From a virus (Duplodnaviria; Heunggongvirae; Uroviricota; Caudoviricetes): a stretch of 36,125 nucleotides of DNA. How positions within the stretch are numbered: the stretch's first letter is position 1; each line of letters starts with the position of its first letter. The notes below the pieces were generated by a model. It saw only the letters and a list, made by a program, of their open reading frames with translations. It was not told the origin of the DNA and did not search any database. Location of the stretch: IMG/VR virus record IMGVR_UViG_2651869781_000013, one strand, 5' to 3'. This document shows positions 1 through 36,125 of the stretch, piece by piece. The position numbers were made by a program, and so were the translations under genes.

Positions 1-258
1 ATGCAAACCGTTATTTTTGGTCGTCCGGGTTGCCCTTACTGTGTGCGTGCAAAAGATCTGGCTGAGAAATTGAGCAATGAACGCGATGATTTCCAGTATC
101 AGTATGTAGATATTCGTGCGGAAGGGATCACTAAAGAAGATCTACAACAAAAGGCAGGAAAACCCGTAGAAACCGTGCCGCAGATTTTTGTCGATCAGCA
201 ACATATCGGCGGCTATACCGATTTTGCTGCATGGGTGAAAGAGAATCTGGACGCCTGA
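1..258 (+). CDS. grxA: glutaredoxin 1
   Basis: 85-aa ORF with ATG start and the CPYC active-site motif (GRPGCPYCVRAK); matches recalled E. coli GrxA; followed by ybjM and ybjL as in the K-12 neighbourhood. Confidence 0.9.
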   Translation: MQTVIFGRPGCPYCVRAKDLAEKLSNERDDFQYQYVDIRAEGITKEDLQQKAGKPVETVPQIFVDQQHIGGYTDFAAWVKENLDA

Positions 259-287
259 TCGTCTGACAAGCCCTCGCGTTGAGGGCT

Positions 288-665
288 TTATTGATTTTTT
301 CTGTGCTGTGGTTTAAACAAACTACTGATAAATAAGAAACACAATGCCCCCAGCGCACACCAGAACACCGCACTTAATAACCATGCCAGCTCTTGCCAGA
401 ATGAGCGCGTCGGTGAAAAAAACAGCCGCATAATGAGCATCGAACAGGGTGCCGCCAGCATTGCGCCAAACAGAGGTTTCAGGACTTCTCTACGATGTGA
501 AAAGAAGCTGGCAACTGCACCAGGAAGAATGAAAAATAGCAAACCGATTTCAGGATGCCCGGCAGCCCGAAAAGCGCCTTTCATGTGCGTCGCCAGAAAA
601 AGACACACCACAATGAAGAGGACAAAACAGCAAATTGCCCCCGCCCAACGTTGTTTATGTTTCAC
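288..665 (-). CDS. ybjM: small inner-membrane protein YbjM
   Basis: 125-aa hydrophobic ORF with GTG start, located between grxA and ybjL as in E. coli; recalled identity, not searched. Confidence 0.6.
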   Translation of the reverse strand: MKHKQRWAGAICCFVLFIVVCLFLATHMKGAFRAAGHPEIGLLFFILPGAVASFFSHRREVLKPLFGAMLAAPCSMLIMRLFFSPTRSFWQELAWLLSAVFWCALGALCFLFISSLFKPQHRKNQ

Positions 666-934
666 TCGTTCCTCCTGACACTGCGTCTATCGAACACATT
701 TTTCGCCAGTGTGGCGTTCAGTAAGATAAAGCCGCTTCGCATTCCATGCTAATATAGGCCAACGCAATTCATATAGCCGTTGATACCTAATGTGATTACA
801 CTAGTAAAATATATTGTTACTTTACTATCGTTTAGGTGCGCTGAATGAATCTGCGCCCTGAATTCTGGTAAAAAACATTATCGTAAATTACCATTTCTTT
901 CAACAGCTTACTAGTAAACAAGAAGTTAGCCTCC

Positions 935-2620
935 GTGAATATAAACGTCGCCGAATTGTTAAATGGGAATTACATTCTGTTATTATTTGTGGTCCTCGCG
1001 CTTGGGCTATGTCTCGGGAAATTACGACTTGGTTCGATCCAACTGGGTAATTCCATTGGCGTTTTAGTCGTATCGCTGTTATTAGGCCAACAACATTTCA
1101 GCATTAACACCGACGCGCTTAATCTTGGCTTTATGCTGTTTATTTTCTGCGTCGGGGTCGAAGCCGGACCGAACTTTTTTTCCATTTTTTTTCGCGATGG
1201 GAAAAATTACCTAATGTTAGCACTGGTGATGGTTGGCAGTGCGCTGGTGATCGCCTTAGGGTTAGGTAAGCTGTTTGGCTGGGATATTGGCCTGACGGCC
1301 GGTATGTTAGCTGGCTCTATGACGTCGACACCGGTTCTGGTCGGTGCTGGCGATACACTGCGTCATTCCGGCATGGAAAGCAGGCAGCTCTCACTGGCAC
1401 TGGATAATCTGAGCCTCGGGTATGCCTTAACCTATTTAATCGGTCTGGTGAGTTTGATTGTTGGTGCGCGTTACTTGCCGAAATTGCAGCATCAGGACTT
1501 ACAGACCAGCGCCCAGCAAATCGCCCGCGAACGTGGTCTGGACACTGATGCCAACCGTAAGGTTTATTTACCGGTGATCCGCGCCTACCGCGTCGGCCCG
1601 GAGCTGGTGGCCTGGACCGACGGCAAAAATCTGCGTGAACTGGGTATTTATCGACAAACTGGCTGCTACATTGAACGTATTCGACGTAACGGGATTCTGG
1701 CGAATCCAGACGGTGATGCTGTGCTACAAATGGGCGATGAAATAGCGTTGGTAGGCTATCCCGACGCCCACGCACGACTCGATCCCAGCTTCCGTAACGG
1801 CAAAGAAGTTTTCGATCGTGACCTTCTCGACATGCGTATCGTCACTGAAGAAGTGGTCGTTAAAAACCATAACGCCGTGGGCAAACGTCTCGCACAACTG
1901 AAGTTGACCGATCACGGTTGCTTCCTTAACCGCGTCATTCGTAGCCAGATTGAGATGCCGATAGATGACAACGTCGTGCTTAACAAAGGTGACGTTTTAC
2001 AAGTCAGCGGCGATGCCCGTCGCGTAAAAACCATCGCCGATCGCATCGGCTTTATCTCGATTCACAGCCAGGTCACTGACTTGCTGGCATTCTGCGCCTT
2101 CTTTGTTATTGGGCTGATGATCGGGATGATCACCTTCCAGTTCAGCACATTCAGTTTCGGCATGGGGAACGCTGCCGGGTTGTTATTCGCCGGAATTATG
2201 CTGGGATTTATGCGCGCTAACCACCCGACCTTCGGTTACATTCCGCAGGGTGCATTAAGCATGGTGAAAGAGTTCGGCTTAATGGTGTTTATGGCAGGCG
2301 TTGGTCTGAGCGCCGGTAGCGGTATTAATAACGGCCTGGGCGCGATTGGCGGTCAGATGTTGATTGCCGGATTGATTGTCAGTCTTGTGCCAGTGGTTAT
2401 CTGTTTCTTGTTCGGTGCTTATGTATTGCGAATGAACCGCGCACTGTTGTTCGGCGCAATGATGGGCGCACGCACCTGCGCGCCGGCAATGGAGATCATC
2501 AGTGATACAGCTCGCAGTAACATCCCGGCGCTGGGCTATGCGGGCACCTATGCAATCGCCAACGTCCTGCTGACGCTGGCAGGGACAATCATCGTCATGG
2601 TATGGCCAGGATTAGGATAA
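935..2620 (+). CDS. ybjL: putative AAE-family transporter YbjL
   Basis: 561-aa polytopic membrane protein with hydrophobic N- and C-terminal halves around a central soluble region, as in YbjL/YidE; apparent GTG start; host synteny. Confidence 0.8.
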
Positions 2621-2732
2621 AACTGAAGTTGCCCTGAAAATGAAATTTTTTTGCACAACCGCAGAACTTTTCCGCAGGGCATCAGTCTTAATTAGTGCCA
2701 CTGCTTTTCTTTGATGTCCCCATTTTGTGGAG

Positions 2733-2779
2733 CCCATCAACCCCGCCATTTCGGTTCAAGGTTGATGGGTTTTTTGTTG
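2733..2779 (+). terminator. rho-independent terminator downstream of ybjL
   Basis: Inverted repeat cccatcaacc / ggttgatggg (2733-2742 and 2760-2769) followed by a T-run tttttt (2770-2775). Confidence 0.5.
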
Positions 2780-2833
2780 CCTGAAATTTATGCTGTTTAA
2801 AATCATGATGTTAGAAGCACTGTTTTTTAACGA

Positions 2834-2855
2834 TGGCGACAAAATGGCGGCAGCG
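2834..2855. repeat. attR core (prophage right junction)
   Basis: 21/22 identity with 36086-36107; lies immediately after the ogr stop codon, where attP sits in P2. Confidence 0.7.
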
Positions 2856-3074
2856 TCAAAGAGAGAGCGCCACCTGCCCTGATTTCATTGGATGCGGCTG
2901 AACCGGATTTGACTCTTTTGGCGTTGCAATCGAACGAACAAAAGTTTCATGGGTAACAAAAGTATGGCTGCAGTTAATGTTCTGGCACTGGTTGTAACGC
3001 TCTTTGGTCAATGAAGATACCTGAAAACTGCTGCGAGTATGGGCGGCACTTCCACACAGTGGGCAAATCATCAT
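2856..3074 (-). CDS. ogr: late-gene transcription activator Ogr (zinc finger)
   Basis: 72 aa from ATG at 3074 (MMICPLCGSAAHTR...CQNINCSHTF) with CxxC...CxxxxC; RBS GGGGAG upstream; the ORF-track start at 3107 is a GTG extension. Confidence 0.85.
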   Translation of the reverse strand: MMICPLCGSAAHTRSSFQVSSLTKERYNQCQNINCSHTFVTHETFVRSIATPKESNPVQPHPMKSGQVALSL

Positions 3075-3164
3075 TTTTCGAGTTCTCCCCATTTTTGCTA
3101 AATTCACAACAATGATACCGTATTATTCCATTTTGCAAACTTAAAAGTTCTCCATTGCGAAGAA

Positions 3165-4265
3165 TCATTCCATTTCGAAATCATCAATCCTCACTTCAAG
3201 CTCCAGACTGGTCGTAAAACCGTTATCCGGGCTGACAGTATGCGTCAGGGTGGTAATGGTCCATTCCGCATCATCTATCGGCTGTTTAAAACCACTGACT
3301 TTTACAGGCATTTCCGTGTAGAGATCTGCCCGACCTTCTGCCAGTTGTAGCGAGAATGACGCAACGCCGCGTTGCAGGCGTTCCCACTGCATTTTCGCCG
3401 CCCGTTCGGCGTTGCTCCGGTTGGCATAGGTGCGATTAAGTACCAGCACGTTTTCATCTGTACCCACCAGGTAATCGCCCTGCTTCGCTTCCGGCTCTTT
3501 CTTCTGCTTCTTAGTCCTGCGCTTACGCTTCACCGTGGTGCTTTCTTTCTTCGCAGGTTCGCGGGTATGCAACCAGCTGGCAATTACGCCCGTGTAGGCT
3601 CCGCGATCTGCCAGGGTAAATCGGTGACTGTCGCCGTCCTTGCGTGTGATAGTGATCACTGGCAGAGGTTTACCAGTGGCGCTTTTGCCCTGCCCCTGCC
3701 GGATGAATAACAGATTGCCATTTTTCACCGACGCGATGGCACCGTACTGTCGCGCCAGCCGCATCAGAAAACTGCCGTCACTCTCATTAGTCTGGTCTAT
3801 ATGCTCCACTGGCTTATCCGACAGGTCTTTACCCAGTGCCATCTTCAGCTTGTGCCGCGCGGCTATTTCCTTCACCACTTCCCCGACGGTGGTCTTGTGC
3901 CACGACTTTTCACGGCGGGTATTCAGCGTTTCACGAAAATCAGCACTTCGCGCCCGGATAGTCAGGCGGTCCGGTGCGCCAGTGTGTTCAATCTCGTCCA
4001 CCGTGAATGCCCCTTTCGGGAAAAGCGGCTGCCCCTTCCAGCCCAGCGCCAGCGTAATAACCGCACCACGGCGCGGCAGCACGATTTTTCCGTCAGCGTC
4101 ATCCAGCTCCAGATCAAGCTGGTCCGCTTCAAAGCCCCGGTTATCCATCAGCGTCAAACTCATCAGGCGGTTATCCAGCACAGTGGTGATATCCCTGCCC
4201 TCAATACTGATGCTGAATGCGGGAGTTTTGTTGCCTTTGTTAAGCAGTTCAGAGCTGAAATTCAC
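3165..4265 (-). CDS. D: tail protein gpD
   Basis: 366 aa, recalled similarity to P2 gpD (NRGFEADQLDLELDDADG ... VKVSGFK); GTG start overlapping the U stop (GTGA). Confidence 0.85.
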   Translation of the reverse strand: MNFSSELLNKGNKTPAFSISIEGRDITTVLDNRLMSLTLMDNRGFEADQLDLELDDADGKIVLPRRGAVITLALGWKGQPLFPKGAFTVDEIEHTGAPDRLTIRARSADFRETLNTRREKSWHKTTVGEVVKEIAARHKLKMALGKDLSDKPVEHIDQTNESDGSFLMRLARQYGAIASVKNGNLLFIRQGQGKSATGKPLPVITITRKDGDSHRFTLADRGAYTGVIASWLHTREPAKKESTTVKRKRRTKKQKKEPEAKQGDYLVGTDENVLVLNRTYANRSNAERAAKMQWERLQRGVASFSLQLAEGRADLYTEMPVKVSGFKQPIDDAEWTITTLTHTVSPDNGFTTSLELEVRIDDFEME

Positions 4266-4747
4266 GACAGCAGCCCTCCCACCGTTTTACTGATATCGCT
4301 TAAGGCAGACGTTGCCGTGTCCTGCAGATTATTCAGTTGCGCACTGAGATCACCGAACATATCGGACAGGGATTCATCCACTCGTTTGAGCGACAGGGTG
4401 AACTCAATCCGACGCGGCATACCGTCGCGGAAAAACTCCGTTTTAGTCTGATTCAGTCCCTCAATCACATACATGCCGTAAATCGTGCCGCTGCCTTCAA
4501 TCAGGGGCCATGCTTTCCCCTGTTCTGCCATCTGCTCCAGTGCCAGCAACGACAGCCTGCCGCCTGTTATTTCCGGCATAAGAACACCGGAAAGCGTCAG
4601 CATGTCGTTTTCCGGTCCCAGAAACTGCGTGGACGGACGTCGGTTTACCCGGCTGTTTGCCGCATGTCGCCAGCTGCGTTGATACTGCAGTTCCTGATAC
4701 GGAACGGTGCGCAGCATAAACACGTACAATCCCAGCACCATCATCAT
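4262..4747 (-). CDS. U: tail protein gpU
   Basis: 161 aa, ATG start overlapping the T stop (ATGA); P2 gene order T-U-D. Confidence 0.8.
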   Translation of the reverse strand: MMMVLGLYVFMLRTVPYQELQYQRSWRHAANSRVNRRPSTQFLGPENDMLTLSGVLMPEITGGRLSLLALEQMAEQGKAWPLIEGSGTIYGMYVIEGLNQTKTEFFRDGMPRRIEFTLSLKRVDESLSDMFGDLSAQLNNLQDTATSALSDISKTVGGLLS

Positions 4748-7700
4748 GCGTCGTATCCCCCCTGATCGCTGTAGTTACTCCTGGCTTTTGCCTTCAGCCT
4801 GCGTTCACGTTCATCAAGCTGGCGTGCCACCTCCCGCGCAATATCCTGCGCACTTTGTCCTGGCTGCGTCTGAATGATGATCTGCGTCGGTGCCTCAATC
4901 CGTTGAACGAGCGGCACAGTGGCTGCGCGACTCACAATTGCTTCTCCACCTTTCGCGGGAAGTGCCAAAGGGTGCAACGGTGGAAGCTCTGCTGGCGCGG
5001 CAGCAACGCCCATCATTCCGGCAACAACGGCAGCCAGTGCAGCTGTATTTCTCCGGCTGGTCACATTTGCCGGGCCGTTAACAATTTCCGGCCCGTTTTC
5101 ACCGACGATGCCAAACTGCCCGCGCGGGATATACCCGCCGCTGTCATACATCCCCGCAAAGCCATATCCCCATGATGGAAAACCACCCGATGGCATCATC
5201 ACTTTACCGTCTGCATTCACCGTCACAGGTTGCTGACGCGTCACGCTTTCCGGCAGTTTTGCCTTTGCGGCCTCTTTACTGACAATGCCGAGCTTCTCCA
5301 GCAACCAGGAAACGCCGGATTTCAGGGAGTCCAGCGGATGCATGACCATATTCAGCCCTTCCGCCAGTGCCTCCCCGAATCGCCGCCCCATTGCCGCTGC
5401 GCTCTGCAGTTCGGCAGAGGTCGACTTAACGGGCGTCAGCAGATCAGTAAACCAGCCCCACAGCGCCTGCACTTTGTCGCCAATCCACTGGAACACGGGC
5501 TTAAGCGGTTCGAACGCTGCACTGATGGGACCTGCCGCCGCTTTGAATCCTTCCACCACGCCACCGAGAAATGCGGTGATGGGTTGCCAGTATTTCCAGA
5601 CAACCAGCGCCACGCCCGCCAGTGCAGTAACCACAAGACCTATCGGACTGAGCAGAGCACCTAACAGACCAGATATGGCATACAGGGCAACGCGCAGCAT
5701 CGCCAGTGGACCAGATGCCAGTACTCGCAGCACCGTGCCTGCGGCGGCCAGTCCACCGCGCAGTACCGCCAGAGGATTCATAAACATCACAGCAACAGCA
5801 CGTAAACCGGATAATCCAGACCGCAAAAGTGCAACCGGCGCACCTGCTACAGTTTTCAGGACATTTCCCGTCAGTGATGCCGTGCGGCGCAAAGACGACA
5901 ACGGCGCAGTAAGTAAACCTGCGGCGTTGCCCGATGAAGCAAGCCCGCGTCGCAGCAGTGCCAGTGGTGCGCCAGCCAGCCAGGACAACGCGCTGCTGGT
6001 TCGAGTTACTGCTGCCGTAACGGAAGATAACGTTTTGATACCCAACACAGAGAATCCCAGACGGATCACTGCCAGCGGCCCCAGCACTGCAGCCAGCGCC
6101 ACCGCTAAGGTGCCGAGGCCGACGGTAACCGCAGCCACAACAGCCGATGCTTTCATCAGTGTGCCTGTCAGTTCCGGGTTAGCTTCCACCCAGCGACGCA
6201 ACGCCCCCGTGACGCTTTTCACCGTGTACAGAATATCCATCAGCGGCTGGCGCAGCGTTTCGCCCAGGCTGCTGAAGGTGTTCTGCGCTCCGGTTTTGAC
6301 CAGCAACCACTGCGCAGAAAGTGAATCCTTGTTAATGTCGGATTCTTTCTGCATGGAGCCGAGCGCATCATTGCCCGCTGTCAGTTTTAACTGACGCTGC
6401 AGTTCCGGCAGGTTGTTTGCCAGTTTCGCCGCGTCATCGCCAAACTCTTTACCAAACAACATAGTCATGGCAGACAGGCGCTTGTCCTGCGGCAGCGCGT
6501 TTACCTTCTCCAGCACGCGCTGGATGGTTCCCATCGCATCCTTCGTCATCTGCTTTTCAATCACTTCAGGATTGAGTTTCAGCAGATTCATCCCTTCAAA
6601 GAAACTCTTGCTTTGCATGGTGGCAATGGACAATTCACGCACCATCGCGTTTGCTGCACTGGCTGCAACCTCTGGCGCAGCGCCCAGTGTCAGGAAGGTG
6701 GAACCCAGCGCCGCCGCTTTACGATAATCCAGACGATCAGCCACACCGCCCAGACGTTGCATCACATCAATGATGTCTGCCCCTTTCGACATGGCGTTAT
6801 CATCCAGATAGTTCAGCGCATCACCGAGCTGTTCAATATTGCGGGTGGGGATTTTGTAGAGCTGGGCGATTTTCCCCAGACTTTCTGACAGTTCATCCGC
6901 TGGCAGCTCAAAGGCTGTTGCCGCCTTTGCTGCCGTACTGGCGAAGGCCAGCAGGTCACGTTTCTGATCTTCCCAGCTGTCGTCAGGGTTTGCGACGTTC
7001 ATGCGCGCACCACCTTCAACCAGTGCAGCGAAGTCCACCGCACCGTTTTCCATCGGCAACTGTTCGCTGGCAGCCTTGATGGCATCCTGCATTTCATAAA
7101 AACGTGCAGTGCGGTTGCCATTATCGTCACGCAGACCATTGACCTGCTTTGCCACACCTTTCATGGCATCTTCCATGCTGGTATAGCTTTTTACTGCCGC
7201 CATCACTGGCGCACCCATTGCCAGCCCTGCAGCCGTGGTGGTGGCTCCGGCACCTGCAATACGATCACGCACCTCCAGCGAACGGGCATAACTGGCACGC
7301 GCTGCATTCATCCTGCGCTGAGCTTCCCCCAGTCGCTTCAGCCGCGCCTCCTGTTTCGAAAGTTCCTGGTTATAACGTGATGTTTCACGGGCTAAACGGG
7401 CAGTTGCTCCCGCATCGTCTTTCGCAGAAATTCCCGCCCGGTACAGTTCAGCACGCACAAGCGCCGTCTGCTGCTGCAGCTTTTTCTGGCGTTCTTCCAG
7501 GCGCTGAACAGCCAGCCGTTGACGGCCCAGAGCAACAACCTGACGTTGCGAAGGCGGCCCCATCGCTCCCAGTTCCTGACTGAGCAAATTTGCACGCTGG
7601 CGGGCATAGTTCAGCCTGTCGCCTAATTTCTGATTTTCTGCCTGCAGCTTTCGGAAGCTGTCCAGACTGCTCCCGGCCTGATCAAGCTGCTTTATTGCAT

Positions 7701-7821
7701 CGCGGGATTTTTTGACAGCAGCAGCCAGTTCTCTTGAACTGGCCTGCGCAGATCGAAATGGGCGGGTGAGCTTGTCAACCGCATTAAGAATGACCTGCAG
7801 ACGCAGGTTGTTATCACTCAT
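4744..7821 (-). CDS. T: tail tape measure protein gpT
   Basis: 1025 aa, coiled-coil N-terminus and Ala/Gly/Leu-rich hydrophobic middle typical of tape measure proteins; position between E/E' and U. Confidence 0.85.
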   Translation of the reverse strand: MSDNNLRLQVILNAVDKLTRPFRSAQASSRELAAAVKKSRDAIKQLDQAGSSLDSFRKLQAENQKLGDRLNYARQRANLLSQELGAMGPPSQRQVVALGRQRLAVQRLEERQKKLQQQTALVRAELYRAGISAKDDAGATARLARETSRYNQELSKQEARLKRLGEAQRRMNAARASYARSLEVRDRIAGAGATTTAAGLAMGAPVMAAVKSYTSMEDAMKGVAKQVNGLRDDNGNRTARFYEMQDAIKAASEQLPMENGAVDFAALVEGGARMNVANPDDSWEDQKRDLLAFASTAAKAATAFELPADELSESLGKIAQLYKIPTRNIEQLGDALNYLDDNAMSKGADIIDVMQRLGGVADRLDYRKAAALGSTFLTLGAAPEVAASAANAMVRELSIATMQSKSFFEGMNLLKLNPEVIEKQMTKDAMGTIQRVLEKVNALPQDKRLSAMTMLFGKEFGDDAAKLANNLPELQRQLKLTAGNDALGSMQKESDINKDSLSAQWLLVKTGAQNTFSSLGETLRQPLMDILYTVKSVTGALRRWVEANPELTGTLMKASAVVAAVTVGLGTLAVALAAVLGPLAVIRLGFSVLGIKTLSSVTAAVTRTSSALSWLAGAPLALLRRGLASSGNAAGLLTAPLSSLRRTASLTGNVLKTVAGAPVALLRSGLSGLRAVAVMFMNPLAVLRGGLAAAGTVLRVLASGPLAMLRVALYAISGLLGALLSPIGLVVTALAGVALVVWKYWQPITAFLGGVVEGFKAAAGPISAAFEPLKPVFQWIGDKVQALWGWFTDLLTPVKSTSAELQSAAAMGRRFGEALAEGLNMVMHPLDSLKSGVSWLLEKLGIVSKEAAKAKLPESVTRQQPVTVNADGKVMMPSGGFPSWGYGFAGMYDSGGYIPRGQFGIVGENGPEIVNGPANVTSRRNTAALAAVVAGMMGVAAAPAELPPLHPLALPAKGGEAIVSRAATVPLVQRIEAPTQIIIQTQPGQSAQDIAREVARQLDERERRLKAKARSNYSDQGGYDA

Positions 7822-8250
7822 CGTTGGCCCCGCTTCTCTGAATCGCTTTATACCGCCATTCCAGCACTTCGGTCAGCGGCATAACGTCAGTAACGGATGG
7901 CGGCCAGTGAAAAATGGTGGCGATATCTGCCACCAGATCGTCAACCGTCAGGCTGTCGGTAAACCGGCAAGCACCGACTTCTTCAACAAAAAAGTGACAA
8001 CCTCAACCGACATGGCAGTGAGATCTGCCGGGTCCATCTCTGCAATTTCCTGTGCAGTCAGTGCCGGACTGGAGATGCGGGGGATCACGGTCATCATCGC
8101 GTTTACATCCATATCCATAATGGCCTGCAGGCGTGTACCGCGCAGCGCACCGGACTGCGGTTTACGCAGTACAATTTCGGTGATTTCTGTTTTACCGCGC
8201 TTGATGGGGGTATCCAGTTGAATGGTCTTTTCAGTCTGCTTATCGCTCAT
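7814..8250 (-). CDS. tail assembly chaperone gpE+E' (programmed -1 frameshift product)
   Basis: Slippery heptamer T TTT TTG at 7993-7987 (minus strand) in the E frame; the -1 frame is open for 59 further codons and its stop (7816-7814) overlaps the T start. Confidence 0.75.
7948..8250 (-). CDS. E: tail assembly chaperone gpE
   Basis: 100-aa ORF directly upstream of T; contains the slippery heptamer near its 3' end. Confidence 0.8.
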   Translation of the reverse strand: MSDKQTEKTIQLDTPIKRGKTEITEIVLRKPQSGALRGTRLQAIMDMDVNAMMTVIPRISSPALTAQEIAEMDPADLTAMSVEVVTFLLKKSVLAGLPTA

Positions 8251-8304
8251 TTTGCTGTCCTGTCAATTGGGTTCTGGCGCGGTATCCCGCGCCGTTCAGA
8301 TATA

Positions 8305-8820
8305 TCAGAGGCCGAGGGCGTTGCGGTGCGCTTCCATCAGGTCCACACCGTCCACAATTTCCACCATGTTGATAAGGTCCACTTCATAGAGCACCTCACC
8401 ATTGATGGTCAGCTTCGCGTAGCTGTTGGTACTGGTCACTTTGGTGGTGTTGCTTTCGCCCGTCTTCCACTCGCCGGAATCCACTTCTTTATGACGTCCA
8501 CGCACGACAAGCTCCACGGCCTGCACTTCCCCGGTATCGTCACGCTGAATAGAGCCGGTAAAGCGCAGCTGGATGCCATCCACCGTGGCTTTCCCCATCT
8601 GTTTAAACAGCAGCAATTCAGTACCACCAATGGAAAATTCTGTGTCCAGCGCACTGTCATCAAGCCCCAGATCCACATCCACCGCACCCGGCATTCCGCC
8701 GCCGCGATACTTCTCATATTTGCGGGTAAATTTCGGCAGCGTCAGCGACTCAACGATCCCCTGCCAGTTGTTCCCGTCGTTAAACAGGTTCAGGTGTTTT
8801 AATTTGCGTGGTAAAGCCAT
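8305..8820 (-). CDS. FII: tail tube protein gpFII
   Basis: 171 aa, ATG start with RBS GGGGA; position downstream of FI as in P2. Confidence 0.85.
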   Translation of the reverse strand: MALPRKLKHLNLFNDGNNWQGIVESLTLPKFTRKYEKYRGGGMPGAVDVDLGLDDSALDTEFSIGGTELLLFKQMGKATVDGIQLRFTGSIQRDDTGEVQAVELVVRGRHKEVDSGEWKTGESNTTKVTSTNSYAKLTINGEVLYEVDLINMVEIVDGVDLMEAHRNALGL

Positions 8821-8829
8821 GTTGTCCCC

Positions 8830-10002
8830 TTACGCGCTGACCTGGCTGGCGAAATTCACCAGGTACTGATCGGTGATGCGCTGACGCAGCATCAGGTTTT
8901 CAAGTGGCGGCACTGGCGTGTAGTCGTAGTCGATGGTGAGTTTTCCGGCTTTCAGCGTGTCTTTGTCGTTCACCGACTCATCCAGCCAGCAATCACCACC
9001 AATGAGATAGCCCTGACTGACCAGGCTGCGCATTTTGGCGCGGATACCCTCGATAATGTCGCGCGCCAGCGACGGGTTAAGCGGTTTATCCACCGCCCAC
9101 ATGTGTGCTTCTGCCATCGTGTCCATCAGCACCTGCGCCGTGCGGGTGTAGTTTTCGAAGGCAAAGAGCGGGTCATCACTCAGGCAGCGGGAACCCCAGA
9201 AGCGGAAACCGTCTTTACGCACAAGCGTGGTGACGTCGTTCTGGTTCAGCAGACCTGCATCGGTTGCCGGGTCCTGCAGATCCCAGAACACATCTGCAGA
9301 AATTCCGGTGACACCGTTCACGCCCACGTTGGACAGGCTTTTGTGCCATCCGGTCTGCTCGTCAATTTTGGCGCGCAGACCAAGCGCACGGGCGGTAGCA
9401 TATGCCGTTGCTTCGGCATTCAGCACCGTGTCCCAGCCAGTAAAGTCAGGCCAGATCAGCATCCCTTCGCGCTGGCTGAAGTTTTCGCGGTAAGTGATCG
9501 CCTCCTGCACTGTCTTGCAGCCATACGCTGACAGGTAAGCAAATCCACGCAGGCTTTGCGCCACGCTCAGCAACTCAGTAGCTACCGCCTTGGTGTCGTG
9601 GCCTGGCACGCCGAGAATGCGCGGTTTAACGCCGAGCTGTGACTGGGCAGATAACAGGGCTTTCATACCTGTTTTTTTACCTTCAGCAGTCACTGCGCCG
9701 ATGATATTGGTCGTGGTTTCGTCTTCCGTTTCACCCTGCGGCACACGCACAACAATGGTCACGGGTTTTGCCTGGTCAGCGATGGCATCCAGCGAACGGG
9801 CCAGAGTACCTGACTCACCCGCTTTACCGCTGGCAGTCAGCACATCAGTGATCAGCACGGGTTTATTAAGAGGAAACATTTTTGCATCGGCATCATCGCC
9901 CGTGCAGACCATACCCACGATGGCGGTGCTCACCGTGGTAATAGATCGGGTGCCTTCGTTGACTTCAACAACGCGCACCCCGTGGTGGTAATCCTGAGCC
10001 AT
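8830..10002 (-). CDS. FI: contractile tail sheath protein gpFI
   Basis: 390 aa, strong RBS AGGAGG; recalled similarity to P2 FI. Confidence 0.9.
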
Positions 10003-10078
10003 AGTGGCGAACCTCCTGATTGGATTAGGCTTCGCCCTATGTTGAAGTGATTGTGCCTGACAAACAGCTAAGCGCAGT

Positions 10079-10096
10079 TGTGTCGTTATTCACACA
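10079..10096. promoter_or_regulatory. Ogr-type activator dyad TGT-N12-ACA of late promoter P_F
   Basis: TGTGTCGTTATTCACACA; centre about 85 bp upstream of the FI ATG. Confidence 0.55.
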
Positions 10097-10144
10097 AAAT
10101 AACGGTATTTGTCTGCTTGCAGGGATAATCAACATAATGCTGAT

Positions 10145-10711
10145 TCAGGGGGATTCATTGATCTTATTTGCCGGAAATTTTCTATAAATGGTAGAAACGC
10201 CTACATCAAAAATCAGTGCAATACGCTGTCTTGATTCTCCGGCCTCGAGTAAACGCCCAATCTGTGCCCACTGTTCGGTGGTCAACTTAGGACGGCGTCC
10301 ACCTACTCTGCCTTTGGCACGAGCTGCAGCCAGCCCTGCCCTGGTACGTTCAACTATCAGTTCGCGTTCCATTTCAGCCAGGGCACCCATGACATGAAAA
10401 AAGAAACGGCCCATTGGGGTACTGGTATCAATACTGTCAGTCAGGCTTCTGAAATTCACACCACGCTGGCGCAACTCTTCTATCAGCGTAACAAGATGTC
10501 GCATACTGCGCCCCAACCTGTCCAGCTTCCAGACAACCAGCGTGTCTCCTGCCGATAGTGTCCTGAGTAGTTTTTTCAGCCCCGGTCTGTCGGACTTAGT
10601 GCCACTGATTTTGTCCTCAAAAATCCGCTCACATCCCGCGCAGTTCAGTGCATTACGTTGCAAATCGGTGTTCTGGTCATTTGTTGACACGCGTACATAG
10701 CCAATAAGCAT
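10145..10711 (-). CDS. serine DNA invertase (Gin/Hin/Pin/Cin family)
   Basis: 188 aa from ATG 10711: MLIGYVRVSTNDQNTDLQ...DTLVVWKLDRLGRS...C-terminal HTH; closely resembles recalled Mu Gin; RBS GGGGGA. Confidence 0.9.
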   Translation of the reverse strand: MLIGYVRVSTNDQNTDLQRNALNCAGCERIFEDKISGTKSDRPGLKKLLRTLSAGDTLVVWKLDRLGRSMRHLVTLIEELRQRGVNFRSLTDSIDTSTPMGRFFFHVMGALAEMERELIVERTRAGLAAARAKGRVGGRRPKLTTEQWAQIGRLLEAGESRQRIALIFDVGVSTIYRKFPANKINESP

Positions 10712-10767
10712 GATCATCCCCCTGAATAAAAACCGGAGATGATGCCAGTTAGCTGTTACCTCTGCAT

Positions 10768-10791
10768 TTTCTTAAACGTTGGTTTAGGAGA
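10768..10791. repeat. gix/hix-like inversion crossover site 1
   Basis: TTCTTAAACGTTGGTTTAGGAGAA; its reverse complement TTCTCCTAAACC-AA-CGTTTAAGAA matches the left half and AA core of site 2; about 55 bp upstream of the invertase gene. Confidence 0.7.
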
Positions 10792-11137
10792 AGCGGCGAA
10801 AAGGGATGTGGGCACAGGAGATAATCAGATACCTGATATGTCTTACTGGTCTTCACCGGCAGGCGGAATTAATTTCCCGAATGGGTTCCAGATGCGATTC
10901 GGGACTATCGCTGGTACTGGTGGAAAATTATTTTCTACGCCATTTACAAATCAGTGCTATGGCATTGTTTTCGGACAAACATATGGAGCCAACTACTGGA
11001 TGTTCAGCCCGATGTACAGAGCATCTGATCTGAGTAATACCGGTTTTGCATTCATTAACAAAACCTGGTCTGGCGTTCCGGGGGTAGGTTCTCAGGACGC
11101 TGGTGAATCAGTTTTTTATATTGCAGTAGGGTATTAA
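10781..11137 (+). CDS. alternative tail-fibre C-terminal cassette (silent in this orientation)
   Basis: Open frame continuing in phase from the crossover site (GLGEAAKRDVGTGDNQ...); no independent promoter or RBS; would fuse to H residues 1-350 after inversion. Confidence 0.65.
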   Translation, partial: GLGEAAKRDVGTGDNQIPDMSYWSSPAGGINFPNGFQMRFGTIAGTGGKLFSTPFTNQCYGIVFGQTYGANYWMFSPMYRASDLSNTGFAFINKTWSGVPGVGSQDAGESVFYIAVGY

Positions 11138-11138
11138 T

Positions 11139-11582
11139 ATGGAAATGGTTTATAGCGCCTCAAATAATAGTTTTTTCGCTAAAAATGATGTGGCGAAATA
11201 TGAACAGACCGGATGGGAACTTGCTGATATTGTCGAAGTGACATATGACACTTACCTGGAATTTATTGAAGACAGAACGTTGCAAGGGAAAGTACGCATC
11301 GCGGGTGATGATGGCCTTCCCGCCTGGGGGGAAATTCCACCGCCAACTCATGAGGAACAAATTGCCGCAGCCGAACTGGAAAAGCAGCAATTGATTAATC
11401 AGGTCAACGAATACATATACAGTAAGCAATGGCCTGGTAAAGCAGCGATTGGTCGCCTGAAAGGTGAGGAACTGGCGCAATATAATTTGTGGCTGGATTA
11501 TCTGGACGCACTGGAACTGGTTGATACCTCCAGTGCTCCAGATATTGAATGGCCTACGCCTCCGGCAGTTCAGGCCAGATGA
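11139..11582 (+). CDS. alternative tail fibre assembly protein (Tfa, U'-like)
   Basis: 147 aa, ATG right after the cassette stop (TAATATG); C-terminus APDIEWP resembles the active Tfa C-terminus APDVIWP. Confidence 0.75.
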   Translation: MEMVYSASNNSFFAKNDVAKYEQTGWELADIVEVTYDTYLEFIEDRTLQGKVRIAGDDGLPAWGEIPPPTHEEQIAAAELEKQQLINQVNEYIYSKQWPGKAAIGRLKGEELAQYNLWLDYLDALELVDTSSAPDIEWPTPPAVQAR

Positions 11583-12165
11583 CATCCGGCGCGGTGCTCG
11601 TATCTGTTGCCGTCACCGCGTCAATGTAATCAAGCACGGCGTTAAGCCGGGTGGTTTCTGCCTGCGTCAGCTTCCGCCCGGCCTGTAATTTCAGCTGAAT
11701 CAGACTGATGGAAGCCATTGCAGCATCAATCAGTGACTGGCGCTGTGCTTCTGCCGCTTCTACTGCGGCGCTATGCTGTGCCTCAGTATCTGTCACCCAT
11801 TTCTCACCATCCCATTCATCGTATGGAGTTAACGGGGCGATAGTGGTTGTATTTTCAGGATATTCGCCAATTTCGGTGATGGTGATTTCATCGCCGTTTT
11901 CAGTGTTGTAAACAGTTTCGCCACGATGGTCAGCAACGTATTCCCAACTGGTTAAATCAGCCTTGCGGCAGATTGCGAAACCTTCTTTTTTGCTGCCCGG
12001 CGCATCAACGCAGGAATTAGCTGGAACGCCAGCGCCAACCGGCAGATATTCAACGGATGAACCAATATATTCACGCGTTTCGCCATTGTAGTTGTAAACG
12101 GTAATAAATCCAGCCTCAGTGGCAAAACCGTTTTCATCCAAAGTGATTTTTTTTGTGGTCATCAT
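11554..12165 (-). CDS. G: tail fibre assembly protein (gpG-like Tfa), active orientation
   Basis: 203 aa, ATG overlapping the H stop (ATGA); convergent with and overlapping the alternative tfa by 29 nt. Confidence 0.8.
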   Translation of the reverse strand: MMTTKKITLDENGFATEAGFITVYNYNGETREYIGSSVEYLPVGAGVPANSCVDAPGSKKEGFAICRKADLTSWEYVADHRGETVYNTENGDEITITEIGEYPENTTTIAPLTPYDEWDGEKWVTDTEAQHSAAVEAAEAQRQSLIDAAMASISLIQLKLQAGRKLTQAETTRLNAVLDYIDAVTATDTSTAPDVIWPELPEA

Positions 12166-13625
12166 GCTGCCCTTACAATGTAGTTAAATGCAATGTTGCG
12201 CGGCCTTGTTTCAGTCCCACCCGTCGCATTAGTTTCCCTACTGGAGGTGCCTCCGGTTTTTAATACATCATCTGCGCTGGTAGCTGATGTTGCCCCGCTA
12301 ACTCGGATAGCTAATAAATGCGTATGAGATTGGATTGCTCCTCCCTGCGCAGATAGCAATGCACGGCCACTATCTATCCCTCGACCATCATCCCAGCCAC
12401 GAATAAATTCACCGCATAAATCAGGCACTTTATTTGTCGGATAAGCCTTCGCCAGTTCCGGGTATTCTTCAGCAGAAAAAGCGGCACCGTTGCATTTCAG
12501 CCAGCCTGTTGGCGGAGTGGCGGAAGGCCACGGAACAGGCACGCCAACGGGTAATGCCGAACCTTCTCCCAAACCAAGGTATGTGAGAAGACCAGCTACA
12601 TCCTTTCCACTCAAATTGGTAAGCGTATTGTCCAGCGGTTGTTTACCTGCCAGCGCATTAAGCATTGTCGTGGCAAAGTTCGGATCATTCCCCAGTGCCG
12701 CCGCCAGTTCGTTCAGTGTATCCAGTGCAGCAGGTGCAGAACCCACCATTCCTGCAATCGCCGATTTCACAAAAGCCGTAGTGGCAATCTGTGTATTGTT
12801 GACCGACTGCGCCGCCGTGGGGGCTGTTGGCGTTCCGGTGAGTGCCGGACTCGACAACGGTGCTTTTAGTGCCAGCGCATTGTTAATGGTGGTACTGAAA
12901 TTCGGATCATTGTTAATGGCTGCGGCTATTTCTTTCAGCGTGTCCAGCGTGGCTGGCGCACCATTAATAAGGGCCGTCAGTGCCGCCTGTACAAACGCAG
13001 TGGTCGCAACCTGCGTGGTATTATTCCCCGCCGCTGGCGTTGGCGCTTTGGGGGTTCCGGTAAATGTCGGGCTGGCTTTTGGCGCGTACTGTGAATGCGG
13101 GTCCGGTGCGGCAAGATGTTTTGCCATCTGATCATCCGCGTACACCTTCAGCTCCAGTGCCTTGTCATCCACATACTTGCGGGTTGCCAGCACTACAGCA
13201 GGGTCGATTTTCAGGGTGATATTGTCCGTGCTGCTGGTAATCAGCACCATGCGCACGGTCTGAGTGCGCCCGCTACCTTCAGCCAGTTGCGGCTTATAGC
13301 TTTCCGGGCAGTTGCCCACGGCAATCAATGCCCCGGACTCATCAAACAAGCCCACTTCACGTATCCACCAACCGCCCTCGTTTTCAGGGATCACCTGTTC
13401 GGCAATAATCTGGCTGCTGTTCTGCGTGTCGATATAAAGCATATTCAGCGCAGCCCGGCGTTTCTCATTTACCAGTGCCGTCTGCTTTGCGTCCGGCGTT
13501 GGCAATACTCCACCGCCATCGCCCACCGCCATATGGGTAATTTTTAGCGGCACACCGAGCGCGGCGGCGCTGGCAAGTTTCGCCGCGCCAATATCCGTCA
13601 GCAGGGTATAAAATTTTGTGCTCAT
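12162..13625 (-). CDS. H: tail fibre protein gpH (constant N-terminus plus currently expressed variable C-terminus)
   Basis: 487 aa; Ala/Thr-rich repeats; crossover site falls at codons 346-355. Confidence 0.85.
   Translation of the reverse strand: MSTKFYTLLTDIGAAKLASAAALGVPLKITHMAVGDGGGVLPTPDAKQTALVNEKRRAALNMLYIDTQNSSQIIAEQVIPENEGGWWIREVGLFDESGALIAVGNCPESYKPQLAEGSGRTQTVRMVLITSSTDNITLKIDPAVVLATRKYVDDKALELKVYADDQMAKHLAAPDPHSQYAPKASPTFTGTPKAPTPAAGNNTTQVATTAFVQAALTALINGAPATLDTLKEIAAAINNDPNFSTTINNALALKAPLSSPALTGTPTAPTAAQSVNNTQIATTAFVKSAIAGMVGSAPAALDTLNELAAALGNDPNFATTMLNALAGKQPLDNTLTNLSGKDVAGLLTYLGLGEGSALPVGVPVPWPSATPPTGWLKCNGAAFSAEEYPELAKAYPTNKVPDLCGEFIRGWDDGRGIDSGRALLSAQGGAIQSHTHLLAIRVSGATSATSADDVLKTGGTSSRETNATGGTETRPRNIAFNYIVRAA
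12564..12589. repeat. gix/hix-like inversion crossover site 2 (inside H)
   Basis: TTCTCCCAAACC-AA-GGTATGTGAGAA on the plus strand; inverted relative to site 1; encodes LLTYLGLGEG in the H frame. Confidence 0.7.
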
Positions 13626-14227
13626 GGATTCACTCTCATTGTGTCAATAACATGGACCGCCCCGCCTTCATGCGCGGTGCCACCGGAAATAATCGTTTCG
13701 TTGATATACGGATAGATCGTGATTTCTTCGCCAAGATAGCTGGCGGCTCCCACCCAATGCGGGCCGCTGGTCTGCAGATTGATGGACATGCCGATCATGT
13801 GGCGGCTACATGGTTTGGCATCGCTTATCAGTCGCTCAAGTTCCAGATAGGTATCTTCAGTGATGCCCTGGTCCTGCACGCCGATATCCAGGCGAAACGT
13901 GCCCGGTGTTTCTCCGGTCTGCCACCACTCAATAATGCGGATCAGGAATCCGAACGGTTCCACCACCCGCCGCACGGCACTGGTGGTTCCTTTATGCTGA
14001 TGAATATAAAAAGCATCCTTCACTACCTGGCGTTTGACGCTTTCTGTCCAGCCCTCGTCCCAGCGATCCACAGAGAACGCCCAGGCGAGATAAGGCAGGA
14101 AGCTGACCGGACAGGTAGCCGGATTCCACAAGTCACGAAGCGGCACCTGCAAATCAGAAATCCCGCTACAGGTTTGCGCCAGTCGGCGCTCCAGTGAAGT
14201 TGAACCCGGTGGCAGCAGACTATTCAT
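13622..14227 (-). CDS. I: baseplate protein gpI
   Basis: 201 aa, ATG; follows J in P2 order. Confidence 0.8.
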   Translation of the reverse strand: MNSLLPPGSTSLERRLAQTCSGISDLQVPLRDLWNPATCPVSFLPYLAWAFSVDRWDEGWTESVKRQVVKDAFYIHQHKGTTSAVRRVVEPFGFLIRIIEWWQTGETPGTFRLDIGVQDQGITEDTYLELERLISDAKPCSRHMIGMSINLQTSGPHWVGAASYLGEEITIYPYINETIISGGTAHEGGAVHVIDTMRVNP

Positions 14228-15128
14228 CCGTTCCTCCGTTGGTTACGCTCCACTGCGTACATGATGCCGCCTGTGTTTTGTTCAGGACCACATCCGCCAG
14301 CGGAGAAGCCAGTTCCACACGTTGAACACCCTCAACATGCAGAGCAGCAAAGATGGCGCTACGGCGAATATCCCGACCAAGCCTCGTCTGGCTGGCAATG
14401 TACTTCTGCAGACTAGCTTTTGCCGCTGCCATTACCGGCTCTGCTTCCGGTCCCGGATAGAGAAAAATGGTGGCTTCCACGCGATACGGGATGATTTCTG
14501 CGCTGCGAACCGTAAGACGGTCAGCCACCGGGCGGACGTTCTCACTGTTCAGAGCTTTTTCCACCACGTCCAGCAGGTCTTTTTCTGCAGTTCCATCGCC
14601 TTCGCGGCTAAGGACAGTCAGCACCACCTCTGCAGGTGCCGGGCTGGTTGCACTGGCATCCGCCACCCGACCGTCGGCGCTTCGGGCATGAAATTCATAA
14701 GCTGCAGTTGGCCCCGCAACAGAAAGCCCTTCAAAGGCTGCAGGCACACGCAGGCGCAACGCTTCATCGCTTTCCATCACAGCTGCAACGGGCGGCACAG
14801 CATCATTATCAGCAGGCGTCACCGTCAGGCGTGTCACGTTGTAGTTGGCAGCGAGCTGGTCAAGATCGCCGCCCATCGCGTAAGCCACCATCACCGCCTG
14901 CGCGGCTTCGTTAATACGCTGGCGCAGAAGCAACTCACGGTAAGCGTTCTCCTGCAACAATTTAGTGGCGGGTTCAGATTCCAGTTCCAGCGTGCGGATC
15001 ACTGCTTCCTGCTCATCTTTCGGATGAAGCGCCACAAATTCTGCCTTGCGTTCGGCAAGCAGCGTCTCAAAGTCCGGCACATCCACAATCTGCGGTGCAG
15101 GCAACTGCGAAAGGTCAATCACTGCCAT
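14220..15128 (-). CDS. J: baseplate protein gpJ
   Basis: 302 aa from ATG 15128 (MAVIDLSQLPAPQ...), RBS AGGAG; ORF-track start at 15167 is a GTG extension. Confidence 0.85.
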   Translation of the reverse strand: MAVIDLSQLPAPQIVDVPDFETLLAERKAEFVALHPKDEQEAVIRTLELESEPATKLLQENAYRELLLRQRINEAAQAVMVAYAMGGDLDQLAANYNVTRLTVTPADNDAVPPVAAVMESDEALRLRVPAAFEGLSVAGPTAAYEFHARSADGRVADASATSPAPAEVVLTVLSREGDGTAEKDLLDVVEKALNSENVRPVADRLTVRSAEIIPYRVEATIFLYPGPEAEPVMAAAKASLQKYIASQTRLGRDIRRSAIFAALHVEGVQRVELASPLADVVLNKTQAASCTQWSVTNGGTDE

Positions 15129-15474
15129 TCTCTGCTCCTGTTGATACGGAAAGGGACACAGGCACACCGTTATTCCGCCGCCCGGTCAGCTCCACCACCA
15201 TTGAACCGTCAAAATTGCTGTTGATGGTGATGGAATCCAGCGTCAACCGTGGCTCCCAGCGACTCAGCGCCACATACACTGCCGACATGACCTGCAGGCG
15301 TAATGCCGGATTTTGTGGCTGATCTATCAGTGCCGACAGCAGGGAACCATATTCCCGGCGGGCAATACGGCTACCCTGCGGTGTCAGCAGAATGTCCCGC
15401 ACCGACTGGCGCAGATGATCAATATCAGTAATGACTTTGCCGCTGGTATTGTTCATCCCGCTATAAAGCGTCAT
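15115..15474 (-). CDS. W: baseplate wedge protein gpW (GPW/gp25 family)
   Basis: 119 aa, ATG overlapping the V stop; P2 order V-W-J. Confidence 0.8.
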   Translation of the reverse strand: MTLYSGMNNTSGKVITDIDHLRQSVRDILLTPQGSRIARREYGSLLSALIDQPQNPALRLQVMSAVYVALSRWEPRLTLDSITINSNFDGSMVVELTGRRNNGVPVSLSVSTGAENGSD

Positions 15475-16049
15475 ACCGGGCCTCCGGTTGTATCGCCGCC
15501 TTTCAGGACGCCAGTATGCTGATGCGCATCAACCACGATCCCGTTAGAACTCATCGCTCCGCCGCCCTGGGTAACGCCACCATTGATCACCACTTCGCTG
15601 TTAATGCGCGTGCGGTCAGCCTCCAGTACAAACTCACTGGTTTTCATGGTGATGTTGTCAGCAGCCTCAATGACCATTGATTTGATGCCCCTGACATACC
15701 AGCGCCCGGTGGCGGGTTCGTATTCAAACCAGCCACCGTCAGGATGTTCTGTTACGCAGGCGTCCGCCGACGTCGACGGTGGTGCGAACTGATTCGAATA
15801 GACAGCGGGCAGCGCAAAGGCGGTTTCCAGATTGCCGCCCAGACTCAGCAGCACCACCTGCTCACCTTCCGATGGTCGCCACCATGTACGGGCATTCCCG
15901 GCACGCAGCGTCAGCCAGCTGATCCAGTTGGTTTCAAGCTCGCCCGTTTTCACCCGGCAAAGCCAGTTTTCCCTGTCCACTTCGGTGACTACCCCTGTGC
16001 GGATCAGGTTGGTGATAAGGCGCATGATTTCGGTTAATTGTGCGTTCAT
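15471..16049 (-). CDS. V: baseplate spike protein gpV
   Basis: 192 aa; start at ATG 16049 has a weak RBS, so the start is uncertain. Confidence 0.8.
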   Translation of the reverse strand: MNAQLTEIMRLITNLIRTGVVTEVDRENWLCRVKTGELETNWISWLTLRAGNARTWWRPSEGEQVVLLSLGGNLETAFALPAVYSNQFAPPSTSADACVTEHPDGGWFEYEPATGRWYVRGIKSMVIEAADNITMKTSEFVLEADRTRINSEVVINGGVTQGGGAMSSNGIVVDAHQHTGVLKGGDTTGGPV

Positions 16050-16095
16050 AGGGAAAGGTTGCCATCAGGGGAAGAAAGGCGGCAGTGCTGCAACT

Positions 16096-16113
16096 TGTAT
16101 CAGTGCTGATACA
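16096..16113. promoter_or_regulatory. Ogr-type activator dyad of late promoter P_V
   Basis: Perfect palindrome TGTATCAGTGCTGATACA in the S-V intergenic region. Confidence 0.6.
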
Positions 16114-16117
16114 AAGA

Positions 16118-16564
16118 TCATCCCGCCAGCCATTGCAGAATCATGTCGCGGGTCATTGCCTCAACATCATCATTTACACCCAGCAGGCGGCGCTCTGCGT
16201 AACGGACCTCCGGTCCTTTGCGACTGACGCGATCACGCAGGCCGTAATGGTGAACACAGGCAATACGCTGCACCTTGCCTTCAAACTGTACGCAGGCAGA
16301 GTCGGCGCTGGCGGCAGTTTTCAGGTATTTTGTGGTGCGCAACTTTGCAAACATCTGACGTTTGATGCGGCCTTTTTTGCTGCGTGCTGTTACCCTGCGC
16401 GGTTCATAACTGCTGCCATCTGGATTGCGCTGCATCCTGATATTCTGCTGCTGTGTCCGGCGCAGTTCCTGCGCCAGCTGGCGCATCATGCGGCTTCTCG
16501 TGGCTGGTTCCAGATTCGCCAGCAAGGCACTCAGCCAGTCGTCCACCTTCTGCAGTTCAGCCAC
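16118..16564 (-). CDS. S: tail completion protein gpS
   Basis: 148 aa, GTG start overlapping the end of R. Confidence 0.75.
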   Translation of the reverse strand: MAELQKVDDWLSALLANLEPATRSRMMRQLAQELRRTQQQNIRMQRNPDGSSYEPRRVTARSKKGRIKRQMFAKLRTTKYLKTAASADSACVQFEGKVQRIACVHHYGLRDRVSRKGPEVRYAERRLLGVNDDVEAMTRDMILQWLAG

Positions 16565-16988
16565 GTTTCACCGTCCACATTTCTTCAGGTTCATCGGGTT
16601 CTGCTACAGCTTCAACGCTCGACACACTGCCGTCAGTACTGACCAGCACACGTTCCGTCAATTGCAGGTTAAGGCTGATATCACAGACATCGTTGCGCAA
16701 AATATCCACCTCAAAGGTGAATAGTTTTTCCCGTAACGCCGGGTTATTGATGGCATCGGGCTGGTTATCCCTCAGCCACAGCAAAACCGGGGCCATCAGC
16801 AGATTCTGGTCGCCGCTGAAATCCTCAATCACCGCGTTCAGGGTGTAACGGTACTCCCACGACATGGAGCTGGCCCCCGTGGCAACCAGCGAACCGTTAT
16901 CCACAAACAGATGCAGTTTGTCCGGGTTATTGCGGACATAAGGCACCGCTTTATTGAGGGCGTGGCGCAGGGATTGTGGTTTGTTCAC
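16557..16988 (-). CDS. R: tail completion protein gpR
   Basis: 143 aa from GTG 16988 with RBS AGGAG; ORF-track start at 17009 is TTG. Confidence 0.7.
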   Translation of the reverse strand: MNKPQSLRHALNKAVPYVRNNPDKLHLFVDNGSLVATGASSMSWEYRYTLNAVIEDFSGDQNLLMAPVLLWLRDNQPDAINNPALREKLFTFEVDILRNDVCDISLNLQLTERVLVSTDGSVSSVEAVAEPDEPEEMWTVKRG

Positions 16989-17241
16989 TGTTTCGCTCCT
17001 GACACGCAATAATCATGTCCACTTTGTCTGCACAGACCGCCCAGGCAGCCTCCGTTTCATCCAGCAACGCGTTCAGATCACCATTAGTGCGCGGCGTTGC
17101 CTGATCCAGCCGACACGGCGTCACTCGCGGACAACCACTGACGGTAAGCCGTGCCTCCGGTGAGTGCCGGACGTTCCCGCAGCCGGATAATGTCAGCAGG
17201 CAAAGGAGTATCAGCCCAGCGACGTAAATCCTCGTTCTCAC
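16951..17241 (-). CDS. lysC: o-spanin LysC (Rz1-like outer-membrane lipoprotein)
   Basis: 96-aa ORF in an alternative frame overlapping the 3' part of lysB; signal peptide with lipobox LSGC; apparent GTG start. Confidence 0.6.
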   Translation of the reverse strand: MRTRIYVAGLILLCLLTLSGCGNVRHSPEARLTVSGCPRVTPCRLDQATPRTNGDLNALLDETEAAWAVCADKVDMIIACQERNSEQTTIPAPRPQ

Positions 17242-17512
17242 GTTTCAGTTCCTCGATCCGGTGTTGTCGTTGTCTCAGCAGCGCGCTGGTCTGTTCTGCT
17301 TCGGCATAGAGCCGCGCCTGCTCCCGGTTATTGGTTTCAGTCAGAATGGACAGGCTGATAAGCTGGCTGTTGCTCTTTGCCAGTGCCTGGCTTTTGCTCT
17401 GCAGCTCGTCTGCCTGCGTGCTGATGGTCTGGCTGGCATCAGCCAGCCGCCACGTCTGCCAGCCCAGCGCCGCCAGTAATAACGCCAGCACAACCAGCAG
17501 CAACCGGTTCAT
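17084..17512 (-). CDS. lysB: i-spanin LysB (Rz-like)
   Basis: 142 aa, N-terminal TM helix then coiled-coil region; ATG start. Confidence 0.75.
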   Translation of the reverse strand: MNRLLLVVLALLLAALGWQTWRLADASQTISTQADELQSKSQALAKSNSQLISLSILTETNNREQARLYAEAEQTSALLRQRQHRIEELKRENEDLRRWADTPLPADIIRLRERPALTGGTAYRQWLSASDAVSAGSGNAAH

Positions 17513-17886
17513 GCTGCTACCTGTTGAGCCATCTGATTACGGGTGATCCAGAAGGCAATAACGGTCAGTAGATAAAAGACCAGGGTAATAGCCCACCCCG
17601 TCCAGGCAAGACTGACGACAATCAGCAATCGCATCATCCAGCTGATAAATACGTTTTCTTTTCGGGTAATTGTCTTCAGCAAAGATGCCCTCAACTCCTG
17701 CCAGAGCGGGCCATTCTTAATTAACGCAGCCAGTGCTACCGGAATTACCGCCCATGTCAGCAAACAGGCTACCCAAACGCCGGACGCTGCCAGTACCGGA
17801 AAAATCCCCTGCGGATACACCATTGCTTCGATTAACAGCGCCATCCATAACATCAGAAACAGCCCGCTGATTAATTTCTTTTTCAT
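17509..17886 (-). CDS. lysA: LysA-like membrane protein (lysis timing)
   Basis: 125 aa from ATG 17886 (MKKKLISGLFLMLW...) with RBS GGAG; multiple TM helices. Confidence 0.65.
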   Translation of the reverse strand: MKKKLISGLFLMLWMALLIEAMVYPQGIFPVLAASGVWVACLLTWAVIPVALAALIKNGPLWQELRASLLKTITRKENVFISWMMRLLIVVSLAWTGWAITLVFYLLTVIAFWITRNQMAQQVAA

Positions 17887-17887
17887 T

Positions 17888-18400
17888 TCAGTTTGCTCCC
17901 TGTAAGCACCAGGCCATCTCCCGCGCACGGCGGTTATCCAGCCCCTGATTAAACACACCTTTCACATAAACCCAGCGCGGCAACTGTCGGCACGCATCCG
18001 CCCAGCGCCGCTGATTGAGTAATTTCACCAGCGTGGAGCTGCAGGCATTACCTATCCCCACGTTGAAGGCAAATGACACCACCGCGTCATACACTTTCTG
18101 CGGTGGCTGTTGCTTCACACACCTTTCCAGTGACCGCTCCACACGCAGCACGTTGGAGATAAGCCCTTCTGCTGCCTGTCGTTCCGTAATGGTTTTGCCG
18201 GGAATGACGCCAGATGTATTACCAATGCCGTCAGTCCATACACCCGCGCTGCACTGATACGGCTGCAGACGACAGCCTTCGTAATCGGCAATCAGTTTCA
18301 GCCCCTCCACGGAGGTGTGAAGCTGCTGAAAACCCGGCAGCGTGGCAGCAATAGCCAGCACGGTCCCGACAAGGCAGCGTTTAACGATTGATGGATTCAT
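17888..18400 (-). CDS. K: SAR endolysin (T4-lysozyme-like, GH24)
   Basis: 170 aa; N-terminal weakly hydrophobic Gly/Ala-rich segment (CLVGTVLAIAATLPG); catalytic pattern E-x8-C-x5-T (YEGCRLQPYQCSAGVWT). Confidence 0.75.
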   Translation of the reverse strand: MNPSIVKRCLVGTVLAIAATLPGFQQLHTSVEGLKLIADYEGCRLQPYQCSAGVWTDGIGNTSGVIPGKTITERQAAEGLISNVLRVERSLERCVKQQPPQKVYDAVVSFAFNVGIGNACSSTLVKLLNQRRWADACRQLPRWVYVKGVFNQGLDNRRAREMAWCLQGAN

Positions 18401-18596
18401 AGTCCTCCCGCGAGATCTGCCCGTCGCGCAGAAGCTGGTAGGCTTTGTGTTTGTAGTACCAGTTGATAGCCAGCATCAGCACACCAATCATCAGGCCGCC
18501 CAGCGTTGAGGCATCCTTGATGGACAAATCGCCCAGCCAGGCCAGCACAACGGCGATGCAGTACGTGATAAAGGCGCTGATTCGCTCAAGCGTCAT
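18381..18596 (-). CDS. Y: holin (possible pinholin partner of the SAR endolysin)
   Basis: 71 aa, two TM segments and a charged C-terminus; immediately upstream of the endolysin. Confidence 0.65.
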   Translation of the reverse strand: MTLERISAFITYCIAVVLAWLGDLSIKDASTLGGLMIGVLMLAINWYYKHKAYQLLRDGQISREDYESINR

Positions 18597-18599
18597 AAT

Positions 18600-18803
18600 T
18601 CAGTCCCATAGCTGGACGGTCTGCACGGTGGTGGTAGTCGGAATGTCCGGCAGCTCCACCTGCAGTCCGTGAGGTAAAAAGGGGCCGTATTCGGCAAGCC
18701 CCGGATTTGCCTTCAGTACCTGCTCCGTGACCCCCTGCGTGCGCCCGTAATGACGCCAGCAAAGCGCGTCCACCGTGTCATACTGATGCGCACGCACTTT
18801 CAT
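18600..18803 (-). CDS. X: tail protein gpX
   Basis: 67 aa, same length as P2 gpX and same position; ATG start. Confidence 0.75.
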   Translation of the reverse strand: MKVRAHQYDTVDALCWRHYGRTQGVTEQVLKANPGLAEYGPFLPHGLQVELPDIPTTTTVQTVQLWD

Positions 18804-19267
18804 CAGATAAGCTCCACTGTGCAGTGCGGCGCATCCTGCACCCGGCTGATGGCCCAGCGGGCGTCACGCCACAAATCACCGCTTGCTTCCGCCAGTTCCT
18901 CGCCCCGCTTCACACCGGACGCCGTGGCGTCATAGTCCTGGTATCGTTCGTTGAGCATGGCGCGTGCCCAGCAGTAAACCGCGTTGAAATAGTGCTGAAT
19001 GCGCTCACTTTTGCCGTCCAGCTGTTCCGCCGGAACTTCTGCCAGCGAGGCATACCCCAGCATCTGCTGGCGTCTGCGAAACTCATACAGCTCTGCGTTG
19101 ACCTCCGAAATTGCCGACAGCGCAACCTGCTTTAAACGCGGCTGCGTCACCGTGCCGTCAGTGCGCATCACGCTGCGAAACTCCGACAGGTCCACATCAG
19201 GCCAGAACGGCGTATTCCTGATGATTTCCGCCTGTTCCGGTGCCTGTTCTGGCGCAACAAACTTCAT
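18803..19267 (-). CDS. L: head completion protein gpL
   Basis: 154 aa from ATG 19267 (MKFVAPEQ...) with RBS AGGAG; P2 order M-L-X. Confidence 0.75.
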   Translation of the reverse strand: MKFVAPEQAPEQAEIIRNTPFWPDVDLSEFRSVMRTDGTVTQPRLKQVALSAISEVNAELYEFRRRQQMLGYASLAEVPAEQLDGKSERIQHYFNAVYCWARAMLNERYQDYDATASGVKRGEELAEASGDLWRDARWAISRVQDAPHCTVELI

Positions 19268-19362
19268 GCTGCTTTCTCCTGAAATAGAGGGCGGTGGACG
19301 GGGTTTTGATGTGGCAGTGCCTTTCGCCACCCCGTGCCGCCCGTGCGCGGGGGCACGTTATG

Positions 19363-20013
19363 TCAGCGGCTGTCATTGCGCAGTCTGCGCTCCAGCTGCT
19401 GTTTGTCTTTTTTCACGCCACAGCGAGGATCGAGCTGTAACGCATGGTTGAGATGATTAAGGGCGGAAGCCGGGTTGCTTTCACTCAGGACAGCGCCAAT
19501 CGCTTTATGCAGACGCGCCCGTGACTGGTCCGGCATATCCAGATCGTCTGTCAGCTCCAGCGTCTGCAGCAACAGATCGGCATCAAAGCCGGTGGCGGCA
19601 AGCATTGCGCTCTGCGCCGCGTCTGCCATTTCCTCTGCCAGCACGGTCTGCACGTTGCGGTTACCCAGCGGCATCACCCAGCCATGACGCAGGGCATGAC
19701 GCCCGATCTCCAGCGCCCCTGCATAATCTCCGGCATCAATGCGCCACAGCATCACGTACATCAGCACGTCATCCTGTTGAGCGCCTCCGGCAGCCAGAAC
19801 GCCCTCCGCCCAGGCGGCATATTTCGGCAGCAGCTCCACCTTGATTTCCGCTTTTTTGACCGTGGACTGAACGCCCTTGAGACGGCGGCGGTCTTCCGCC
19901 AGTTGCAGCAGCATCAGGTCATAGCCCGACGCGTGGCGAACACTGCCACCCTCGCGAGCGGCCTGTTCAGCCTGAACGCGCAGGCGATGCTGCCGTGCGG
20001 GACTCAGGCTCAT
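19363..20013 (-). CDS. M: terminase small/endonuclease subunit gpM
   Basis: 216 aa, ATG; follows N as in P2. Confidence 0.8.
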   Translation of the reverse strand: MSLSPARQHRLRVQAEQAAREGGSVRHASGYDLMLLQLAEDRRRLKGVQSTVKKAEIKVELLPKYAAWAEGVLAAGGAQQDDVLMYVMLWRIDAGDYAGALEIGRHALRHGWVMPLGNRNVQTVLAEEMADAAQSAMLAATGFDADLLLQTLELTDDLDMPDQSRARLHKAIGAVLSESNPASALNHLNHALQLDPRCGVKKDKQQLERRLRNDSR

Positions 20014-20016
20014 GAA

Positions 20017-21075
20017 TTACGCTCCGGTTTCTGCTGCGGCGGCGCTGAAGTCACCAATCTGGATGTTTTCCACCAGTGCAGCGCAGCGATAGTCCTCAAC
20101 CACATAGGCTTCGTTAACGGATTCAAAATTTTCAATCCGGTCACGTTTCGGGTTGTCGATAACTGAACGGCGGCGGGTATCTTCCTGCCAGTAGATGGAC
20201 AGGTTATCCAGACGGGTGATCAGCAGCGCATTCGGCGGGAAGAACGGCGCACGCACCGCCTGCAGGCCACCCATGCGTTTCTGACTGATGATCATATCGG
20301 CAGCCAGTTTTTCACTGTTTTCCTGCTCTTTGTTGACCAGCGGGAAATACTTGTCAGACAGCAGTTCACGACCGCAAATCACCACCAGATCGTCATCGTC
20401 CTGGTAGACCACATCGATAAGCTCATTGACGGCATCCATCACTACGGCGTCCAGGTTGGCATATTCGCCACCTTTCCCGACTTTCACCGCGCCCGGTGTG
20501 GTTTCACCGCCCGTGGTGGTGCTGCCCATGACGTGATCCGGTGCATCCTCACGGATTTTCTGCAGCCAGCCTTTGTTCACATCCTGCAGCAGCGGGTTTT
20601 CGCTACGGTTGGAGGTTTTCGCACGCTTCACGCCGTTAAAGCCGATCATGATGCGGTCCAGTGCCTGACGTTTCACGATGGCATCACGGATGCGCACCTG
20701 GAAATCCTGAAACTTCGCCCACAGGTCCAGCTTCGCGTAGGTCAGTACCGTGTCAAAGTTGGTCTGCTCGCATTTATATTCCACATCGACCATCAGCGTC
20801 GGATCGACAGGCTCACGCTCTTTTGCGGTGGTATCAGTGGTTCCGGCAATGGTGCTGCCAACACCCAGCCCCAGCAACTGACCAGACTGCTCAGTCACTG
20901 GCGTGACGTTAATCAGCGTCAGGAATGCGGCGGATTGCTGGATCTGGTCTTCCAGCGTCTGCTGCACGGACGGCTCCACAGTGAACTTGCTGGACAGTTC
21001 TTCAACTGCCACACCGTTCAGACGCGCCAGCTGCTGCAGGTAAGCGTTAAAAGCAAAGCGGGTATTCTTCTTCAT
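20017..21075 (-). CDS. N: major capsid protein gpN
   Basis: 352 aa; recalled similarity to P2 gpN. Confidence 0.9.
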   Translation of the reverse strand: MKKNTRFAFNAYLQQLARLNGVAVEELSSKFTVEPSVQQTLEDQIQQSAAFLTLINVTPVTEQSGQLLGLGVGSTIAGTTDTTAKEREPVDPTLMVDVEYKCEQTNFDTVLTYAKLDLWAKFQDFQVRIRDAIVKRQALDRIMIGFNGVKRAKTSNRSENPLLQDVNKGWLQKIREDAPDHVMGSTTTGGETTPGAVKVGKGGEYANLDAVVMDAVNELIDVVYQDDDDLVVICGRELLSDKYFPLVNKEQENSEKLAADMIISQKRMGGLQAVRAPFFPPNALLITRLDNLSIYWQEDTRRRSVIDNPKRDRIENFESVNEAYVVEDYRCAALVENIQIGDFSAAAAETGA

Positions 21076-21091
21076 CAGGTTTTGTGCTCCA

Positions 21092-21925
21092 TCAGCAATT
21101 TGTCAGAGTGTCAGCGGGGGCATTACCGCCTGTTGCACGCTGGCGGTAATCCTGGCGGCTGTCTTCATGGCTCAGCTTGTCCACCAGTTCATTAAAGGTG
21201 GTCAGCTGTGCCTGCAGGGCTGTCTCCAGCTCAGACAGGCGTTCTTCCTGTTCAGACAGGGATTTTTCGGTGCGCGCACTCAGGTTTTGCTGCTCAGTGG
21301 CGACCAGCTCTACGGCCTTATGCACATCAGAGAACCGGGCATCATCGGACTGCTCTTTTTTGGTGAACAGCGCCGTGACACGGGCAAACAGGGATGGTTT
21401 TTCGTCCTGGACTTCTTCCAGTTCGATCACCGTTTCCTCTGCAGCGGTAAAGAGATTGGCGGGGTTCTGCTTGCGGTTTGCCAGCGGGTTATGGGCTGCA
21501 CTGGCGCTGAATGTCAGCATTTCAGTGCCCAGACTGGCAGGGTCATCAGTGGCAGCCAGCCCGACCAGGTAGGCTTTGCCCGTATCAGCAAACTTTGGGC
21601 AGACTTCCATAGAGGTGAATAATTTCTGGCCTTTTTTCACCAGCTCCACCAGGGACTCTGTTGGCTCAACGTCGGCATACAGCGCCATCTTGCCTGCCAG
21701 CGGACCTTCCGTGATTTCTTCAGCAAACAGCGCCGTCACCTTGCCGTAGCGGTTAAAGGTGCTGTCCGGCAGATAAGACTTGATGTGCTCAAGGTTAATC
21801 AGCGCGGTATACACCGCCGGGTTGTAGCTGGCTGCCATCTGTTCCAGCCATTCACGCTGGATTTCGCGTCCGTCGGTGGTGGCACCTTCCACCCCGATGC
21901 GAAAACGCTTTGCTTTCACTGTCAT
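21092..21925 (-). CDS. O: capsid scaffolding protein gpO
   Basis: 277 aa, ATG with RBS GGAG; divergent from P. Confidence 0.85.
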   Translation of the reverse strand: MTVKAKRFRIGVEGATTDGREIQREWLEQMAASYNPAVYTALINLEHIKSYLPDSTFNRYGKVTALFAEEITEGPLAGKMALYADVEPTESLVELVKKGQKLFTSMEVCPKFADTGKAYLVGLAATDDPASLGTEMLTFSASAAHNPLANRKQNPANLFTAAEETVIELEEVQDEKPSLFARVTALFTKKEQSDDARFSDVHKAVELVATEQQNLSARTEKSLSEQEERLSELETALQAQLTTFNELVDKLSHEDSRQDYRQRATGGNAPADTLTNC

Positions 21926-22003
21926 GAGCCGTGCTCCGTTAGAAAAAACTTACTGGAGCCTTATGGTTGCGGTGATGGGGGCAGTGAAACAATGCGCGGT
22001 ATT

Positions 22004-22021
22004 TGTACCGACAACCACACA
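22004..22021. promoter_or_regulatory. Ogr-type activator dyad in the divergent O/P late promoter region
   Basis: TGTACCGACAACCACACA (TGT-N12-ACA); centre about 87 bp upstream of the O ATG. Confidence 0.55.
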
Positions 22022-22067
22022 AACCGCAGGCGGGGAAAGCCTTCATTCAAGGCTGTAGGTTTGTGCC

Positions 22068-23834
22068 ATGAACACCACACTGACACCCGCAGATCTCGAT
22101 CCCCGTCGGCAGGCCATGCTGCTGTACTTTCAGGGATACCGCGTCGCCCGCATTGCTGAAATGCTGGGAGAGAAAGTTGCAACCGTTCACAGCTGGAAAA
22201 AACGCGACAAGTGGGGTGACTATGGGCCGCTGGATCAGATGCAGCTCACCACCGCCGCACGCTACTGCCAGCTCATTATGAAGGAGCACAAAGAAGGGAA
22301 AGATTTCAAAGAGATTGACCTGCTGGCGCGCCAGTCTGAACGCCACGCGCGGATCGGCAAGTTTAACAATGGCGGCAACGAAGCCGACTTAAACCCTAAC
22401 GTCGCCAACCGTAACAAAGGCCCGCGCCGTCAGCCGGAAAAGAACGTTTTCACCGATGAACAGATTGAGAAGCTGGAAGAAATCTTCCATTCCTCCATGT
22501 TCAACTACCAGCGCCACTGGTGGGAAGCCGGAAAAACCAACCGCATCCGCAACCTGCTGAAGTCACGCCAGATCGGCGCGACCTTCTATTTTGCCCGTGA
22601 AGCCCTGATTGACGCCCTGCTAACCGGGCGTAACCAGATTTTCCTTTCCGCCAGCAAGGCTCAGGCCCACGTCTTTAAGCAGTACATCATCGACTTCGCC
22701 AAAGAAGTGGAGGTGGAGCTGAAAGGCGATCCGATGGTGCTTCCTAACGGGTCCACGCTTTACTTCCTCGGCACCAATGCCCGCACTGCCCAGAGTTATC
22801 ACGGCAACCTGTATCTGGATGAATATTTCTGGATACCGAAATTCCAGGAGCTGCGCAAAGTGGCTTCCGGTATGGCTATTCACAAGAAATGGCGACAAAC
22901 CTATTTTTCCACGCCATCCAGCCTGACTCATAGTGCTTATCCGTTCTGGTCCGGTGCGCTGTTCAACCGTGGGCGCAACAAAGCCGATAAGGTGGACATC
23001 GACCTGTCCCACAGCAATCTTGCCCCCGGCCAGCTGTGCGCCGACGGGCAATACCGCCAGATAGTCACCGTGGAAGATGCGGTGCGCAGCGGCTGTAACC
23101 TGTTCGACCTTGACCAGTTGCGCATGGAGTACAGCCCGGACGAATACCAGAACCTGCTAATGTGCGAGTTTGTTGACGATCTCGCGTCCGTGTTTCCGCT
23201 CAGCGAGCTGCAGGCGTGCATGGTGGACAGTTGGGAAGTCTGGACCGACTTTCATGCTCTGGCCCTGCGCCCATTTGGCTGGCGCGAAGTGTGGATCGGT
23301 TATGACCCGGCAAAAGGTACGCAGAACGGCGACAGCGCCGGATGCGTGGTGGTGGCACCGCCAGCCGTGCCAGGCGGTAAGTTTCGCATTCTTGAGCGTC
23401 ACCAGTGGCGCGGGATGGACTTCCGTGCCCAGGCGGACGCAATCAAAAAACTGACCGAGCAGTACAACGTGACCTACATCGGCATCGACTCAACCGGCGT
23501 TGGTCACGGGGTTTACGAGAACGTGAAAGCGTTCTTTCCTGCCGTCCGGGAGTTTGTCTACAACCCCAACGTTAAAAACGCCCTGGTACTCAAGGCCTAC
23601 GACATTATCAGCCACCGCCGTCTGGAGTTTGACGCCGGACACACCGACATAGCGCAGTCATTCATGGCAATCCGTCGCTCCACCACCGCCAGTGGCAACC
23701 GCCCGACCTATGAAGCCAGCCGCAGCGAAGAAGCCAGCCACGCCGATCTGGCATGGGCAACGATGCACGCACTGTTTAACGAACCGCTGCAGGGCGAATC
23801 CGCCAATACCAGCAATATTGTGGAGATTTTTTGA
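22068..23834 (+). CDS. P: terminase large (ATPase) subunit gpP
   Basis: 588 aa; recalled similarity to P2 gpP. Confidence 0.9.
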   Translation: MNTTLTPADLDPRRQAMLLYFQGYRVARIAEMLGEKVATVHSWKKRDKWGDYGPLDQMQLTTAARYCQLIMKEHKEGKDFKEIDLLARQSERHARIGKFNNGGNEADLNPNVANRNKGPRRQPEKNVFTDEQIEKLEEIFHSSMFNYQRHWWEAGKTNRIRNLLKSRQIGATFYFAREALIDALLTGRNQIFLSASKAQAHVFKQYIIDFAKEVEVELKGDPMVLPNGSTLYFLGTNARTAQSYHGNLYLDEYFWIPKFQELRKVASGMAIHKKWRQTYFSTPSSLTHSAYPFWSGALFNRGRNKADKVDIDLSHSNLAPGQLCADGQYRQIVTVEDAVRSGCNLFDLDQLRMEYSPDEYQNLLMCEFVDDLASVFPLSELQACMVDSWEVWTDFHALALRPFGWREVWIGYDPAKGTQNGDSAGCVVVAPPAVPGGKFRILERHQWRGMDFRAQADAIKKLTEQYNVTYIGIDSTGVGHGVYENVKAFFPAVREFVYNPNVKNALVLKAYDIISHRRLEFDAGHTDIAQSFMAIRRSTTASGNRPTYEASRSEEASHADLAWATMHALFNEPLQGESANTSNIVEIF

Positions 23835-24868
23835 TGGGAAAGAGTAAGAAAAACCGCGCAGCGGCGATGAATCAGATCCAGCATAAAAGCCAGACTTCAG
23901 CCGAAGCATTCAGCTTCGGCGATCCCGTTCCTGTTCTGGACCGTCGCGAACTGCTGGACTATGTGGAATGCGTACAGATGGACCGCTGGTATGAGCCGCC
24001 TGTGAGTTTCGACGGCCTGGCGCGAACATTCCGCGCCGCCGTACACCACAGTTCACCGATTGCAGTAAAGTGCAACATTCTGACCAGCACCTATATCCCT
24101 CACCCGCTGCTCAGCCAGCAGGCTTTTTCACGTTTTGTGCAGGACTATCTGGTATTTGGTAACGCCTACCTGGAGAAACGCACGAACCGCTTCGGTGAAG
24201 TTATCGCCCTTGAACCTGCGCTGGCAAAATACACCCGACGCGGGTTAGATCTGGATACCTACTGGTTTGTGCAATACGGCATGACTACGCAGCCGTATCA
24301 TTTCACGAAAGGCAGCATCTTTCATCTGATGGAACCGGATATCAACCAAGAGATCTACGGCCTGCCCGGTTATCTTTCTGCCATTCCGTCAGCCCTGCTC
24401 AACGAGTCCGCCACGTTGTTCCGCCGTAAGTATTACATCAACGGCAGCCATGCAGGCTTCATCATGTACATGACCGATGCCGCGCAGAATCAGGAGGATG
24501 TGAACAACCTCCGCAACGCGATGAAAAGCGCCAAAGGTCCAGGCAACTTCCGCAACCTGTTTATGTACTCACCTAACGGCAAAAAAGACGGGCTTCAGAT
24601 CATCCCATTGTCAGAAGTCGCGGCGAAGGATGAATTTCTTAACATCAAGAACGTGAGTCGGGATGACATGATGGCAGCGCACCGCGTACCGCCGCAAATG
24701 ATGGGGATTATGCCGAATAATGTTGGGGGGTTTGGGGATGTCGAAAAGGCGAGTCATGTATTTGTTCGTAACGAGTTAATTCCATTACAAAAAAGGCTAA
24801 TTGAATTAAATGAATGGCTTAATGACGAAATTATTCGTTTTGACGAATATAAATTAGGCAATACTTGA
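23834..24868 (+). CDS. Q: portal protein gpQ
   Basis: 344 aa from ATG 23834 overlapping the P stop, RBS GGAG; ORF-track start at 23831 is TTG. Confidence 0.85.
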   Translation: MGKSKKNRAAAMNQIQHKSQTSAEAFSFGDPVPVLDRRELLDYVECVQMDRWYEPPVSFDGLARTFRAAVHHSSPIAVKCNILTSTYIPHPLLSQQAFSRFVQDYLVFGNAYLEKRTNRFGEVIALEPALAKYTRRGLDLDTYWFVQYGMTTQPYHFTKGSIFHLMEPDINQEIYGLPGYLSAIPSALLNESATLFRRKYYINGSHAGFIMYMTDAAQNQEDVNNLRNAMKSAKGPGNFRNLFMYSPNGKKDGLQIIPLSEVAAKDEFLNIKNVSRDDMMAAHRVPPQMMGIMPNNVGGFGDVEKASHVFVRNELIPLQKRLIELNEWLNDEIIRFDEYKLGNT

Positions 24869-24877
24869 TTAAAGCCT

Positions 24878-24911
24878 GTTTAAACTGGCTGTCGGAACAG
24901 CCAGTTTAAAC
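24878..24911. terminator. palindrome, probable bidirectional terminator between Q and the cargo operon
   Basis: Perfect 14-bp arms GTTTAAACTGGCTG / CAGCCAGTTTAAAC around a 6-nt loop; overlaps the stop codon of ORF 24906..25754. Confidence 0.5.
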
Positions 24912-25754
24912 ACCGGCACCAATGAAATCGCCATATGAATCTTCTTCAAGGCTGATGTATTCTACCCTCCATTGATCCATCCGCCTCAATGCATACAGGG
25001 AGAAATGAGTATCAGCAACAGCTATGCACGTATTCAATTCTATAAGTTCTGAATGCCCCAAGGTTGGATCACCATAAAACTTATAAAACAAAGCCTTTAG
25101 ATCAGAACATGTTTGTTCAGCCGCTCTTCTGGCATCGGGGCCACCTTCAGTTGCATCATAAACAACATTGATAGAAAGCTCATATGGTATGCCTTCCTCA
25201 AGATCGTTAAATCTTTCTTCGCCCAAATCGAAAAAAACTCCGATCAAATGCTCTGCGTTTGTGGCGATAATATCCGCAACTTCTTTTTCGAAAATAAACT
25301 TTTTATCCTCGTCGTAAGCCCGCAAGCGCTCTTCAAACGAGTTAGGAAACGCTGGACGACCATACTTAGCAGCTAACCATTGCTTAAGAGCTTGTTTCTC
25401 TTCTGTGCTAATGGAGAATGCTGGATCGTTTTCCTCACAACAGAAAGCTTCTTTAGGAAAGATGACTTTCCTTTCATGCCGGAGCTCTACTGCATTCTTC
25501 TTCGCACTTTCTGGGTTTTCAAAACATAGATCGAGTATTCTCGGATGCTTAGCTCTTTTCATCCTGCTTGACCCCTTTTTCAAGGGGCCAAACATCAGTT
25601 CCACGTTTTTTTCTGAATTACTCTGTAAATCACAATCATGCGTTATAACTACAACTTTATGGTTCGTTTCATCAGGCTGCAGAATTCCAAGTGAAACGGC
25701 ATCATCATGTTTAAGTACATGCCCCTGACGCCATGATGTTCCTCGTACCAACAT
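24906..25754 (-). CDS. cargo operon gene 3, hypothetical protein
   Basis: 282 aa, ATG 9 nt after the gene 2 stop; AT-rich; no Walker A, HEXXH or other motif recognised. Confidence 0.55.
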   Translation of the reverse strand: MLVRGTSWRQGHVLKHDDAVSLGILQPDETNHKVVVITHDCDLQSNSEKNVELMFGPLKKGSSRMKRAKHPRILDLCFENPESAKKNAVELRHERKVIFPKEAFCCEENDPAFSISTEEKQALKQWLAAKYGRPAFPNSFEERLRAYDEDKKFIFEKEVADIIATNAEHLIGVFFDLGEERFNDLEEGIPYELSINVVYDATEGGPDARRAAEQTCSDLKALFYKFYGDPTLGHSELIELNTCIAVADTHFSLYALRRMDQWRVEYISLEEDSYGDFIGAGV

Positions 25755-25763
25755 AAATGTGAT

Positions 25764-26426
25764 TTATTCCTCTACCGTTCCAGGAATTGAAATAGATGAC
25801 TTCCAATCATCTGTCGGTTTCGCCTTGCTTGCTAAGTAATTGGCCGATTCAGCAGCAGCATTCATCGCTTTAGCTTCATCAATCAATACCTGAACTGCCC
25901 TATTCCAATCCTCACCTTCTTTTACTACGTCCATTAATGACTTACCATTAAATGCTTTCATTTTCACCAATAGCTTCGCATCATGGAGTCCAGCTTTGGA
26001 AAAAGAGTCAGCGACATTACTAAGGTTGATAATGAATTGCACTTTTGAAGCATCATCAGGCTGGTTCTCCCCTGACAACCATTTATAGAGAGCCTGCCGA
26101 GTTATCCCCAAATCCTTTGCCAGTTCTGACATTGATGGAGACAGCACTTCTCGAATATTAGCTAAATGTTGGGCAACATTCCTGACATCAACCTCAGGAG
26201 AAATTGCAGGCGTGTACGTTGATTCTATGGAATCAAATGCAAACTGAACCCTTGGCTGAACATACTGACGCCATTGCTTATAAGCATTTACAGGGTATGA
26301 AGCCCCCGTACCAACTAATAGTAAAGATGCGGCGACAGCAACAACACCTGATACACATGAGCTTGACTGCAAATTTGGAGAATATCGATCTACAGAGCCT
26401 ATGCTTCCGGTGGGAATTGCATACAT
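25764..26426 (-). CDS. cargo operon gene 2, HTH (XRE-type) protein with N-terminal hydrophobic segment
   Basis: 220 aa from ATG 26426 with RBS GGAGGT, 20 nt after the gene 1 stop; HTH SMSELAKDLGITRQALYKWLSGE; hydrophobic stretch VSGVVAVAASLLLVGTGA. Confidence 0.6.
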   Translation of the reverse strand: MYAIPTGSIGSVDRYSPNLQSSSCVSGVVAVAASLLLVGTGASYPVNAYKQWRQYVQPRVQFAFDSIESTYTPAISPEVDVRNVAQHLANIREVLSPSMSELAKDLGITRQALYKWLSGENQPDDASKVQFIINLSNVADSFSKAGLHDAKLLVKMKAFNGKSLMDVVKEGEDWNRAVQVLIDEAKAMNAAAESANYLASKAKPTDDWKSSISIPGTVEE

Positions 26427-26445
26427 TTTAGTCACCTCCGTTGTT

Positions 26446-27255
26446 TCAGTGCCATTTAGTACGGGCAAAATCTGAAACCATGCCTTCAAATGCTTCTTTA
26501 ACTTTACTATGCAACGAAAGAATCTGTTTTTCAATTAACTGCAAATCAGTTGACATGTTGCCTTCAACATAATGATCTGTATCAATTATTGCGTGCATAC
26601 GATGCTCTGTGTTACTAAATCTCGGCAACGGCAGTAAACCATTAGGAATCATATCTGGCGGAAAACCTAGCTGACCATTCATCTTATGTATTCGTGAAAC
26701 CATAAATCCATTAGGGATCAATGGCTCAACACGTGTCTGATATACGGACTCTTGTATAGACTGTATTGGCGTCCATCCGAAATCAACACCATGAAGTTCC
26801 TTTACAAGATACTGCTCAATTGTTTCGCTTTTCTCAGGAAACACAGCATCCAAATATCGAAGCCCAATCCGACTTAACAGCGATGGCTTAGCAAATTCTA
26901 GAACTTTGCTCAGACCAAGTATCAATGACGAGATGAAAGATACATGGTTATCATAATATGTTGTATGGAACGTAATGAAATCGTTGCCTAAAACAAAACC
27001 AGATCTTCTATCTGCATCAATCATCAACCAACTTGTCACAGGCTCAAATGAATGTACCGGTGGCTCATTGGGGTTTTTTATTTCAAATTTCAACTGAGTT
27101 GTATTGGAAACCTCAAATAAAGGAAATCCCTCAACTCTTAGCGCATCTTGTATGTCTGGAACATACTTACTCATTGCAGCTATTGGAGTAAACTTTACCT
27201 GTACCAATGCATAGTAAACGGGCGCATTGGACATACGTTCGCTGTTAGTACTCAT
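26446..27255 (-). CDS. cargo operon gene 1, hypothetical protein (possibly TIGR04255-like, unverified)
   Basis: 269 aa, ATG with strong RBS AGGAGG; AT-rich; N-terminus MSNAPVYYALVQVKF resembles a recalled family signature; no catalytic motif recognised. Confidence 0.6.
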   Translation of the reverse strand: MSTNSERMSNAPVYYALVQVKFTPIAAMSKYVPDIQDALRVEGFPLFEVSNTTQLKFEIKNPNEPPVHSFEPVTSWLMIDADRRSGFVLGNDFITFHTTYYDNHVSFISSLILGLSKVLEFAKPSLLSRIGLRYLDAVFPEKSETIEQYLVKELHGVDFGWTPIQSIQESVYQTRVEPLIPNGFMVSRIHKMNGQLGFPPDMIPNGLLPLPRFSNTEHRMHAIIDTDHYVEGNMSTDLQLIEKQILSLHSKVKEAFEGMVSDFARTKWH

Positions 27256-27395
27256 GCCGCCCTCCTTGAAATTGTTTCATCTCATATCTCTTTATCTTAC
27301 TAACTGTAGTTTACACATAGGTTGACACTTTCTCCATCATTAAGTTCACTATGACATCAATAGCCAAAACTCTTACGTAATCGCTTCGGCGCGCG

Positions 27396-27414
27396 CTCGT
27401 ATCCCCGCCACGCC
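27396..27414. other. probable cos site (cohesive end)
   Basis: Minus strand reads GGCGTGGCGGGGATACGAG; first 13 nt match my recollection of the 186/P2 19-nt cohesive ends; GC-rich block in a 360-bp non-coding interval. Confidence 0.45.
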
Positions 27415-27617
27415 TGCCCGCTTTATGTAGTGGTTTTCATGCACCTGCATGATCTACGCAAAAGCCCGCCAGTTCTGGCAGGCCTTAGCAAAAACGATCC
27501 TCAAACGATCATGCGATCTCATGCGGCATAGACATGCACCACAGAGCTAACGCCTCGCACAGCTCGTTGTTCAACCTTGCTGACGCCAGAAGCAAGTTCA
27601 GACGCCAGCAACGTTTC

Positions 27618-27851
27618 TTAATGCAGCCAGCTGTCGTCTTCCCACACCTTCTGCATAATTTTCATCACTTGTTTTCTTTCTTCGTCCAGTTGAAGTCCGG
27701 TCAGTTCCACACCGTTAGAGCTACCTTTGCGGATACGAATTACCGTTTTGGGATACAGGGGGCGCAGATTGCGGTAAAGCTCGGATTCAAGGGCGTCCAG
27801 TGTAGACTGGCTAACCTTCTGCTCTTTATCGATCATTATTTCAATGCGCAT
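27618..27851 (-). CDS. DinI-family protein (Tum C-terminal-like)
   Basis: 77 aa from ATG 27851 (MRIEIMIDKEQKVSQSTLDALESEL...WEDDSWL) with RBS GAGGTG; resembles recalled DinI. Confidence 0.7.
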   Translation of the reverse strand: MRIEIMIDKEQKVSQSTLDALESELYRNLRPLYPKTVIRIRKGSSNGVELTGLQLDEERKQVMKIMQKVWEDDSWLH

Positions 27852-27861
27852 AAAAGTCACC

Positions 27862-28050
27862 TCAGCTGATGACATCCATTGAGCGGTTGTATTCGTGGGT
27901 TCTGATTTTTGCCATGAGTTCATCTGTCAGTTCAGAAACCCACTGCAGGGCCAGCCCCTTCTCTTCATCACTACACTCACTAGCCGCTACAAGCTTAAGA
28001 AAAAAATCAATGCGCTGGAGCTTCAAAGACTCCAAAAAATAGTCCTGCAT
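27862..28050 (-). CDS. small protein, possible Tum-like antirepressor N-terminal module
   Basis: 62 aa, strong RBS AGGAGG; first gene after a LexA-boxed promoter; assignment by position only. Confidence 0.45.
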   Translation of the reverse strand: MQDYFLESLKLQRIDFFLKLVAASECSDEEKGLALQWVSELTDELMAKIRTHEYNRSMDVIS

Positions 28051-28092
28051 CTTTCCTCCTATGACACCAAAGCAATACTGTATACATAACCA

Positions 28093-28108
28093 CTGTTTAT
28101 ATTTACAG
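28093..28108. promoter_or_regulatory. LexA box (SOS box) overlapping a sigma70-like promoter
   Basis: CTGTTTATATTTACAG (CTGT-N8-ACAG); on the minus strand flanked by TTTACA (-35-like) and TATACT (-10-like); half-site TACTGTATAC at about 28078-28087. Confidence 0.65.
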
Positions 28109-28202
28109 TATATAATAATCTTACTGATGTAAAACGTTTTTTTATGCTCATCAGCCTGATATGCCTGGTATTATTAAGAGCACGAATTGTTAACCCGCGT
28201 AA

Positions 28203-30617
28203 TTAATACAGGTTTCGCCACTTATCATCTTCCTGCAAACGCTGGTTCCGATAGAAGATACGCAGGCCTGCTCCTGACGGAATACTGCCGCCGCGAAGCA
28301 GTAAATCGACCTCTTTCTCGCTGCCATCAAATCCCCTGGACTTCAGTTCATACACGAGCTGCTGTCGCTGATGATCTGTAATTCGCTGTTTGTAGTCTTT
28401 ACGCCGTTTCGGTTTTACAAGGCGTAACCTTGCTGCCAGTTCCCGGCGCTCTTTTTTGCTCATACTGTGCAGGTAATCGTGCAACTCCTTGTCATCCATG
28501 CGGGTGATATCCGTTCTGGTATCTCCATCAGCTGATTTGTCTTTCCCTTGTTGGTACAAATTTTCAGCAAGGGGACAGTTATTGCCACGAGTCCAAGGGG
28601 CGCAAGCGCCCTGGTCGGCTGCCGCCTCCTGAACGTCAACGGCTTTACGAACCATTTTCCACTTCACTGCATGAGTGCAGATCTTGCCCTCTGCAATGGG
28701 TGACCAGATGCCATAAATACGAATGCCGTGATCGCCATAGGCGGTCGGCTCTTCGTTGATTTCATAAGCGGTTCTGATGAGGTGATATTTACGGGGAACC
28801 AGTACGCCGCCCTGCTTCATGATGTAGGTGGCAAAACAACCAGCATCAGCAGCAGCCAGAATGGCATCAAGACGCGGGTTATCCAGTACCGGCGCACCTG
28901 CTTTTTTGTCACCCTGTTGCCTTGCCGCCTGACCAGCCAGCAAGCGAAGTTCACGGTAAGCCTGACGCCCCGGAATACCAAAGAAGCGGAATTGCTGAAC
29001 ACGATGCAGAGACGCCCAGGCATTCACGTATTCAGCGTTATCACGCAGAGATTTACCCGTTTCCTTGCTGATCTCGCCAGCCAGACCACGACCGTCAATG
29101 TTCTTACTGATATATTTCGCGATGTAGCTTGTCGGCGTTCCTTTGCGCGGGTTAATCAACTCAGACTTAAAGCGCGGCCCAGTGTTATTGCCCAGCTCCT
29201 CGCGGTCTTCACGAATGGCAAACTTACGCAGTAATGCAGTGATGGCACGGCGGTCTTTTTTGCGCATGAAACACAACAGGTGCCAGTGAACTGTGCCATC
29301 ATGATGCGGCTCAGCCACCCGCACGCCATACCAGCGCAACCCGGCTTTGTGCATCGCCTTACGAAATGCAGCAAACATGCCGACCAGATAATCGCTGCTT
29401 TGTCTTACCGTCGCGTTTGTCCAGGTCGGGTTTGGTCTGCCGTTATTTAGCGTGGAATGGAAACGCGACGGACAGGTGATAGTGTAGAAAACGGCGCAGT
29501 CACCGCGCATTTCCGCGATAAGCTCCAGACCTTTAACACAGGCCATCATCTCATTGCGGCGATGCGCAGGGTTGCTGCTGCTGGCGTTTACCACATCCTC
29601 CATGTCCAGCGTGTCGCCGTCTTCGTTCACCAGTTCATGAGAACGGAAAAACTCCAGCGACTTACGGCGCTGCTCACGTTTATGCAACACGGCTTCATAG
29701 CTGACATAGGGAGATGCTTTTTTGCTGACAAGGCAGACAGCACGCAACTGCTCTTCCCGCCATTCGCAACGCATCTTCCATAATTTCCGATACCACCAGT
29801 CGGCGCACAACATACGCGCCAGCGAACCCGGAATGAGTTCATAGGGCACGGGTTTACGGCGGTTTCTTTTCCGACGGAGTTGCTCAAACGCAGGCGGGAT
29901 TACATCCAGACGCAGGGTTTTCGCTGCCACCCTTTCCCATGTATTGCGGATTTCTTCTGGCTTAACGTCATCGGTGGCATACAAATCGCCACAAGCGGCA
30001 TCAAGGCACATACTCATATGCGCAGCTACCAGGGTGGACAGGCGTTTCACCTGATCCTGACTCATTTCAGGCAGGAACAGCAGGCCGTCCAGCCCTTCAT
30101 GGCTTGCCATAAAGCGAAAAGATGCAGATAGCTGACTGTCGCGTACATGCTCCAGTCGTTCCAGACATGGCTTAATCGTCTCACGTAAATAGCGGGAATA
30201 AGCCTTTGGCCTGCCAAGGCTGCTGAAGTATTCAATACGTTGCATCAGCGGCTTGCTGATATGGGAAGGCTGGGCGTTGACGTCCGCCAGAATGACCATA
30301 TCCGGATTAAAACGCTGCTGCTCATGCACCAGCTTTGCCCGACTAATGAGCTTATCCTGTTCCATTTCGCGCTGGACAGGATCACGGGATTCATTAAAGA
30401 AATAACGCTCCCAGACCTGATCACTCAGCGCCTCACGGCGCAGCTGTTCCTGCTCGTTATCGGCAGCGTACAGAGTGATCAGGTTTGAAAGCGTAGAAAC
30501 CGGCGCAACTTCCACCGGGTCCAGATAAGGGTTAATGGCCTTTTTCGGGCTGTTCCATGAGAACGATGCGGCAGCTTCGTTAAAGCCGCAGCAGTTGTTC
30601 ATATCGGCATGACTCAT
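28203..30617 (-). CDS. A: replication initiation protein gpA (rolling-circle nickase family)
   Basis: 804 aa; contains [12 protein letters not shown]-type motif; positioned as in P2/186. Confidence 0.85.
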
Positions 30618-31471
30618 GCACGTACTCCGTACACGGCAGAACTATCCACGCCACGCGAATAATCAAATCCCACCCAGCAGCGCGGCCCGGAAACAGCAAT
30701 GATTTCTGTTGCTGATTTACCCTCGCCAGCTGCCACACCGATGCTGCGTTTTGCCTTGATGTAGTGGTGAGTAAAATTGCGATACAGCGAACGGATCAGG
30801 GATGTGTCACTGTTAGAAACAATGACCGGATGTCCTTCTGATGACCGATGTTCAAGAACAGATGCCAGGTGATACTGGTCATCTTCAGTGAAGCCGTCAG
30901 TGTGATAGCCGGAAAACGTACCGTCATACGGCGGATCGCAATACACCACATCCCCCGCCTTCAACATCGCCAGCGTTTCATCAAAGCTGGCGCAGATAAA
31001 CGTTGCTCGCTGGGCCTTTTCTGCAAATGCGCGAATTTCTTTTTCAGGGAAATACGGATTTTTATAATTACCGTAGGGAATGTTGAAATGCCCGCTCTTG
31101 TTATAGCGACATAAACCACGGTAACCGTGACGATTGAGATACAGGAAATATACCGCTTTCATGAAATCAGTAATTTCAGTGGAGTAATTAAACTCCTGCC
31201 TTATGTTGTAATAAGCCACCTCCCTGTTTGCGATCTCAAATAAAACTCTGGCGCGAGATATAAACGATTCACAATCAGCGGCAACCTTTTTATAGAGGTT
31301 GATTAAATCAGGATTAATATCCGCAACCAGATAGCTGGGGTAATCCGTCTCCATCATCACAGCACAGGAACCCGCGAAAGGTTCAACCAGTCGCGGGCCA
31401 GCAGGAAGGTGTTTTTTCAGTTCGGACATAATGGCGGTTTTATTTCCCGCCCATTTCAGGATGGTGCTCAT
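30614..31471 (-). CDS. DNA N6-adenine methyltransferase (Dam-like)
   Basis: 285 aa from ATG 31471; motifs LKWAGNK (SAM binding) and DPPY; stop overlaps the A start. Confidence 0.8.
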
Positions 31472-31695
31472 ACAGCACCTCCGTTGTAATGTTTGCCTTT
31501 CAGCTCTGCGATTTCCTGGCAGGTAATGCAAAGCTGCACTCCCGGAATGGCGCGGCGTCGTGCTGGCGGAATTGGCGCTTCACATTCAATACAAAGCACG
31601 CGAGACACGCCCGGTGTTTTGGCACGGGCAGCACGAATATGGCGCTGGCGTTCTTCTTCAACGCGCTGCTGTACGAGATCCATTGCATCAGCCAT
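31468..31695 (-). CDS. TraR/DksA-family C4 zinc-finger protein
   Basis: 75 aa with CIECEAPIPPARRRAIPGVQLCITCQ (CxxC-N17-CxxC). Confidence 0.7.
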   Translation of the reverse strand: MADAMDLVQQRVEEERQRHIRAARAKTPGVSRVLCIECEAPIPPARRRAIPGVQLCITCQEIAELKGKHYNGGAV

Positions 31696-31928
31696 TAGTG
31701 GATCTCCTGCGCTTCGTTCTGGATTGCTTCAGCAGTTACACGCAGTAGTTCTGCTGCTTCCACGTGGTTTAGCTGACGGGATGAGATATGACACGCCAGG
31801 CTATCAAGGCGAGCTGCCATTGCTTCAGCCCTTGCCCGGCGTTCTTCCAGACGAGCCACTGTCAGTAAAATATTAAGCCCTGCATCATCCGATCCGGTTT
31901 TAGTCGTGAGGATCTCAATATTACGCAT
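31695..31928 (-). CDS. hypothetical early protein
   Basis: 77 aa from ATG 31928 with RBS AGGAG; in the early operon. Confidence 0.45.
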   Translation of the reverse strand: MRNIEILTTKTGSDDAGLNILLTVARLEERRARAEAMAARLDSLACHISSRQLNHVEAAELLRVTAEAIQNEAQEIH

Positions 31929-31995
31929 AATCAATTCTCCTGAATTTAGATAAAGGGATGCTCGGCGGGTTTACGCCATTAATTTCATTAGTTGG

Positions 31996-32337
31996 TTAAT
32001 TCGGCATGGTTAGCCGTCTGGGAAATAAGCTCACCACTGCACGAAAATGATTCATTGCTTTAATCAACTCCCGCTTTTCGTCAGTGGTCAGCTCATTGAT
32101 GCTGATGCTATGACGTTCAGCCGGAATTTTTGCCATAAAGAATATGGCTGCCAGTGCTCGTTTATTTTGTTCGTTATTGATATCCCGTGGATCACGCATA
32201 TCTTTAATAAACCGCTCAAGCTCTGACTCAATATTCAGGCCAAAAACTTTTGCCCTTAATTCCGCTATGTGATTAAGTCCATTCAGGCGTTCACCGGGGC
32301 TTAATGGAACAGTCGCCGCAGCGCCTTCAATAGCCAT
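31996..32337 (-). CDS. hypothetical early protein
   Basis: 113 aa, ATG with RBS GGGGG. Confidence 0.5.
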   Translation of the reverse strand: MAIEGAAATVPLSPGERLNGLNHIAELRAKVFGLNIESELERFIKDMRDPRDINNEQNKRALAAIFFMAKIPAERHSISINELTTDEKRELIKAMNHFRAVVSLFPRRLTMPN

Positions 32338-32501
32338 TTGTTCCCCCGTTTTTTCGTAGATAGTTCTGCCAGCAATTCATCTTGTGAACGGCACGGATGC
32401 CAGCGTTTACCATCCTCACCCATGATCCAGCCGTGACCGTAGTGCATTGCCGGGCTTTGTTTTACCAGCAGCGATGCAAATGATGGTTCTTTCGTCAGCA
32501 T
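32301..32501 (-). CDS. hypothetical early protein
   Basis: 66 aa from ATG 32501 with RBS GAGGTG; overlaps the next gene. Confidence 0.4.
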   Translation of the reverse strand: MLTKEPSFASLLVKQSPAMHYGHGWIMGEDGKRWHPCRSQDELLAELSTKKRGNKWLLKALRRLFH

Positions 32502-32508
32502 AAGCACC

Positions 32509-33018
32509 TCACAGCAAACCGAATGAAGCACCGAGGCCAGTCACGGTATCAACTGCACTCGCCATCGCAGGATTAGCCTGTAAACGGGCCTGCAATGAAA
32601 CAGCAGCCAGCGCCATCAGTCGTGTTACAGAGTTAATGCTGCTGATAGCATCACGACGACCGGCACTAGTTTTTACATCACCAGATACCGCACCTGCTGC
32701 AACACGTCCGATCTCTGCAGTTGCGCTCATGACGTAATGCGGCAGTTTCTCTTTTGCAACCTCATTAATCGGTACACATGGCAGGCAGTGAATCTGTGCC
32801 AGAAAACCATCTACCAGCGTTGAATCTTCAGTCAGATCGGTAAGCAGCCAGATTTCTGGTGCGGTTAATAAATGAGGCTGAGCTGGGTTCAGCTTGTTCC
32901 GCAGAATCTGCACATTCATGCCTGCACGTTCTGCCAGTTGCACCAGATTGTGGCGCAGTGCAAATGCACGACAGGCTTCATCAAAATGTGGATGTTTGGA
33001 AACTTGGTAATCAAACAT
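32509..33018 (-). CDS. cII: CII-like lysogeny-establishment activator (phage 186 type)
   Basis: 169 aa from ATG 33018: [24 protein letters not shown]...QILRNKLNP; closely resembles recalled 186 CII. Confidence 0.85.
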
Positions 33019-33050
33019 GGTCAATGCCTCTGATGTATTTCAGAATCGAA

Positions 33051-33272
33051 CTAATTAAGGTTTAGATTGCATTCTGAAAGCGCATCAACGGTCATGGCTG
33101 CTATGTTGATCATCACTTTTTCGCGTTTTTTATCTTTGCGCAAACGGTGACGGATAAGGCGTCCATCAGCCAACATGTCATTGATGGTATCGATGGACAG
33201 TCCTGTCAGCTCGCTATAGCGTTCAATAGTCACATGAGGCGTGGTAAGAGTGATTGAAATGTTAGGTCTCAT
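33051..33272 (-). CDS. apl: Apl/Cox-like excisionase and early repressor
   Basis: 73-aa basic protein, first gene of the early operon immediately upstream of cII. Confidence 0.65.
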
Positions 33273-33397
33273 GATGCAACATTCCTCGTTTAATGATGAT
33301 TAATCAGGACGAATACGGATCGTTTGTATTTTGTGAACACCATAAACATACGATCGCACTGTGAAATCGTCAAGATAAAAGTTCACTTGGAGTGACC
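33273..33397. promoter_or_regulatory. lysis-lysogeny switch region (divergently arranged apl and cI)
   Basis: 125-bp AT-rich interval between the apl and cI starts with repeated TGTGAA/GTTCAC elements; exact operators and promoters not resolved. Confidence 0.4.
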
Positions 33398-33967
33398 ATG
33401 AATTTGGAGAAAGGCGGACGAGGCGCTATAGAGCGCATGGTAGAAGCTTATGGATTCAAAACTCGACAGGCGTTGTGCGATCATTTAGGAATCTCTAAAA
33501 GTACACTCGCTACACGCTACATGCGTGACTCATTCCCAGCAGAATGGGTAATCCAGTGCGCCCTTGAAACGGGCACCTCGCTTAATTGGCTCACAACTGG
33601 ACATGGTTCAAAGCAAACTTCAGGTAATACAAATACGATGGAAGTTGCTAAATATGTATTATCTGATGGTGCCTTGCGTGAAGACGGTTTTTATATTTTT
33701 GATAAGGGATTTCTACCCTCTACGTTTAAAAAACCTTTTGTCATCACAGATAACAATTCTGAATTTATTTGTGATAAAGAATTTGATGATATACGTGATG
33801 GTAAATGGGTAATAAGTATTGATGGCGAAATAACAATCCGCGACATTACTCGTTTACCCGGTGGAAGAATCTTCGTTGAAGGTGGAAACAGATCCTTCGA
33901 GTGCAAGATAGAAGATGTTGAAATAATTGGAAAAATTATAAGTTTAACAATTAAGTACGTTAGGTAA
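33398..33967 (+). CDS. cI: CI-like immunity repressor
   Basis: 189 aa from ATG 33398; N-terminal HTH (LGISKSTLATRYMRD); position as in 186. Confidence 0.65.
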   Translation: MNLEKGGRGAIERMVEAYGFKTRQALCDHLGISKSTLATRYMRDSFPAEWVIQCALETGTSLNWLTTGHGSKQTSGNTNTMEVAKYVLSDGALREDGFYIFDKGFLPSTFKKPFVITDNNSEFICDKEFDDIRDGKWVISIDGEITIRDITRLPGGRIFVEGGNRSFECKIEDVEIIGKIISLTIKYVR

Positions 33968-33982
33968 TACCGGGAGGAAACT

Positions 33983-34174
33983 ATGCTTGGTAAGGTATTT
34001 TTTGTGGTTTTATCATGCTCTTTGTTATTAAACCCACTAACTACCTATGCTAAAAATTATCCTTGTTCTGGGAAAAAGGGAGGTGTCTCTCACTGTACCT
34101 CCGATGGAAAGTTCGTTTGCAATGATGGAACTATTAGTAAATCAAAAAAAATCTGTACTAAAAACTCGCGATAA
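33983..34174 (+). CDS. small secreted cysteine-containing protein (moron)
   Basis: 63 aa, RBS GGAGG; signal peptide [23 protein letters not shown]; basic mature part with 4 Cys; AT-rich. Confidence 0.5.
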
Positions 34175-34360
34175 TTTTTGCTTTTATATCTGCGCCTAAT
34201 ATAACAATGAGCCGCAGGCTAACCGCAAAAGTCACATACTCACATAGCAAAAAATAGCCAACTTCATTATGGCTTCAGTGAGATGTATGGTCGCAAGATT
34301 TCATACATTGACACTGGTTATACATACAGTAAAAATGCTCTCTATTGGAGGGCATTTTTT

Positions 34361-35392
34361 ATGGCAGTACGAAAACTCACCACAGGAAAATGGCTTTGCG
34401 AATGTTACCCCGCCGGACGTAGTGGGCGTCGTGTGCGTAAACAATTCGCCACCAAAGGCGAAGCACTGGCTTTTGAGCGTCACACGATGGAAGAAACCGA
34501 AGCAAAGCCCTGGCTGGGCGAATCAGTAGATCGTCGAACCCTGAAAGACGTGGTTGAGCTATGGTTCAAACTACATGGTAAATCTCTGACTGCTGGGCAG
34601 CATGTCTATGACAAATTGCTGCTGATGGTTGACGCTCTGGGCAATCCCCTTGCAACCGATCTCACATCTAAAATGTTTGCCCATTATCGAGATAAACGAC
34701 TGACAGGTGAGATCTACTTCAGCGAGAAATGGAAGAAAGGGGCCAGCCCGGTCACCATTAACCTGGAGCAAAGCTATCTAAGTAGTGTTTTTAGCGAACT
34801 ATCCCGCCTGGGCGAATGGTCGTATCCAAACCCACTGGAGAACATGCGAAAATTCACCATCGCAGAAAAAGAGATGGCATGGCTTACCCATGAGCAGATT
34901 GTTGAACTGCTGGATGATTGCAAACGTCAGGACCCAATTCTGGCACTGGTAGTCAAGATATGCTTAAGCACAGGCGCACGCTGGCGAGAAGCAATAAACC
35001 TTACCCGATCACAGGTGACCAAATACCGAATTACCTTTGTAAGAACGAAGGGGAAGAAAAACAGAAGCATCCCTATCAGTAAAGAGCTTTATGAAGAGAT
35101 CATGGCGCTTGATGGGTTCAATTTCTTCACAGACTGCTATTTTCAATTTTTATCCGTGATGGAAAAAACGTCTATCGTGCTCCCTCGCGGTCAACTTACA
35201 CACGTTCTGCGTCATACGTTTGCGGCGCATTTCATGATGTCGGGTGGAAACATCCTTGCTTTGCAAAAAATCCTCGGACATCACGACATAAAAATGACTA
35301 TGCGTTATGCTCATCTATCACCTGATCACTTAGAGACAGCTCTTCGTTTCAATCCACTAGCAACTTTGGATGTTACTAAATCAGATTCTTAA
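34361..35392 (+). CDS. int: tyrosine integrase (P2/186 family)
   Basis: 343 aa from ATG 34361; C-terminal motifs R...HxLRHT...Y (LTHVLRHTFA ... MTMRYAHL); adjacent to attL. Confidence 0.85.
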   Translation: MAVRKLTTGKWLCECYPAGRSGRRVRKQFATKGEALAFERHTMEETEAKPWLGESVDRRTLKDVVELWFKLHGKSLTAGQHVYDKLLLMVDALGNPLATDLTSKMFAHYRDKRLTGEIYFSEKWKKGASPVTINLEQSYLSSVFSELSRLGEWSYPNPLENMRKFTIAEKEMAWLTHEQIVELLDDCKRQDPILALVVKICLSTGARWREAINLTRSQVTKYRITFVRTKGKKNRSIPISKELYEEIMALDGFNFFTDCYFQFLSVMEKTSIVLPRGQLTHVLRHTFAAHFMMSGGNILALQKILGHHDIKMTMRYAHLSPDHLETALRFNPLATLDVTKSDS

Positions 35393-35402
35393 AGGTTCAA
35401 GC

Positions 35403-36125
35403 ATGGTTAAGTTTTTGTTTCAATTCCCAATATTCGACTTCTCCTTAACATTTGATATTATCGAGACGTTAATCACTCATAGCGAATCATCAATCGCTAA
35501 GGGTATAGCAGAATATAAAGACAAAGGACCTGAAGAATATATAATTGAAATATCTCCGGAAGATGGTGTATATCAGTCAATTGATCATTACATGGGACTC
35601 ACCAGCTCATCGCTAGATCTCGATGAAATGTTTTTAGAATACTACCCAAGTATTATCCGCAGGTCAGTATTCTTAACTATATTCGGAATTTTTGAGCACG
35701 AAATAGAAAAATTCTGTAACAACTTTGCTAATAGACATCATTCTCCTATAAATGTTTCAGATCTCAAAGGAAGTGGATTTGAGAGGAGTCATCTATTTAT
35801 CAAAAAAATGATAGGGATGAAGTCAACATCCCACTATTCGAATATCAAAAAAATAACAAAATTAAGAAACAGTTGTGCGCATAATGATGCAAAATACTTA
35901 GAAAACGATGGGCAAAATATTAAAAGCATTATTGAACTTATAGAAAAATATCCTGATTTTTTTAAAAAAGATGGAAAACAGGTCCTATTTATGGAGGGCT
36001 CGTTAAGCATGATCTTGAACTCATTCAAAGAGTATCTTTCTGATGTTGAAAGAGCCTTAGATGAATTCGAAAAACAAAGCACTAGTGGCGACAAAGTGGC
36101 GGCAGCGGTTGGCATTACCCCGTAA
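35403..36125 (+). CDS. hypothetical AT-rich cargo protein with possible HEPN Rx4H motif
   Basis: 240 aa from ATG 35403 (alternative ATG 35370 inside the int 3' end); motif KLRNSCAHN; last about 13 codons cross the attL core. Confidence 0.45.
   Translation: MVKFLFQFPIFDFSLTFDIIETLITHSESSIAKGIAEYKDKGPEEYIIEISPEDGVYQSIDHYMGLTSSSLDLDEMFLEYYPSIIRRSVFLTIFGIFEHEIEKFCNNFANRHHSPINVSDLKGSGFERSHLFIKKMIGMKSTSHYSNIKKITKLRNSCAHNDAKYLENDGQNIKSIIELIEKYPDFFKKDGKQVLFMEGSLSMILNSFKEYLSDVERALDEFEKQSTSGDKVAAAVGITP
36086..36107. repeat. attL core (prophage left junction)
   Basis: TGGCGACAAAGTGGCGGCAGCG, 21/22 identical to 2834-2855. Confidence 0.7.

Follow-up and report, generated by a model that had tools for sequence, protein, structure and literature searches.

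The 22-bp direct repeat near the two ends of this P2-family prophage most likely comprises predicted arm-type sites for the N-terminal domain of a heterobivalent integrase (Int), two sites in each arm of the phage attachment site. The junctions with host DNA lie outside the repeat, in a 14-bp core shared with the 3' end of the small RNA gene rybB. Both copies of the repeat are present in an unintegrated attP, they match the arm motif of the phage 186 group, and this motif is conserved despite changes in its coding context and in the core that it flanks.

The prophage and its host locus

The window, i.e. the whole stretch of 36,125 nt that was analyzed, contains a complete prophage of the P2 family, with ogr near its left end and int near its right, as is evident from the ORF map and Pfam matches. 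The first-pass annotation had correctly recognized this organization and the location just downstream of ybjL, while overlooking rybB, which is placed between ybjL and the left copy of the repeat. The Rfam model RF00110 (RybB) matches full-length at 2700-2778 with 105.3 bits (E 7e-21; gathering score 40), and the gene is identical in sequence to rybB of K-12. Taken together, the element is very probably a P2-family prophage with 186-type immunity and integrase, residing in the 3' end of rybB between ybjL and rcdA. Its principal features are:

935..2620, plus strand: ybjL (aspartate:alanine antiporter family), host gene on the left flank; a 561-aa ORF, annotated as ybjL at the matching position in K-12, WAT and A25
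2697..2778, plus strand: rybB sRNA gene, intact in the lysogen; 2697-2775 by annotation transfer from K-12, 2700-2778 by Rfam
2856..3074, minus strand: ogr (late-gene activator), terminal prophage gene on the left side; Pfam Ogr_Delta (E 5e-22), annotated in WAT at the matching position
3165..33272: P2-family prophage body, from ORFs and Pfam; collinear with the annotated WAT prophage, 92-97% identity outside variable blocks
33392..33967, plus strand: 186-type CI immunity repressor; Pfam Phage_CI_repr (E 3e-33) and Phage_CI_C (E 1e-28)
34361..35392, plus strand: 186-type tyrosine integrase; Pfam Int_N (E 3e-32) and Phage_integrase (E 4e-22); start as in the RefSeq annotation of AR_0019, the longest ORF beginning at 34283

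The body runs from the tail genes D, U, T, E, FII and FI through an invertase and variable tail-fibre region to the baseplate, lysis and head genes, and thence via terminase and portal to a cargo hotspot at 24906-27255; these are followed by a DinI-like gene, the replication gene A, a Dam methylase, Fil, CII and an Apl/Cox-like gene. The rybB gene has been listed among the insertion sites of P2-like prophages (PMC3032704), and in E. coli it is used very commonly. Among 5426 complete E. coli genomes, the left junction is found in 1110 and the right junction in 1123, such that about 20% of them carry a rybB-site junction.

A direct repeat close to both ends

The repeat and the phage DNA that follows its right copy are distributed thus:

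2834..2855, plus strand: left 22-mer TGGCGACAAAATGGCGGCAGCG, ogr-side (P-arm) pair of predicted 186-type Int arm-type sites in tandem, non-coding
36086..36107, plus strand: right 22-mer TGGCGACAAAGTGGCGGCAGCG, int-side (P'-arm) pair of predicted 186-type Int arm-type sites in tandem, coding here
36108..36125, plus strand: start of the remaining P' arm, its first 18 bp up to the window end; genomes of the identical type have 73 bp more of phage DNA

That these positions hold a genuine direct repeat, as initially reported, is borne out: the two 22-mers lie on the plus strand and are identical at 21/22 positions, and 100 dinucleotide-preserving shuffles returned 0 matches (chance expectation 0). 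A search tolerating 3 mismatches finds no further copy in the window. The left copy directly adjoins the stop codon of the minus-strand ORF at 2856-3074 coding for the Ogr/Delta zinc finger. The right copy is not intergenic, being located within the last codons of a 240-aa ORF (35403-36125) downstream of int. Each copy consists of two 11-bp units in tandem, TGGCGACAaaa and TGGCGGCAgcg, which share TGGCGRCA and are spaced one helical turn apart. On the left, these correspond to the 11-mers cgaTGGCGACA (2831-2841) and aaaTGGCGGCA (2842-2852), and on the right to tagTGGCGACA (36083-36093) and aagTGGCGGCA (36094-36104).

A near-perfect and highly non-random direct repeat outside ogr and beyond int occupies just the place where one would normally look for the att core of a P2-like prophage. 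It had hence been read as the att core duplicated by integration, with 2834-2855 and 36086-36107 as the prophage boundaries. On the evidence of the junctions, we consider this reading to have next to no probability.

The attachment core and the junctions

Comparison with empty and occupied sites places the following elements between rybB and the left arm sites:

2765..2778: true attachment core, rybB-side copy ATGGGTTTTTTGTT, 14 bp; the only stretch that is perfect in the junctions, the empty sites and the KP12 attP
2779..2791: 13-bp imperfect extension of the core, phage version gcctgaaatttat; 10/13 positions match the rcdA-side copy atctaaaatttat
2792..2833: P-arm spacer from the core to the arm-type sites; absent from empty sites and present in the KP12 attP

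The left junction in the window runs from the 3' end of rybB through the core into the ogr arm of the phage. The core is the sole perfect stretch common to this junction, the right junctions of the AR_0019, WAT, D7 and HS genomes, the empty sites and the attP of Klebsiella phage KP12. In the host, it constitutes the descending strand in the stem of the RybB terminator together with the U-tract (folding of this hairpin gives -23.3 kcal/mol, z -3.9), while in the phage it forms the equivalent portion of a small terminator hairpin beyond int. As the core is identical in host and phage, rybB remains intact after integration.

In K-12 and A25, the empty site follows the window as far as the end of rybB (2778) or as far as 2791 and then leads straight into rcdA, with the megablast match of empty sites ending at query position 232, i.e. 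2791 of the window. Between these two end points lies the 13-bp extension, whose phage version is identical to the allele of A25-type empty sites and is present in many empty sites. At the other end, the homology of non-lysogens to the right junction begins exactly at the A of ATGGG (query position 128). The window itself ends before the right junction, which was reconstructed from genomes that are 99.6-99.9% identical to it over the last 1.8-4.8 kb. For instance, AR_0019 is 99.6% identical to the last 4.8 kb (31283-36125), with the same arrangement of int plus the ORF, and has 73 bp of phage DNA past the last base of the window, followed by ATGGGTTTTTTGTT, atctaaaatttat and rcdA. Position 36125 of the window corresponds to 4843 in the AR_0019 locus and the core lies at 4917-4930 therein; accordingly, the second core copy would start at the position equivalent to 36199. 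The order phage int arm, core, rcdA is likewise present in WAT, D7 and HS. The crossover must fall inside the 14-bp core (2765..2778), within which its exact point is one that we infer only.

These junctions are incompatible with the repeat as the prophage boundary: empty sites break off at 2778-2791, 43-56 bp before the left 22-mer, and on the right at the 36199-equivalent, where near-identical lysogens have 91 bp more of phage DNA between the right 22-mer and the core. Furthermore, the 22-mer is absent from the ybjI-nfsA locus of K-12 (up to 3 mismatches) and from the rybB-rcdA interval of A25. Comparison with empty-site genomes was the check that the first-pass annotation had named beforehand; their junctions differ from those predicted by the repeat, and the 22-mer was accordingly rejected as the att core. 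The two copies do belong to attR and attL in the broad sense of lying in their arms. The crossover region is not about 210 bp downstream of ybjL as proposed, but 145-158 bp downstream of its stop, within the 3' end of rybB; the host gene holding the core, rybB, is on the plus strand, and the open minus-strand frames that had been noted through the repeat are in phage DNA and have no bearing on it.

The arm sites lie outside the region shared with attB: on the ogr side they start 52 bp past the core, and on the int side they end 94 bp short of it. Measured from the start of the core, the 22-mers start 69 bp after it (ogr side) and 113-114 bp before it (int side). In the spacer, an IHF-like match AATCATGATGTTA (2801-2813; IHF consensus, 1 mismatch) is without statistical support, there being 31 such matches vs 28.9 expected.

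The unintegrated attP of KP12 shows the arrangement in a single contiguous stretch: int, 22-mer, core, 22-mer and ogr, with the 22-mers 114 bp and 69 bp from the core and 183 bp from each other, start to start. A core would be single-copy in such an attP, but both 22-mers are present. This 'partial sequence' clone is the only unintegrated attP of the exact type that we found; none of the IMG/VR loci fetched has both arm pairs near each other.

The repeat as probable arm-type sites of the integrase

The pattern TGGCGR-N5-TGGCGR occurs only twice in the window, namely in the two 22-mers, and likewise only twice in the whole genome of phage 186, at the annotated arm sites. The phage 186 record describes these as 'Int arm-type recognition sequences; consensus YAYCGCCAYTY', labelled predicted, and the published arm consensus of the 186 type is tgccGCCActt (PMC3448106). 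When reverse-complemented, the segment AAGTGGCGGCA at 36094-36104 reproduces the latter exactly, while the left 22-mer matches the reverse complements of both. In terms of positions, the left 22-mer is 16-17/22 identical to the 186 arm pairs and the right one 18/22 identical to the int-side pair of 186.

The integrase of the window belongs to the same type: it is 55% identical to Int of 186, and its N-terminus (GKWLCECYP; GGWICELYP in 186) has the W/E/Y residues that serve as 186-type discriminators by the criterion of PMC3448106, whereas P2 (GRYEVDIRP) has Y/D/R. According to that study, the type of arm motif tracks the type of the Int N-terminus across P2-like phages. This correspondence argues against another protein, such as an Apl/Cox-like excisionase, CI or IHF, being the one that binds the 22-mers as phage-borne arm elements. 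Such binding can be entertained given that the 186 arm sites are themselves annotated as predicted and that accessory-factor sites, too, form direct repeats in attP arms, as in the annotations of P2 Cox and 186 Apl; however, the Apl and IHF sites of 186 map elsewhere, between the arm pairs and the core, and the annotated Int sites in the P and P' arms of P2 are found at these same two places and are likewise arranged in tandem at 11-bp spacing. A better candidate for an accessory-factor site is AACTTATTGTTTT, a different repeat with two copies in the P' arm shortly beyond the window. Hence, we regard a factor other than Int as improbable.

The location of the right 22-mer within an ORF, where it encodes SGDKVAAA, raises the question of whether coding, or a recent local duplication, could have produced the likeness of the two copies as a side effect, without any function at the DNA level. 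This appears highly improbable. The left copy is non-coding, and the int-side block is the same in different contexts: the int tail in WAT and KP12, the tail of another ORF in the window, and non-coding sequence in D7 and HS, amounting to three contexts, of which one is non-coding. The motif is also kept in PSP3 and 186, where it flanks unrelated cores and whose attPs otherwise have only short words in common with the window-type attP; indeed, the arm motifs are the longest words common to the PSP3 attP and the window-type attP. These observations favor arm-type sites recognized by Int as the preferred reading.

A cargo ORF downstream of int

The right 22-mer owes its present coding context to the following feature:

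35403..36125, plus strand: cargo ORF of 240 aa, AT-rich and probably HEPN-like; an insertion separating int from the P' arm sites

The ORF ends in 13 codons that represent the ancestral tail of int, SGDKVAAAVGITP; Int of the window is 99% identical to that of WAT up to residue 336. The arrangement of int plus this ORF is found in 25/5426 genomes. The product is probably HEPN-like: an Rx4-6H motif is conserved, with R155, N156 and H160 unchanged across 12 homologs whose identity goes as low as 40%. It scores below the curated HEPN cut-offs (HEPN_RiboL-PSP, 17.1 vs 28.4 bits; Abi_2, 14.7 vs 25.6 bits), and the PADLOC matches are at E 0.005-0.007 only. The cargo between int and the arm differs among rybB-site prophages: HS and D7 have an 89-aa ORF at this place, whereas WAT has none and retains a full-length int tail.

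Comparison with known attachment sites

The closest parallel to this architecture is the attP of phage 186 (Eganvirus; NC_001317), which presents in the same order B/ogr, a tandem arm pair, a core from the 3' end of a host RNA gene, the accessory-factor region, a second tandem arm pair, a small ORF (orf69) and int. The arm motif RARTGGCGRTR and its 11-bp spacing are the same (15-18/22 positions identical), and early genes of the CI, CII, Fil and Apl types are shared. The cores differ, that of the window being from the rybB terminator (14 bp perfect plus 13 bp imperfect) and that of 186 comprising 36 bp of tRNA-Ile (ileY). Phage 186 additionally carries a third int-side site and, on the B side, one more in inverted orientation; in the window, by contrast, the int-side pair is part of coding sequence.

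Other P2-like prophages occupy the same host site in rybB, between rcdA and ybjL: PhiECO1/2/3 and PhiSEN1, described by Nilsson et al. 2011 (PMC3448106), as well as Rybb*W/B/Cr, described by Archer et al. 2011 (PMC3032704). The published coordinates of PhiECO1 in E. coli HS stop at the last T of ATGGGTTTTTTGTT on both sides. The PhiECO1/Rybb* group shares with the window the ogr-side arm and the 186-type CI and Int group, while the content of the Q-A hotspot differs between the window and its rybB-site relatives.

In P2 (NC_001895), the attP has the same architecture of ogr, P-arm Int sites, IHF, core, Cox and P'-arm Int sites over the 3' end of int, with the same tandem 11-bp spacing and a total core of about 27 bp as in the window. 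However, the motif at the same two positions is TGTGGAC in lieu of TGGCGR, and P2, taken as a negative control, is without the TGGCGR motif. The core and host site (locI) differ as well, as does the switch, which is C/Cox in P2 and CI/Apl/CII in the window. In Salmonella phage PSP3 (NC_005340), the int-side pair is identical at 20/20 positions to the first 20 bases of the right 22-mer (36086-36105) and overlaps the 3' end of its int. On the pag/ogr side there is a related arm pair with a third arm site; the core between the arms is unrelated to that of the window and, unlike in the window, a terminator lies between pag and the arm sites.

Implications for integration at rybB

Judging from these parallels, the N-terminal domain of Int would bind the arm sites and thereby deliver the catalytic domains to the core. 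Arm binding, in conjunction with bending proteins such as IHF and an Apl/Cox-like excisionase, may assemble the intasome, and recombination would take place in the 14-bp ATGGGTTTTTTGTT, which is followed by 13 bp of partial identity. The attP itself carries the 22-mer twice, and the repeat is not a creation of integration. Both the rybB site and the arm consensus have already been published, and the case is one of ordinary biology.

The prophage is bounded by a core at rybB and not by the 22-bp repeat

The P2-family prophage carries a 22-bp direct repeat near each end, with both copies exactly at the positions read in the first-pass annotation (2834-2855 and 36086-36107). No further match with up to three mismatches is found in the window, and none in shuffled sequence. 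The features around the two copies are:

2834-2855: left copy of the 22-mer, TGGCGACAAAATGGCGGCAGCG, adjoining the stop codon of the Ogr/Delta zinc-finger gene
2856-3074, minus strand: Ogr/Delta zinc-finger gene (ogr)
34361-35392: tyrosine integrase gene (int)
35403-36125: 240-aa ORF, its last base being the last base of the window, with the right 22-mer within its final codons
36086-36107: right copy of the 22-mer, TGGCGACAAAGTGGCGGCAGCG, downstream of int

That annotation had also taken the repeat as the att core and thereby as the prophage boundary. The left boundary is thereby misplaced by about 56-77 bp and the right one by about 92-105 bp, the true core lying elsewhere. Its account of the interval between ybjL and the left copy further omitted a full-length RybB sRNA gene, which is detected at 2700-2778 on the plus strand (105 bits against an Rfam gathering score of 40) and is identical in sequence to rybB of K-12. 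In K-12, which has an empty site, the gene order is rcdA, then rybB 19 bp on, then ybjL. Identity between K-12 and the window ceases at 2778 (…ggttgATGGGTTTTTTGTT), followed by a partly similar 13-mer and then the rcdA stop. The empty site of A25 instead matches the window through 2791, with rcdA starting 4 bp further. With window 2560-2900 as a query, full-length matches are obtained in 1110 of 5426 complete E. coli genomes, and about one-fifth of such genomes carry the rybB junction. In those of the remaining genomes that were sampled down the ranking, the match stops at query 219-240, mostly at 232, which is window 2791. The 22-mer is absent from the K-12 locus. Taken together, the breaks at the empty sites and this absence place 2792-2855 in phage DNA and the left copy inside the element; from the alignments, 2779-2855 as a whole is probably phage DNA too.

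The 13 bp past the core (2779-2791) are dimorphic among empty sites, being atctaaaacttat in K-12 and gcctgaaatttat in A25-type genomes; the latter is the version found in the phage P arm, as in the window. The dimorphism might be an ancestral polymorphism or a phage-derived scar. The Nissle 1917 assembly NZ_CP007799 (912996-916235) had been expected to offer a variant P arm, an expectation that was dropped: it has the ybjL 3' end and rybB three times in tandem upstream of rcdA, which may reflect genuine amplification or misassembly and is uninformative for the att question.

The window stops short of the right junction, which was hence read from other genomes with the same right end. The same int-plus-ORF arrangement is found in 25 genomes, 24 of them at 99.7-99.9% identity. 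In the lysogen AR_0019, 99.6% identical to window 31283-36125, the base matching 36125 is followed by 73 bp more of non-host DNA and then by ATGGGTTTTTTGTT, atctaaaatttat and the rcdA stop; the right ends in WAT, D7 and HS have the same structure. A right-junction query matches without a break in 1123 of the 5426 complete E. coli genomes, while in non-lysogens the match starts at query 128-129, 128 being the A of ATGGGTTTTTTGTT. This structure and the start of the non-lysogen matches point to a second copy of the core at window-equivalent 36199-36212, i.e. 74 bp past the end of the window as projected from the AR_0019-type genomes, and the right 22-mer lies 91 bp inside the element.

The core is a terminator half in both host and phage

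The 14-bp ATGGGTTTTTTGTT (window 2765-2778) is the only sequence common to both junctions, the empty sites and the phage attP; over the next 13 bp the two junctions agree at 10 of 13 positions. In the host it forms the descending strand of the RybB terminator stem together with the U-tract (hairpin of -23.3 kcal/mol), and in the phage these 14 bp complete a smaller hairpin that lies downstream of int (-9.0 kcal/mol). Integration swaps one terminator half for its identical counterpart, and rybB is unchanged. We also considered a crossover within AAATTTAT of the 13-bp extension, which is disfavoured: since the host side of the annotated attL in the Klebsiella relative 4LV2017 diverges after …GTTGCCTG, with that stretch missing from its junction beyond GCCTG, the crossover is better placed in the 14-19 bp on the left than further right. 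For prophage PhiECO1 of E. coli HS, the published coordinates (916812-948276; PMC3448106) land, on both sides, on the last T of ATGGGTTTTTTGTT. For the P2-like prophages Rybb*W, Rybb*B and Rybb*Cr, Archer et al. give the insertion site as 'rybB ncRNA' (PMC3032704).

A 12-mer, TTTTTGTTGCCT (window 2770-2782), is shared with the tail of the predicted lysogenic-operon terminator of phage 186 (20820-21170 of the retrieved 186 sequence, minus strand). This match was read by eye, and a word search of KP12 against 186 gave only the 9-mer TTTTTGTTG. The shared 12-mer hints that the recombination core of this phage lineage arose from the int-operon terminator itself.

The 22-mers are probable pairs of integrase arm sites

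Each 22-mer is made up of two 11-bp units in tandem, TGGCGACA-nnn and TGGCGGCA-nnn. The curated record of phage 186 describes 'predicted Int arm-type recognition sequences; consensus YAYCGCCAYTY; 3 sites to left of attP and 2 sites to right'; these lie on either side of a core located in the tRNA-Ile 3' end, and the IHF and Apl sites fall between them. The reverse complement of this consensus is RARTGGCGRTR. Similarly, the 186-type consensus of Nilsson et al., tgccGCCActt (PMC3448106), occurs exactly, as its reverse complement aagTGGCggca, at window 36094-36104. The pattern TGGCGR-N5-TGGCGR occurs just twice in the 36-kb window, as the two 22-mers, and just twice in the 30.6-kb genome of phage 186, at the annotated arm sites; the 22-mers agree with the 186 arm pairs at 15-18 of 22 positions.

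In the Salmonella phage PSP3, the int side has TGGCGACAAAGTGGCGGCAG, which overlaps the 3' end of int and is identical over 20/20 positions to the first 20 bases of the right copy, and the side of the ogr homolog has TGGCGGCAAATTGGCGGCAG. Between the PSP3 arm pairs the sequence shows no relation to the rybB core, and no words shared by the two attP regions are longer than the arm motifs. The TGGCGR tandem is missing from P2, the negative control, where the two positions are instead taken by TGTGGAC tandems carrying the annotation Int P arm and P' arm; the latter overlaps the 3' end of P2 int. The motif co-occurs with a 186-type integrase: the window Int is 55% identical to that of 186, and its N-terminus (GKWLCECYP) has W/E/Y, residues proposed by Nilsson et al. 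to mark 186-type arm recognition, as against Y/D/R for the P2 type (PMC3448106).

The coding context of the motif varies. In WAT and KP12, int ends in the block AGTGGCGACAAAGTGGCGGCAGCGgttggcattaccccgtaa, which encodes …PSGDKVAAAVGITP*; in the window the block is the 3' end of the unrelated 240-aa ORF; in D7 and HS it is non-coding, the ORF upstream of it being a different one of 89 aa. The copy on the ogr side is non-coding in every case. The retention of the arm block as int tail, as part of another ORF and as non-coding DNA argues for conservation at the DNA level.

The unintegrated attP of the Klebsiella phage KP12 provides the most direct view of this arrangement. Here int and ogr are just 165 bp apart, in the order int 3' end with TGGCGACAAAGTGGCGGCAGCG, 92 bp, ATGGGTTTTTTGTT, gtctgaaatttat, 42 bp, TGGCGACAAATTGGCGGCAGAG and ogr stop. 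As a core would occur once in such an attP, the two 22-mers flanking it are arm elements, both borne by the phage. For the circular attP of the window's prophage, the predicted order is correspondingly …TGGCGACAAAGTGGCGGCAGCG, about 91 bp, ATGGGTTTTTTGTTgcctgaaatttat, 42 bp and TGGCGACAAAATGGCGGCAGCG-ogr, which would put the starts of the two 22-mers about 182 bp apart. A scan of IMG/VR with TGGCGACAAARTGGCGGCAG matched at least 120 stretches, and two tandem pairs within 60-500 bp were seen in none of the fetched loci. Many of the matches listed fall at contig ends, leaving KP12 as the sole direct attP of the exact type found. Three IMG/VR contigs (L026, L060 and L065) have the arm 20-mer twice on the same strand, 7.8-10.7 kb apart; as this is far below the length of a full prophage, they may be deleted remnants or satellite-like elements.

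Proposed recombination mechanism and accessory sites

By analogy with the heterobivalent tyrosine integrases of P2, 186 and lambda (PMC3448106), the N-terminal domain of Int would bind the four arm sites and bending proteins would fold the arms and so bring the catalytic domains onto the core. The phage would then integrate at the rybB terminator through strand exchange within ATGGGTTTTTTGTT, while an Apl/Cox-like protein (gene 33051-33272) would direct excision. A second direct repeat, AACTTATTGTTTT present twice, is found in the P' arm immediately beyond the end of the window; PSP3 has a counterpart of it, and it is a candidate binding site for an accessory factor. The P arm has a match to the IHF consensus at 2801-2813, which we retain as a positional hint only, because such matches occur about as often as chance predicts (31 versus 28.9 expected).

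A terminator is found directly after the ogr homolog in each of phage 186, P2 and PSP3. A simple consensus scan shows no terminator match between the ogr stop and rybB (2779-2856, minus strand). The same scan over 2600-3200 found none on either strand, but it is blind to the RybB terminator itself, the loop of which is too long, and is thus uninformative on a terminator between ogr and rybB. Late or ogr transcription might read antisense into rybB in the lysogen.

The int-att interval and other variable blocks

The 240-aa ORF is AT-rich (GC 0.30-0.35 versus about 0.47 within int) and occupies precisely the interval from int to the P' arm sites. Its placement fits a cassette inserted after Int residue 336, its C-terminus being the ancestral Int tail encoded by the arm sites. 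Homologs at 75-79% identity from other Enterobacteriaceae retain this tail, while those at 60% or below are without it. The possibility that the ORF spans the crossover, with its C-terminus changed on excision, was rejected as it stops 73 bp before the true core. The same interval has other contents elsewhere:

D7, 2369-2638 of the retrieved locus: 89-aa ORF
HS, 1147-1416 of the retrieved locus: 89-aa ORF
WAT, around 8068 of the retrieved locus: empty interval, int tail full-length

All three states (nothing, the 89-aa ORF and the 240-aa ORF) switch at one nucleotide, just 5' of AGTGGCGAC, suggesting that the arm site may be a fixed boundary for cassette exchange. The 240-aa protein has an invariant R-N-x3-H motif and sub-threshold matches to HEPN domains; a Foldseek search against the PDB gave no match below E 0.4. 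A 2026 survey reports the int-to-att interval as a minor defence hotspot of P2-like phages (PMC13586616). We tentatively raise, as a rather unlikely reading, that the ORF is an uncharacterised single-gene HEPN-type anti-phage or abortive-infection module in this minor 'int-att' hotspot, with the arm site as the fixed boundary of exchange.

Two other blocks are variable. The classical P2 hotspot between the portal gene Q and the replication gene A has three ORFs of 282, 256 and 269 aa (24906-27255, minus strand), whose sole family match is a marginal HTH_3 in the middle ORF and for which PADLOC returned nothing significant; WAT instead has a phosphoribosyltransferase and a DprA-like gene there. 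A serine invertase (10145-10717, minus strand; Pfam Resolvase and HTH_7) adjoins tail-fibre and tail-fibre-assembly ORFs on both strands (10739-12165), a block in which collinearity with WAT is lost and which probably represents an invertible host-range segment.

Implications for P2-like prophages

The prophage is a member of the published P2-like group at rybB, with a 186-type attP architecture. Both the use of an sRNA 3' end as attB and heterobivalent integrases with arm sites are established biology, and the rybB site and the arm consensus are each in the literature; the finding is thus already known, and its value lies in the boundary correction. In a P2-like prophage, the att core is not necessarily the longest direct repeat near the ends: here that repeat is a pair of probable integrase arm sites. 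If the boundary is drawn at the 22-mer, it goes unseen that the target of the phage is the terminator of a sigma-E-dependent sRNA gene, which stays intact, and automated boundary calling from terminal repeats could err likewise in the complete E. coli genomes with this junction, roughly 20% of the total.

What the first reader, a model, noticed from the sequence alone, without database searches (positions are those of the whole stretch)
10145..12589. Invertase-driven tail-fibre switch with two gix-like crossover sites and an in-frame alternative fibre C-terminus
A Gin/Hin-type serine invertase gene sits next to a segment bounded by inverted 26-bp sites sharing the half-site TTCTCC[C/T]AAACC and an AA core (10768-10791 and 12564-12589). 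Site 2 lies inside H at codons 346-355 (LLTYLGLGEG). Site 1 precedes a promoterless frame that reads GLGEAAKRDV... in the same phase. Inversion would therefore swap the last ~137 residues of H for a different ~118-residue C-terminus and bring the alternative tfa gene behind it, a likely host-range switch of the Mu G-segment type. The two tfa genes converge and overlap by 29 nt.
Basis: partly seen in the sequence, partly recalled or inferred. Interest (0 to 1): 0.55.

Follow-up and report, generated by a model that had tools for sequence, protein, structure and literature searches.

The report
Invertible tail-fibre switch in P2-like prophage

Summary
Two 26-bp crossover sites (10767-10792 and 12564-12589) lie in inverted orientation about 1.8 kb apart. 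They are the only two matches to the invertase-site consensus in the 36-kb window, with none expected by chance. Beside them sits a 188-aa serine invertase that is 84% identical to e14 PinE, 77% to P1 Cin and 74% to Mu Gin.

A simulated inversion at the AA core fuses the constant 350 residues of tail-fibre protein H in frame to the silent cassette. The result is a 468-aa protein followed directly by the second chaperone gene.

That exact 468-aa protein exists in public data (WP_249533617.1). It comes from an E. coli contig 99.98% identical to the window. That contig carries both the native junction and the predicted recombinant junction, and the crossover maps to a 7-nt interval containing the core.

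Two pairs of E. coli complete genomes differ by a perfect inversion of the homologous segment. Native and inverted layouts are both common (38 versus 28 genomes).

A homologous locus in EPEC E2348/69 was shown experimentally to phase-vary (Goldberg 2014). Fels-2/Fin is another P2-like case.

Verdict: real, almost certainly active, and ordinary. The effect on host range is inferred, not shown.

The parts
10145..10711 (-). Serine DNA invertase gene of the Pin/Gin/Cin family, 188 aa. It lies outside the invertible segment and is transcribed away from it.
   Evidence: Pfam Resolvase (E 2e-53) plus HTH_7. PHROG 125 'DNA invertase', E 7e-101. Mu Gin structure 3uj3, E 1e-92, with the catalytic Ser9 motif YVRVSTNDQ conserved. 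Identity is 157/188 to e14 PinE, 144/188 to P1 Cin and 140/188 to Mu Gin. The exact protein is found on at least 1000 contigs.
10622..10693 (.). Presumed Fis-dependent recombinational enhancer, covering invertase nt 19-90. Assigned by homology only.
   Evidence: Positional homologue of the enhancer annotated in P1 cin (L008 5679-5750). 56/72 nt are identical to it, against a median of 50/72 for 72-nt windows across the gene. A Fis-like 15-mer, GCGCGGGATGTGAGC, starts at nt 71 as in cin and gin. This is coding sequence, so the conservation is not independent evidence.
10767..10792 (.). Crossover site 1, proximal to the invertase. Core TT/AA at 10779-10780.
   Evidence: It is 25/26 identical to the invertase-proximal site of the experimentally phase-variable EPEC locus and 24/26 identical to the pin-proximal site of e14.
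10779..12577 (.). Invertible segment, from core dinucleotide to core dinucleotide (about 1.8 kb).
   Evidence: Simulated inversion. Homologous segments are exact reverse complements between E. coli NQ3 and LS4 and between SF-468 and APEC 16-1068. GC content is 45-51%, against about 55% in the flanking structural genes.
10781..11137 (+). Silent alternative fibre C-terminus Hv' (118 codons, GLGEAAKRDV...). It has no start codon of its own in this state.
   Evidence: In frame with the constant part of H after inversion. PHROG 1396 tail fiber, E 1.5e-27. Weak Pfam Gp53-like_C match. The predicted fusion protein exists exactly as WP_249533617.1.
11139..11582 (+). Alternative tail-fibre assembly chaperone gene tfa' (147 aa), silent in this orientation.
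   Evidence: Pfam Caudo_TAP, E 3e-30. PHROG 188, E 1e-56.
11554..12165 (-). Currently expressed tail-fibre assembly chaperone gene tfa (203 aa, TfaE-like). It overlaps tfa' by 29 nt.
   Evidence: Pfam Caudo_TAP, E 8e-31. 157 identical residues in a 198-column alignment with e14 TfaE.
12162..12575 (-). Currently expressed variable C-terminus Hv of tail fibre H (residues 351-487, tail-collar domain).
   Evidence: Pfam Collar, E 8e-14, at residues 361-408. 102 identical residues in a 165-column alignment with the e14 StfE C-terminus.
12564..12589 (.). Crossover site 2, inside H at codons 346-354. Core AA at 12576-12577.
   Evidence: It resembles P1 cixR, TTCTCTTAAACCAAGGTATTGGATAA.
12576..13625 (-). 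Constant N-terminal part of tail fibre H (residues 1-350), outside the segment.
   Evidence: Pfam Phage_tail_fib, E 2e-64. Follows P2-type genes I, J, W and V.

Best explanation
This is an active site-specific inversion switch of the Din family (Gin/Cin/Pin/Hin), built into the tail-fibre region of an apparently intact P2/186-like E. coli prophage.

**Proposed mechanism.**
1. Invertase dimers bind the two inverted 26-bp sites.
2. On supercoiled DNA, and most likely with Fis bound to an enhancer in the 5' part of the invertase gene, they form a synaptic tetramer.
3. Both sites are cut at the central AA/TT dinucleotide through Ser9. One half of the complex rotates by 180 degrees and the ends are rejoined.
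4. This flips the roughly 1.8-kb segment.

**Consequence.** The constant 350 residues of fibre protein H are transcribed from the late operon V-W-J-I-H. After a flip they are joined either to a collar-domain tip (StfE-like) with its TfaE-like chaperone, or to a gp53-like tip with a second chaperone. A population of lysogens would then release particles of two receptor specificities.

**Shown here:** the sites, the enzyme family, the in-frame geometry, and the natural occurrence of both orientations with the crossover inside the site.

**Inferred:** Fis and enhancer dependence, the cleavage chemistry, and the change of host range.
For: **Sites and geometry**
- The two sites are unique in the window and not expected by chance.
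- When each site is read from its conserved half, both have the same asymmetric AA core. This is the condition for inversion rather than a blocked reaction.
- The fusion is in frame and the chaperone gene follows it.

**Enzyme**
- The invertase is 74-84% identical to Gin, Cin and PinE. Ser9 and the DRLGR motif are intact, and it has wild-type Met at the Gin M114 position.

**Natural recombinants of this allele**
- The predicted 468-aa recombinant protein exists exactly in public data.
- Contig JZXJ01000057.1 is 99.98% identical to the window. It holds both the native junction and the 56-nt predicted recombinant junction.
- The two half-site polymorphisms place the crossover in the 7-nt stretch AAACCAA, which contains the core.

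**Natural recombinants of homologous prophages**
- E. coli NQ3 and LS4 have 6.8 kb of identical sequence around a 1902-bp segment that is an exact reverse complement. The same holds for SF-468 and APEC 16-1068.
- 38 E. coli complete genomes cover at least 80% of the native layout, and 28 cover at least 80% of the inverted layout.

**Experimental precedent**
- The homologous EPEC E2348/69 locus has an invertase-proximal site identical at 25/26 positions. It was shown by sequencing to coexist in both orientations (PMC4272514 Table S1).
Against: - No read-level data were examined for the strain that carries this exact window. Flipping in this strain is inferred from a 99.98%-identical relative and from homologues.
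- Site 1 has a degenerate outer half-site (9/12 matches to the inner consensus, counted by eye from the sequences).
- No convincing sigma-70 promoter was found for the invertase gene, so its expression level is unknown.
- The palindromic contig is an assembly artefact. It proves that both junctions were in one read set. It does not exclude two prophage copies fixed in opposite states.
- Neither fibre tip has a close relative in an isolated phage with a known receptor. The best matches are 65% identity for Hv and 36% full-length identity for Hv'. Host-range switching is therefore by analogy only.
Confidence: 0.9

Rival explanations
1. Fossil switch. The layout descends from an invertible segment, but in this prophage it no longer flips, because the invertase is poorly expressed or site 1 is too degenerate. 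The observed orientation differences between genomes would then be old, rare events.
For: The outer half of site 1 is degenerate. No clear invertase promoter was found. The EPEC homologue sat at about 93% in one orientation.
Against: - A 99.98%-identical prophage carries both junctions in one assembly.
- Genomes that are otherwise identical over 6.8 kb differ only by the flip, with no mismatches in the segment. This argues for recent events.
- The same degenerate outer half-site (CGTTTAAGAAAA) is present in the EPEC locus that flips experimentally.
- The invertase motifs are intact.
Confidence: 0.05
2. Inversion by general (RecA-dependent) homologous recombination between the inverted repeats, with the neighbouring recombinase gene playing no part.
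For: The repeats share 15-18 nt of near-identity.
Against: - Fifteen to eighteen nt with mismatches is very short for efficient RecA recombination (established knowledge).
- The repeats match the 12-2-12 consensus of Din-family sites, and the gene next to them encodes a Gin-like enzyme.
- The crossover maps to the interval containing the core.
- Related invertases are known to catalyse exactly this reaction in Mu, P1 and e14.
Confidence: 0.02
3. A host-serving function rather than, or in addition to, phage host range. One orientation would produce a fibre-tip protein that protects the lysogen by blocking the receptors of other phages. This was reported for PinQ-driven inversion of the e14 P segment, which creates StfE2 and blocks T2 adsorption.
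For: The expressed cassette is the StfE/TfaE homologue, with 102 identical residues in the alignment to StfE and 157 in the alignment to TfaE. The precedent is PMC12529663.
Against: - The prophage looks complete. It has integrase, CI, CII, replication, head, lysis and tail genes.
- H sits in a late operon that should be silent in a lysogen.
- A P2-type late-promoter dyad is retained next to the locus.
- No expression data are available.
Confidence: 0.04

Closest known systems
e14 cryptic prophage P segment with PinE (E. coli K-12)
   Same: - The invertase is 157/188 identical.
- The invertase gene lies outside the segment and is transcribed away from it.
- The invertase-proximal site is 24/26 identical.
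- One cassette (StfE C-terminus plus TfaE) is homologous.
- The convergent tfa genes overlap by the same 29 nt.
   Different: - e14 is a defective remnant of a different phage type. Here the switch sits in a complete P2/186-like prophage, between H and FI.
- The second cassette (gp53-like tip plus a 147-aa Tfa) is only distantly related to StfP/TfaP: TfaP shares 62 identical residues in a 124-column alignment, and the tips show no clear similarity.
Invertible tail-fibre loci of P2-like prophages in EPEC E2348/69 (Goldberg et al. 2014, PMC4272514)
   Same: - The locus at NC_011601.1 2977580-2979467 has the same layout: collar cassette, tfa, convergent tfa', gp53-like cassette, site, invertase, tail sheath.
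- Its invertase-proximal site is 25/26 identical and its invertase is 146/188 identical.
- Both orientations were shown to coexist.
   Different: - That EPEC prophage is truncated, with the constant part of H replaced by an integrase fragment.
- The other EPEC P2-like locus has three repeats and four states. The window has only two sites.
Phage Mu G segment with Gin
   Same: - Constant and variable fibre parts (Sc/Sv, U, U', S'v).
- The invertase lies outside the segment and is transcribed away from it, with the site about 67 bp upstream of its start. In the window the distance is 68 bp.
- The invertase is 140/188 identical.
- The host-range switch is experimentally established for Mu (established knowledge).
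   Different: - The gix core is GA rather than AA.
- The segment is 3 kb.
- The fibre sequences are unrelated outside the crossover region.
- U and U' do not overlap.
Phage P1 C segment with Cin
   Same: - The invertase is 144/188 identical.
- The cix sites have an AA core, and cixR (TTCTCTTAAACCAAGGTAT...) is very close to site 2.
- The enhancer annotated in the 5' part of cin aligns at 56/72 nt.
   Different: - cin is transcribed towards the segment, and cixL overlaps its 3' end.
- The segment is 4.2 kb.
Salmonella Fels-2 (P2-like) with Fin, and Hin/H segment
   Same: Fels-2 is a P2-like prophage with a pin homologue next to tail-fibre genes. The tail-fibre genes were found inverted between LT2 and LT7, with alternative C-termini fused to the same N-terminus (PMC7953296).
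   Different: - Fels-2 was not compared at sequence level here.
- Hin flips a promoter rather than a coding cassette, and hin lies inside its segment (established knowledge).
R64-type shufflon (Rci)
   Same: Alternative C-termini of an adhesin are produced by DNA inversion.
   Different: The shufflon uses a tyrosine recombinase and many sfx sites. Here there is a serine recombinase and two sites. The window's switch is not a member.

Membership tests
Din-family serine DNA invertase systems (Gin/Cin/Pin/Hin) | Small serine recombinase of about 190 aa, with an N-terminal catalytic domain carrying the nucleophilic Ser9/10 and a C-terminal HTH. | tested here: met
   Pfam Resolvase plus HTH_7. Full-length alignment to Gin 3uj3 at E 1e-92, with YVRVSTNDQ and LDRLGRS conserved. 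74-84% identity to Gin, Cin and PinE.
Din-family serine DNA invertase systems (Gin/Cin/Pin/Hin) | Two 26-bp sites (12-2-12, imperfect dyads) in inverted orientation in cis, with identical asymmetric core dinucleotides. | tested here: met
   Sites at 10767-10792 and 12564-12589. Both have an AA core when read from the conserved half. They are the only two matches to the consensus in 36 kb, with 0 expected, and they are close to cixR, cixL and the e14 sites.
Din-family serine DNA invertase systems (Gin/Cin/Pin/Hin) | Fis-bound recombinational enhancer in cis, typically in the 5' part of the invertase gene. | tested here: inconclusive
   The region homologous to the annotated P1 cin enhancer is 78% identical, and a Fis-like 15-mer sits at the same position. 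It is coding sequence, however, and Fis binding cannot be tested here.
Din-family serine DNA invertase systems (Gin/Cin/Pin/Hin) | The segment is actually found in both orientations, with the crossover inside the sites. | tested here: met
   - The exact predicted junction and the exact predicted protein occur in a 99.98%-identical prophage, with the crossover mapped to 7 nt around the core.
- Homologues show perfect inversions.
- Not tested on reads from the window's own strain.
Invertible tail-fibre (host-range) switch of the Mu G / P1 C / e14 P type | A constant fibre N-terminus outside the segment, and two alternative in-frame C-termini inside it, each with its own chaperone gene. | tested here: met
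   Simulated inversion gives H of 487 aa or H' of 468 aa, with 354 residues shared (350 encoded outside the segment plus GLGE, encoded by the conserved inner half-site of both cassettes). Each is followed directly by a Caudo_TAP gene.
Invertible tail-fibre (host-range) switch of the Mu G / P1 C / e14 P type | The two orientations give particles with different receptor or host specificity. | not testable with these tools
   The two tips belong to different domain families, Collar and gp53-like, and neither has a close characterised relative.
P2-like (Peduoviridae, 186-type) prophage | P2 gene order and P2-specific protein families for the tail, baseplate, head and control regions. | tested here: met
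   - Pfam families P2_Phage_GpR, Phage_tail_S, Phage_base_V, GPW_gp25, Baseplate_J, Tail_P2_I, sheath, tube, Phage_P2_GpE and the tape measure appear in P2 order in the 100%-identical locus L009.
- CI, CII (CP76), a Dam methylase and an integrase are also present.
Multiple-inversion systems (p15B Min, three-repeat EPEC locus) and shufflons | Three or more crossover sites that generate more than two arrangements. For shufflons, also a tyrosine recombinase. | tested here: not met
   Only two sites are found, even with 3 mismatches allowed, and the recombinase is serine-type.

The most novel reading that the evidence does not exclude
The switch might also serve the lysogen. The expressed cassette is the StfE/TfaE homologue. 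Leaky or induced expression of one fibre form could therefore block receptors used by other phages, as reported for PinQ-driven inversion of the e14 P segment. The prophage invertase could also flip e14-type segments elsewhere in the genome in trans. That would make an intact P2-like prophage's host-range switch double as a phase-variable defence.
Probability: 0.05. Interest if true: 0.5.

Novelty: already known. Interest (0 to 1): 0.13.

Why it matters
**Scientific weight.** There is little here beyond a clean, well-supported example. Invertible tail-fibre cassettes driven by Gin/Pin-type invertases have been known for decades in Mu, P1 and e14. They have also been shown in P2-like prophages of E. 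coli and Salmonella.

**Practical value.**
- Annotation: RefSeq calls the silent cassette a free-standing 'gp53-like domain-containing protein' and the invertase merely a 'recombinase family protein'.
- Assembly: the segment breaks short-read assemblies or turns them into palindromic contigs.
- Phage host-range work: the two tips have no characterised receptors.

Tried and rejected
- **NCBIfam.** It gave only sub-threshold hits for the invertase and nothing for the fibre or chaperone genes.
- **PADLOC.** It gave nothing for the invertase or for the cargo ORFs.
- **Third site.** A search for a third crossover site, which would indicate a multiple-inversion system, was negative.
- **Promoter scan.** It found no convincing sigma-70 promoter for the invertase gene or for the silent cassette. 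I draw no conclusion about invertase expression. The absence fits the 'promoterless' description of the silent cassette but does not prove it.
- **Genome-contig scan.** A scan for the 33-nt site-plus-H-constant pattern returned only one species representative, Escherichia sp. MOD1-EC7003. It was of little use for distribution. Its 1860-bp contig, however, carries the constant end of H at both termini, which is the usual assembly signature of a flipping segment.
- The contig was reached through the native H instead.
- **e14 segment length.** I considered whether the 1797-bp core-to-core length matching the published length of the e14 P segment was meaningful. My own site positions in e14 give a different spacing, so I make no claim.
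- **Palindromy check.** My first check of the two arms of contig L010 was mis-registered. The BLAST coordinates are the evidence for the palindrome.


Full report
**What is in the sequence.** The region lies in the tail module of a P2/186-like prophage.

On the minus strand the gene order is V, W, J, I, H (12162-13625, 487 aa), tfa (11554-12165). After the switch region come the sheath gene FI (8830-10002) and the tube gene FII.

Between tfa and FI lie, on the plus strand, a frame without a start of its own (10781-11137) and a second tfa (11139-11582). On the minus strand there is a recombinase gene (10145-10711).

Pfam assigns these as follows:
- H: Phage_tail_fib plus Collar.
- Both small genes: Caudo_TAP.
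- The recombinase: Resolvase plus HTH_7.
- The startless frame: a weak Gp53-like_C match. PHROGs gives it a clear tail-fibre match instead (phrog_1396, E 1.5e-27).

**The sites.** The longest inverted repeat in 9900-13800 pairs 10767-10793 with 12563-12589. Read as 12-2-12 sites they are:
- TTCTCCCAAACC AA GGTATGTGAGAA (site 2)
- TTCTCCTAAACC AA CGTTTAAGAAAA (site 1, reverse complement)

Both are shown. The 14-mer TTCTCCYAAACCAA occurs only at these two places, with none in 100 shuffles. The generic consensus TTCTCNNAAACCWWGGTTTNNGAGAA, with up to three mismatches allowed, also finds only these two.

The known sites they resemble are:
- P1 cixR: TTCTCTTAAACC AA GGTATTGGATAA
- P1 cixL, same half-site and AA core
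- Mu gix: TTCCTGTAAACC GA GGTTTTGGATAA

Both window sites have the same asymmetric AA core when read from the conserved half, and they are inverted relative to each other. That is the geometry a serine invertase needs for inversion.

Site 2 ends in codon 354 rather than 355. These are small slips.

**The enzyme.**
- The 188-aa protein aligns end to end with Mu Gin (PDB 3uj3 and 4m6f, E about 1e-92). It keeps the Ser9 motif YVRVSTNDQ and LDRLGRS. It has Met where the crystallised hyperactive Gin carries Val.
- It is 157/188 identical to e14 PinE, 144/188 to P1 Cin and 140/188 to Mu Gin.
- The second ATG (10711) has a GGGGGA five bases upstream and matches the length of the RefSeq homologues. 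I take it as the start.
- As in Mu, the gene lies outside the segment and reads away from it. The site core lies 68 bp upstream of its start, against 67 bp in Mu.

**The enhancer, by homology only.** The stretch homologous to the enhancer annotated in P1 cin is 56/72 identical to it. A Fis-like 15-mer sits at the same position as in cin and gin. This is coding sequence, so I count it as compatible with an enhancer, not as evidence for one.

**Consequence of inversion.** I inverted 10779-12577 in silico.
- H remains open and becomes 468 aa.
- The first 354 residues are unchanged, because GLGE is encoded by the conserved inner half-site of both cassettes.
- The last 133 residues are replaced by 114 different ones.
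- The 147-aa tfa' then begins one base after the new stop.

The same 29-nt overlap occurs in the homologous loci of other E. coli strains and in e14. It is a family trait, not a peculiarity of this window.

**Does it flip? Evidence for this allele.**
- The window is 100% identical over 13.5 kb to E. coli assembly GCA_001265575.1.
- The predicted chimeric 468-aa protein exists letter for letter in public data as WP_249533617.1. The native 487-aa H is WP_052931697.1.
- The chimera comes from contig JZXJ01000057.1 of GCA_002075165.1, which is 99.98% identical to the window.
- That contig runs from V-W-J-I-H through the segment and back out into H-I-J-W-V on the other strand.
- Such a palindromic contig is an assembly artefact. 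It arises only if reads join the constant part of H to both ends of the segment.
- The contig contains both the native junction and my 56-nt predicted recombinant junction exactly.
- The two sites differ at one base in the inner half and at the base just after the core. This places the crossover in the seven bases AAACCAA, which include the core.

**Does it flip? Evidence from homologous prophages.**
- E. coli NQ3 and LS4 are two yak isolates whose chromosomes differ in length by one base. Their loci are identical over 6.8 kb, except that a 1902-bp segment bounded by the sites is an exact reverse complement.
- SF-468 and APEC 16-1068 show the same pattern for a 1793-bp segment, with one flank mismatch.
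- Among 5426 complete E. coli genomes, 38 cover at least 80% of the native layout and 28 cover at least 80% of the simulated inverted layout. The best scores are identical in the two sets.
- A 1860-bp contig of Escherichia sp. MOD1-EC7003 carries the constant end of H at both termini, which is the same assembly signature.

**Published precedent.**
- Goldberg et al. 2014 (PMC4272514) detected coexisting orientations by sequencing. They confirmed e14 and the three-repeat P2-like locus by PCR. The loci were e14, a Mu prophage and two P2-like prophages of EPEC E2348/69.
- I fetched their locus at NC_011601.1 2977580-2979467. It has the same layout, an invertase-proximal site 25/26 identical to site 1, and an invertase 146/188 identical.
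- Zaworski et al. 2021 (PMC7953296) describe the same kind of inversion in the P2-like prophage Fels-2, next to the pin homologue fin.
- A 2024 preprint notes that invertases, with inversion of the neighbouring genes, are frequent at this P2 tail-fibre hotspot.

**Mechanism and what remains inferred.** The mechanism follows the family.
1. Invertase dimers bind the two sites, with a Fis-bound enhancer.
2. Both sites are cleaved at the core through Ser9.
3. The subunits rotate and the ends are religated.
4. The late operon then reads into one of two tip-plus-chaperone cassettes.

The sites, the enzyme family, the frame and the natural recombinants are shown here. Fis dependence, the chemistry and the phenotypic effect are inferred.

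The two tips belong to different domain families. Neither has a close relative in an isolated phage (best 65% identity for Hv and 36% full-length for Hv'), so the receptors are unknown.

**Rivals.**
- *A fossil switch* is unlikely, given identical flanks with flipped segments and both junctions in one assembly.
- *RecA recombination* is unlikely for 15-18 nt of imperfect identity that happens to match an invertase site next to an invertase gene.
- *A defence role*, like that reported for PinQ and the e14 P segment (PMC12529663), cannot be excluded, because the expressed cassette is the StfE/TfaE homologue. But the prophage looks intact and H is a late gene.

**Verdict.** The feature is a standard, already documented kind of switch, and its closest relative is the e14 Pin system. 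Interest is low. The useful by-products are the annotation and assembly caveats listed under Noticed in passing.

Noticed in passing
window 24600-28200: A low-GC island (39-45% GC, against about 55% in the prophage core) lies between the portal gene (23831-24868) and the replication gene A (28203-30617). This is the position of the P2 old/tin cargo hotspot. It holds three ORFs: 24906-25754 (282 aa), 25764-26534 (256 aa, weak HTH) and 26446-27255 (269 aa). None has a PADLOC hit and they have almost no Pfam hits. RefSeq homologues are named TIGR04255 family protein, transcriptional regulator and hypothetical. This may be uncharacterised defence cargo.
   Followed up: partly
L010 (GCA_002075165.1 contig JZXJ01000057.1), locus 1-13464: This public contig is a palindromic misassembly centred on the invertible segment. 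The same tail genes (V, W, J, I, H) appear on both sides in opposite orientation, and RefSeq protein WP_249533617.1 derives from it.
   Followed up: yes
L006 (Escherichia sp. MOD1-EC7003, 1860-bp contig): A stand-alone contig of about the length of an invertible segment carries the constant end of H plus the site at both termini. Its coverage is 149x, against 111x for the neighbouring contig. This is the typical signature of a flipping segment in a short-read assembly, here with different cassettes.
   Followed up: partly
window 10739-11137: The mechanical ORF that starts at ATG 10739 (132 aa) contains the silent cassette. RefSeq annotates its homologues as free-standing 'gp53-like domain-containing protein' genes. 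In the flipped state the other cassette is annotated as a short 'phage tail protein'. These are probably annotation artefacts of silent cassettes.
   Followed up: partly
window 10079-10096: A TGT-N12-ACA dyad (TGTGTCGTTATTCACACA) lies in the 142-bp gap between the invertase stop and the FI start. It has the form of the Ogr/B activator site of P2 late promoters. This suggests that the FI operon promoter is retained downstream of the inserted switch.
   Followed up: no
window 10725-10750, minus strand: A weak terminator-like hairpin followed by a T run lies between site 1 and the invertase start. It might insulate the invertase gene from late-operon read-through. The stem has only 6 pairs and the count of such sites is not above chance.
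   Followed up: no
window 288-2620 and 30614-35392: The host flank at the left end carries ybjM (288-665) and a YbjL-like permease (935-2620). The prophage control region is of the 186 type: CI repressor (33392-33967), CII/CP76 (32509-33024), Dam-type methyltransferase (30614-31531) and integrase (34283-35392). The attachment sites were not mapped.
   Followed up: no
window 11554-11582; L001 3071-3099; L003 3055-3083; L011 3654-3682; L013 4018-4046: The 29-nt overlap of the two convergent chaperone genes is conserved in every homologous locus examined, including e14 tfaP/tfaE. In Mu and P1, by contrast, U and U' are separated by 28 nt. The reason is unknown. Only one of the two genes is transcribed in sense at any time.
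   Followed up: partly

Follow-up and report, generated by a model that had tools for sequence, protein, structure and literature searches.

What does a compact block of three AT-rich genes do between the cohesive end and the portal gene of a P2-like prophage? The window analysed here, the whole 36,125-nucleotide stretch of DNA in IMG/VR virus record IMGVR_UViG_2651869781_000013, comes from a P2/186-like (186-like) prophage that carries such a block at its extreme cos end. A preliminary description, made from the sequence alone, had put the three genes (g1, g2 and g3) forward as a candidate undescribed defence or exclusion module. We find that they make up one self-contained, horizontally mobile cassette that is accessory cargo of the prophage. 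With about even confidence, we propose that this cassette is a tripartite, toxin–antitoxin-like abortive-infection module acting in phage defence or exclusion.

The three minus-strand genes have the lengths and positions first given for them, as ORF calls confirmed (Table 1), and the RBS-like motifs AGGAGG, GGAGGT and GAGGA are found upstream of them. RefSeq records of identical E. coli prophages carry these three CDS as well; for g2, the mechanical ORF is 256 aa and begins at an upstream TTG. Each gene has hundreds of length-conserved homologues, so the trio consists of real genes and not chance ORFs. It is also one compact unit, tightly spaced here and fixed in order across the family. The 9-nt spacer of the preliminary description is borne out, but the gap between g1 and g2 is 19 nt, not 20 (family medians for the two spacers, 19 and 15 nt). 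The composition is equally distinct: GC content is 0.38–0.44 across 24800–27400, against 0.53–0.61 in the late genes; overall it is ~0.40, against 0.53–0.58 in the flanks.

A perfect palindrome had been described as separating Q from g3. It is real (a repeat search gives 16-nt arms at 24877–24892 and 24897–24912 that are 100% complementary), but it is not strictly intergenic, as the g3 stop codon (24906–24908) lies inside it. Q and g3 are convergent, and the palindrome probably terminates transcription from both sides. The leader between cos and g1 must contain the cassette's promoter. Nothing in that leader upstream of g1 matched a consensus sigma-70 promoter, and a comparison of 12 homologous leaders gave no conserved operator-like palindrome or inverted repeat.

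Table 1. Coordinates of the three-gene cassette and of its surroundings in the window
Feature	Coordinates	Strand	Description
Portal gene Q	23831–24868	plus	
Q 3' end, part of swapped segment	24730–24868	plus	inner cassette edge
Palindrome	24877–24912	no strand	16-nt inverted repeat, 4-nt loop
Gene 3 (g3)	24906–25754	minus	282 aa, no known family; putative effector
Gene 2 (g2)	25764–26426	minus	Xre-type HTH protein, 220 aa from ATG
Gene 1 (g1)	26446–27255	minus	TIGR04255-family protein, 269 aa
Leader	27256–27395	minus	140 nt, cos to g1 start
cos, probable 19-nt cohesive end	27396–27414	minus	GGCGTGGCGGGGATACGAG
Replication gene A	28203–30617		

The three genes travel together. The order g1-g2-g3 on one strand is preserved in every one of 86 loci drawn from genomes, metagenomes and E. 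coli records. The same holds for 47 of 50 viral contigs (the remaining three are cut by contig ends) and for all seven plasmid loci; these plasmids belong to Deinococcota, Cyanobacteria, Alphaproteobacteria and Gammaproteobacteria, and their proteins are only 22–34% identical. The trio is therefore fixed in every examined locus that a contig end does not cut. No conserved fourth gene stands beside it; the neighbours vary by locus. Its hosts include Proteobacteria, Cyanobacteria, Deinococcota, Chlamydiae, Nitrospirae, enterics and others. We use 'TIGR04255 trio' as a working name for this set of gene families.

Between near-identical phages, the trio is exchanged as a cassette. In a phage carrying a swapped allele, Q, P and A are 95%, 99% and 98% identical to their counterparts here, and g1, g2 and g3 are 57%, 54% and 61% identical. 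Compared with a near-identical backbone that bears another trio allele, DNA identity drops from ~100% to ~60% at 27414, and the cassette that is exchanged ends on its outer side exactly at cos. The assignment of cos had been made at the outset and is plausible, since the cos-type sequence in the P2-like clone from E1114 (Rousset et al. 2022) is identical; this sequence (GGCGTGGCGGGGATACGAG) agrees with the 19-nt cos of P2 at 14 of 19 positions. On the inner side, sliding identity to L125 is back to at least 0.9 only below ~24730, within the 3' end of Q.

In the P2 A-cos-Q hotspot the trio is thus a variable cargo, as had been suspected: few loci have it, and an otherwise near-identical backbone bears a different allele. 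The whole segment was found in 18 of 5,426 complete E. coli genomes, and 1,276 match its conserved edges; 69 of 18,150 P2 loci carry the trio in an earlier survey (Rousset et al. 2022, Table S5B, PMC9122126). Could it nevertheless serve the propagation of the phage at its cos end, whether in packaging, in injection or in early establishment? The cassette ends at cos itself, and in about 35 of the 50 viral contigs the trio directly adjoins a P2-type portal gene, with alleles in this slot 39% to 100% identical and with some of the phages sharing only 59% Q identity. We nonetheless hold a role in propagation to be very improbable. The trio is present in only ~0.3–0.4% of P2-like loci; at high identity it is absent from P2, 186 and all 50,697 deposited phage records; and it also occurs in plasmids, a transposon, chromosomes and other phage slots.

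These other sites are varied. Among phages, the trio was found in the lambdoid nin region, next to GpU/GpD in P2-type phages and in further slots. It lies in islands flanked by integrases or serine recombinases, beside Abi_2; in one context with BrxR, an SNF2/NOV_C helicase and NYN; and in a Tn7-like element on a conjugative plasmid of P. putida, beside a RES toxin. In Meiothermus its neighbours are an integrase, PIN-HTH, a methyltransferase and DUF262, and in Mesorhizobium VapBC. We do not claim enrichment in defence islands, because at 29 non-P2 genomic loci the nearest flanking genes are heterogeneous and mostly ordinary or transposon genes; few are known defence genes, and only 2–3 matches are of helicase/ResIII type.

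Such surroundings bear on a second explanation, that of a pure addiction module: a three-component toxin–antitoxin (TA) system whose loss kills the cell, and which stabilises prophages, plasmids and islands and confers no protection against phages. The trio is found at the edge of mobile elements, and large plasmids and integrative elements carry it too, often next to TA pairs (VapBC, RES, PIN-HTH), and the toxin-like fold and HTH partner described below would suit addiction equally. However, many TA modules of these hotspots prove to be anti-phage, and rapid swapping among near-identical phages fits diversifying selection by competitors better than it fits stabilisation. An enzyme-like third component would also be unusual for a plain addiction module. 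We consider addiction alone unlikely and continue with abortive infection as the preferred reading.

What, then, are the three proteins? The g1 product had been tentatively likened to the TIGR04255 family, and it does belong there. In an NCBIfam profile search it scores 178.7 bits (E 1.7e-52), with residues 7–269 aligned to model positions 1–252; membership was defined by the curated cutoff of 30 bits and full coverage of the 252-position model. The RefSeq name of a protein identical to g1 is likewise 'TIGR04255 family protein', and in a library of 1.84 billion proteins the family forms 1,141 clusters at 50% identity. The predicted model of g1 shows an alpha/beta sandwich in which invariant Arg and Asp residues form an enzyme-like cluster. 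Its modelled sheet may be like those of guanido (arginine) kinases, McsB and ligases of the glutamine-synthetase fold, and the invariant Arg residues together with a D225-x-D227 motif suggest nucleotide or phosphate chemistry. Of the three proteins, g1 is the most enzyme-like.

The g2 product combines, as first described, a hydrophobic N-terminal segment with an XRE-type HTH, but the segment is not a property of the whole family: among 84 homologues the stretch is strong in 50, weak in 22 and absent from 12. An obligatory transmembrane helix is thereby ruled out, and the stretch is possibly a membrane anchor in most members, to judge by their sequences. The HTH itself barely passes in Pfam (HTH_3, 23.6 bits at residues 98–124; gathering threshold 23 bits), though it is matched in 18 of 23 diverse family members (E≤0.05), and g2 matches the phrog_8 transcriptional regulator at 4e-15. 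Overall, the hydrophobic stretch at the N-terminus closes with a conserved GTG(S) motif; the HTH and a C-terminal helical domain follow, and the conserved tail P[ST]xDW...SIPGxxE reaches to within 0–2 residues of the C-terminus in 66 of 84 homologues. Weak matches were obtained to antitoxin models of the HigA type (dnstrm_HI1420) and of MqsA. A DUF2384/MbcA-like toxin-binding domain is unsupported (MbcA E 0.085; nothing in Pfam).

The g3 product had been said to have no recognisable motif. At the sequence level this is true, but its fold can be recognised. The predicted model, of moderate quality (pLDDT 77, pTM 0.56), has an N-terminal MazF/CcdB-type (SH3-like) barrel at about residues 10–110 and an alpha/beta C-terminal domain. 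Two independent methods arrived at the MazF/Kid/CcdB/CptN fold, and the best fold matches are all toxins, at a Foldseek E of only ~0.02. Across the family, Cys41-Asp42, Arg72 and Arg133 are invariant and the tail is conserved. On the strength of this model, g3 is the putative effector.

We could not place g3 in MazF/PemK (PF02452) by sequence. Pfam gave no match for 20 family members even at E≤10, hhalign against MazF, Kid and EndoA returned a probability of 0.1%, and a PDB profile search with g3 found nothing; sequence and profile searches likewise found no solved structure for any member of the trio families. The likeness to MazF is therefore one of fold only, and for this reason the MazF catalytic residues cannot be mapped onto g3. 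An active nucleotidyltransferase (NTase) site of the MNT or Pol-beta type in the C-terminal domain, which would call for conserved G[SG] and carboxylate (DxD plus D) residues, was also considered and rejected, because the domain's three Asp residues are invariant in a close subfamily only; with these residues not kept family-wide, no conserved nuclease or NTase site is obvious there.

These features invite a third explanation, in which the trio, as an HTH protein (possibly tethered to the membrane) with two accessory enzymes, is regulatory, lysogenic-conversion or counter-defence cargo that alters host physiology or the host surface, or blocks a host defence, and does not kill infected cells. 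A g2 that is predicted to bind DNA and has a probable membrane anchor in most members would fit, as would an enzyme-like g1 and a g3 whose C-terminal Asp residues are not kept. The P2 hotspot does carry non-defence cargo, including partition systems, the CDT toxin, and virulence and maintenance genes (PMC9122126). However, the hosts are very diverse, from Chlamydiae, Cyanobacteria, Deinococcota and Nitrospirae to enterics, and the trio has no link to a host pathway or a conserved neighbour, which disfavours host-specific conversion. With every best fold match of g3 a toxin besides, we think cargo of this kind quite improbable, and abortive infection stays our preferred account.

Several known three-gene systems, namely HipBST, those of the paaR-paaA-parE type and Xre-RES, resemble the trio in having an Xre-type regulator and an enzyme-like protein. 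None of their components is homologous to the trio in Pfam, NCBIfam or PADLOC; in the trio the HTH gene is in the middle, and the folds differ. MazEF, Kid-Kis and CcdAB, and equally ToxIN, CptIN and AbiQ, have no sequence or profile similarity to g3, which is 2.5 times longer and carries an additional domain as well as a conserved tail. What stays invariant across the g3 family is a Cys-Asp pair, in contrast to Arg/Thr in MazF. The partner of g3 is an HTH protein of 220 aa whose N-terminus is hydrophobic, and not MazE/AbrB, RHH or an RNA. Unlike type II and type III TA systems, the trio always has a third, enzyme-like gene. Nor is it a known system of PADLOC-DB v2.0.0: g1 and g3 match no family there at E≤0.1, and g2 has only weak, HTH-level matches (RmrA, mad1; E at least 1e-3).

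The trio had been called undescribed. This holds only in part: its sequences are already catalogued, as system #59 of the P2 hotspot, with 69 occurrences, Pfam HTH_31 and the remark '1 TM in protein 2' (PMC9122126, Table S5B). System #59 consists of the same three proteins, with few substitutions, and it too occupies the A-cos-Q hotspot, in P2-like prophages of E. coli. It is a catalogue entry only, with no name, phenotype, structural or comparative analysis, or occurrence of the trio beyond P2 phages, and it was outside the set cloned and tested by Rousset et al. 2022 (PMC9122126). That set includes Rst_3HP ('hp + hp + hp', from E. coli E1114), for which defence against phage P1 was validated (PMC9122126). 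Rst_3HP is alike in having three genes with no clear domains in the same hotspot, adjoining an identical cos sequence. However, the trio is not Rst_3HP. A by-eye comparison with Table S2A shows wholly different sequences: the first and second Rst_3HP proteins are longer, and the three start MGGETSAIQ..., MAKKLYFAT... and MKKVKWLKL....

Among cloned systems from such hotspots, three of eight further ones of the P2 hotspot (PMC9122126) and six of eight unknown loci of the P4 hotspot (PMC13586616) were protective. In the 'neighbors' sheet of DefensePredictor, a mean SHAP of 1.62 (n=9) is given for a neighbour named 'TIGR04255 family protein'; the values for AAA ATPase and transposase are 1.43 and 0.53. 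This supplementary row was the sole mention found when literature text was searched for TIGR04255, CHP04255, IPR026349 and the RefSeq accessions; the trio accessions are absent from those tables of the DefensePredictor paper that our comparison covered. Taken together, strict synteny across phyla, the spread over several hotspots of phages and plasmids, a fold of toxin type and the positive DefensePredictor neighbour signal put the proposal of defence or exclusion on better ground.

How might such a module work? We infer toxicity for g3, neutralisation and repression for g2, an enzyme or sensor role for g1, and an anti-phage phenotype for the whole. The effector would be g3, with its MazF/CcdB-type barrel bearing Cys41-Asp42 and Arg72/Arg133 and fused to a scaffold domain. 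Through its Xre-type HTH, g2 would repress the operon, and it would keep the effector inactive through its N-terminal GTGS segment and its C-terminal tail. As an enzyme-like sensor or modifier, g1 would release or activate the effector upon infection. A bolder version of the proposal, which we advance only as a speculative and rather doubtful one, is that the trio represents a new three-component immune class spread over many bacterial phyla. Here a g1 of guanido-kinase/glutamine-synthetase fold would phosphorylate, ligate or signal onto an often membrane-tethered g2 at its SIPGxxE tail and so unleash a Cys-dependent g3, with a chemistry and wiring unlike those of every described TA or defence system.

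The cassette is directly testable: it spans 2.5 kb, comes from E. coli, has natural limits from cos to the Q terminator, and its candidate residues are named above. If the trio proves to be anti-phage, this would be the first function for the TIGR04255 family, which has so far had none, and the two unnamed partner families, whose range extends from enterics as far as Cyanobacteria, Deinococcota and Chlamydiae, would gain one too. The repertoire of the P2 hotspot would grow by a three-component system, and an effector of MazF fold with an invariant cysteine and an enzyme-like partner would be a new combination among TA and abortive-infection systems.

The window is a near-complete P2/186-like prophage. 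Three minus-strand cargo genes (g1, g2 and g3, together the trio) lie between portal gene Q and a cos-type sequence, exactly where the preliminary description had placed them. RefSeq annotates the three coding sequences of identical prophages as 'TIGR04255 family protein' (g1), 'transcriptional regulator' (g2) and 'hypothetical protein' (g3). The trio is indeed AT-rich (GC 0.38–0.44, versus 0.53–0.61 in the late genes), and all three reported Shine-Dalgarno-like motifs are present. The reported 9-nt spacer is correct; the other, given as 20 nt, measures 19 nt. The palindrome said to separate g3 from Q is perfect, but it overlaps the g3 stop codon and does not lie wholly between the two genes. 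The cos assignment is reasonable: the sequence is the same as its counterpart in E1114, a P2-like clone from Rousset et al. 2022 (PMC9122126), and 14 of its 19 positions agree with P2 cos.

Features of the prophage, and two classes of phage site and one island that carry the trio elsewhere
Feature	Position	Strand	Details
Terminase P	22068-23834	+	
Portal Q	23831-24868	+	
Perfect 16-nt inverted repeat	24877-24892 and 24897-24912		
g3	24906-25754	-	282 aa
g2	25764-26426	-	220 aa
g1	26446-27255	-	269 aa
cos-type sequence	27414..27396		GGCGTGGCGGGGATACGAG
Replication gene A	28203-30617	-	
Dam methylase	30614-31531		
CII/CP76, 186-type CI repressor, integrase			also recognised in the window
Trio, cos-Q of many P2-type phages			trio identity 39% to 100%
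Trio, nin region of a K. oxytoca lambdoid prophage (locus L091)	8522-10840		~60%-identical trio between replication gene P and NinE/RusA/Q genes
Trio, serine-recombinase-bounded island (locus L087)	4392-7347		island contains Abi_2

Two other parts of the prophage deserve mention. A 190-aa serine DNA invertase (10145-10717, minus strand; Resolvase and HTH_7, E 2e-53) adjoins a tail-fibre assembly gene (Caudo_TAP; 11554-12165, minus strand) in a stretch of lower GC (~0.48), and the two probably make up an invertible tail-fibre switch of host range, of the Gin/Cin type. A 251-aa ORF of GC 0.36 without a Pfam match (35370-36125, plus strand) and the integrase gene (34283-35392) overlap at the latter's end; the ORF may be a further AT-rich gene of accessory or island type at the attachment end of the prophage.

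The three genes travel together. Scanning 185,579 species, each represented by a single genome, with a g3 alignment returned 87 relatives. Homologues of g1, g2 and g3 occur in the same order and on the same strand in all 80 loci that we fetched, and in six more from earlier look-ups. Their hosts belong to Gamma-, Beta- and Alphaproteobacteria, Nitrospirae, Chlamydiae, Verrucomicrobia, Acidobacteria, Chloroflexota, Actinobacteria, Omnitrophota and Gemmatimonadota. Fifty IMG/VR viral contigs carry the trio, complete in 47 and cut by contig ends in the other three. Plasmids from K. pneumoniae, P. putida, Meiothermus, Mesorhizobium, Vibrio, Chroococcidiopsis and Rhizobium encode a TIGR04255 homologue only 22–34% identical to g1, followed by a protein of ~190–230 aa (often annotated HTH) and one of ~275–305 aa; HMMs built on the close families recognized gene 1 in 7/7 of these distant trios, gene 2 in 7/7 and gene 3 in 6/7. 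In practical terms, TIGR04255 thus marks a three-gene cassette, and none of the papers we searched describes it as marking an invariant trio across many bacterial phyla. Intergenic distances are also conserved (medians 19 and 15 nt), which fits a single operon. Two Chlamydiae metagenome-assembled genomes have extra DNA between g2 and g3 (4.3 kb at L062 5687-10001; 2.3 kb at L082 7681-10001) that might stem from an insertion element or from the gain of a gene.

The cassette is mobile. Its presence both in the cos-Q interval of P2-type phages and in a lambdoid nin region indicates that temperate phages of two unrelated families host it in their accessory slots. It also occupies phage sites adjoining GpU/GpD, NinG/Q or lambda-type terminase and portal genes; a small integrase island; a position adjoining BrxR, an SNF2/NOV_C helicase and NYN in Arenimonas-like contigs; a conjugative plasmid, beside a Tn7-like transposon and a RES toxin; a Meiothermus site beside integrase, PIN-HTH, DNA methyltransferase and DUF262 genes; and, in Shewanella, a site between ordinary chromosomal genes. 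At L087, the Abi_2 (AbiD/F-like) gene and a gene for an HTH-Peptidase_M78 protein lie upstream of the trio, and downstream of it comes a sigma54-activator-type AAA protein that is itself flanked by three unknown genes; the whole may represent a small defence island. Neighbours vary between loci, and there is no conserved fourth gene. At 29 non-P2 genomic loci, the two large ORFs closest to the trio on either side were heterogeneous (transposases, TniQ, ParA, a few ResIII/SNF2 helicases, mostly ordinary genes), and for this reason we do not claim defence-island enrichment.

The trio is also rare, and its limits can be defined. The whole segment is present in 18 of 5,426 complete E. coli genomes, 1,276 of which match its conserved edges; an allele of ~60% identity occurs in one more genome, and no deposited phage genome has the segment at high identity. 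We consider a function in phage propagation very improbable. One viral contig combines a near-identical backbone (Q 95%, P 99%, A 98%) with a trio of 57, 54 and 61% identity (g1, g2 and g3). In a sliding alignment, DNA identity to this contig is ~100% down to 27415 and ~0.6 from 27414, so that the outer exchange boundary is, to the base, the start of the cos cohesive end. Identity is regained only within the last ~45 codons of Q (~24730–24790), and the Q C-terminus is thus swapped along with the cargo. These breakpoints define an exchangeable unit of ~2.6–2.7 kb, located at the very tip of the linear phage genome. On the other side of cos, before gene A is reached, a DinI-like gene (phrog_189, 3e-30) and a 62-aa phrog_698 gene (27618-28050, minus strand) are kept in related prophages regardless of trio allele; the variable cargo of this phage is therefore on the Q side of cos only.

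What might the three proteins do? The resemblance of g1 to TIGR04255 suggested in the preliminary description is confirmed: it is a full-length member of this NCBIfam family (178.7 bits, cutoff 30), which comprises 1,141 clusters at 50% identity, nearly all ~260 aa long (E<=1e-3, among 1.84 billion representatives). Close and distant trios alike always retain P12, Y101, F107, G131, R133, L150, D225, D227 and F256, and almost always R40, R129, D136, E144, E169, R188 and D201. A number of these residues, including R129, R133, D225 and D227, are in predicted β-strands, a pattern typical of a nucleotide- or phosphate-handling active site.

The Xre/Cro-type helix-turn-helix proposed for g2 is detected barely above threshold (HTH_3, 23.6 bits), and 18 of 23 diverse homologues also match HTH_3. 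Weak matches link g2 to HigA-type and MqsA-type antitoxin models. An Ala/Gly/Val-rich hydrophobic stretch ending in a conserved GTG(S) is strong in 50, weak in 22 and absent from 12 of 84 homologues. The close subfamily shares a C-terminal tail, P[ST]xDW...SIPGxxE (25767-25800 region), with the Glu 0–2 residues from the end in 66/84; the tail was not found in the distant plasmid trios. It has the look of a docking, degron or ligation tail.

For g3, Pfam, NCBIfam, PADLOC and PDB sequences gave no match, even with 20 family members at E<=10; the uncharacterized phrog_34320 was the sole hit. Profile–profile comparison with MazF/Kid/EndoA found no sequence relationship (probability 0.1%), and the link to MazF is therefore one of fold resemblance, not family membership. 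V36, C41 and R133 never vary among the trios, whether close or distant, W8-x-Q10-G11 is kept in 6/6 distant trios with the annotated N-terminus present, and D42 and R72 are kept in 6/7. An 'HDCD' motif is confined to the close subfamily, the family-wide form being [ST]-x-x-C-[DT]. We ruled out an NTase-like site in the C-terminal domain because the three candidate Asp are not conserved, and this domain is probably a scaffold. The protein ends in a conserved stretch, DQWRxEYIS (residues 260–268, predicted with low confidence); the conserved tails of g2 and g3 look like docking peptides.

The locus has been catalogued before. The same trio, with sequences, is system #59 in Table S5B of Rousset et al. 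2022 (PMC9122126; Pfam 'HTH_31', 69 occurrences, '1 TM in protein 2'), and is missing from the cloned-system tables of that study. We rejected identity with Rst_3HP, a validated system that also comprises three hypothetical proteins in the same P2 hotspot, because the sequences are unrelated. The 2026 P2/P4 study (PMC13586616) tested unknown loci from P4 only. Our literature search found neither TIGR04255 nor the trio's RefSeq accessions in paper text. The sole mention of TIGR04255 is in the 'neighbors' sheet of DefensePredictor Table S3, where a neighbour of that name ('TIGR04255 family protein', position 1; n=9) contributes a mean SHAP value of 1.62, close to the values for DEAD-box helicases (1.49) and AAA ATPases (1.43) and higher than that for transposases (0.53). 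This model output hints, indirectly, that genes adjoining TIGR04255 look defensive. The general kind is familiar, a prophage-borne, toxin-antitoxin-like candidate defence cargo of the P2 hotspot, but the three protein families are uncharacterized and no described system has a matching architecture.

The most economical reading, to which we give about an even chance, is that the trio is a self-contained, mobile, tripartite toxin-antitoxin-like abortive-infection cassette. A pure addiction module is an unlikely alternative, and regulatory, conversion or counter-defence cargo slightly less likely still; a small part of the probability goes to none of the readings. The gene anatomy, family assignments, folds, fixed synteny, mobility, rarity and cassette limits are established here, whereas toxicity, neutralization, regulation, the part played by g1 and an anti-phage phenotype are inferred. 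From its toxin-type barrel, we infer that g3 would be the effector. Its putative toxicity would be countered by g2, a candidate DNA-binding neutralizer and regulator that would often be membrane-tethered, and g1 would serve as an enzyme-like sensor or modifier in any anti-phage response.

Follow-up and report, generated by a model that had tools for sequence, protein, structure and literature searches.

The locus and its genes

The window, by which we mean the whole stretch of 36,125 nucleotides analysed here, contains an interval of 362 bp at 27256-27617 that is bounded by the stop codon of a DinI-like gene (27618) and by the start codon of the first gene of a three-gene cargo (27255). The earlier note had taken this interval to be non-coding, and the matching RefSeq stretch of strain IH5 indeed carries no annotated CDS there. 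The RefSeq genome of IH5 is 100% identical to the window over 24869-27395 and near-identical beyond. The gene order in the window is A, a 62-aa ORF, DinI, the putative cos site, the cargo and Q. The genes and gene-associated features are the following.

19363..20013, minus strand: gpM, small terminase, presumed cos-recognition subunit (phrog_74, E=9e-89)
22068..23834, plus strand: gpP, large terminase (Pfam Terminase_6N, Terminase_6C, Terminase_5)
23834..24868, plus strand: gpQ, portal, left anchor of the hotspot; the 19-mer reads on the other strand, an arrangement also seen in P2 and 186 (Pfam Phage_portal)
24885..24904, no strand assigned: hairpin CTGGCTGTCGGAACAGCCAG flanked by A/T runs (folds at -13.7 and -13.9 kcal/mol on the two strands, z = -3.7 and -3.3)
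24906..25754, minus strand: cargo gene 3, hypothetical protein of 282 aa (phrog_34320, E=3e-7; PHROG annotation: unknown function)
25764..26426, minus strand: cargo gene 2, helix-turn-helix (HTH) transcriptional regulator of 220 aa (Pfam HTH_3; phrog_8, E=4e-15; start as in RefSeq)
26446..27255, minus strand: cargo gene 1, TIGR04255-family protein of 269 aa (NCBIfam TIGR04255, E=1.7e-52; RefSeq)
27256..27387, minus strand: lineage-specific leader of the cargo operon, with no conservation in other cos-bearing contigs
27618..27851, minus strand: DinI-like/TumB-like gene, 77 aa, last gene at the right genome end (Pfam DinI, E=1.3e-22; phrog_189, E=4e-29)
27862..28050, minus strand: 62-aa ORF that opens the LexA-controlled operon, in the position of TumA (phrog_698, E=4e-38; PHROG annotation: unknown function)
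28093..28108, no strand assigned: LexA box CTGTTTATATTTACAG ahead of the 62-aa ORF; CTGT-N8-ACAG has no other exact match in the window
28203..30617, minus strand: gpA, replication endonuclease, right anchor of the hotspot (Pfam Phage_GPA, E=6e-127)

Open reading frames of full length are present for P, Q, M, N (major capsid), A, an integrase, CI, a Cox/Apl-like and an Ogr-like protein. The prophage adjoins ybjL. Over the whole window, the best matches reach about 97% identity. A search for tRNA genes within the window gave none, and regions 2600-3000 and 35300-36125 have no exact repeat of 12 nt or more in common, so that att sites were not located.

The 19-mer and the known cohesive ends

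Read from 27414 to 27396 on the minus strand, the interval contains the 19-mer GGCGTGGCGGGGATACGAG, letter for letter as it had been written in the earlier note. There it had been compared with the ends of P2 and 186, given as beginning GGCG[A/T]GGCGGGGA. This agrees with GenBank, where bases 1-19 are annotated as cos in P2 (NC_001895; GGCGAGGCGGGGAAAGCAC, the P4 19-mer being the same) and in 186 (NC_001317) and PSP3 (NC_005340; both GGCGTGGCGGGGAAAGCAT). Compared with these published sites, the window 19-mer has the start GGCG[A/T]GGCGGGGA in common with P2 and 186 and is identical at 15/19 positions to 186 and PSP3 and at 14/19 to P2 and P4. Positions 1-13 equal those of 186 and PSP3, and the differences fall at positions 14, 16, 17 and 19, so that the overhang tail reads ATACGAG in the window and AAAGCAT in the two Eganvirus genomes. 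Other published variants are related: that of Smp131 ends in ...AGACGAG and those of SEN4 and SEN5 end in ...GAACGAG.

Within the 36 kb window the 13-mer GGCGWGGCGGGGA is matched exactly at one place only, 27402-27414 on the minus strand, and it was found in 0 of 100 dinucleotide-preserving shuffles. Allowing up to two mismatches adds three further matches in the window, which is chance level (1.42 expected). The similarity extends to a 55-bp core of the P2-family cos, credited to Ziermann and Calendar (1990) in passages of PMC5694545 and PMC3931495. Over this core the window is identical to 186 at 44/55 positions, to PSP3 at 45/55, to P2 at 42/55 and to P4 at 43/55; as a scale, P2 and 186 are identical to each other at 48/55.

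The exact 19-mer has been recorded before. The record of Salmonella phage SEN8 (NC_047753) opens with exactly this sequence, labelled 'putative cos site', and the SEN8 genome announcement prints the cos site as ggcgtggcggggatacgag, identified during annotation without end sequencing (PMC5427200). In Escherichia phage Cartapus an annotated 59-bp feature, 'putative cos site, homologous to the cos of P2', includes the 19-mer, and in Fels-2 and Yersinia phage vB_YpM_MLG42 it is present with near-identical flanks. Thus, SEN8, Fels-2 (Felsduovirus), Cartapus and MLG42 (Elveevirus) have in common with the window an identical 19-mer, a near-identical right flank, the CGCGCGC after the cut and a cos position between DinI/gpA and gpQ. 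They differ from it in that each has another cargo between cos and Q, and in the sources read their cos sites are annotation-based. When phage records and metagenomic contigs were searched for sequences ending exactly at the 19-mer, SEN8 was the only one, and no IMG/VR contig end coincided with the site.

An asymmetric conserved island around the 19-mer

A scan of IMG/VR for the exact 19-mer returned at least 120 loci, of which 111 unique viral sequences were used to measure conservation in an ungapped alignment anchored on the 19-mer. Since the 19-mer was the search key, its own conservation in such contig sets is given by construction and only the flanks are independent evidence. These flanks define an island with the following parts.

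27388..27541, minus strand: conserved cos island (~153 bp), composed of cosN, 7 bp to its left and a cosB-like flank on the right-end side (conservation in 111 contigs)
27389..27443, minus strand: counterpart of the 55-bp P2-family cos core, made up of 29 bp toward the right end, the 19-mer and CGCGCGC
27396..27414, minus strand: cosN, putative 19-nt cohesive-end sequence GGCGTGGCGGGGATACGAG, same as the SEN8 putative cos, with nicks predicted by homology
27460..27486, minus strand: Rho-independent terminator of the DinI operon, inside the cos island (-21.2 kcal/mol, z = -4.3)
27492..27510, minus strand: direct repeat GATCGTTT in two copies 11 bp apart, within the island (repeat search)
27511..27537, minus strand: three (G/C)(T/C)GCATG(A/T) words spaced by about 10-13 bp, with GCAT at 27537, 27524 and 27514

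From -127 to +26 the information content is 1.3-2.0 bits per position. Outside, on both sides, it falls to about 0.1 bits with an identity of 0.25-0.35, which is the random level. The island is strongly asymmetric, with about 127 bp on the right-end (DinI) side and 7 bp on the left (Q) side, and homology to 86 phage records typically stops at window position 27389. The ~127 bp are identical at 125/127 positions to copies in other species.

The same asymmetry was seen when the circularised junctions of P2, 186, PSP3 and P4 were aligned with the window, Fels-2 and MLG42. Conservation lies nearly all on the future right genome end and consists of repeated GCAT-containing words, an AAAACC block and AAAGCGGGCA directly before the cut. 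After the 19-mer only (C/T)GCGCGC is common, and then all genomes diverge. P2 and P4 share this build with the window, the 19-mer being preceded by a conserved right-end flank and followed by GCGCGC. P4 aligns over the same core though it shares nothing else with these phages.

Within the island the GCAT columns are invariant across the window, P2, 186, PSP3, P4, Fels-2 and MLG42. Besides the three words listed above, a fourth (G/C)(T/C)GCATG(A/T) word lies inside the core at 27442; CATGCACC occurs twice, at 27438 and 27533, and there is an inverted pair GCATGATC/GATCATGC. The GCATG words are candidate recognition repeats for gpM, the small terminase. The 111 contigs conserve the GATCGTTT repeat, whereas P2, 186 and P4 lack it; judged by these alignments, it is specific to the Fels-2-type lineage. 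The terminator of the DinI operon has an 11-bp stem followed by UUUU, aligns with the hairpin region of 186 and corresponds in position to t95b, which the 186 annotation places about 160 bp short of the right end. Between 27000 and 28300, an Rfam scan gave nothing meaningful, its sole match being a miRNA at E=0.85.

Position, polarity and spread

The neighbourhood of the 19-mer is constant in kind and variable in spacing. In every contig that has the portal in range (85/85), a portal homologue is found downstream, on the opposite strand, and in 80/80 contigs a DinI gene is found upstream, on the same strand. The distance from the 19-mer to Q ranges from 148 to 3526 bp (median 1648) and that from DinI to the 19-mer from 205 to 3211 bp. 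The window has 2527 bp between cos and Q and 203 bp between DinI and cos; cargo fills its left slot, and its right slot has the minimum length. The same polarity of the GGCG strand toward an opposite-strand portal is found in the P2 and 186 records. In both of these the left slot is empty, with 167 bp in P2 and a cos-to-portal distance of 176 bp in 186, in contrast to the 2527 bp of the window. P2 instead carries its accessory genes old and tin on the right of cos, and 186 has an extra gene (orf97) there.

In a collection with one genome per species (596 Gb) the 19-mer had 54 exact matches. About 46 of these species-level matches retain the flank and P2-like neighbours, and they come from many genera of the Enterobacterales as well as from Chitinimonas and Pasteurella. 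In four others, all from unrelated metagenome-assembled genomes, the flank shows no similarity, and about four chance matches are expected.

The terminase follows the same lines of relationship. The window gpM is 95.8% identical to that of SEN8 and 95.4% to that of Fels-2, and 41-42% to those of 186 and P2; for gpP the values are 99.0%, 96.8% and 62%. The portal is 83% identical to the SEN8 and Fels-2 portals. As gpM and gpP are far closer to SEN8 and Fels-2, terminase and cos variant co-vary, as they should if the enzyme reads the site.

The left end and its cargo

The earlier note had placed a three-gene cargo between cos and Q. This order holds, and the slot is a published one: the cos-proximal interval between gpA and gpQ is a hotspot of accessory and defence genes in P2-like prophages (Rousset et al. 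2022, PMC9122126; NAR 2026, PMC13586616), and it has been suggested that foreign genes are acquired between cosL and gpQ in particular (PMC5694545). The window matches this description with a variable gene set between gpA and gpQ directly beside cos. Other genomes have other cargo at the slot: a TIR-domain protein in Escherichia phage 500465-1, a Hypoth_Ymh domain protein in vB_EcoM-813R9, a DUF4145 protein in Cartapus, a hypothetical protein and an HNH endonuclease in SEN8, and a 565-aa hypothetical protein in Fels-2. On the Q side conservation is limited to 7 bp (CGCGCGC), and therefore foreign DNA can be inserted against cos without damage to it. Thus, the asymmetry of cos explains how genes come to be inserted right at the cut site.

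Translation of the cargo would start at the ATG at 27255, which is preceded by the Shine-Dalgarno sequence AAGGAGG. A search for a consensus sigma-70 promoter over 27000-28300 found none. At the other end of the operon the hairpin at 24885-24904 is a probable bidirectional terminator between the converging transcripts of Q and the cargo, as judged from its stem and its A/T runs. Cargo gene 3 gave no match in Pfam, PADLOC and PDB sequence searches; no PDB sequence relatives were found for genes 1 and 3, the two that were searched, and the PADLOC models gave nothing for the unit beyond weak helix-turn-helix matches. With PADLOC, Pfam and PHROGs applied to all three genes, TIGR04255 and the helix-turn-helix domain were the sole pointers to function. 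A literature search returned no mention of TIGR04255, and the three-gene unit was not found in the searched supplements of Rousset et al. 2022 (PMC9122126). The unit is intact at the same slot in 5 or 6 of the 120 viral contigs listed, with 91-99.6% amino-acid identity, and occurs in 18/5426 complete E. coli genomes. The cos-adjacent unit might be an uncatalogued anti-phage system; a single estimate covers this idea together with the one on packaging specificity and P4 given below, and on that joint estimate it is rather unlikely.

The right end

On the other side of cos, the earlier note had proposed an SOS-regulated tum/DinI module. Its position, the LexA box and the DinI gene stand; the label tum holds in part. 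The DinI-like protein is 77% identical to TumB of PSP3, and its start is most likely at 27851 (77 aa) rather than at the start of the 101-aa ORF, RefSeq also calling a CDS of 234 nt. The LexA box is equivalent in position to the LexA site at 186 p95. The window thus has the right-end layout of 186 and PSP3, with a LexA box, a tum/DinI-type operon and a terminator before cos, and Q/W on the opposite strand after it. Of what marks an SOS operon of the 186/PSP3 type, the LexA box and a DinI-like second gene are present, and an antirepressor homologous to the Tum N-terminus or to TumA was not detected: BLASTP gave no alignment of the 62-aa ORF with PSP3 TumA or 186 Tum. The 62-aa ORF may encode an analogous antirepressor fitted to a different CI. 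The proposal is therefore partly supported. The sequence justifies speaking of an SOS-regulated DinI module, and 'tum' applies as an architectural analogy only.

With the left slot filled and the right one minimal, the cargo is the left-most operon and the LexA-controlled DinI operon the right-most one on the linear genome.

A probable cos site of the Fels-2/SEN8 type

The central claim of the earlier note, that this is cos, is supported by the 19-mer, the 55-bp core, the position and polarity relative to gpQ and gpA, the conserved island and the cognate terminase. We consider it very probable, on these sequence comparisons, that 27388-27541 is the cos of an apparently complete P2-like (Peduoviridae) E. 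coli prophage of the Fels-2/SEN8 type. We infer physical cleavage here by homology, the SEN8 cos being likewise derived from annotation. The overhang length and polarity would be the same as in 186 and PSP3, which have mapped or curated 19-nt ends. The exact nick positions are an extrapolation, because it is in the last third of the 19-mer that the four differences from 186 lie.

By analogy with P2 and 186, gpM/gpP would, after excision and replication, recognise the ~127-bp flank on the DinI side with its GCATG words. Staggered nicks would then be made between 27415 and 27414 on the minus strand and between 27396 and 27395 on the plus strand, a placement that follows the note in the 186 record, 'top strand cut at 5' end, bottom strand cut at 3' end'. 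The product would be virion DNA with 19-nt 5' cohesive ends. Such a mature genome would begin with cosL, followed by the leader (27387-27256), the TIGR04255 gene, the helix-turn-helix regulator, the hypothetical gene, the terminator hairpin, and Q and P on the opposite strand; it would end with gpA, the LexA box, the 62-aa ORF, DinI, the terminator and cosR.

The alternative that deserves most weight, improbable as we judge it, is that the site is a genuine cos homologue that is no longer used, either because the prophage is cryptic or non-inducible or because the site has drifted. P2-like prophages are often defective, IH5 has the same segment of cos plus cargo in a prophage that is truncated at the tail-fibre gene and differs elsewhere, and the borders of the window prophage show neither att repeats nor a tRNA. 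However, the ORFs of the window are full length for P, Q, M, N, A, integrase, CI, Cox/Apl and Ogr, the island is identical at 125/127 positions to copies in other species, and the 19-mer is the same as in SEN8, a phage that was recovered as particles.

Less probable still is that the island has been retained for a role other than packaging, as the DinI terminator together with a regulatory site, and that the true cut lies elsewhere. The strong terminator hairpin within the island fits this idea, and an analysis of conservation alone assigns no function. Yet the island aligns base for base with the mapped ends of P2, 186, PSP3 and P4, P4 has the core although it lacks a DinI operon, the window holds no second match to the cos 13-mer, and past the terminator conservation continues for 45 bp, as far as the 19-mer, and ends 7 bp beyond that. 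That the likeness to cos might be a chance effect of GC-rich sequence has a negligible probability. Exact 19-mers without flank similarity do turn up in the four unrelated metagenome-assembled genomes mentioned above, but the 13-mer appeared in none of the shuffles, and the full flank, the right synteny and the cognate terminase accompany the window copy; flank and synteny already refute chance resemblance. A cos site of the Fels-2/SEN8 type therefore remains our reading of 27388-27541.

This finding is correct but ordinary, because both the exact site and the variable cargo slot had already been described, and the current understanding of P2-like phages is unchanged by it. It fixes the coordinate origin of the mature genome of this prophage. 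It also places the three-gene cargo in a known cos-proximal accessory slot and so gives a context to the cargo operon, itself of greater interest than the site. Furthermore, the 111 contigs document the asymmetry of the Fels-2-type cos, with ~127 bp on one side against 7 bp on the other.

The cos variant and P4-like satellites

Around the approximately 170 loci that bear the ATACGAG variant we found no psu, sid, delta or alpha gene nearby, and among 80 P4-like satellite loci, all encoding Psu, the variant occurred in 0/80. These 80 loci all carry P2/186-like cos variants (GGCGAGGCGGGGAAAGCAC in 60, GGCGTGGCGGGGAGAGCAT in 9, and others), with tails of the form ...A[A/G]AGCA[C/T]. The ATACGAG cos and the divergent gpM (about 42% identical to those of P2 and 186) might form a packaging-specificity class apart, one that classical P4-like satellites do not exploit. 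This idea shares its low estimate with the anti-phage reading of the cargo, and we hold the two, taken jointly, to be doubtful. If it were true, the Fels-2-type phages would have escaped P4 piracy through an altered packaging signal.

The cargo unit beside cos

The slot between cos and the portal gene gpQ is occupied by three genes that move together as a block, and a hairpin separates them from gpQ.

24906-27255, minus strand: cargo unit of a TIGR04255-family protein, a helix-turn-helix regulator and a 282-aa hypothetical protein
24885-24904: hairpin CTGGCTGTCGGAACAGCCAG, with a 9-bp stem and A/T runs on either side

We consider the unit to be a candidate accessory or defence system that is so far uncatalogued. 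PADLOC returned no match for it, a PDB sequence search with its first and third genes gave none either, and TIGR04255 came up nowhere in the literature searched. The identical cos-adjacent slot carries the unit in five to six of the 120 viral contigs listed with the exact cos 19-mer (91-99.6% amino acid identity), and a search of 5426 complete E. coli genomes found it in 18. In E. coli IH5 (L139, NZ_CP168949 2743683-2779807) the cos-plus-cargo segment is 100% identical to the window over 2.5 kb. The IH5 prophage is truncated at the tail-fibre gene, where it adjoins hemB, and hence the cargo has been kept in a defective remnant. The portal gene and the cargo operon converge on the hairpin, which is probably a bidirectional terminator.

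The LexA-boxed operon and the cos island

Four features lie on the other side of the cargo.

27862-28050, minus strand: 62-aa ORF, first gene of the LexA-boxed operon (phrog_698, unknown function)
27618-27923, minus strand: 101-aa extended DinI ORF, mechanical call
27534-27869, plus strand: 111-aa ORF spanning the cos island, mechanical call
27492-27510: direct repeat GATCGTTT, two copies at a spacing of 11 bp, within the conserved cos island

The 62-aa ORF holds the position of TumA in the operon, although similarity to PSP3 TumA and 186 Tum was not detectable; its counterpart in some relatives is only about 47% identical. It may be an antirepressor fitted to a different CI. Relatives and RefSeq back only the 77-aa DinI gene (27851-27618), not the 111-aa and 101-aa ORFs.

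Both copies of GATCGTTT contain a GATC (Dam) site. The repeat is kept across the Fels-2-type lineage; P2, 186 and P4 are without it. The prophage itself encodes a Dam methylase (about 30614-31471).

Related cos sites

The exact enterobacterial-type 19-mer was also found in Chitinimonas sp. BJB300 (L221, L222, L226, L227, L251) and C. taiwanensis (L230, L254, L265), a single betaproteobacterial genome bearing it on five to six of its contigs. CGCGCGC is present at these sites, with a flank core of 19-22/29. Two of the contigs are small (6.0 and 6.3 kb) and of high coverage; on these, a gene resembling gpA (29% identity) follows cos, 872 bp downstream. Taken together, the contigs may point to several P2-like elements, or to small satellites that carry cos.

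Among the P4-like satellites (L140-L219) the cos 19-mer follows psu by about 167 bp, and none has the Fels-2-type ending ATACGAG. Positions 5, 13-14 and 19 of their 19-mers are variable, as in GGCGTGGCGGGGAGAGCAT and GGCGTGGCGGGGGGAGCAT.

On one contig, IMGVR_UViG_2558860442_000001, a copy of the 19-mer of ATACGAG type accompanies a satellite that has an AGAGCAT cos.

Follow-up and report, generated by a model that had tools for sequence, protein, structure and literature searches.

A tumA/tumB-type SOS-induction operon behind a predicted double LexA operator in a DuoHS-like P2-family prophage

Introduction

The SOS operon of phage 186 comprises the promoter p95, a LexA site, tum and orf97. 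In the annotation of the 186 record, p95 is repressed by LexA, and Tum inhibits or sequesters CI. The same record annotates an internally initiated 77-aa product, Tum95.5, which modulates induction.

In other phages of this kind, tum is found as two genes. The primary description of tum in Fels-2 is reportedly that of Bunny et al. 2002. The PSP3 record lists tumA ("similar to 5' end 186 tum; UV induction of prophage") and then tumB ("similar to dinI and 3' end of 186 tum"). The split of tum in both Fels-2 and PSP3 was stated by Lemire et al. 2011 (PMC3121763, citing Bunny et al. 2002), who also relayed a personal communication that the upstream PSP3 gene carries antirepressor activity.

Genetic data are available for the DuoHS prophage of E. 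coli HS, in which tum (ECHS_RS04495) was deleted in the 2025 "Phollow" study (PMC12055606). With either the tum deletion or lexA(Ind-), strain HS no longer lysed or formed virions in response to mitomycin C (PMC12055606). Here, we analyzed a locus of this type by computational means, starting from a preliminary description made from the sequence, which had proposed a 186 tum-type SOS-induction module split into two ORFs.

Results

The locus follows gene A in a P2-family prophage

The window, that is, the whole stretch of DNA analyzed (36,125 nucleotides), is a P2-family prophage, which also encodes P2-type capsid and tail genes and adjoins ybjL and the RybB sRNA (rybB). On the minus strand, the order is gene A, a 152-nt intergenic region, a 62-aa ORF, a 10-nt spacer and a 77-aa ORF. 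The genes needed for the description are as follows.

27618-27851, minus strand: tumB-like gene, 77-aa DinI-family protein (PF06183), ATG at 27851, stop at 27618
27862-28050, minus strand: tumA-like gene, 62 aa, predicted two-helix hairpin, presumed CI antirepressor (phrog_698, hhalign and identity to known genes), ATG at 28050, stop at 27862
28203-30617, minus strand: P2-type replication gene A (PF05840, E 6e-127)
30614-31531: Dam-type methylase
32509-33024: CII
33392-33967, plus strand: 186-type CI repressor, presumed target of TumA (PF07022, E 2.8e-33; PF16452, E 1.1e-28)

The module is widespread. It was found in 1125 of the 5426 complete E. coli genomes (~21%), including strains B, C and CFT073, and also in many P2-family phages of Klebsiella, Salmonella and Yersinia.

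The 62-aa ORF is a remote relative of the N-terminal half of 186 Tum

We then analyzed the 62-aa ORF at the level of close and distant relatives. It is 98.4% identical to STM2728 of Fels-2 and shares 61 of 62 residues with ECHS_RS04495 of E. coli HS. In PHROGs, it belongs to phrog_698 ("unknown function"; E 3.6e-38), with weaker matches to phrog_8554 (2.4e-8) and phrog_1993 (2.2e-3). The N-terminal 70 residues of 186 Tum matched the same three families in a different order, phrog_1993 at 2e-23, phrog_8554 at 3e-12 and phrog_698 at 6.7e-6, and the alignment of 186 Tum with phrog_698 was in register, with residues 7-44 falling on profile positions 7-44. PSP3 TumA belongs to phrog_1993.

No two of the three proteins, the small ORF product, 186 Tum and PSP3 TumA, could be aligned by pairwise BLASTP. 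Two profiles were then compared by hhalign, one built from a diverse set of 29 window ORF relatives and the other from 15 proteins related to the N-terminus of 186 Tum. As a result, the ORF was aligned with the Tum N-terminus at a probability of 96.6% (E 6.7e-10), residues 1-44 on 1-44, although the two are only ~17% identical. Blank BLASTP searches together with positive profiles indicate that the relationship between TumA and Tum is remote but solid, and that it rests on profile methods. The small ORF is therefore assigned, at the level of sequence profiles, as a remote homologue of the N-terminal, antirepressor half of 186 Tum, and it is called TumA below.

Structure prediction by AlphaFold gave a confident helical hairpin for TumA (pLDDT 88.9), with helices at residues 2-22 and 28-61. 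A Foldseek search of the PDB with this model returned generic helical hairpins only, with E above 0.5. With the TumA sequence, no family was found in Pfam, NCBIfam or PADLOC, and there was no match in a PDB sequence search. Among 1.8 billion representatives searched by phmmer, there were 66 small stand-alone relatives of TumA and no fused relatives of Tum length. In ESSI-2-type phages, a TumA-like gene is present behind the same LexA-boxed promoter, with no DinI gene at all.

A DinI-family gene follows and the operon probably ends at an intrinsic terminator

The 77-aa product, called TumB below, matched Pfam PF06183 at E 6.6e-23 (81.3 bits against a gathering score of 24.2) and the E. coli DinI structure 1GHH at E 3.9e-6. 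It also matched phrog_189 at positions 71-148 of 151, which correspond to the DinI half of Tum-length proteins. Its identity was 98.7% to the Fels-2 DinI-family protein, 76.6% to PSP3 TumB and 40% to residues 70-146 of 186 Tum. Against the NCBIfam DinI equivalog PRK10597, TumB scored 42 bits, below the cut-off of 111, indicating that it is a phage paralogue and not the chromosomal E. coli DinI.

The translation and termination signals of the two genes were located as follows.

28055-28060, minus strand: tumA ribosome-binding site AGGAGG, 4 nt before the ATG, kept in Fels-2-type relatives
27860-27863, minus strand: tumB ribosome-binding site GAGG, overlapping the tumA stop codon
27577-27611, minus strand: strong hairpin without a U-tract, before the probable terminator
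27457-27486, minus strand: probable intrinsic terminator of the tum operon, with an 11-bp stem, a GAAC loop and then UUUUGCG (RNA fold; function inferred)

The preliminary description had reported a 62-aa ORF with a strong ribosome-binding site, followed 10 nt later by a DinI-family gene. Both points agree with our results: AGGAGG is read directly at 28060-28055, 4 nt before the ATG, and the second ORF, placed in PF06183 at 81 bits, begins after a spacer at 27861-27852. The two ORFs lie in different frames. For the region downstream of tumB, the RNA fold of 27440-27625 had a z-score of -3.1, and in phage 186 a partial terminator, t95a, is annotated at a position analogous to that of the 27457-27486 terminator. 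A terminator-like hairpin at the tumA/tumB junction (27873-27856) was judged incidental because it is not kept in diverged relatives.

SOS box 1 contains the -10 hexamer of the tum promoter

Next, the region upstream of tumA was analyzed for promoter elements and LexA sites. The following elements were assigned.

28128-28133, minus strand: -35 hexamer TTTACA of the tum promoter (the equivalent of p95 of phage 186), with the TT.CA core invariant in 12 of 12 aligned promoters
28105-28110, minus strand: -10 hexamer TACTGT, doubling as the left half of SOS box 1, with all six positions invariant in 12 of 12 promoters
28091-28110, minus strand: SOS box 1, the 20-mer TACTGTAAATATAAACAGTG, with the core CTGT-N8-ACAG at 28093-28108 (consensus match and position weight matrix)

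The loose pattern CTGT-N8-ACAG is not significant alone, as at least one match was present in 32 of 100 shuffles. With 0.45 matches expected per 36-kb window, a loose box by itself proves little. In contrast, the 20-mer TACTGTAAATATAAACAGTG (28110-28091, minus strand) agreed with the LexA consensus TACTGTATATATATACAGTA at 17 of 20 positions, which was reached in 0 of 100 shuffles. On a rough position weight matrix, built from 15 E. coli LexA sites, box 1 scored 23.8 bits, within the range of the recA and uvrB sites.

A generic sigma-70 consensus scan of 27300-28400 called no promoter. This was not taken as absence of a promoter, because the experimentally annotated -10 of 186 p95 is equally weak: TACTGT agrees with TATAAT at three of six positions, and the p95 -10 has the same score. 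We therefore aligned 12 promoters, namely those of the window, Fels-2, DuoHS, SopEPhi, SEN8, two Klebsiella phages, a Yersinia phage, two ESSI-2-type phages, 186 and PSP3. With a mean column identity of 53%, the invariant blocks were the -35 core TT.CA, TACTGT and the right half-site CAGT. Thus, the half-sites of box 1 are invariant across diverged P2-family phages while the flanks diverge. The distance from the -35 to TACTGT is 17 nt here and 17-18 nt in all 12 promoters. Since one half-site is the -10 hexamer at conserved spacing, LexA on box 1 must occlude the -10. The predicted LexA box thereby overlaps the -10, in the layout annotated for 186 p95, whose -10 is the same hexamer TACTGT and whose annotated -35 corresponds to TTTACA.

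As described preliminarily, a perfect CTGT-N8-ACAG is present at 28093-28108, and it occurs once in the window. Its reported overlap with -35/-10-like hexamers holds for the -10 (TACTGT, 28110-28105) but not for the -35 (28133-28128), which lies 17 nt further upstream. The box was correctly placed upstream of the 62-aa ORF; its distance, given as about 45 bp, is corrected to 42 nt from the box end to the tumA ATG.

Box 1 is half of a double operator of colicin type

Inspection of the sequence after box 1 revealed another site.

28076-28095, minus strand: SOS box 2, the 20-mer CAGTGGTTATGTATACAGTA, with the core GTGG-N8-ACAG at 28078-28093 and a one-base overlap with box 1

Box 2 directly follows box 1 and shares its last G, so that two 16-bp boxes make up a double operator at 28076-28110. 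The box noticed in the preliminary description is half of this operator. With 16.9 bits on the same rough matrix, box 2 ranks third among the sites of the window, and the site after it has 11.9 bits. In the 12-promoter alignment, all eight promoters of Fels-2 type have box 2, and those of 186, PSP3 and the ESSI-2-type phages lack it.

Over 35-40 nt, the double operator matched small Col-type plasmids with 86-92% identity, just upstream of the pesticin gene (pst of pPCP1) and of a cloacin gene; an example of these matches is ACTGTATATAAAACCAGTGGTTATGTGTACAGTAT. Sequence comparison revealed no likeness to bacteriocin loci beyond the operator. With the likeness confined to the operator, convergence and common origin are indistinguishable. 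Colicin double boxes bind two LexA dimers cooperatively, resulting in very tight repression (PMC2994835). By analogy, the double operator should give tighter repression and later induction than the single box of 186 or PSP3. For a promoter that kills the cell when it fires, such tighter repression and later induction would be fitting.

TumA type is paired with the N-terminal domain of CI

We also compared the CI repressors that accompany this TumA in different phages. Overall, these repressors are only 39-55% identical even though the TumA proteins are at least 98% identical, an apparent paradox. When the domains were compared separately, the CI N-terminal DNA-binding domains of the phages sharing this TumA, among them Fels-2, KP12 and 4LV2017, were 70-77% identical to that of the window, whereas the C-terminal domains were 27-42% identical. 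The paradox is thus dissolved by the conserved N-terminal domain. In phage 186, the CI N-terminal domain is 41% identical to that of the window, and the N-terminus of Tum is only remotely related to TumA. This correlation, and it is a correlation only, fits recognition of the CI N-terminal domain by TumA. If TumA does recognize this domain, cross-induction among these prophages is predicted.

A LexA-like box is present in the int promoter

Separately from the tum locus, another LexA-like box of equal strength was observed at 34312-34331 in a promoter just upstream of int. The elements are as follows.

34309-34337: int promoter, with TTGACA, a 17-nt spacer holding CTGG-N8-ACAG, and AAAAAT
34339-34361: hairpin and T-run after the int promoter
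34283-35392: integrase, as the longest ORF, with a probable start at 34362

No report of an int promoter under LexA control in a P2-like phage turned up in a literature search. The hairpin at 34339-34361 would stop or silence read-through from the cI/cargo transcript; it cannot form in transcripts that start at the int promoter.

It is conceivable, though on balance doubtful, that the prophage carries a two-promoter LexA regulon, consisting of the tum promoter (Ptum) with its colicin-type double operator and the LexA-boxed int promoter. Within this two-promoter reading, very tight repression and late, all-or-none firing are predicted for Ptum. SOS would then gate the supply of integrase for excision independently of cI transcription, and the int promoter would be a portable unit that permits the insertion of cargo between cI and int. 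If both the double operator and the int box hold, they would refine the tightness and the order of the DNA-damage response in these very common prophages.

Discussion

Proposed mechanism

We are highly confident that this operon, encoding the antirepressor TumA together with TumB, serves the SOS induction of a Fels-2/DuoHS-type P2-family prophage next to ybjL/rybB in E. coli. The promoter layout, the homology to the Tum N-terminus, the DinI gene, the gene A context and the 186-type CI all support the 186 tum-type SOS-induction module proposed in the preliminary description. The proposed split into two ORFs is likewise borne out, and it is the known tumA/tumB arrangement of PSP3 and Fels-2.

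In the lysogen, host LexA would sit on the double operator at 28076-28110, cover the -10 and the start region, and keep the promoter shut. Upon DNA damage, RecA-stimulated cleavage of LexA would open the promoter. TumA would then bind the 186-type CI, probably at its conserved N-terminal DNA-binding domain, and remove it from its operators, and this removal would switch on the early lytic operon. TumB, as the equivalent of the Tum C-terminal half and of Tum95.5, would be expected to act on RecA filaments and to tune the strength or duration of the SOS signal.

Genetic work on the 98%-identical DuoHS system has shown the need for tumA and for a cleavable LexA. For 186 Tum, direct binding of CI has been shown, and by analogy the same may be expected of this TumA.

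Alternative explanations

The DuoHS deletion is informative about which of the two genes matters. The primer NHR28 (ATAGGAGGAAAGATG/TGAGGTGACTTTTATGCGCATTG) of that study (PMC12055606) matches the window on both sides of the 62-aa ORF, indicating that the deletion joins the start and stop codons of tumA without touching the dinI-like gene or its ribosome-binding site. Induction was nevertheless lost (PMC12055606). This result weighs against an explanation in which induction is really due to the DinI-like protein, for example through RecA or CI, and the 62-aa ORF is an accessory gene or a translational-coupling leader. Such an explanation draws on phage 186, where a single polypeptide holds both parts and products consisting only of the DinI part carry an annotation as modulators of induction. 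Moreover, the tumB ribosome-binding site overlaps the tumA stop codon, so that a tumA deletion could disturb the expression or translation of tumB, including in DuoHS. However, ESSI-2-type phages keep a TumA-like gene alone behind the LexA box, the upstream gene of PSP3 is the one reported as the antirepressor (PMC3121763), and the type of the CI N-terminal domain is tracked by the TumA type and not by DinI. We consider it highly improbable that the DinI-like protein is the inducer. It is even harder to believe that the LexA box is a chance or vestigial match and that the genes are expressed constitutively or by read-through from the early lytic operon across gene A, without SOS control. The insignificance of the loose CTGT-N8-ACAG, the silent consensus scan and the lack of an evident terminator between gene A and tumA would agree with this. 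Nevertheless, the 17/20 match of the 20-mer was reached in none of 100 shuffles, no blocks but the half-sites and the -35 stay invariant in the 12 diverged promoters, the operator is near-identical to bacteriocin operators that are experimentally LexA-controlled, and lexA(Ind-) blocks induction of a 96%-identical prophage (PMC12055606).

It is also very unlikely that TumA, although needed for induction, acts on CII, Apl or a host factor instead of CI. The pairing of identical TumA proteins with CIs only 39-55% identical overall might suggest such a target, but the CI N-terminal domains of those phages are 70-77% conserved, and TumA is homologous to the part of Tum described as inhibiting CI DNA binding. 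Nothing supports a target of TumA other than CI.

Comparison with known systems

The locus corresponds to a module that is already known, in the split tumA/tumB variant and not in the fused form of 186. The 62-aa gene is still a "hypothetical protein" in RefSeq; "TumA-type antirepressor" is a safe name for it and would be of practical value in annotation.

The locus resembles the 186 SOS operon in its position after gene A and in a -10 TACTGT that is the left half of the LexA box. The N-terminal domain of Tum is homologous to TumA, its C-terminal domain is DinI-like as is TumB, and the CI is of the same type. In contrast, 186 Tum is one polypeptide of 146 aa, whereas two ORFs are present here, in different frames and 10 nt apart. 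Phage 186 has a single SOS box and not two overlapping ones, and its downstream orf97 is replaced here by other cargo.

Similarly to this locus, PSP3 has a small Tum-N gene followed by a separate DinI-family gene, after gene A. However, its TumA falls in another cluster (phrog_1993), its tumA and tumB are separated by an in-frame stop and one codon, and its promoter has a single box. Fels-2 has the same split pair, STM2728/STM2726.1, 98.4% (TumA) and 98.7% (TumB) identical to the window proteins.

LexA-repressed operons with a small antirepressor and a DinI homologue are also present in the Gifsy prophages (GfoA/GftA), although there the two genes come in the opposite order, the antirepressors show no sequence relationship and the repressors that they target belong to another family (PMC3121763). 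The operators of pesticin, cloacin and colicin genes share with Ptum the arrangement CTGT-N8-(A/C)CAG-T-GG-N8-ACAG, with a one-base overlap and 86-92% identity over ~40 nt. In bacteriocin promoters, the -10 precedes the operator by 3-4 nt, whereas here it lies within box 1.

A near-identical relative is the DuoHS prophage of E. coli HS, which is collinear with the window, has the same integration site and shows 96-98% nucleotide identity to it (95-98% outside the tail-fibre and cargo regions). It shares 61 of 62 TumA residues, a 95% identical CI and the same double operator; the differences lie in the cargo genes downstream of tumB and in the tail-fibre region. The window is thus essentially the experimentally studied DuoHS prophage with different cargo.

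A LexA-like site and a possible promoter upstream of int

We observed a second LexA-like site upstream of int, the strength of which, scored with a rough weight matrix, equalled that of tum box 1, the SOS box of the tum promoter. As read on the minus strand, this site has the form CTGT-N8-CCAG; thus, it was overlooked by the CTGT-N8-ACAG pattern used in the preliminary description. The features of this region, which spans 34301-34364 on the plus strand and includes the int start codon, are as follows.

34309-34314, plus strand: promoter-like TTGACA
34312-34331, plus strand: LexA-like site, CACTGGTTATACATACAGTA
34332-34337, plus strand: promoter-like AAAAAT
34339-34361, plus strand: hairpin GCTCTC-TATTG-GAGGGC, then TTTTTT; the int ATG comes next

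The LexA-like site occupied the 17-nt spacer between TTGACA and AAAAAT, and this promoter-like unit was located ~30 nt upstream of the probable int start (ATG at 34362, MAVRKL...). The same site sequence was found in DuoHS, the near-identical prophage of E. coli HS. In the Klebsiella phages KP12 and 4LV2017 and the E. coli phage 813R9, the half-sites were invariant and the 8-nt centre was variable. Furthermore, the unit of promoter and int 5′ end was present in ~1100 of 5426 E. coli genomes, with differing cargo genes upstream. The LexA-boxed unit may be an SOS-controlled int promoter. A literature search for LexA-controlled int promoters in P2-like phages found no paper.

The ribosome-binding site of int was located inside the 3′ arm of the hairpin, and the counterpart in the KP12 group (GCCCTC...GAGGGC) carried a change giving better pairing. 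We speculate that transcripts reading through from cI and the cargo could be terminated, or translationally masked, by this hairpin, and that transcripts from the LexA-boxed int promoter would be devoid of its 5′ arm.

Cargo between cI and int

One ORF was observed between int and cI, which encodes the 186-type repressor.

33983-34174, plus strand: 63-aa ORF with a signal-peptide-like N-terminus

E. coli HS also has this ORF. In 186 and RE2010, cI is directly abutted by int, and other relatives carry at this spot a gene annotated as "chromosome segregation ATPase" or "SNIPE-associated domain". Because the genes between cI and int differ among relatives, this gap behaves as a cargo insertion site.

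The tum module and its relatives

A TumA-like gene, 41-49% identical, was found behind a single LexA box in two relatives (L009 and L010; ESSI2_ev015 and Cronobacter phage ESSI-2), where the portal module followed directly and no DinI-like gene was present. The DinI half is thus dispensable for the tum module. In Escherichia phage 500465-1 (L011), the dinI-like gene contained a one-base deletion soon after its start codon (1414-1440 of that record, ATGCGCATTGAATAA...); its reading frame is thus shifted and its annotated start is another one, in contrast to tumA, which was intact.

CI of the window, encoded at 33392-33967 on the plus strand, and of relatives L018-L024, which share the same TumA, were 70-77% identical in the N-terminal HTH domain and 27-42% in the C-terminal domain. 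Given this contrast, one may ask how immunity specificity is determined within the TumA-sharing group, and also whether these prophages cross-induce one another.

The 62-aa TumA (27862-28050, minus strand) is labelled "hypothetical protein" in RefSeq. Close homologues are named "Levan regulatory protein" or "levan regulatory domain protein" in some sources, a name for which no support was found anywhere in the evidence.

Directly after the tumB stop codon, a strong hairpin was observed.

27577-27611, minus strand: 11-bp hairpin, TTGCTGGCGTC...GGCGTCAGCAA

It has no U-tract, is located upstream of a terminator-like hairpin (27457-27486) and could stabilise the mRNA 3′ end.

Prophage boundary and the tumB-portal cargo

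An sRNA gene was found with ybjL on one side and, on the other, the prophage end that carries ogr.

2700-2778, plus strand: RybB sRNA gene (Rfam RF00110, 105 bits)

Since rybB lies immediately at the boundary, the attachment site may overlap or abut it.

Between tumB and the portal gene, the cargo (24906-27255, minus strand) was unlike that of DuoHS and Fels-2.

26446-27255, minus strand: TIGR04255-family protein (E 1.7e-52)
25764-26534, minus strand: HTH/XRE-like protein, overlapping the TIGR04255-family gene
24906-25754, minus strand: 282-aa protein of no family

PADLOC gave no significant match for these three proteins; the RmrA/mad1 matches of the HTH/XRE-like protein were weak (E 0.002-0.008). 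We regard this cargo as a candidate defence system worth a look. The tumB-portal interval is the variable accessory slot of P2-family phages, occupied by orf97 in 186 and by a gene for a TIR-domain protein in phage 500465-1.

Follow-up and report, generated by a model that had tools for sequence, protein, structure and literature searches.

We found that a 63-codon open reading frame between the repressor gene cI and the integrase gene int of a 186-like prophage encodes a protein of the YdcA family. The family is already catalogued and uncharacterised, and this prophage-borne copy is a new member of it. Judged by its sequence features, the reading frame is a genuine gene for an exported-type, basic peptide with four cysteines. 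As a whole, its product is best explained as a periplasmic binding or adaptor mini-protein of lysogens that is most likely protective, and we give this reading a probability of about 0.5. We infer the expression, the disulfides, the binding target and the phenotype of the prophage protein.

The gene and its place in the prophage

The window, that is, the whole 36,125-nt stretch of DNA that was analysed, is a P2/186-like prophage adjoining the host genes ybjM and ybjL. Its early region is like that of phage 186, with Apl-like, CII, Fil, Dam and gpA genes. The features around the reading frame are the following.

33254..33282, + strand: putative pL lysogenic promoter (-35 TTGAAA 33254-33259, 17-nt spacer, -10 CAACAT 33277-33282)
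33345..33373, - strand: pR-like lytic promoter facing pL (TTGACG, 17 nt, TATGTT; 9/12 in the consensus scan)
33398..33967, + strand: cI immunity repressor gene of the 186 type (Pfam Phage_CI_repr, E = 3e-33; Phage_CI_C, E = 1e-28)
33972..33977, + strand: Shine-Dalgarno sequence GGGAGG of the YdcA-family reading frame, read off the sequence, 5 nt before the ATG
33983..34174, + strand: YdcA-family gene (ATG 33983, stop 34172-34174, 63 aa)
33983-34051, + strand: predicted signal peptide, codons 1-23 of the YdcA-family gene
34052-34171, + strand: predicted mature 40-aa peptide, within the YdcA-family gene
34175..34276, + strand: 3' spacer of the cargo unit; homology to relatives with other cargo resumes only at about 34277
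34277..34360, + strand: conserved block upstream of int, with a promoter-like site followed by a hairpin
34308-34336, + strand: promoter-like site (TTGACA 34308-34313, 17 nt, AAAAAT 34331-34336; 10/12 matches)
34331-34359, + strand: hairpin that contains the int Shine-Dalgarno sequence GGAGGG (34347-34352) and ends in a U-run
34361..35392, + strand: P2-type tyrosine integrase gene int (Pfam Int_N, E = 3e-32; Phage_integrase, E = 4e-22)
35403..36125, + strand: AT-rich accessory reading frame of 240 aa between int and the prophage end (phrog_21382, E = 3e-9)

The preliminary description of this DNA had proposed a 63-aa reading frame with a good ribosome-binding site, encoding a typical signal peptide and a basic 40-residue mature peptide with four cysteines in AT-rich DNA, and these points were borne out. 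The ATG is located 15 nt downstream of the cI stop codon (33965-33967) and is preceded by GGGAGG at a distance of 5 nt. The predicted signal peptide has the n-region MLGK, a hydrophobic core, the helix breaker P18 and the end N-P-L-T-T-Y-A|K, and AlphaFold2 (AF2) predicts a helix at residues 3-15. Ala23, the -1 residue of the cleavage site, is invariant in one family alignment (A1) and conserved in at least 90% of the other (A2), and a hydrophobic N-terminus ending in Ala is found in all aligned YdcA members. The predicted mature peptide of 40 aa has a mass of 4265 Da, a pI of 9.64, a net charge of about +7 and four Cys. The GC content of the reading frame is 35.4% against 51.4% for the window, and the AT-rich block spans the 3' half of cI, the reading frame and the spacer.

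The putative pL was located by alignment to 186, in which it matches the annotated -35 and -10 elements of pL column for column; the consensus scan did not pick it up. The pL block is also conserved in two other relatives. The position of the pR-like promoter, beside the start of cI, is that of pR in 186. An alternative GTG start for cI is present at 33392, and PGAP labels the gene 'phage repressor protein CI' in identical genomes. The start of int was corrected to the ATG at 34361, and int shares 94-95% nucleotide identity with integrases of Klebsiella and Escherichia P2-like phages. The 240-aa accessory reading frame sits where the 186 lysogenic operon has orf69 and is separate from the YdcA gene. 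Its GC content is 29-36%, and it gives a weak HEPN match (E = 0.0055) and Abi-like matches, with no PADLOC or NCBIfam match. No pair of att direct repeats joins the left and right ends of the window, so attR should lie beyond the window end.

In phage 186, cI and int directly adjoin, with the stop of the former overlapping the start of the latter, and the 186 record annotates one lysogenic operon consisting of pL/pE, cI, int, orf69 and a terminator. The YdcA-family reading frame is therefore an insertion. The gene is missing at the same site in 186, its GC content is 35% against 51%, and it lies downstream of the pL equivalent; by these sequence features, the prophage ydcA is a cargo (moron) gene. 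The cargo unit extends from 33968 to 34276 (309 bp), since relatives with other cargo align again from about 34277. RNA structure in the 3' spacer (34175..34276) was not significant (z = -1.85), and an Rfam scan of 33000-35000 gave no RNA family.

The block upstream of int is kept whatever cargo precedes it, and the stems of its hairpin differ in sequence between phages yet remain complementary. The hairpin in the window folds with -17.5 kcal/mol (z = -5.75), and 0/200 shuffles fold as well. From these features, the hairpin with its U-run probably terminates or attenuates the transcript of cI and the cargo and gates translation of int; YdcA would share the expression level of cI, not that of int. 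The preliminary description had placed the gene on a lysogenic cI-int transcript. Its position in the lysogenic operon stands, because the gene follows a pL equivalent, begins 15 nt after cI and is separated from it by no terminator-like site. Transcription may, however, largely stop at the hairpin before int, and a cI-ydcA unit fits better.

The slot between cI and int is occupied as follows.

This window, REL606 and BL21: YdcA
E. coli-type prophages L006-L009: YdcA, then a KAP NTPase (PADLOC candidate PDC-S20, E = 1e-171)
Hafnia prophage L014: YdcA, then a 347-aa protein with no assigned function
Klebsiella phage 4LV2017: a 349-aa hypothetical protein
Escherichia phage vB_EcoM-813R9: PD-Lambda-1 (E = 3e-120)
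Haemophilus HP2 and S2 (P2-like): YdcA, then orf1(S)

Among these occupants, PD-Lambda-1 and the candidate PDC-S20 are anti-phage genes of relatives. The order of cI followed by YdcA recurs in prophages of E. coli, Hafnia, Yersinia and Haemophilus, and a P2-like prophage of Iodobacter has an HTH repressor directly 5' of YdcA. In HP2 and S2, the YdcA homolog is a 60-aa reading frame without annotation whose ATG overlaps the cI stop, and the product of the following orf1(S) is secreted and has a tRNA_anti-like OB fold. The idea that YdcA and a downstream partner form a conserved two-gene module was considered and rejected: orf1(S) of HP2 and the downstream protein in Moraxella bovoculi are unrelated (E = 1.0), and the downstream partners differ at other loci too. 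Among the P2 defence hotspots of a 2026 survey, the integrase-primase interval is a minor one with 8% of the systems and integrase-att another with 3%; YdcA is not mentioned in that survey (PMC13586616). When the prophage YdcA was searched against PADLOC-DB v2, zero families matched at E <= 1e-3, and in the PHROG scan no PHROG of known function matched.

The 309-bp cargo unit is present in 632 of 5426 complete E. coli genomes (~12%), nearly always as one chromosomal copy. At least 80% of the unit is found in 590 genomes, and YdcA alone is the usual layout in E. coli. Among the enterobacterial phage records of the phage collection, none contains the unit or a homolog of the gene. An identical protein is encoded in REL606, where the prophage is intact (ECB_RS23350), and in BL21, where the prophage is a degraded remnant in which cI-YdcA-int is still kept.

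The YdcA family and selection on the gene

The preliminary description did not recognise the family, which is YdcA (NF007463, PF27300, PHROG 6000), a name that PGAP had already given. The 63-aa protein scores 116.1 bits against NCBIfam NF007463 (PRK10040.1-2; cut-off 93), which covers residues 5-63 of 63, and the sister models NF007462 and NF007464 also match. phrog_6000, whose function is not assigned, matches the protein end to end (E = 5e-34), and homologs carry the precomputed Pfam assignment PF27300 'YdcA'. The protein is identical to RefSeq WP_001321204.1, the CDS of which is named 'YdcA family protein' or 'hypothetical protein' by PGAP, and positions 33392-34400 of the window are 100% identical to many E. 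coli chromosomes.

Other assignments were rejected. In a Pfam scan with a set that does not hold PF27300, the sole match was a sub-threshold GULLO2-like one (E = 0.068), which we regard as chance, and the NCBIfam lpg1681_fam match (E = 0.11) is noise. The UniRef cluster name 'Conjugal transfer protein' does not suit the family, whose homologs occur on just 58 of 72,556 plasmids, mostly of Acinetobacter and Rhizobium. A metal site via His37 is unlikely, since Moraxella, Acinetobacter and Rhizobiales members have S, A, R, Y or K-containing motifs instead and the Legionella protein Dis2, described below, has Tyr at that position.

Since an exhaustive profile search of 1.84 billion representatives gave 451 YdcA clusters at 50% identity, the family is small but genuine. 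It ranges over Alpha-, Beta- and Gammaproteobacteria. The family motif PCSGxKGG[IV]xxC...F[VI]CxDGxxSxSKxxC is invariant or nearly so, including C28, C38, C46 and C58 (each invariant or conserved in at least 90%), and further conserved positions are K32, G33, G34, F44, D48, G49, S52, S54 and K55. Our survey of the family covered 80 species-level loci and 149 representatives out of the 451 clusters. P2-family markers were found at 13 of the 80 loci and at none of the other 67. Since most members are chromosomal and E. coli K-12 has its own ydcA, YdcA is not intrinsically a phage-exclusion family.

The K-12 protein (b1419, 57 aa) belongs to the same curated-HMM family as the prophage protein and shares with it an Ala-ended signal peptide and the four-Cys motif. 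The two are 51% identical overall and about 70% identical in the mature region, whereas their signal peptides differ, and the prophage protein has the higher net charge (+7). K-12 ydcA is a chromosomal gene adjoining rydC and hokB, whereas the copy in the window is prophage cargo on the lysogenic operon. In the literature, YdcA is described as a predicted periplasmic protein of 57 aa, with no function given. Our literature search found no paper that ties YdcA to prophages, Dis2 or T6SS.

Selection was assessed as pN/pS against the alleles of the E. coli (L006), Hafnia (L014) and Yersinia (L020) prophages over 27 alignable core codons. In the mature core, pN was 0.03-0.05 with synonymous sites saturated (pS ~0.87), and the signal-peptide codons of the same alleles vary freely (pN 0.40-0.57). 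By this comparison, the mature core of the prophage YdcA is under very strong purifying selection. A conserved core behind a freely diverging signal peptide points to an exported protein with a tightly constrained mature part.

Other settings of the YdcA domain and its probable relation to Dis2

About 20 of the 80 species-level loci encode a variant of 132-140 aa in which the YdcA domain is followed by a low-complexity linker and a Cys-containing tail. At the loci checked, this long variant sits within T6SS clusters. The order in Pantoea is tssF, tssG, tssE, a gene for a 156-aa protein, the long ydcA and tssA/vasL; TssE is upstream of the long YdcA in L051, L059, L064 and L087, VasL/ImpA_N is downstream of it in L051, L065 and L077, and a T5orf172/MUG113 protein follows it in ten loci. 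Nuclease fusions were found in 5 of the 149 representatives (Endonuclease_NS in three, SNase in one and a PLD-type nuclease in one), and the three classes of secreted nuclease are unrelated superfamilies. An additional fusion to Endonuclease_NS, beyond the 149 representatives, was found at locus L060. The other fusions among the representatives are to VasL (1), DUF4124 (2) and PBCV_basic_adap (2), and six proteins have two or three YdcA repeats. In view of these fusions and long variants, the YdcA domain behaves as an N-terminal extracytoplasmic head that bears varied tails. Such a head could tether its tails to a fixed place in the envelope, or it could bind polyanions such as DNA; the pattern fits either. 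The net charge of the core domain in the window (+7) is the highest among the representatives examined, whose median is +3.

The AF2 model of the YdcA-family protein has a mean pLDDT of 79.5, with values of about 90 at residues 31-50. This model and the family profile pick the same PDB protein, Dis2 (Lpg0823) of the Legionella Dot/Icm T4SS (chain AN of 7MUC and 7MUD). In the profile search of the PDB, Dis2 was the top match with signal peptides included (E = 2e-4) and was still the top match with a mature-only profile (E = 0.15), where both lobes align. In Foldseek, it ranked first (probability 0.98, E = 0.08, 39% identity over 38 columns). The mature peptide also aligned by BLASTP with both lobes of a Dis2-like protein (lobe 1, E = 3e-5; lobe 2, E = 2e-4). 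When compared by hhalign with an alignment of 25 Dis2 sequences, the mature domains reached 80% probability (E = 1.4e-5), and the value with signal peptides was 95.5% (E = 1.5e-8). PF27300 is already assigned to several Dis2 homologs. Taken together, homology between YdcA and Dis2 is probable, and we hold it with good confidence. No other probable relative of YdcA has a characterised structure.

Each lobe of Dis2 is thus a probable remote homolog of YdcA, with the common motif C-x-x-x-GG[IV]-x-x-C...G-x-x-V-C-N-[DN]-G-x-x-S. Dis2 and the prophage YdcA are both exported, disulfide-stabilised and periplasmic, which for YdcA is a prediction. From the signal peptide, and by analogy with the five disulfides of Dis2, YdcA would be located in the periplasm and hold disulfides of its own. 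The differences are also clear. Dis2 has two lobes with ten invariant Cys, which form five disulfides in the cryo-EM density, whereas the protein in the window is one free-standing lobe with four Cys. Dis2 is not basic, whereas the prophage YdcA is very basic; and Dis2 is a stoichiometric (13-copy) part of the T4SS, whereas the window has no T4SS genes. In the T4SS, Dis2 is turned towards the outer membrane and touches the outer-membrane lipoproteins DotC, DotD and DotK (PMC8486379, PMC12716638). It is dispensable, has no function assigned and has been called Legionellales-specific without obvious homologs (PMC12716638). Given this probable kinship, a domain that many Proteobacteria have would be the building block of a 'Legionella-specific' T4SS subunit.

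Proposed role in the lysogen and alternative explanations

We propose that the prophage ydcA is transcribed with cI from the lysogenic promoter and would therefore be made continuously in lysogens, and that the hairpin with a U-run before int probably ends or attenuates the cI-ydcA transcript. The mini-protein would be exported by the Sec pathway, its signal peptide would be cut after Ala23, and two disulfide bonds would hold the basic 40-residue mature peptide together in the periplasm. The YdcA domain may function as an extracytoplasmic binding or adaptor module. The free-standing prophage protein, which would be binding-only, would most likely occupy a polyanionic or outer-membrane-proximal target in the periplasm of the lysogen. 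Candidates for this target are incoming DNA and an envelope site that DNA-injecting machines use. The lysogen would thereby be protected, in an exclusion-type lysogenic conversion. This proposal draws on the genes that share the slot in relatives, on where Dis2 sits in the T4SS, on the nuclease fusions and T6SS neighbourhoods, and on the charge. A role of the prophage YdcA in lysogenic conversion or exclusion is plausible.

Several findings speak against it. Most YdcA genes are ordinary chromosomal ones (67 of the 80 loci are without P2 markers), no PADLOC defence model and no PHROG of known function matched, and Dis2 itself is dispensable. The nuclease fusions are few, and they fit DNA binding and simple tethering alike.

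Two groups of known phage genes resemble the proposed system. Lambda rexAB, which is co-transcribed with cI, P2 old, tin and fun, and the mycobacteriophage genes between integrase and repressor are lysogenically expressed cargo. The likeness is one of position and of logic, with an accessory gene that rides the repressor transcript and would be made only in lysogens; there is no sequence kinship, and those proteins are cytoplasmic or in the inner membrane, whereas the prophage YdcA is predicted to be periplasmic. T4 Sp and Imm and the lipoproteins Cor and Llp are superinfection-exclusion proteins of the periplasm or envelope. Like them, the prophage YdcA is small, phage-encoded and, by prediction, exported, and it would act in the envelope of the carrier cell; however, the PHROG scan found no homology to them, and chromosomal orthologs of YdcA, unlike theirs, are widespread.

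Should the proposed role be correct, a widespread periplasmic family that includes a core K-12 gene would gain a first function, and the catalogue of prophage-encoded protection would gain a periplasmic member. The nuclease fusions and T6SS neighbourhoods provide concrete hypotheses for what the YdcA domain binds. Since BL21 and REL606 have the identical gene, the prophage YdcA is readily testable.

A wider extension of the proposal, which we consider unlikely, is that YdcA serves trans-envelope machines in general as a docking module, either outer-membrane-proximal or DNA-binding (as a T4SS subunit, in T6SS cluster proteins and as a tether of secreted nucleases), and that the free-standing copies on prophage repressor transcripts are a new periplasmic class of superinfection-exclusion or decoy proteins. 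Free YdcA would then intercept incoming DNA or block the docking site of injecting machines. If this were true, about 12% of E. coli genomes (BL21 and REL606 among them) and the Haemophilus phages HP2 and S2 would carry such a factor.

The main rival to the protective reading is that the prophage provides a second, constitutive copy of the host periplasmic YdcA and acts as a fitness or stress factor under acid, organic acid or envelope stress. This is possible, and we hold it only tentatively. The mature region is about 70% identical to that of the chromosomal K-12 protein, the family is mostly chromosomal and no defence model matched. E. coli W becomes sensitive to 3-hydroxypropionate when ydcA is deleted, and acid induction of the gene via YdcI has been reported (PMC7642389). 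According to the literature, ydcA is also up-regulated on entry to a persister-rich state. Because the family is mostly chromosomal and E. coli has its own ydcA, with published phenotypes limited to 3-hydroxypropionate and acid, a housekeeping envelope role would be equally natural. However, the reported ydcA phenotypes are indirect, the slot is shared with bona fide or candidate defence genes in relatives, and the prophage copy lies at the basic extreme of the family, which suggests specialisation. If the gene is merely an extra copy of a stress protein, it would be ordinary lysogenic cargo.

It is improbable that YdcA serves the variable defence gene located downstream of it in relatives (the KAP NTPase/PDC-S20, the Hafnia 347-aa protein or HP2 orf1(S)) as an accessory or sensor subunit and is an orphan in this prophage after loss of the partner. 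Another cargo gene does lie directly after YdcA in L006-L009, L014 and HP2, but these partners are unrelated to one another, and a peptide in the periplasm is unlikely to pair with an NTPase in the cytoplasm. Furthermore, YdcA without a partner is the usual layout in E. coli (at least 80% of the unit is present in 590 genomes), and strong purifying selection has been kept.

The reading frame may also be a hitch-hiker that is unexpressed or functionless in this prophage, in accordance with the original annotation of REL606, which apparently lacks the gene, to judge by its late-numbered tag ECB_RS23350. This is very improbable in the face of purifying selection on the mature core despite saturated synonymous divergence, a good Shine-Dalgarno sequence and start codon, retention even in the degraded BL21 remnant and the same position in prophages of distant hosts.

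We give hardly any credence to a secreted antimicrobial, bacteriocin-like or signalling peptide directed against competitors: the product is small, cationic, disulfide-rich and defensin-like, but there are no adjacent immunity, maturation or dedicated export genes, Sec export stops at the periplasm, many Proteobacteria, E. coli K-12 among them, have core chromosomal orthologs, and the relatives are structural or fusion modules. Equally remote is an outer-membrane lipoprotein processed at Cys12 (VLS-C) and not by signal peptidase I: residues 9-12, V-L-S-C, are loosely lipobox-like, but the lipobox pattern [LVI][ASTVI][GAS]C was rejected here, as VLSC lacks conservation (position 12 is L, F, V, I, M or A in homologs, or a Cys in the non-lipobox contexts LLIC and ILVC) and is too near the N-terminus, with a hydrophobic stretch of just 7 residues, whereas Ala23 at -1 of the type I cleavage site is invariant or nearly so.

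YdcA domain in other secretion-related proteins

The YdcA domain is found, directly after the signal peptide, fused to three unrelated types of secreted nuclease, namely Endonuclease_NS, staphylococcal-type SNase and PLD-type. Tandem arrays of two or three YdcA repeats occur in other family members (P0199, P0207), and some members from Betaproteobacteria carry a C-terminal tail resembling PBCV_basic_adap (CxCxxxxxCxGPRGGxYC). In addition, enterobacterial type VI secretion clusters contain a YdcA-domain protein of 132-140 aa in the gene order tssF-tssG-tssE-x-YdcA-tssA/vasL. This long variant is composed of a YdcA head, an S/T/K-rich linker and the C-terminal motif QPTCAPLYM..PGYTHLPIC. It is followed in ten species by a T5orf172/MUG113 protein of 414 aa; among the family representatives there is one fusion of YdcA to VasL. 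The proteins and loci are as follows.

YdcA-nuclease fusions: family representatives P0321, P0296, P0249 and P0315; locus L060, 4989-5936
Long YdcA variant (132-140 aa): locus L077, 4917-5333
Long YdcA variant, other loci: L035, L051-L054, L057-L059, L064-L067, L072, L082-L085, L087, L095
Dis2: PDB 7MUC/7MUD, chain AN (alignment A7)

Dis2 (Lpg0823), a subunit of the Legionella Dot/Icm T4SS, has been described as Legionellales-specific and without structural relatives (PMC12716638). Dis2 appears to be a tandemly duplicated form of the YdcA domain, which is itself widespread. A few Dis2 homologues already score with PF27300.

Block preceding int and the junction in cI

34277-34360: block preceding int, with a promoter-like site and then a hairpin, conserved in many P2/186-like prophages

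The block is kept in these prophages irrespective of the cargo upstream; phage 186 lacks it. The promoter-like site reads TTGACA, 17 nt, AAAAAT, and the hairpin lies downstream of it (-17.5 kcal/mol, z = -5.75). The Shine-Dalgarno sequence of int (GGAGGG) is sequestered within the hairpin, and the U-run at the hairpin end touches the int ATG (34361). The stems vary in sequence among phages and retain complementarity. The block looks like a terminator or a translational gate for int.

Since the 3' half of cI (33600-33967, C-terminal domain) has 32-37% GC, AT-rich like the downstream cargo, whereas the N-terminal HTH half has 44-50% GC, the mosaic junction may fall inside cI, not at its stop codon.

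Prophage ends and B strains

Host sequence occupies the window's left end.

291-665: ybjM (Pfam YbjM, E = 7e-53)
935-2620: ybjL-type Asp-Al_Ex/TrkA_C permease

No pair of att direct repeats joins the two window ends, which places attR beyond the right end. A protein identical to the YdcA protein of the window is encoded in BL21 (L099) and REL606 (L101, ECB_RS23350). The rcdA-ybjL site of REL606 holds an intact prophage; BL21 (TaKaRa) has a degraded remnant in which gpA and cII are truncated and cI-YdcA-int is still kept. The late-numbered locus tag in REL606 suggests that the original annotation did not include the ORF, which older omics analyses have therefore probably overlooked.

Other cargo of the prophage

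24906-27255, minus strand: cargo region of three ORFs, flanked by the portal gene (Q) and the replication gene (A)
35403-36125: AT-rich 240-aa ORF (29-36% GC) between int and the prophage end

The Q-A interval is the main P2 defence hotspot. At this place REL606 has a retron St85-type system. The ORFs in the window encode 282 aa (no matches), 256 aa (weak HTH_3 match) and 269 aa; the last matches the TIGR04255 family at E = 2e-52. PADLOC matched none of the three, which may constitute an unrecognised defence system.

The 240-aa ORF occupies the orf69 position of 186, in the integrase-att hotspot of a 2026 survey of P2 defence hotspots in NAR (PMC13586616). It matches phrog_21382 (3e-9) and, weakly, HEPN (RiboL-PSP, E = 0.0055) and Abi-like families, with no match in PADLOC or NCBIfam, and is a candidate for an uncharacterised abortive-infection gene. 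The small ORFs at this position in REL606 and JNQH498 are different ones.

What the first reader, a model, noticed from the sequence alone, without database searches (positions are those of the whole stretch)
35370..36125. AT-rich ORF between int and attL with a possible HEPN Rx4H motif
A roughly 240-aa ORF lies immediately downstream of int (possibly overlapping its 3' end) and is far more AT-rich than the prophage core. It contains KLRNSCAHN, which fits the Rx4-6H signature of HEPN RNase domains found in abortive-infection and toxin proteins. Its last codons run through the attL core, so its C-terminus depends on the integration junction. A single short motif is weak evidence, so the HEPN call is tentative.
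Basis: partly seen in the sequence, partly recalled or inferred. Interest (0 to 1): 0.6.

Follow-up and report, generated by a model that had tools for sequence, protein, structure and literature searches.

The report
Solo HEPN cargo gene inside int's tail
A 186/P2-like prophage of E. coli carries, wedged into the last codons of its integrase gene, an AT-rich cargo gene for a stand-alone HEPN-type (probable RNA-cutting) protein that most likely protects the lysogen against other phages; it is a plausible but untested new member of a known kind of defence gene.

Summary
The ORF is real: 35403-36125 (+), 240 aa, GC 0.34, identical to RefSeq WP_000238243.1. It is phage cargo, because the empty K-12 site lacks it.

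The HEPN call holds. R155, N156 and H160 stay conserved across about 2,000 distant relatives. The AlphaFold model (pLDDT 86.5) puts the Rx4H motif at the end of the third core helix. The best structural matches are HEPN toxins. Relatives hit HEPN profiles (best E 4e-8 and 7.5e-10). UniRef already names this exact protein "Cthe-2314-like HEPN".

The attL claim is wrong. The crossover core is the last 14 nt of the sRNA gene rybB, and the right-hand copy lies 74 bp beyond the stop codon, outside the window. The last 42 bp of the ORF are instead the fossil 3' end of the integrase gene. They carry two 186-type Int arm-binding repeats. A 715-bp cassette sits between int codon 336 and those repeats. 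An unrelated 89-aa cassette fills the same slot in 209 E. coli genomes.

Relatives occupy the same slot in other genera, a P4-like satellite and plasmids. The gene often outlives a decayed integrase.

Best reading: a stand-alone abortive-infection RNase, analogous to HepS. Function is untested.

The parts
35403..36125 (+). Cargo ORF of 240 aa (WP_000238243.1), a stand-alone expanded HEPN-domain protein. An in-frame upstream ATG at 35370 would give 251 aa.
   Evidence: ORF list. RefSeq CDS at the same coordinates in strain AR_0019. Homologue N-termini begin MVKF. AlphaFold pLDDT 86.5, pTM 0.81.
35865..35882 (+). Rx4H catalytic motif, R155-N-S-C-A-H160.
   Evidence: Read from the sequence. Invariant in A3. 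R155 invariant, and N156 and H160 at least 90% conserved, in 97 distant relatives. Lies at the end of predicted helix 145-161.
35369..36083 (+). The 715-bp inserted cassette. It supplies a new 7-codon int tail (DVTKSDS plus stop), a ribosome-binding site and the ORF body. It replaces 3 nt (CCA) of the ancestral int.
   Evidence: Protein and DNA alignments with the uninterrupted int-attP of phage KP12 and prophage 813R9. GC 0.326.
36084..36125 (+). Fossil 3' end of the ancestral int gene (SGDKVAAAVGITP plus the TAA stop), now read in frame as the C-terminal tail of the cargo ORF.
   Evidence: 100% identical to the last 42 bp of the annotated integrase genes of 15 phage records, with the same end point. 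Residues 230-240 have pLDDT below 50. Distant homologues lack the tail and have their own stop codon just before it.
36086..36104 (+). P-arm Int arm-type binding repeats, TGGCGACA-AAG-TGGCGGCA.
   Evidence: The pattern occurs only twice in the window, against 0.00 expected. It matches the reverse complement of the published 186-type arm consensus tgccGCCActt (PMC3448106).
2834..2852 (+). P'-arm Int arm-type repeats at the other prophage end, TGGCGACA-AAA-TGGCGGCA.
2700..2778 (+). rybB sRNA gene. Its last 14 nt (2765-2778, ATGGGTTTTTTGTT) are the att core at the ogr-side junction. The int-side copy lies 74-87 nt beyond the window end.
   Evidence: Rfam RF00110, 105 bits, full length. Common substring of the two junctions. 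Empty K-12 site. Alignment A2.
34361..35392 (+). Tyrosine integrase of 343 aa. It is 98% identical to the 350-aa int of relatives, but its last 14 residues are replaced by 7 cassette-encoded ones.
   Evidence: Pfam Int_N and Phage_integrase. Alignment A1. DNA identity is 91-99% (mostly 96-98%) through windows starting up to nt 856, then 82-83% in the last window from nt 901. GC3 over the last 150 nt is 0.38, against 0.50 in the same stretch of 813R9 int.
33392..34174 (+). 186-type CI repressor (33392-33967) and a 63-aa cargo ORF (33983-34174). Both lie on the same strand upstream of int and the HEPN ORF, suggesting one lysogenic operon.
   Evidence: Pfam Phage_CI_repr and Phage_CI_C. ORF list. 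No terminator-like site on the + strand between CI and int.

Best explanation
The ORF is a single-gene moron carried by a 186/P2-like prophage integrated at the 3' end of rybB.

A 715-bp AT-rich cassette sits in the narrow gap (CCA plus one or two further nt) between the last conserved integrase codon (L336) and the first Int arm-type repeat of attP. The cassette cuts off the native 14-residue int tail. In this lineage the cargo ORF has no stop of its own, so it reads in frame through the retained int tail to the old int stop.

The product is an expanded, stand-alone HEPN domain. Its predicted core helices are about 14-41, 73-111, 145-161 and 200-228, with inserts between them. It has an intact R155-N-x3-H160 site and a conserved upstream E98.

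I infer the following, none of it shown:
- The gene is transcribed in the lysogen with cI and int, and the transcript ends at the hairpin formed by the P arm plus the att core.
- The protein assembles into an autoinhibited oligomer.
- On infection by another phage it is activated and cleaves RNA (tRNA, rRNA or mRNA) without metal, arresting translation. This would be abortive infection that protects the lysogen population, as shown for the unrelated solo HEPN protein HepS.

Shown here: gene structure, insertion anatomy, conservation, predicted fold, and location on mobile elements.
For: HEPN fold and active site:
- The catalytic motif and E98 are conserved across 32 and 97 relatives.
- The family has 2,097 representatives of 50%-identity clusters at E<=1e-3, and 549 at E<=1e-10. 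Almost all are full-length proteins of 220-240 aa.
- The AlphaFold model is confident and places Rx4H at the end of a core helix, as the HEPN definition requires (PMC3710099).
- Ten of Foldseek's top 11 PDB matches are MntA-HepT/SO_3166 HEPN toxins (the other is LRRC8A), with probability up to 0.90.
- Every sub-threshold Pfam, PADLOC and PHROG hit that covers the motif is a HEPN or Abi family.
- Relatives reach HEPN_RiboL-PSP at E 4.2e-8 (19 of 97) and PADLOC RTasHEPN at E 7.5e-10 (74 of 97).
- UniRef names the identical protein a Cthe-2314-like HEPN protein.

Defence-type context:
- The int-att interval of P2-like phages is a reported minor defence hotspot (PMC13586616).
- Homologues of 41-79% identity sit in the same slot in Phytobacter, Enterobacter, Serratia, Salmonella and a metagenome. 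One sits in the primase-side region of a P4-like satellite.
- An unrelated 89-aa cassette alternates in the same slot. It is in 209 E. coli genomes, the HEPN cassette in 25, and the P arm in 1,124 of 5,426.
- The ORF stays intact beside a frameshifted, stop-ridden or truncated int in 6 of 8 lineages, which suggests selection for the host's benefit.
- No antitoxin-like or partner gene is present. The neighbours are int and att.
Against: - There is no functional evidence at all: no expression data, RNase assay or phage-resistance data.
- The window protein itself passes no curated threshold. Its best Pfam hit is 17.1 bits against a 28.4-bit cut-off. NCBIfam gives nothing, and no PADLOC hit is better than E 0.0045.
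- No PDB relative is detectable by sequence.
- Some relatives lie in plasmid regions next to ssb and psiB, a setting better known for establishment and anti-defence genes.
- None of 50,697 deposited phage genomes encodes a relative.
- Co-transcription with cI and int rests on gene order and on what I recall of the phage 186 pL operon. No data here test it.
Confidence: 0.55

Rival explanations
1. It is a prophage or plasmid addiction toxin. The HEPN RNase would be held in check by an unrecognised antitoxin, such as a small RNA, a small peptide or its own N-terminal part. Its job would be to stabilise the element, not to block other phages.
For: The closest solved folds are HEPN toxins of MNT-HEPN toxin-antitoxin pairs. 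Relatives occur on 86 plasmid records. The gene persists where the prophage can no longer excise.
Against: No MNT or other candidate antitoxin gene lies next to it in any context examined. The neighbours are int, att, DUF4238 or unrelated plasmid genes. The gene remains intact in decayed prophage remnants, where nothing is left to stabilise. The solo HEPN protein HepS needs no antitoxin (PMC13043305).
Confidence: 0.12
2. It is a counter-defence or establishment factor. The RNase or RNA-binding protein would help the incoming element, whether phage, satellite or plasmid, overcome host systems. It might, for example, degrade host defence transcripts or signalling RNAs.
For: Homologues of 48-51% identity lie a few kb from ssb and psiB on Pantoea and Enterobacter plasmids. 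That is the leading-region neighbourhood.
Against: In phages the gene lies at the end of the lysogenic cI-int transcription unit, not among early lytic genes. It is retained in immobile prophage remnants. Its slots are reported as defence hotspots.
Confidence: 0.1
3. It takes part in site-specific recombination or its control. Its 3' end overlaps the Int arm sites, so it might act as a directionality or regulatory factor, or Int binding might regulate it.
For: The ORF overlaps the two P-arm Int-binding repeats. The adjacent int has lost its native tail and is often a pseudogene.
Against: Most prophages with this attP have no cassette, or have an unrelated one, so the gene is dispensable for recombination. 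Distant homologues end before the arm sites or sit in plasmids and satellites with no such att. The fold and the conserved residues point to an RNase, not a DNA-binding factor.
Confidence: 0.04

Closest known systems
HepS, the solo HEPN abortive-infection protein of the Salmonella Gifsy-1 prophage (PMC13043305; PDB 9oik)
   Different: There is no detectable sequence similarity. Profile searches of PDB sequences at E<=10 do not find 9oik. The motif sits at R155/H160 here, against R100/H105 in HepS. The helper phage type differs (186/P2-like against lambdoid) and so does the locus (int-att against replication-antirepressor). The trigger, the oligomeric state and the tRNA target are known only for HepS.
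Cthe_2314-like and RiboL-PSP HEPN families (Pfam PF18730, PF18735; HEPN superfamily of Anantharaman et al. 2013, PMC3710099)
   Same: These are stand-alone bacterial HEPN proteins with a conserved Rx4-6H motif. Cthe_2314 is listed with no known partners. UniRef gives the identical protein the Cthe-2314-like name. Relatives hit PF18735 at E 4.2e-8.
   Different: The window protein is below both Pfam thresholds in the copy used here. PF18735 scores 17.1 bits against a 28.4-bit cut-off, and PF18730 is not reported at E<=1. Neither family has a tested function.
HEPN toxins of MNT-HEPN (MntA-HepT) toxin-antitoxin pairs: SO_3166, HI0074, 7ae2, 8xdj
   Different: Those proteins are about 130 aa and are neutralised by an adjacent nucleotidyltransferase antitoxin. 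This one has about 228 structured residues with large inserts and no MNT neighbour.
The int-att minor defence hotspot of P2-like prophages and the primase-att hotspot of P4-like satellites (PMC13586616)
   Same: The location matches. The gene lies between int and att of a P2/186-like prophage, and a homologue lies beside the P4 alpha primase.
   Different: In the passages I read, that paper reports the hotspot statistically. I saw no mention of the anatomy found here: cassettes inserted inside the int reading frame just upstream of the arm-type sites, leaving a fossil int tail. I also saw no mention of this gene family.
PADLOC RTasHEPN, the HEPN partner of a defence reverse transcriptase (probably UG22-associated, PMC9226505)
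   Same: 74 of 97 relatives match this profile, best E 7.5e-10. The window protein matches at E 0.007 over the motif-bearing half.
   Different: No reverse transcriptase is nearby. The PADLOC profile has only 148 positions. That system is itself uncharacterised.

Membership tests
HEPN superfamily (as defined in PMC3710099) | A conserved Rx4-6H motif with a polar residue directly after the R | tested here: met
   The motif is R155-N156-S-C-A-H160. It is invariant in 32 homologues. R is invariant, and N and H are at least 90% conserved, in 97 relatives of 20-58% identity.
HEPN superfamily (as defined in PMC3710099) | [quoted passage not shown] | tested here: met
   The AlphaFold model (pLDDT 86.5) has helices 14-41, 73-111, [125-137 insert], 145-161 (motif at its end) and 200-228. 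The definition is quoted. This is a prediction, not an experimental structure.
HEPN superfamily (as defined in PMC3710099) | A second conserved acidic residue upstream, in helix 2 | tested here: met
   E98 is at least 90% conserved and lies in helix 73-111. Its spatial closeness to the motif was not measured, because model coordinates could not be read.
HEPN superfamily (as defined in PMC3710099) | Structural similarity to solved HEPN domains | tested here: inconclusive
HEPN superfamily (as defined in PMC3710099) | Metal-independent RNase activity | not testable with these tools
   Requires biochemistry.
Pfam HEPN_RiboL-PSP (PF18735) | A score at or above the gathering cut-off of 28.4 bits | tested here: not met
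   The window protein scores 17.1 bits, E 0.0055. 19 of 97 relatives match, best E 4.2e-8.
Pfam HEPN_Cthe2314 (PF18730) | A profile match | tested here: inconclusive
   The window protein gives no hit at E<=1. One member of A3 (E 0.063) and two of A4 (best E 0.0015) match. UniRef nevertheless names the identical protein Cthe-2314-like HEPN.
HepS family | Sequence homology to HepS (PDB 9oik) | tested here: not met
MNT-HEPN toxin-antitoxin pair | An adjacent nucleotidyltransferase antitoxin gene | tested here: not met
   The neighbours are int upstream and attP arm plus rcdA downstream. None appears in the other contexts either.
DRT system with an RT-associated HEPN (PADLOC RTasHEPN) | A reverse transcriptase gene next to the HEPN gene | tested here: not met
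   No RT is present in the operon cI-orf63-int-ORF. The window protein matches the profile only at E 0.007.
P2-like int-att defence hotspot (PMC13586616) | [quoted passage not shown] | tested here: met
   The order is int 34361-35392, ORF 35403-36125, att core 74 nt downstream. An alternative cassette and the empty state occur in other genomes.
186-type Int arm-type binding sites (PMC3448106) | At least two direct repeats matching tgccGCCActt on each side of the core | tested here: met
   AGTGGCGACA and AAGTGGCGGCA occur at 36084-36104, and the equivalent pair at 2834-2852. They are in the same orientation and flank the core. They are the only two matches in the window, against 0.00 expected. 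Binding by Int was not tested.

The most novel reading that the evidence does not exclude
The few nucleotides between int codon 336 and the first arm-type repeat may be a dedicated cargo dock inside attP. Two unrelated cassettes, the HEPN gene and an 89-aa gene, have right boundaries at the same nucleotide and left boundaries 3 nt apart. This leaves open a site-directed capture mechanism that works at the edge of the arm site, like an integron, as opposed to random insertion filtered by selection plus swapping by flanking homology. Cutting off the Int C-terminal tail may in turn weaken Int and help ground the prophage, which would explain why the HEPN gene so often sits beside a dead int. Separately, the HEPN family (about 2,000 clusters at 50% identity) may be a new self-sufficient sensor-effector abortive-infection protein with its own trigger.
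Probability: 0.12. Interest if true: 0.7.

Novelty: new member of a known kind. Interest (0 to 1): 0.4.

Why it matters
If the protein is an active defence RNase, it adds a widespread single-gene HEPN family to the prophage-borne immune repertoire. The family has 2,097 representatives of 50%-identity clusters, and members occur on plasmids and satellites. It would also give a second example, after HepS, of a stand-alone HEPN protein that must both sense infection and kill. It is small and easy to test.

The anatomy shows how a temperate phage can carry cargo on the far side of its integrase. The cassette is tucked into the int reading frame just ahead of the arm-type sites that attP cannot lose. 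That explains the fossil int tail fused to the cargo protein. It also gives a precise landmark for mining the int-att hotspot in thousands of P2/186-like prophages.

The repeated pairing of an intact HEPN gene with a decayed int suggests that hosts domesticate this gene.

Tried and rejected
Searches that gave nothing:
- NCBIfam scan: no family.
- PDB sequence searches with the 32- and 97-sequence profiles: only chance hits.
- tblastn against 50,697 deposited phage genomes: no relative.
- Literature search for WP_000238243 and WP_000238244: nothing.
- Search for papers on rybB as a P2-like integration site: nothing specific.

Searches that could not be run:
- AlphaFold-database fold search (afdb50): library not available.
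It was repeated with A3 and returned 8 loci.

Ideas considered and rejected:
- The last 28 nt are not the att repeat. There is no second copy in the window. The true core was found by comparing the two junctions with the empty K-12 site.
- The ORF is not a host gene fragment. K-12 has only rybB and rcdA at this site.
- The 35370 start is unlikely, because homologues start at MVKF.
- The antisense ORF 35834-36115 (93 aa) has no support and lies in AT-rich DNA.
- The post-ORF hairpin alone is not statistically distinctive when the whole 99 nt are folded (z = -0.21). The consensus scan does call it a 9-pair terminator-like site.
Full report
**1. What the window is**

The window starts in E. coli chromosomal genes: grxA (1-258), ybjM, ybjL (935-2620) and the sRNA gene rybB (2700-2778; Rfam RF00110, 105 bits). 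A complete-looking 186/P2-like prophage follows. It runs from ogr and the late genes through to fil, cII, an apl/cox-like gene (33051-33272, minus strand), a 186-type CI repressor (33392-33967), a 63-aa ORF, int (34361-35392) and the ORF in question. In strain AR_0019 the same sequence continues into rcdA, ybjJ and ybjI. K-12 has rybB directly followed by rcdA. The ORF is therefore phage cargo, not a host fragment.

**2. Checking the observation**

- The ORF exists. The longest form is 35370-36125, and the supported form is 35403-36125 (240 aa, WP_000238243.1).
- Its GC content is 0.34, against about 0.55 for the late genes.
- KLRNSCAHN is residues 153-161.
- The identical protein is found on 551 public contigs. 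Full-length copies occur in 25 of 5,426 complete E. coli genomes.

**3. The att claim is wrong, and what replaces it**

The two prophage junctions share ATGGGTTTTTTGTT, which is the end of the rybB terminator. One copy is at window 2765-2778. The other lies 74-87 nt beyond the window end.

The last 42 bp of the ORF (36084-36125) are 100% identical to the last 42 bp of the annotated integrase genes of Klebsiella phage KP12, 4LV2017 and others, and of E. coli prophage 813R9. They end at the same stop codon.

- In those elements Int has 350 aa and ends ...RFNPLATLPSGDKVAAAVGITP.
- Here Int has 343 aa and ends ...RFNPLATL-DVTKSDS.
- The cargo protein ends ...EKQST-SGDKVAAAVGITP.

So a 715-bp cassette (35369-36083) replaces three nucleotides of an ancestral int. 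The retained int tail is now translated as the cargo protein's C-terminus. AlphaFold predicts residues 230-240 of that C-terminus as disordered.

The retained DNA contains TGGCGACA-AAG-TGGCGGCA (36086-36104). The only other match in the window is at 2834-2852, on the other side of the core, against 0.00 expected by chance. [quoted passage not shown] This explains why the 42 bp cannot be lost.

The P arm plus the core also forms a 9-pair hairpin followed by a T-run just after the ORF (L001 4885-4906). The transcript should therefore end the same way in the prophage and in the excised phage.

**4. How the cassette got there**

- The int DNA is 91-99% (mostly 96-98%) identical to 813R9 and KP12 through windows starting up to nt 856. 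It falls to 82-83% in the last window, from nt 901, mostly through synonymous A/T changes. The cassette therefore probably arrived by homologous exchange from a diverged donor phage that already carried it.
- Homologues of 73-79% identity from Raoultella, Cronobacter, Phytobacter, Citrobacter and Enterobacter have the same fused tail.
- More distant ones (41-60% identity, 224-229 aa) lack the tail. In Enterobacter, Serratia, Salmonella and a metagenome they have their own stop codon up to 18 nt before the same TGGCGACA repeats (0, 12 and 18 nt in L016, L008 and L011). They are followed by the same P arm and a rybB-like core.
- In 209 E. coli genomes an unrelated 89-aa ORF (WP_001032044.1) fills the same slot. 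Its right boundary is at the same nucleotide and its left boundary is one codon later.
- Sampled rows suggest that most of the remaining genomes among the 1,124 carrying this P arm have the intact 350-aa int.

The simplest reading is that only this gap tolerates insertion, because both Int and the arm sites must be preserved. Cassettes would then swap through the flanking homology.

**5. What the protein is**

- No curated threshold is passed. Even so, nearly every weak hit that covers the motif is a HEPN or Abi family: RiboL-PSP, Abi_2, DUF3644, HEC-01A, RTasHEPN, Cas13a and PHROG 2158.
- Across 32 homologues R155, N156, H160 and D162 are invariant.
- A profile search of 1.84 billion representatives finds 2,097 relatives at E<=1e-3, almost all full-length at 220-240 aa.
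- Among 97 relatives of 20-58% identity, R86 and R155 are invariant. E28, P82, E98, C105, N156 and H160 are at least 90% conserved.
- These relatives reach HEPN_RiboL-PSP at E 4.2e-8 and PADLOC RTasHEPN at E 7.5e-10, the latter in 74 of 97.
- The AlphaFold model (pLDDT 86.5, pTM 0.81) gives four long core helices with inserts. Rx4H lies at the end of helix 145-161 and E98 in helix 73-111. These are the features that define HEPN (PMC3710099).
- UniRef already names the identical protein "Cthe-2314-like HEPN domain-containing protein".

I put the HEPN assignment at about 0.85.

**6. Likely function**

Several points fit a lysogen-expressed defence gene.

- The gene lies on the same strand as cI, orf63 and int, and no terminator-like site is predicted before it.
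- In phage 186, as I recall it, the lysogenic pL transcript covers cI and int. This is from memory and was not checked here.
- The int-att interval of P2-like phages and the primase-att interval of P4-like satellites are reported as minor defence hotspots (PMC13586616). Homologues occupy both.
- The cI-int gap in relatives holds SNIPE/T5orf172, KAP NTPase and TPR proteins.
- No partner or antitoxin gene is present.
- In 6 of 8 distinct lineages the neighbouring int is frameshifted, full of stops or truncated, while the HEPN ORF is intact. That suggests retention for the host's benefit.
- The closest functional precedent is HepS, a solo HEPN protein of the Gifsy-1 prophage. HepS is an autoinhibited tetramer that a tail-tip protein activates to cut tRNA anticodon loops (PMC13043305). 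It is not related in sequence.

I therefore favour a stand-alone abortive-infection RNase, with confidence about 0.55. The rivals are an addiction toxin, an establishment or counter-defence factor (relatives lie near ssb and psiB on plasmids), or a role in recombination.

**7. Novelty and verdict**

The HEPN label already exists in UniRef. The hotspot has been reported statistically. Solo HEPN defence now has a precedent.

What is new here is the nucleotide-level anatomy: a cassette inside the int reading frame, a fossil int tail fused to the cargo, and arm sites embedded in coding sequence. Also new are the family's breadth and the recurrent survival of the gene beside a dead int. No experiment supports any function.

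The finding is a new member of a known kind. Interest is moderate, at 0.4.

Noticed in passing
window 2700-2778 and L001 4885-4913: The prophage integrates into the last 14 nt of the sRNA gene rybB and leaves rybB with a complete terminator. On the int side, the phage P arm (AACCCGTTTACATAA) plus the core rebuilds a similar 9-pair hairpin and T-run. This would terminate the cI-int-cargo transcript in both the integrated and excised states.
   Followed up: partly
L018 3227-3496 (E. coli ETEC1702; same slot as window 35369-36083): An unrelated 89-aa ORF (WP_001032044.1, no Pfam or PADLOC hit, GC 0.44) fills the same int-tail slot in 209 of 5,426 E. coli genomes. Its right boundary is at the same nucleotide as that of the HEPN cassette.
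   Followed up: partly
L005-L007, L008/L010, L016, L022, L025, L026 (int regions just upstream of the HEPN homologues): In 6 of 8 distinct lineages the integrase next to an intact HEPN homologue is frameshifted, carries stop codons (15 in L022) or is reduced to a remnant. It is intact only in E. coli (this window) and Serratia marcescens. The cause is open: sequencing error, prophage grounding, or a cost of losing the Int tail.
   Followed up: partly
window 35190-35368: The last ~110 nt of the retained int are only 82-83% identical to otherwise 91-99% (mostly 96-98%) identical int genes. The differences are mostly synonymous A/T changes, and GC3 over the last 150 nt is 0.38 against 0.50. This points to a recombination breakpoint inside int.
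   Followed up: yes
window 33983-34174: A 63-aa ORF between CI and int has a signal-peptide-like N-terminus and six cysteines. One RefSeq record calls it 'YdcA family protein'. In related prophages this cI-int gap holds a 558-aa SNIPE/T5orf172 (DUF4041) protein, a 483-aa KAP NTPase, a 526-aa TPR protein or a 289-aa unknown protein, so it is a second cargo slot.
   Followed up: partly
window 24906-27869: An AT-rich block (GC 0.39-0.44) lies between the portal-side genes and the replication gene, which is the classical P2 old/tin hotspot. It holds four ORFs (282, 256, 269 and 111 aa). None hits PADLOC, and the only Pfam hit is an HTH_3 domain, so it may be an undescribed cargo system.
   Followed up: partly
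window 10145-11582: A Hin/resolvase-type invertase (190 aa, Pfam Resolvase E 2e-53) lies next to a tail-fibre assembly gene (Caudo_TAP). This is probably an invertible tail-fibre host-range switch.
   Followed up: no
L014 4869-6687 and L015 (Raoultella ornithinolytica P4-like satellite): A 41%-identical HEPN homologue lies directly after a DUF4238 protein (335 aa; PADLOC DUF4238-Pers at E 2.8e-5), beside the P4 alpha primase. The same pair recurs on a second contig, so it may be a two-gene variant.
   Followed up: no
L012, L013, L023 (Pantoea and Enterobacter plasmids): Homologues of 48-51% identity lie 2-3 kb from psiB, with ssb also called in L012 and L013. In all, 86 plasmid records encode relatives, every one annotated as hypothetical.
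   Followed up: no
L001 4848-4880 (21-54 nt past the window end): Two tandem copies of CTAACTTATTGTTTT lie between the ORF stop and the att core. In other genera the equivalent TAACTTATTGATT fits the IHF consensus as I recall it (YAANNNNTTGATW). This is probably the P-arm IHF site.
   Followed up: no
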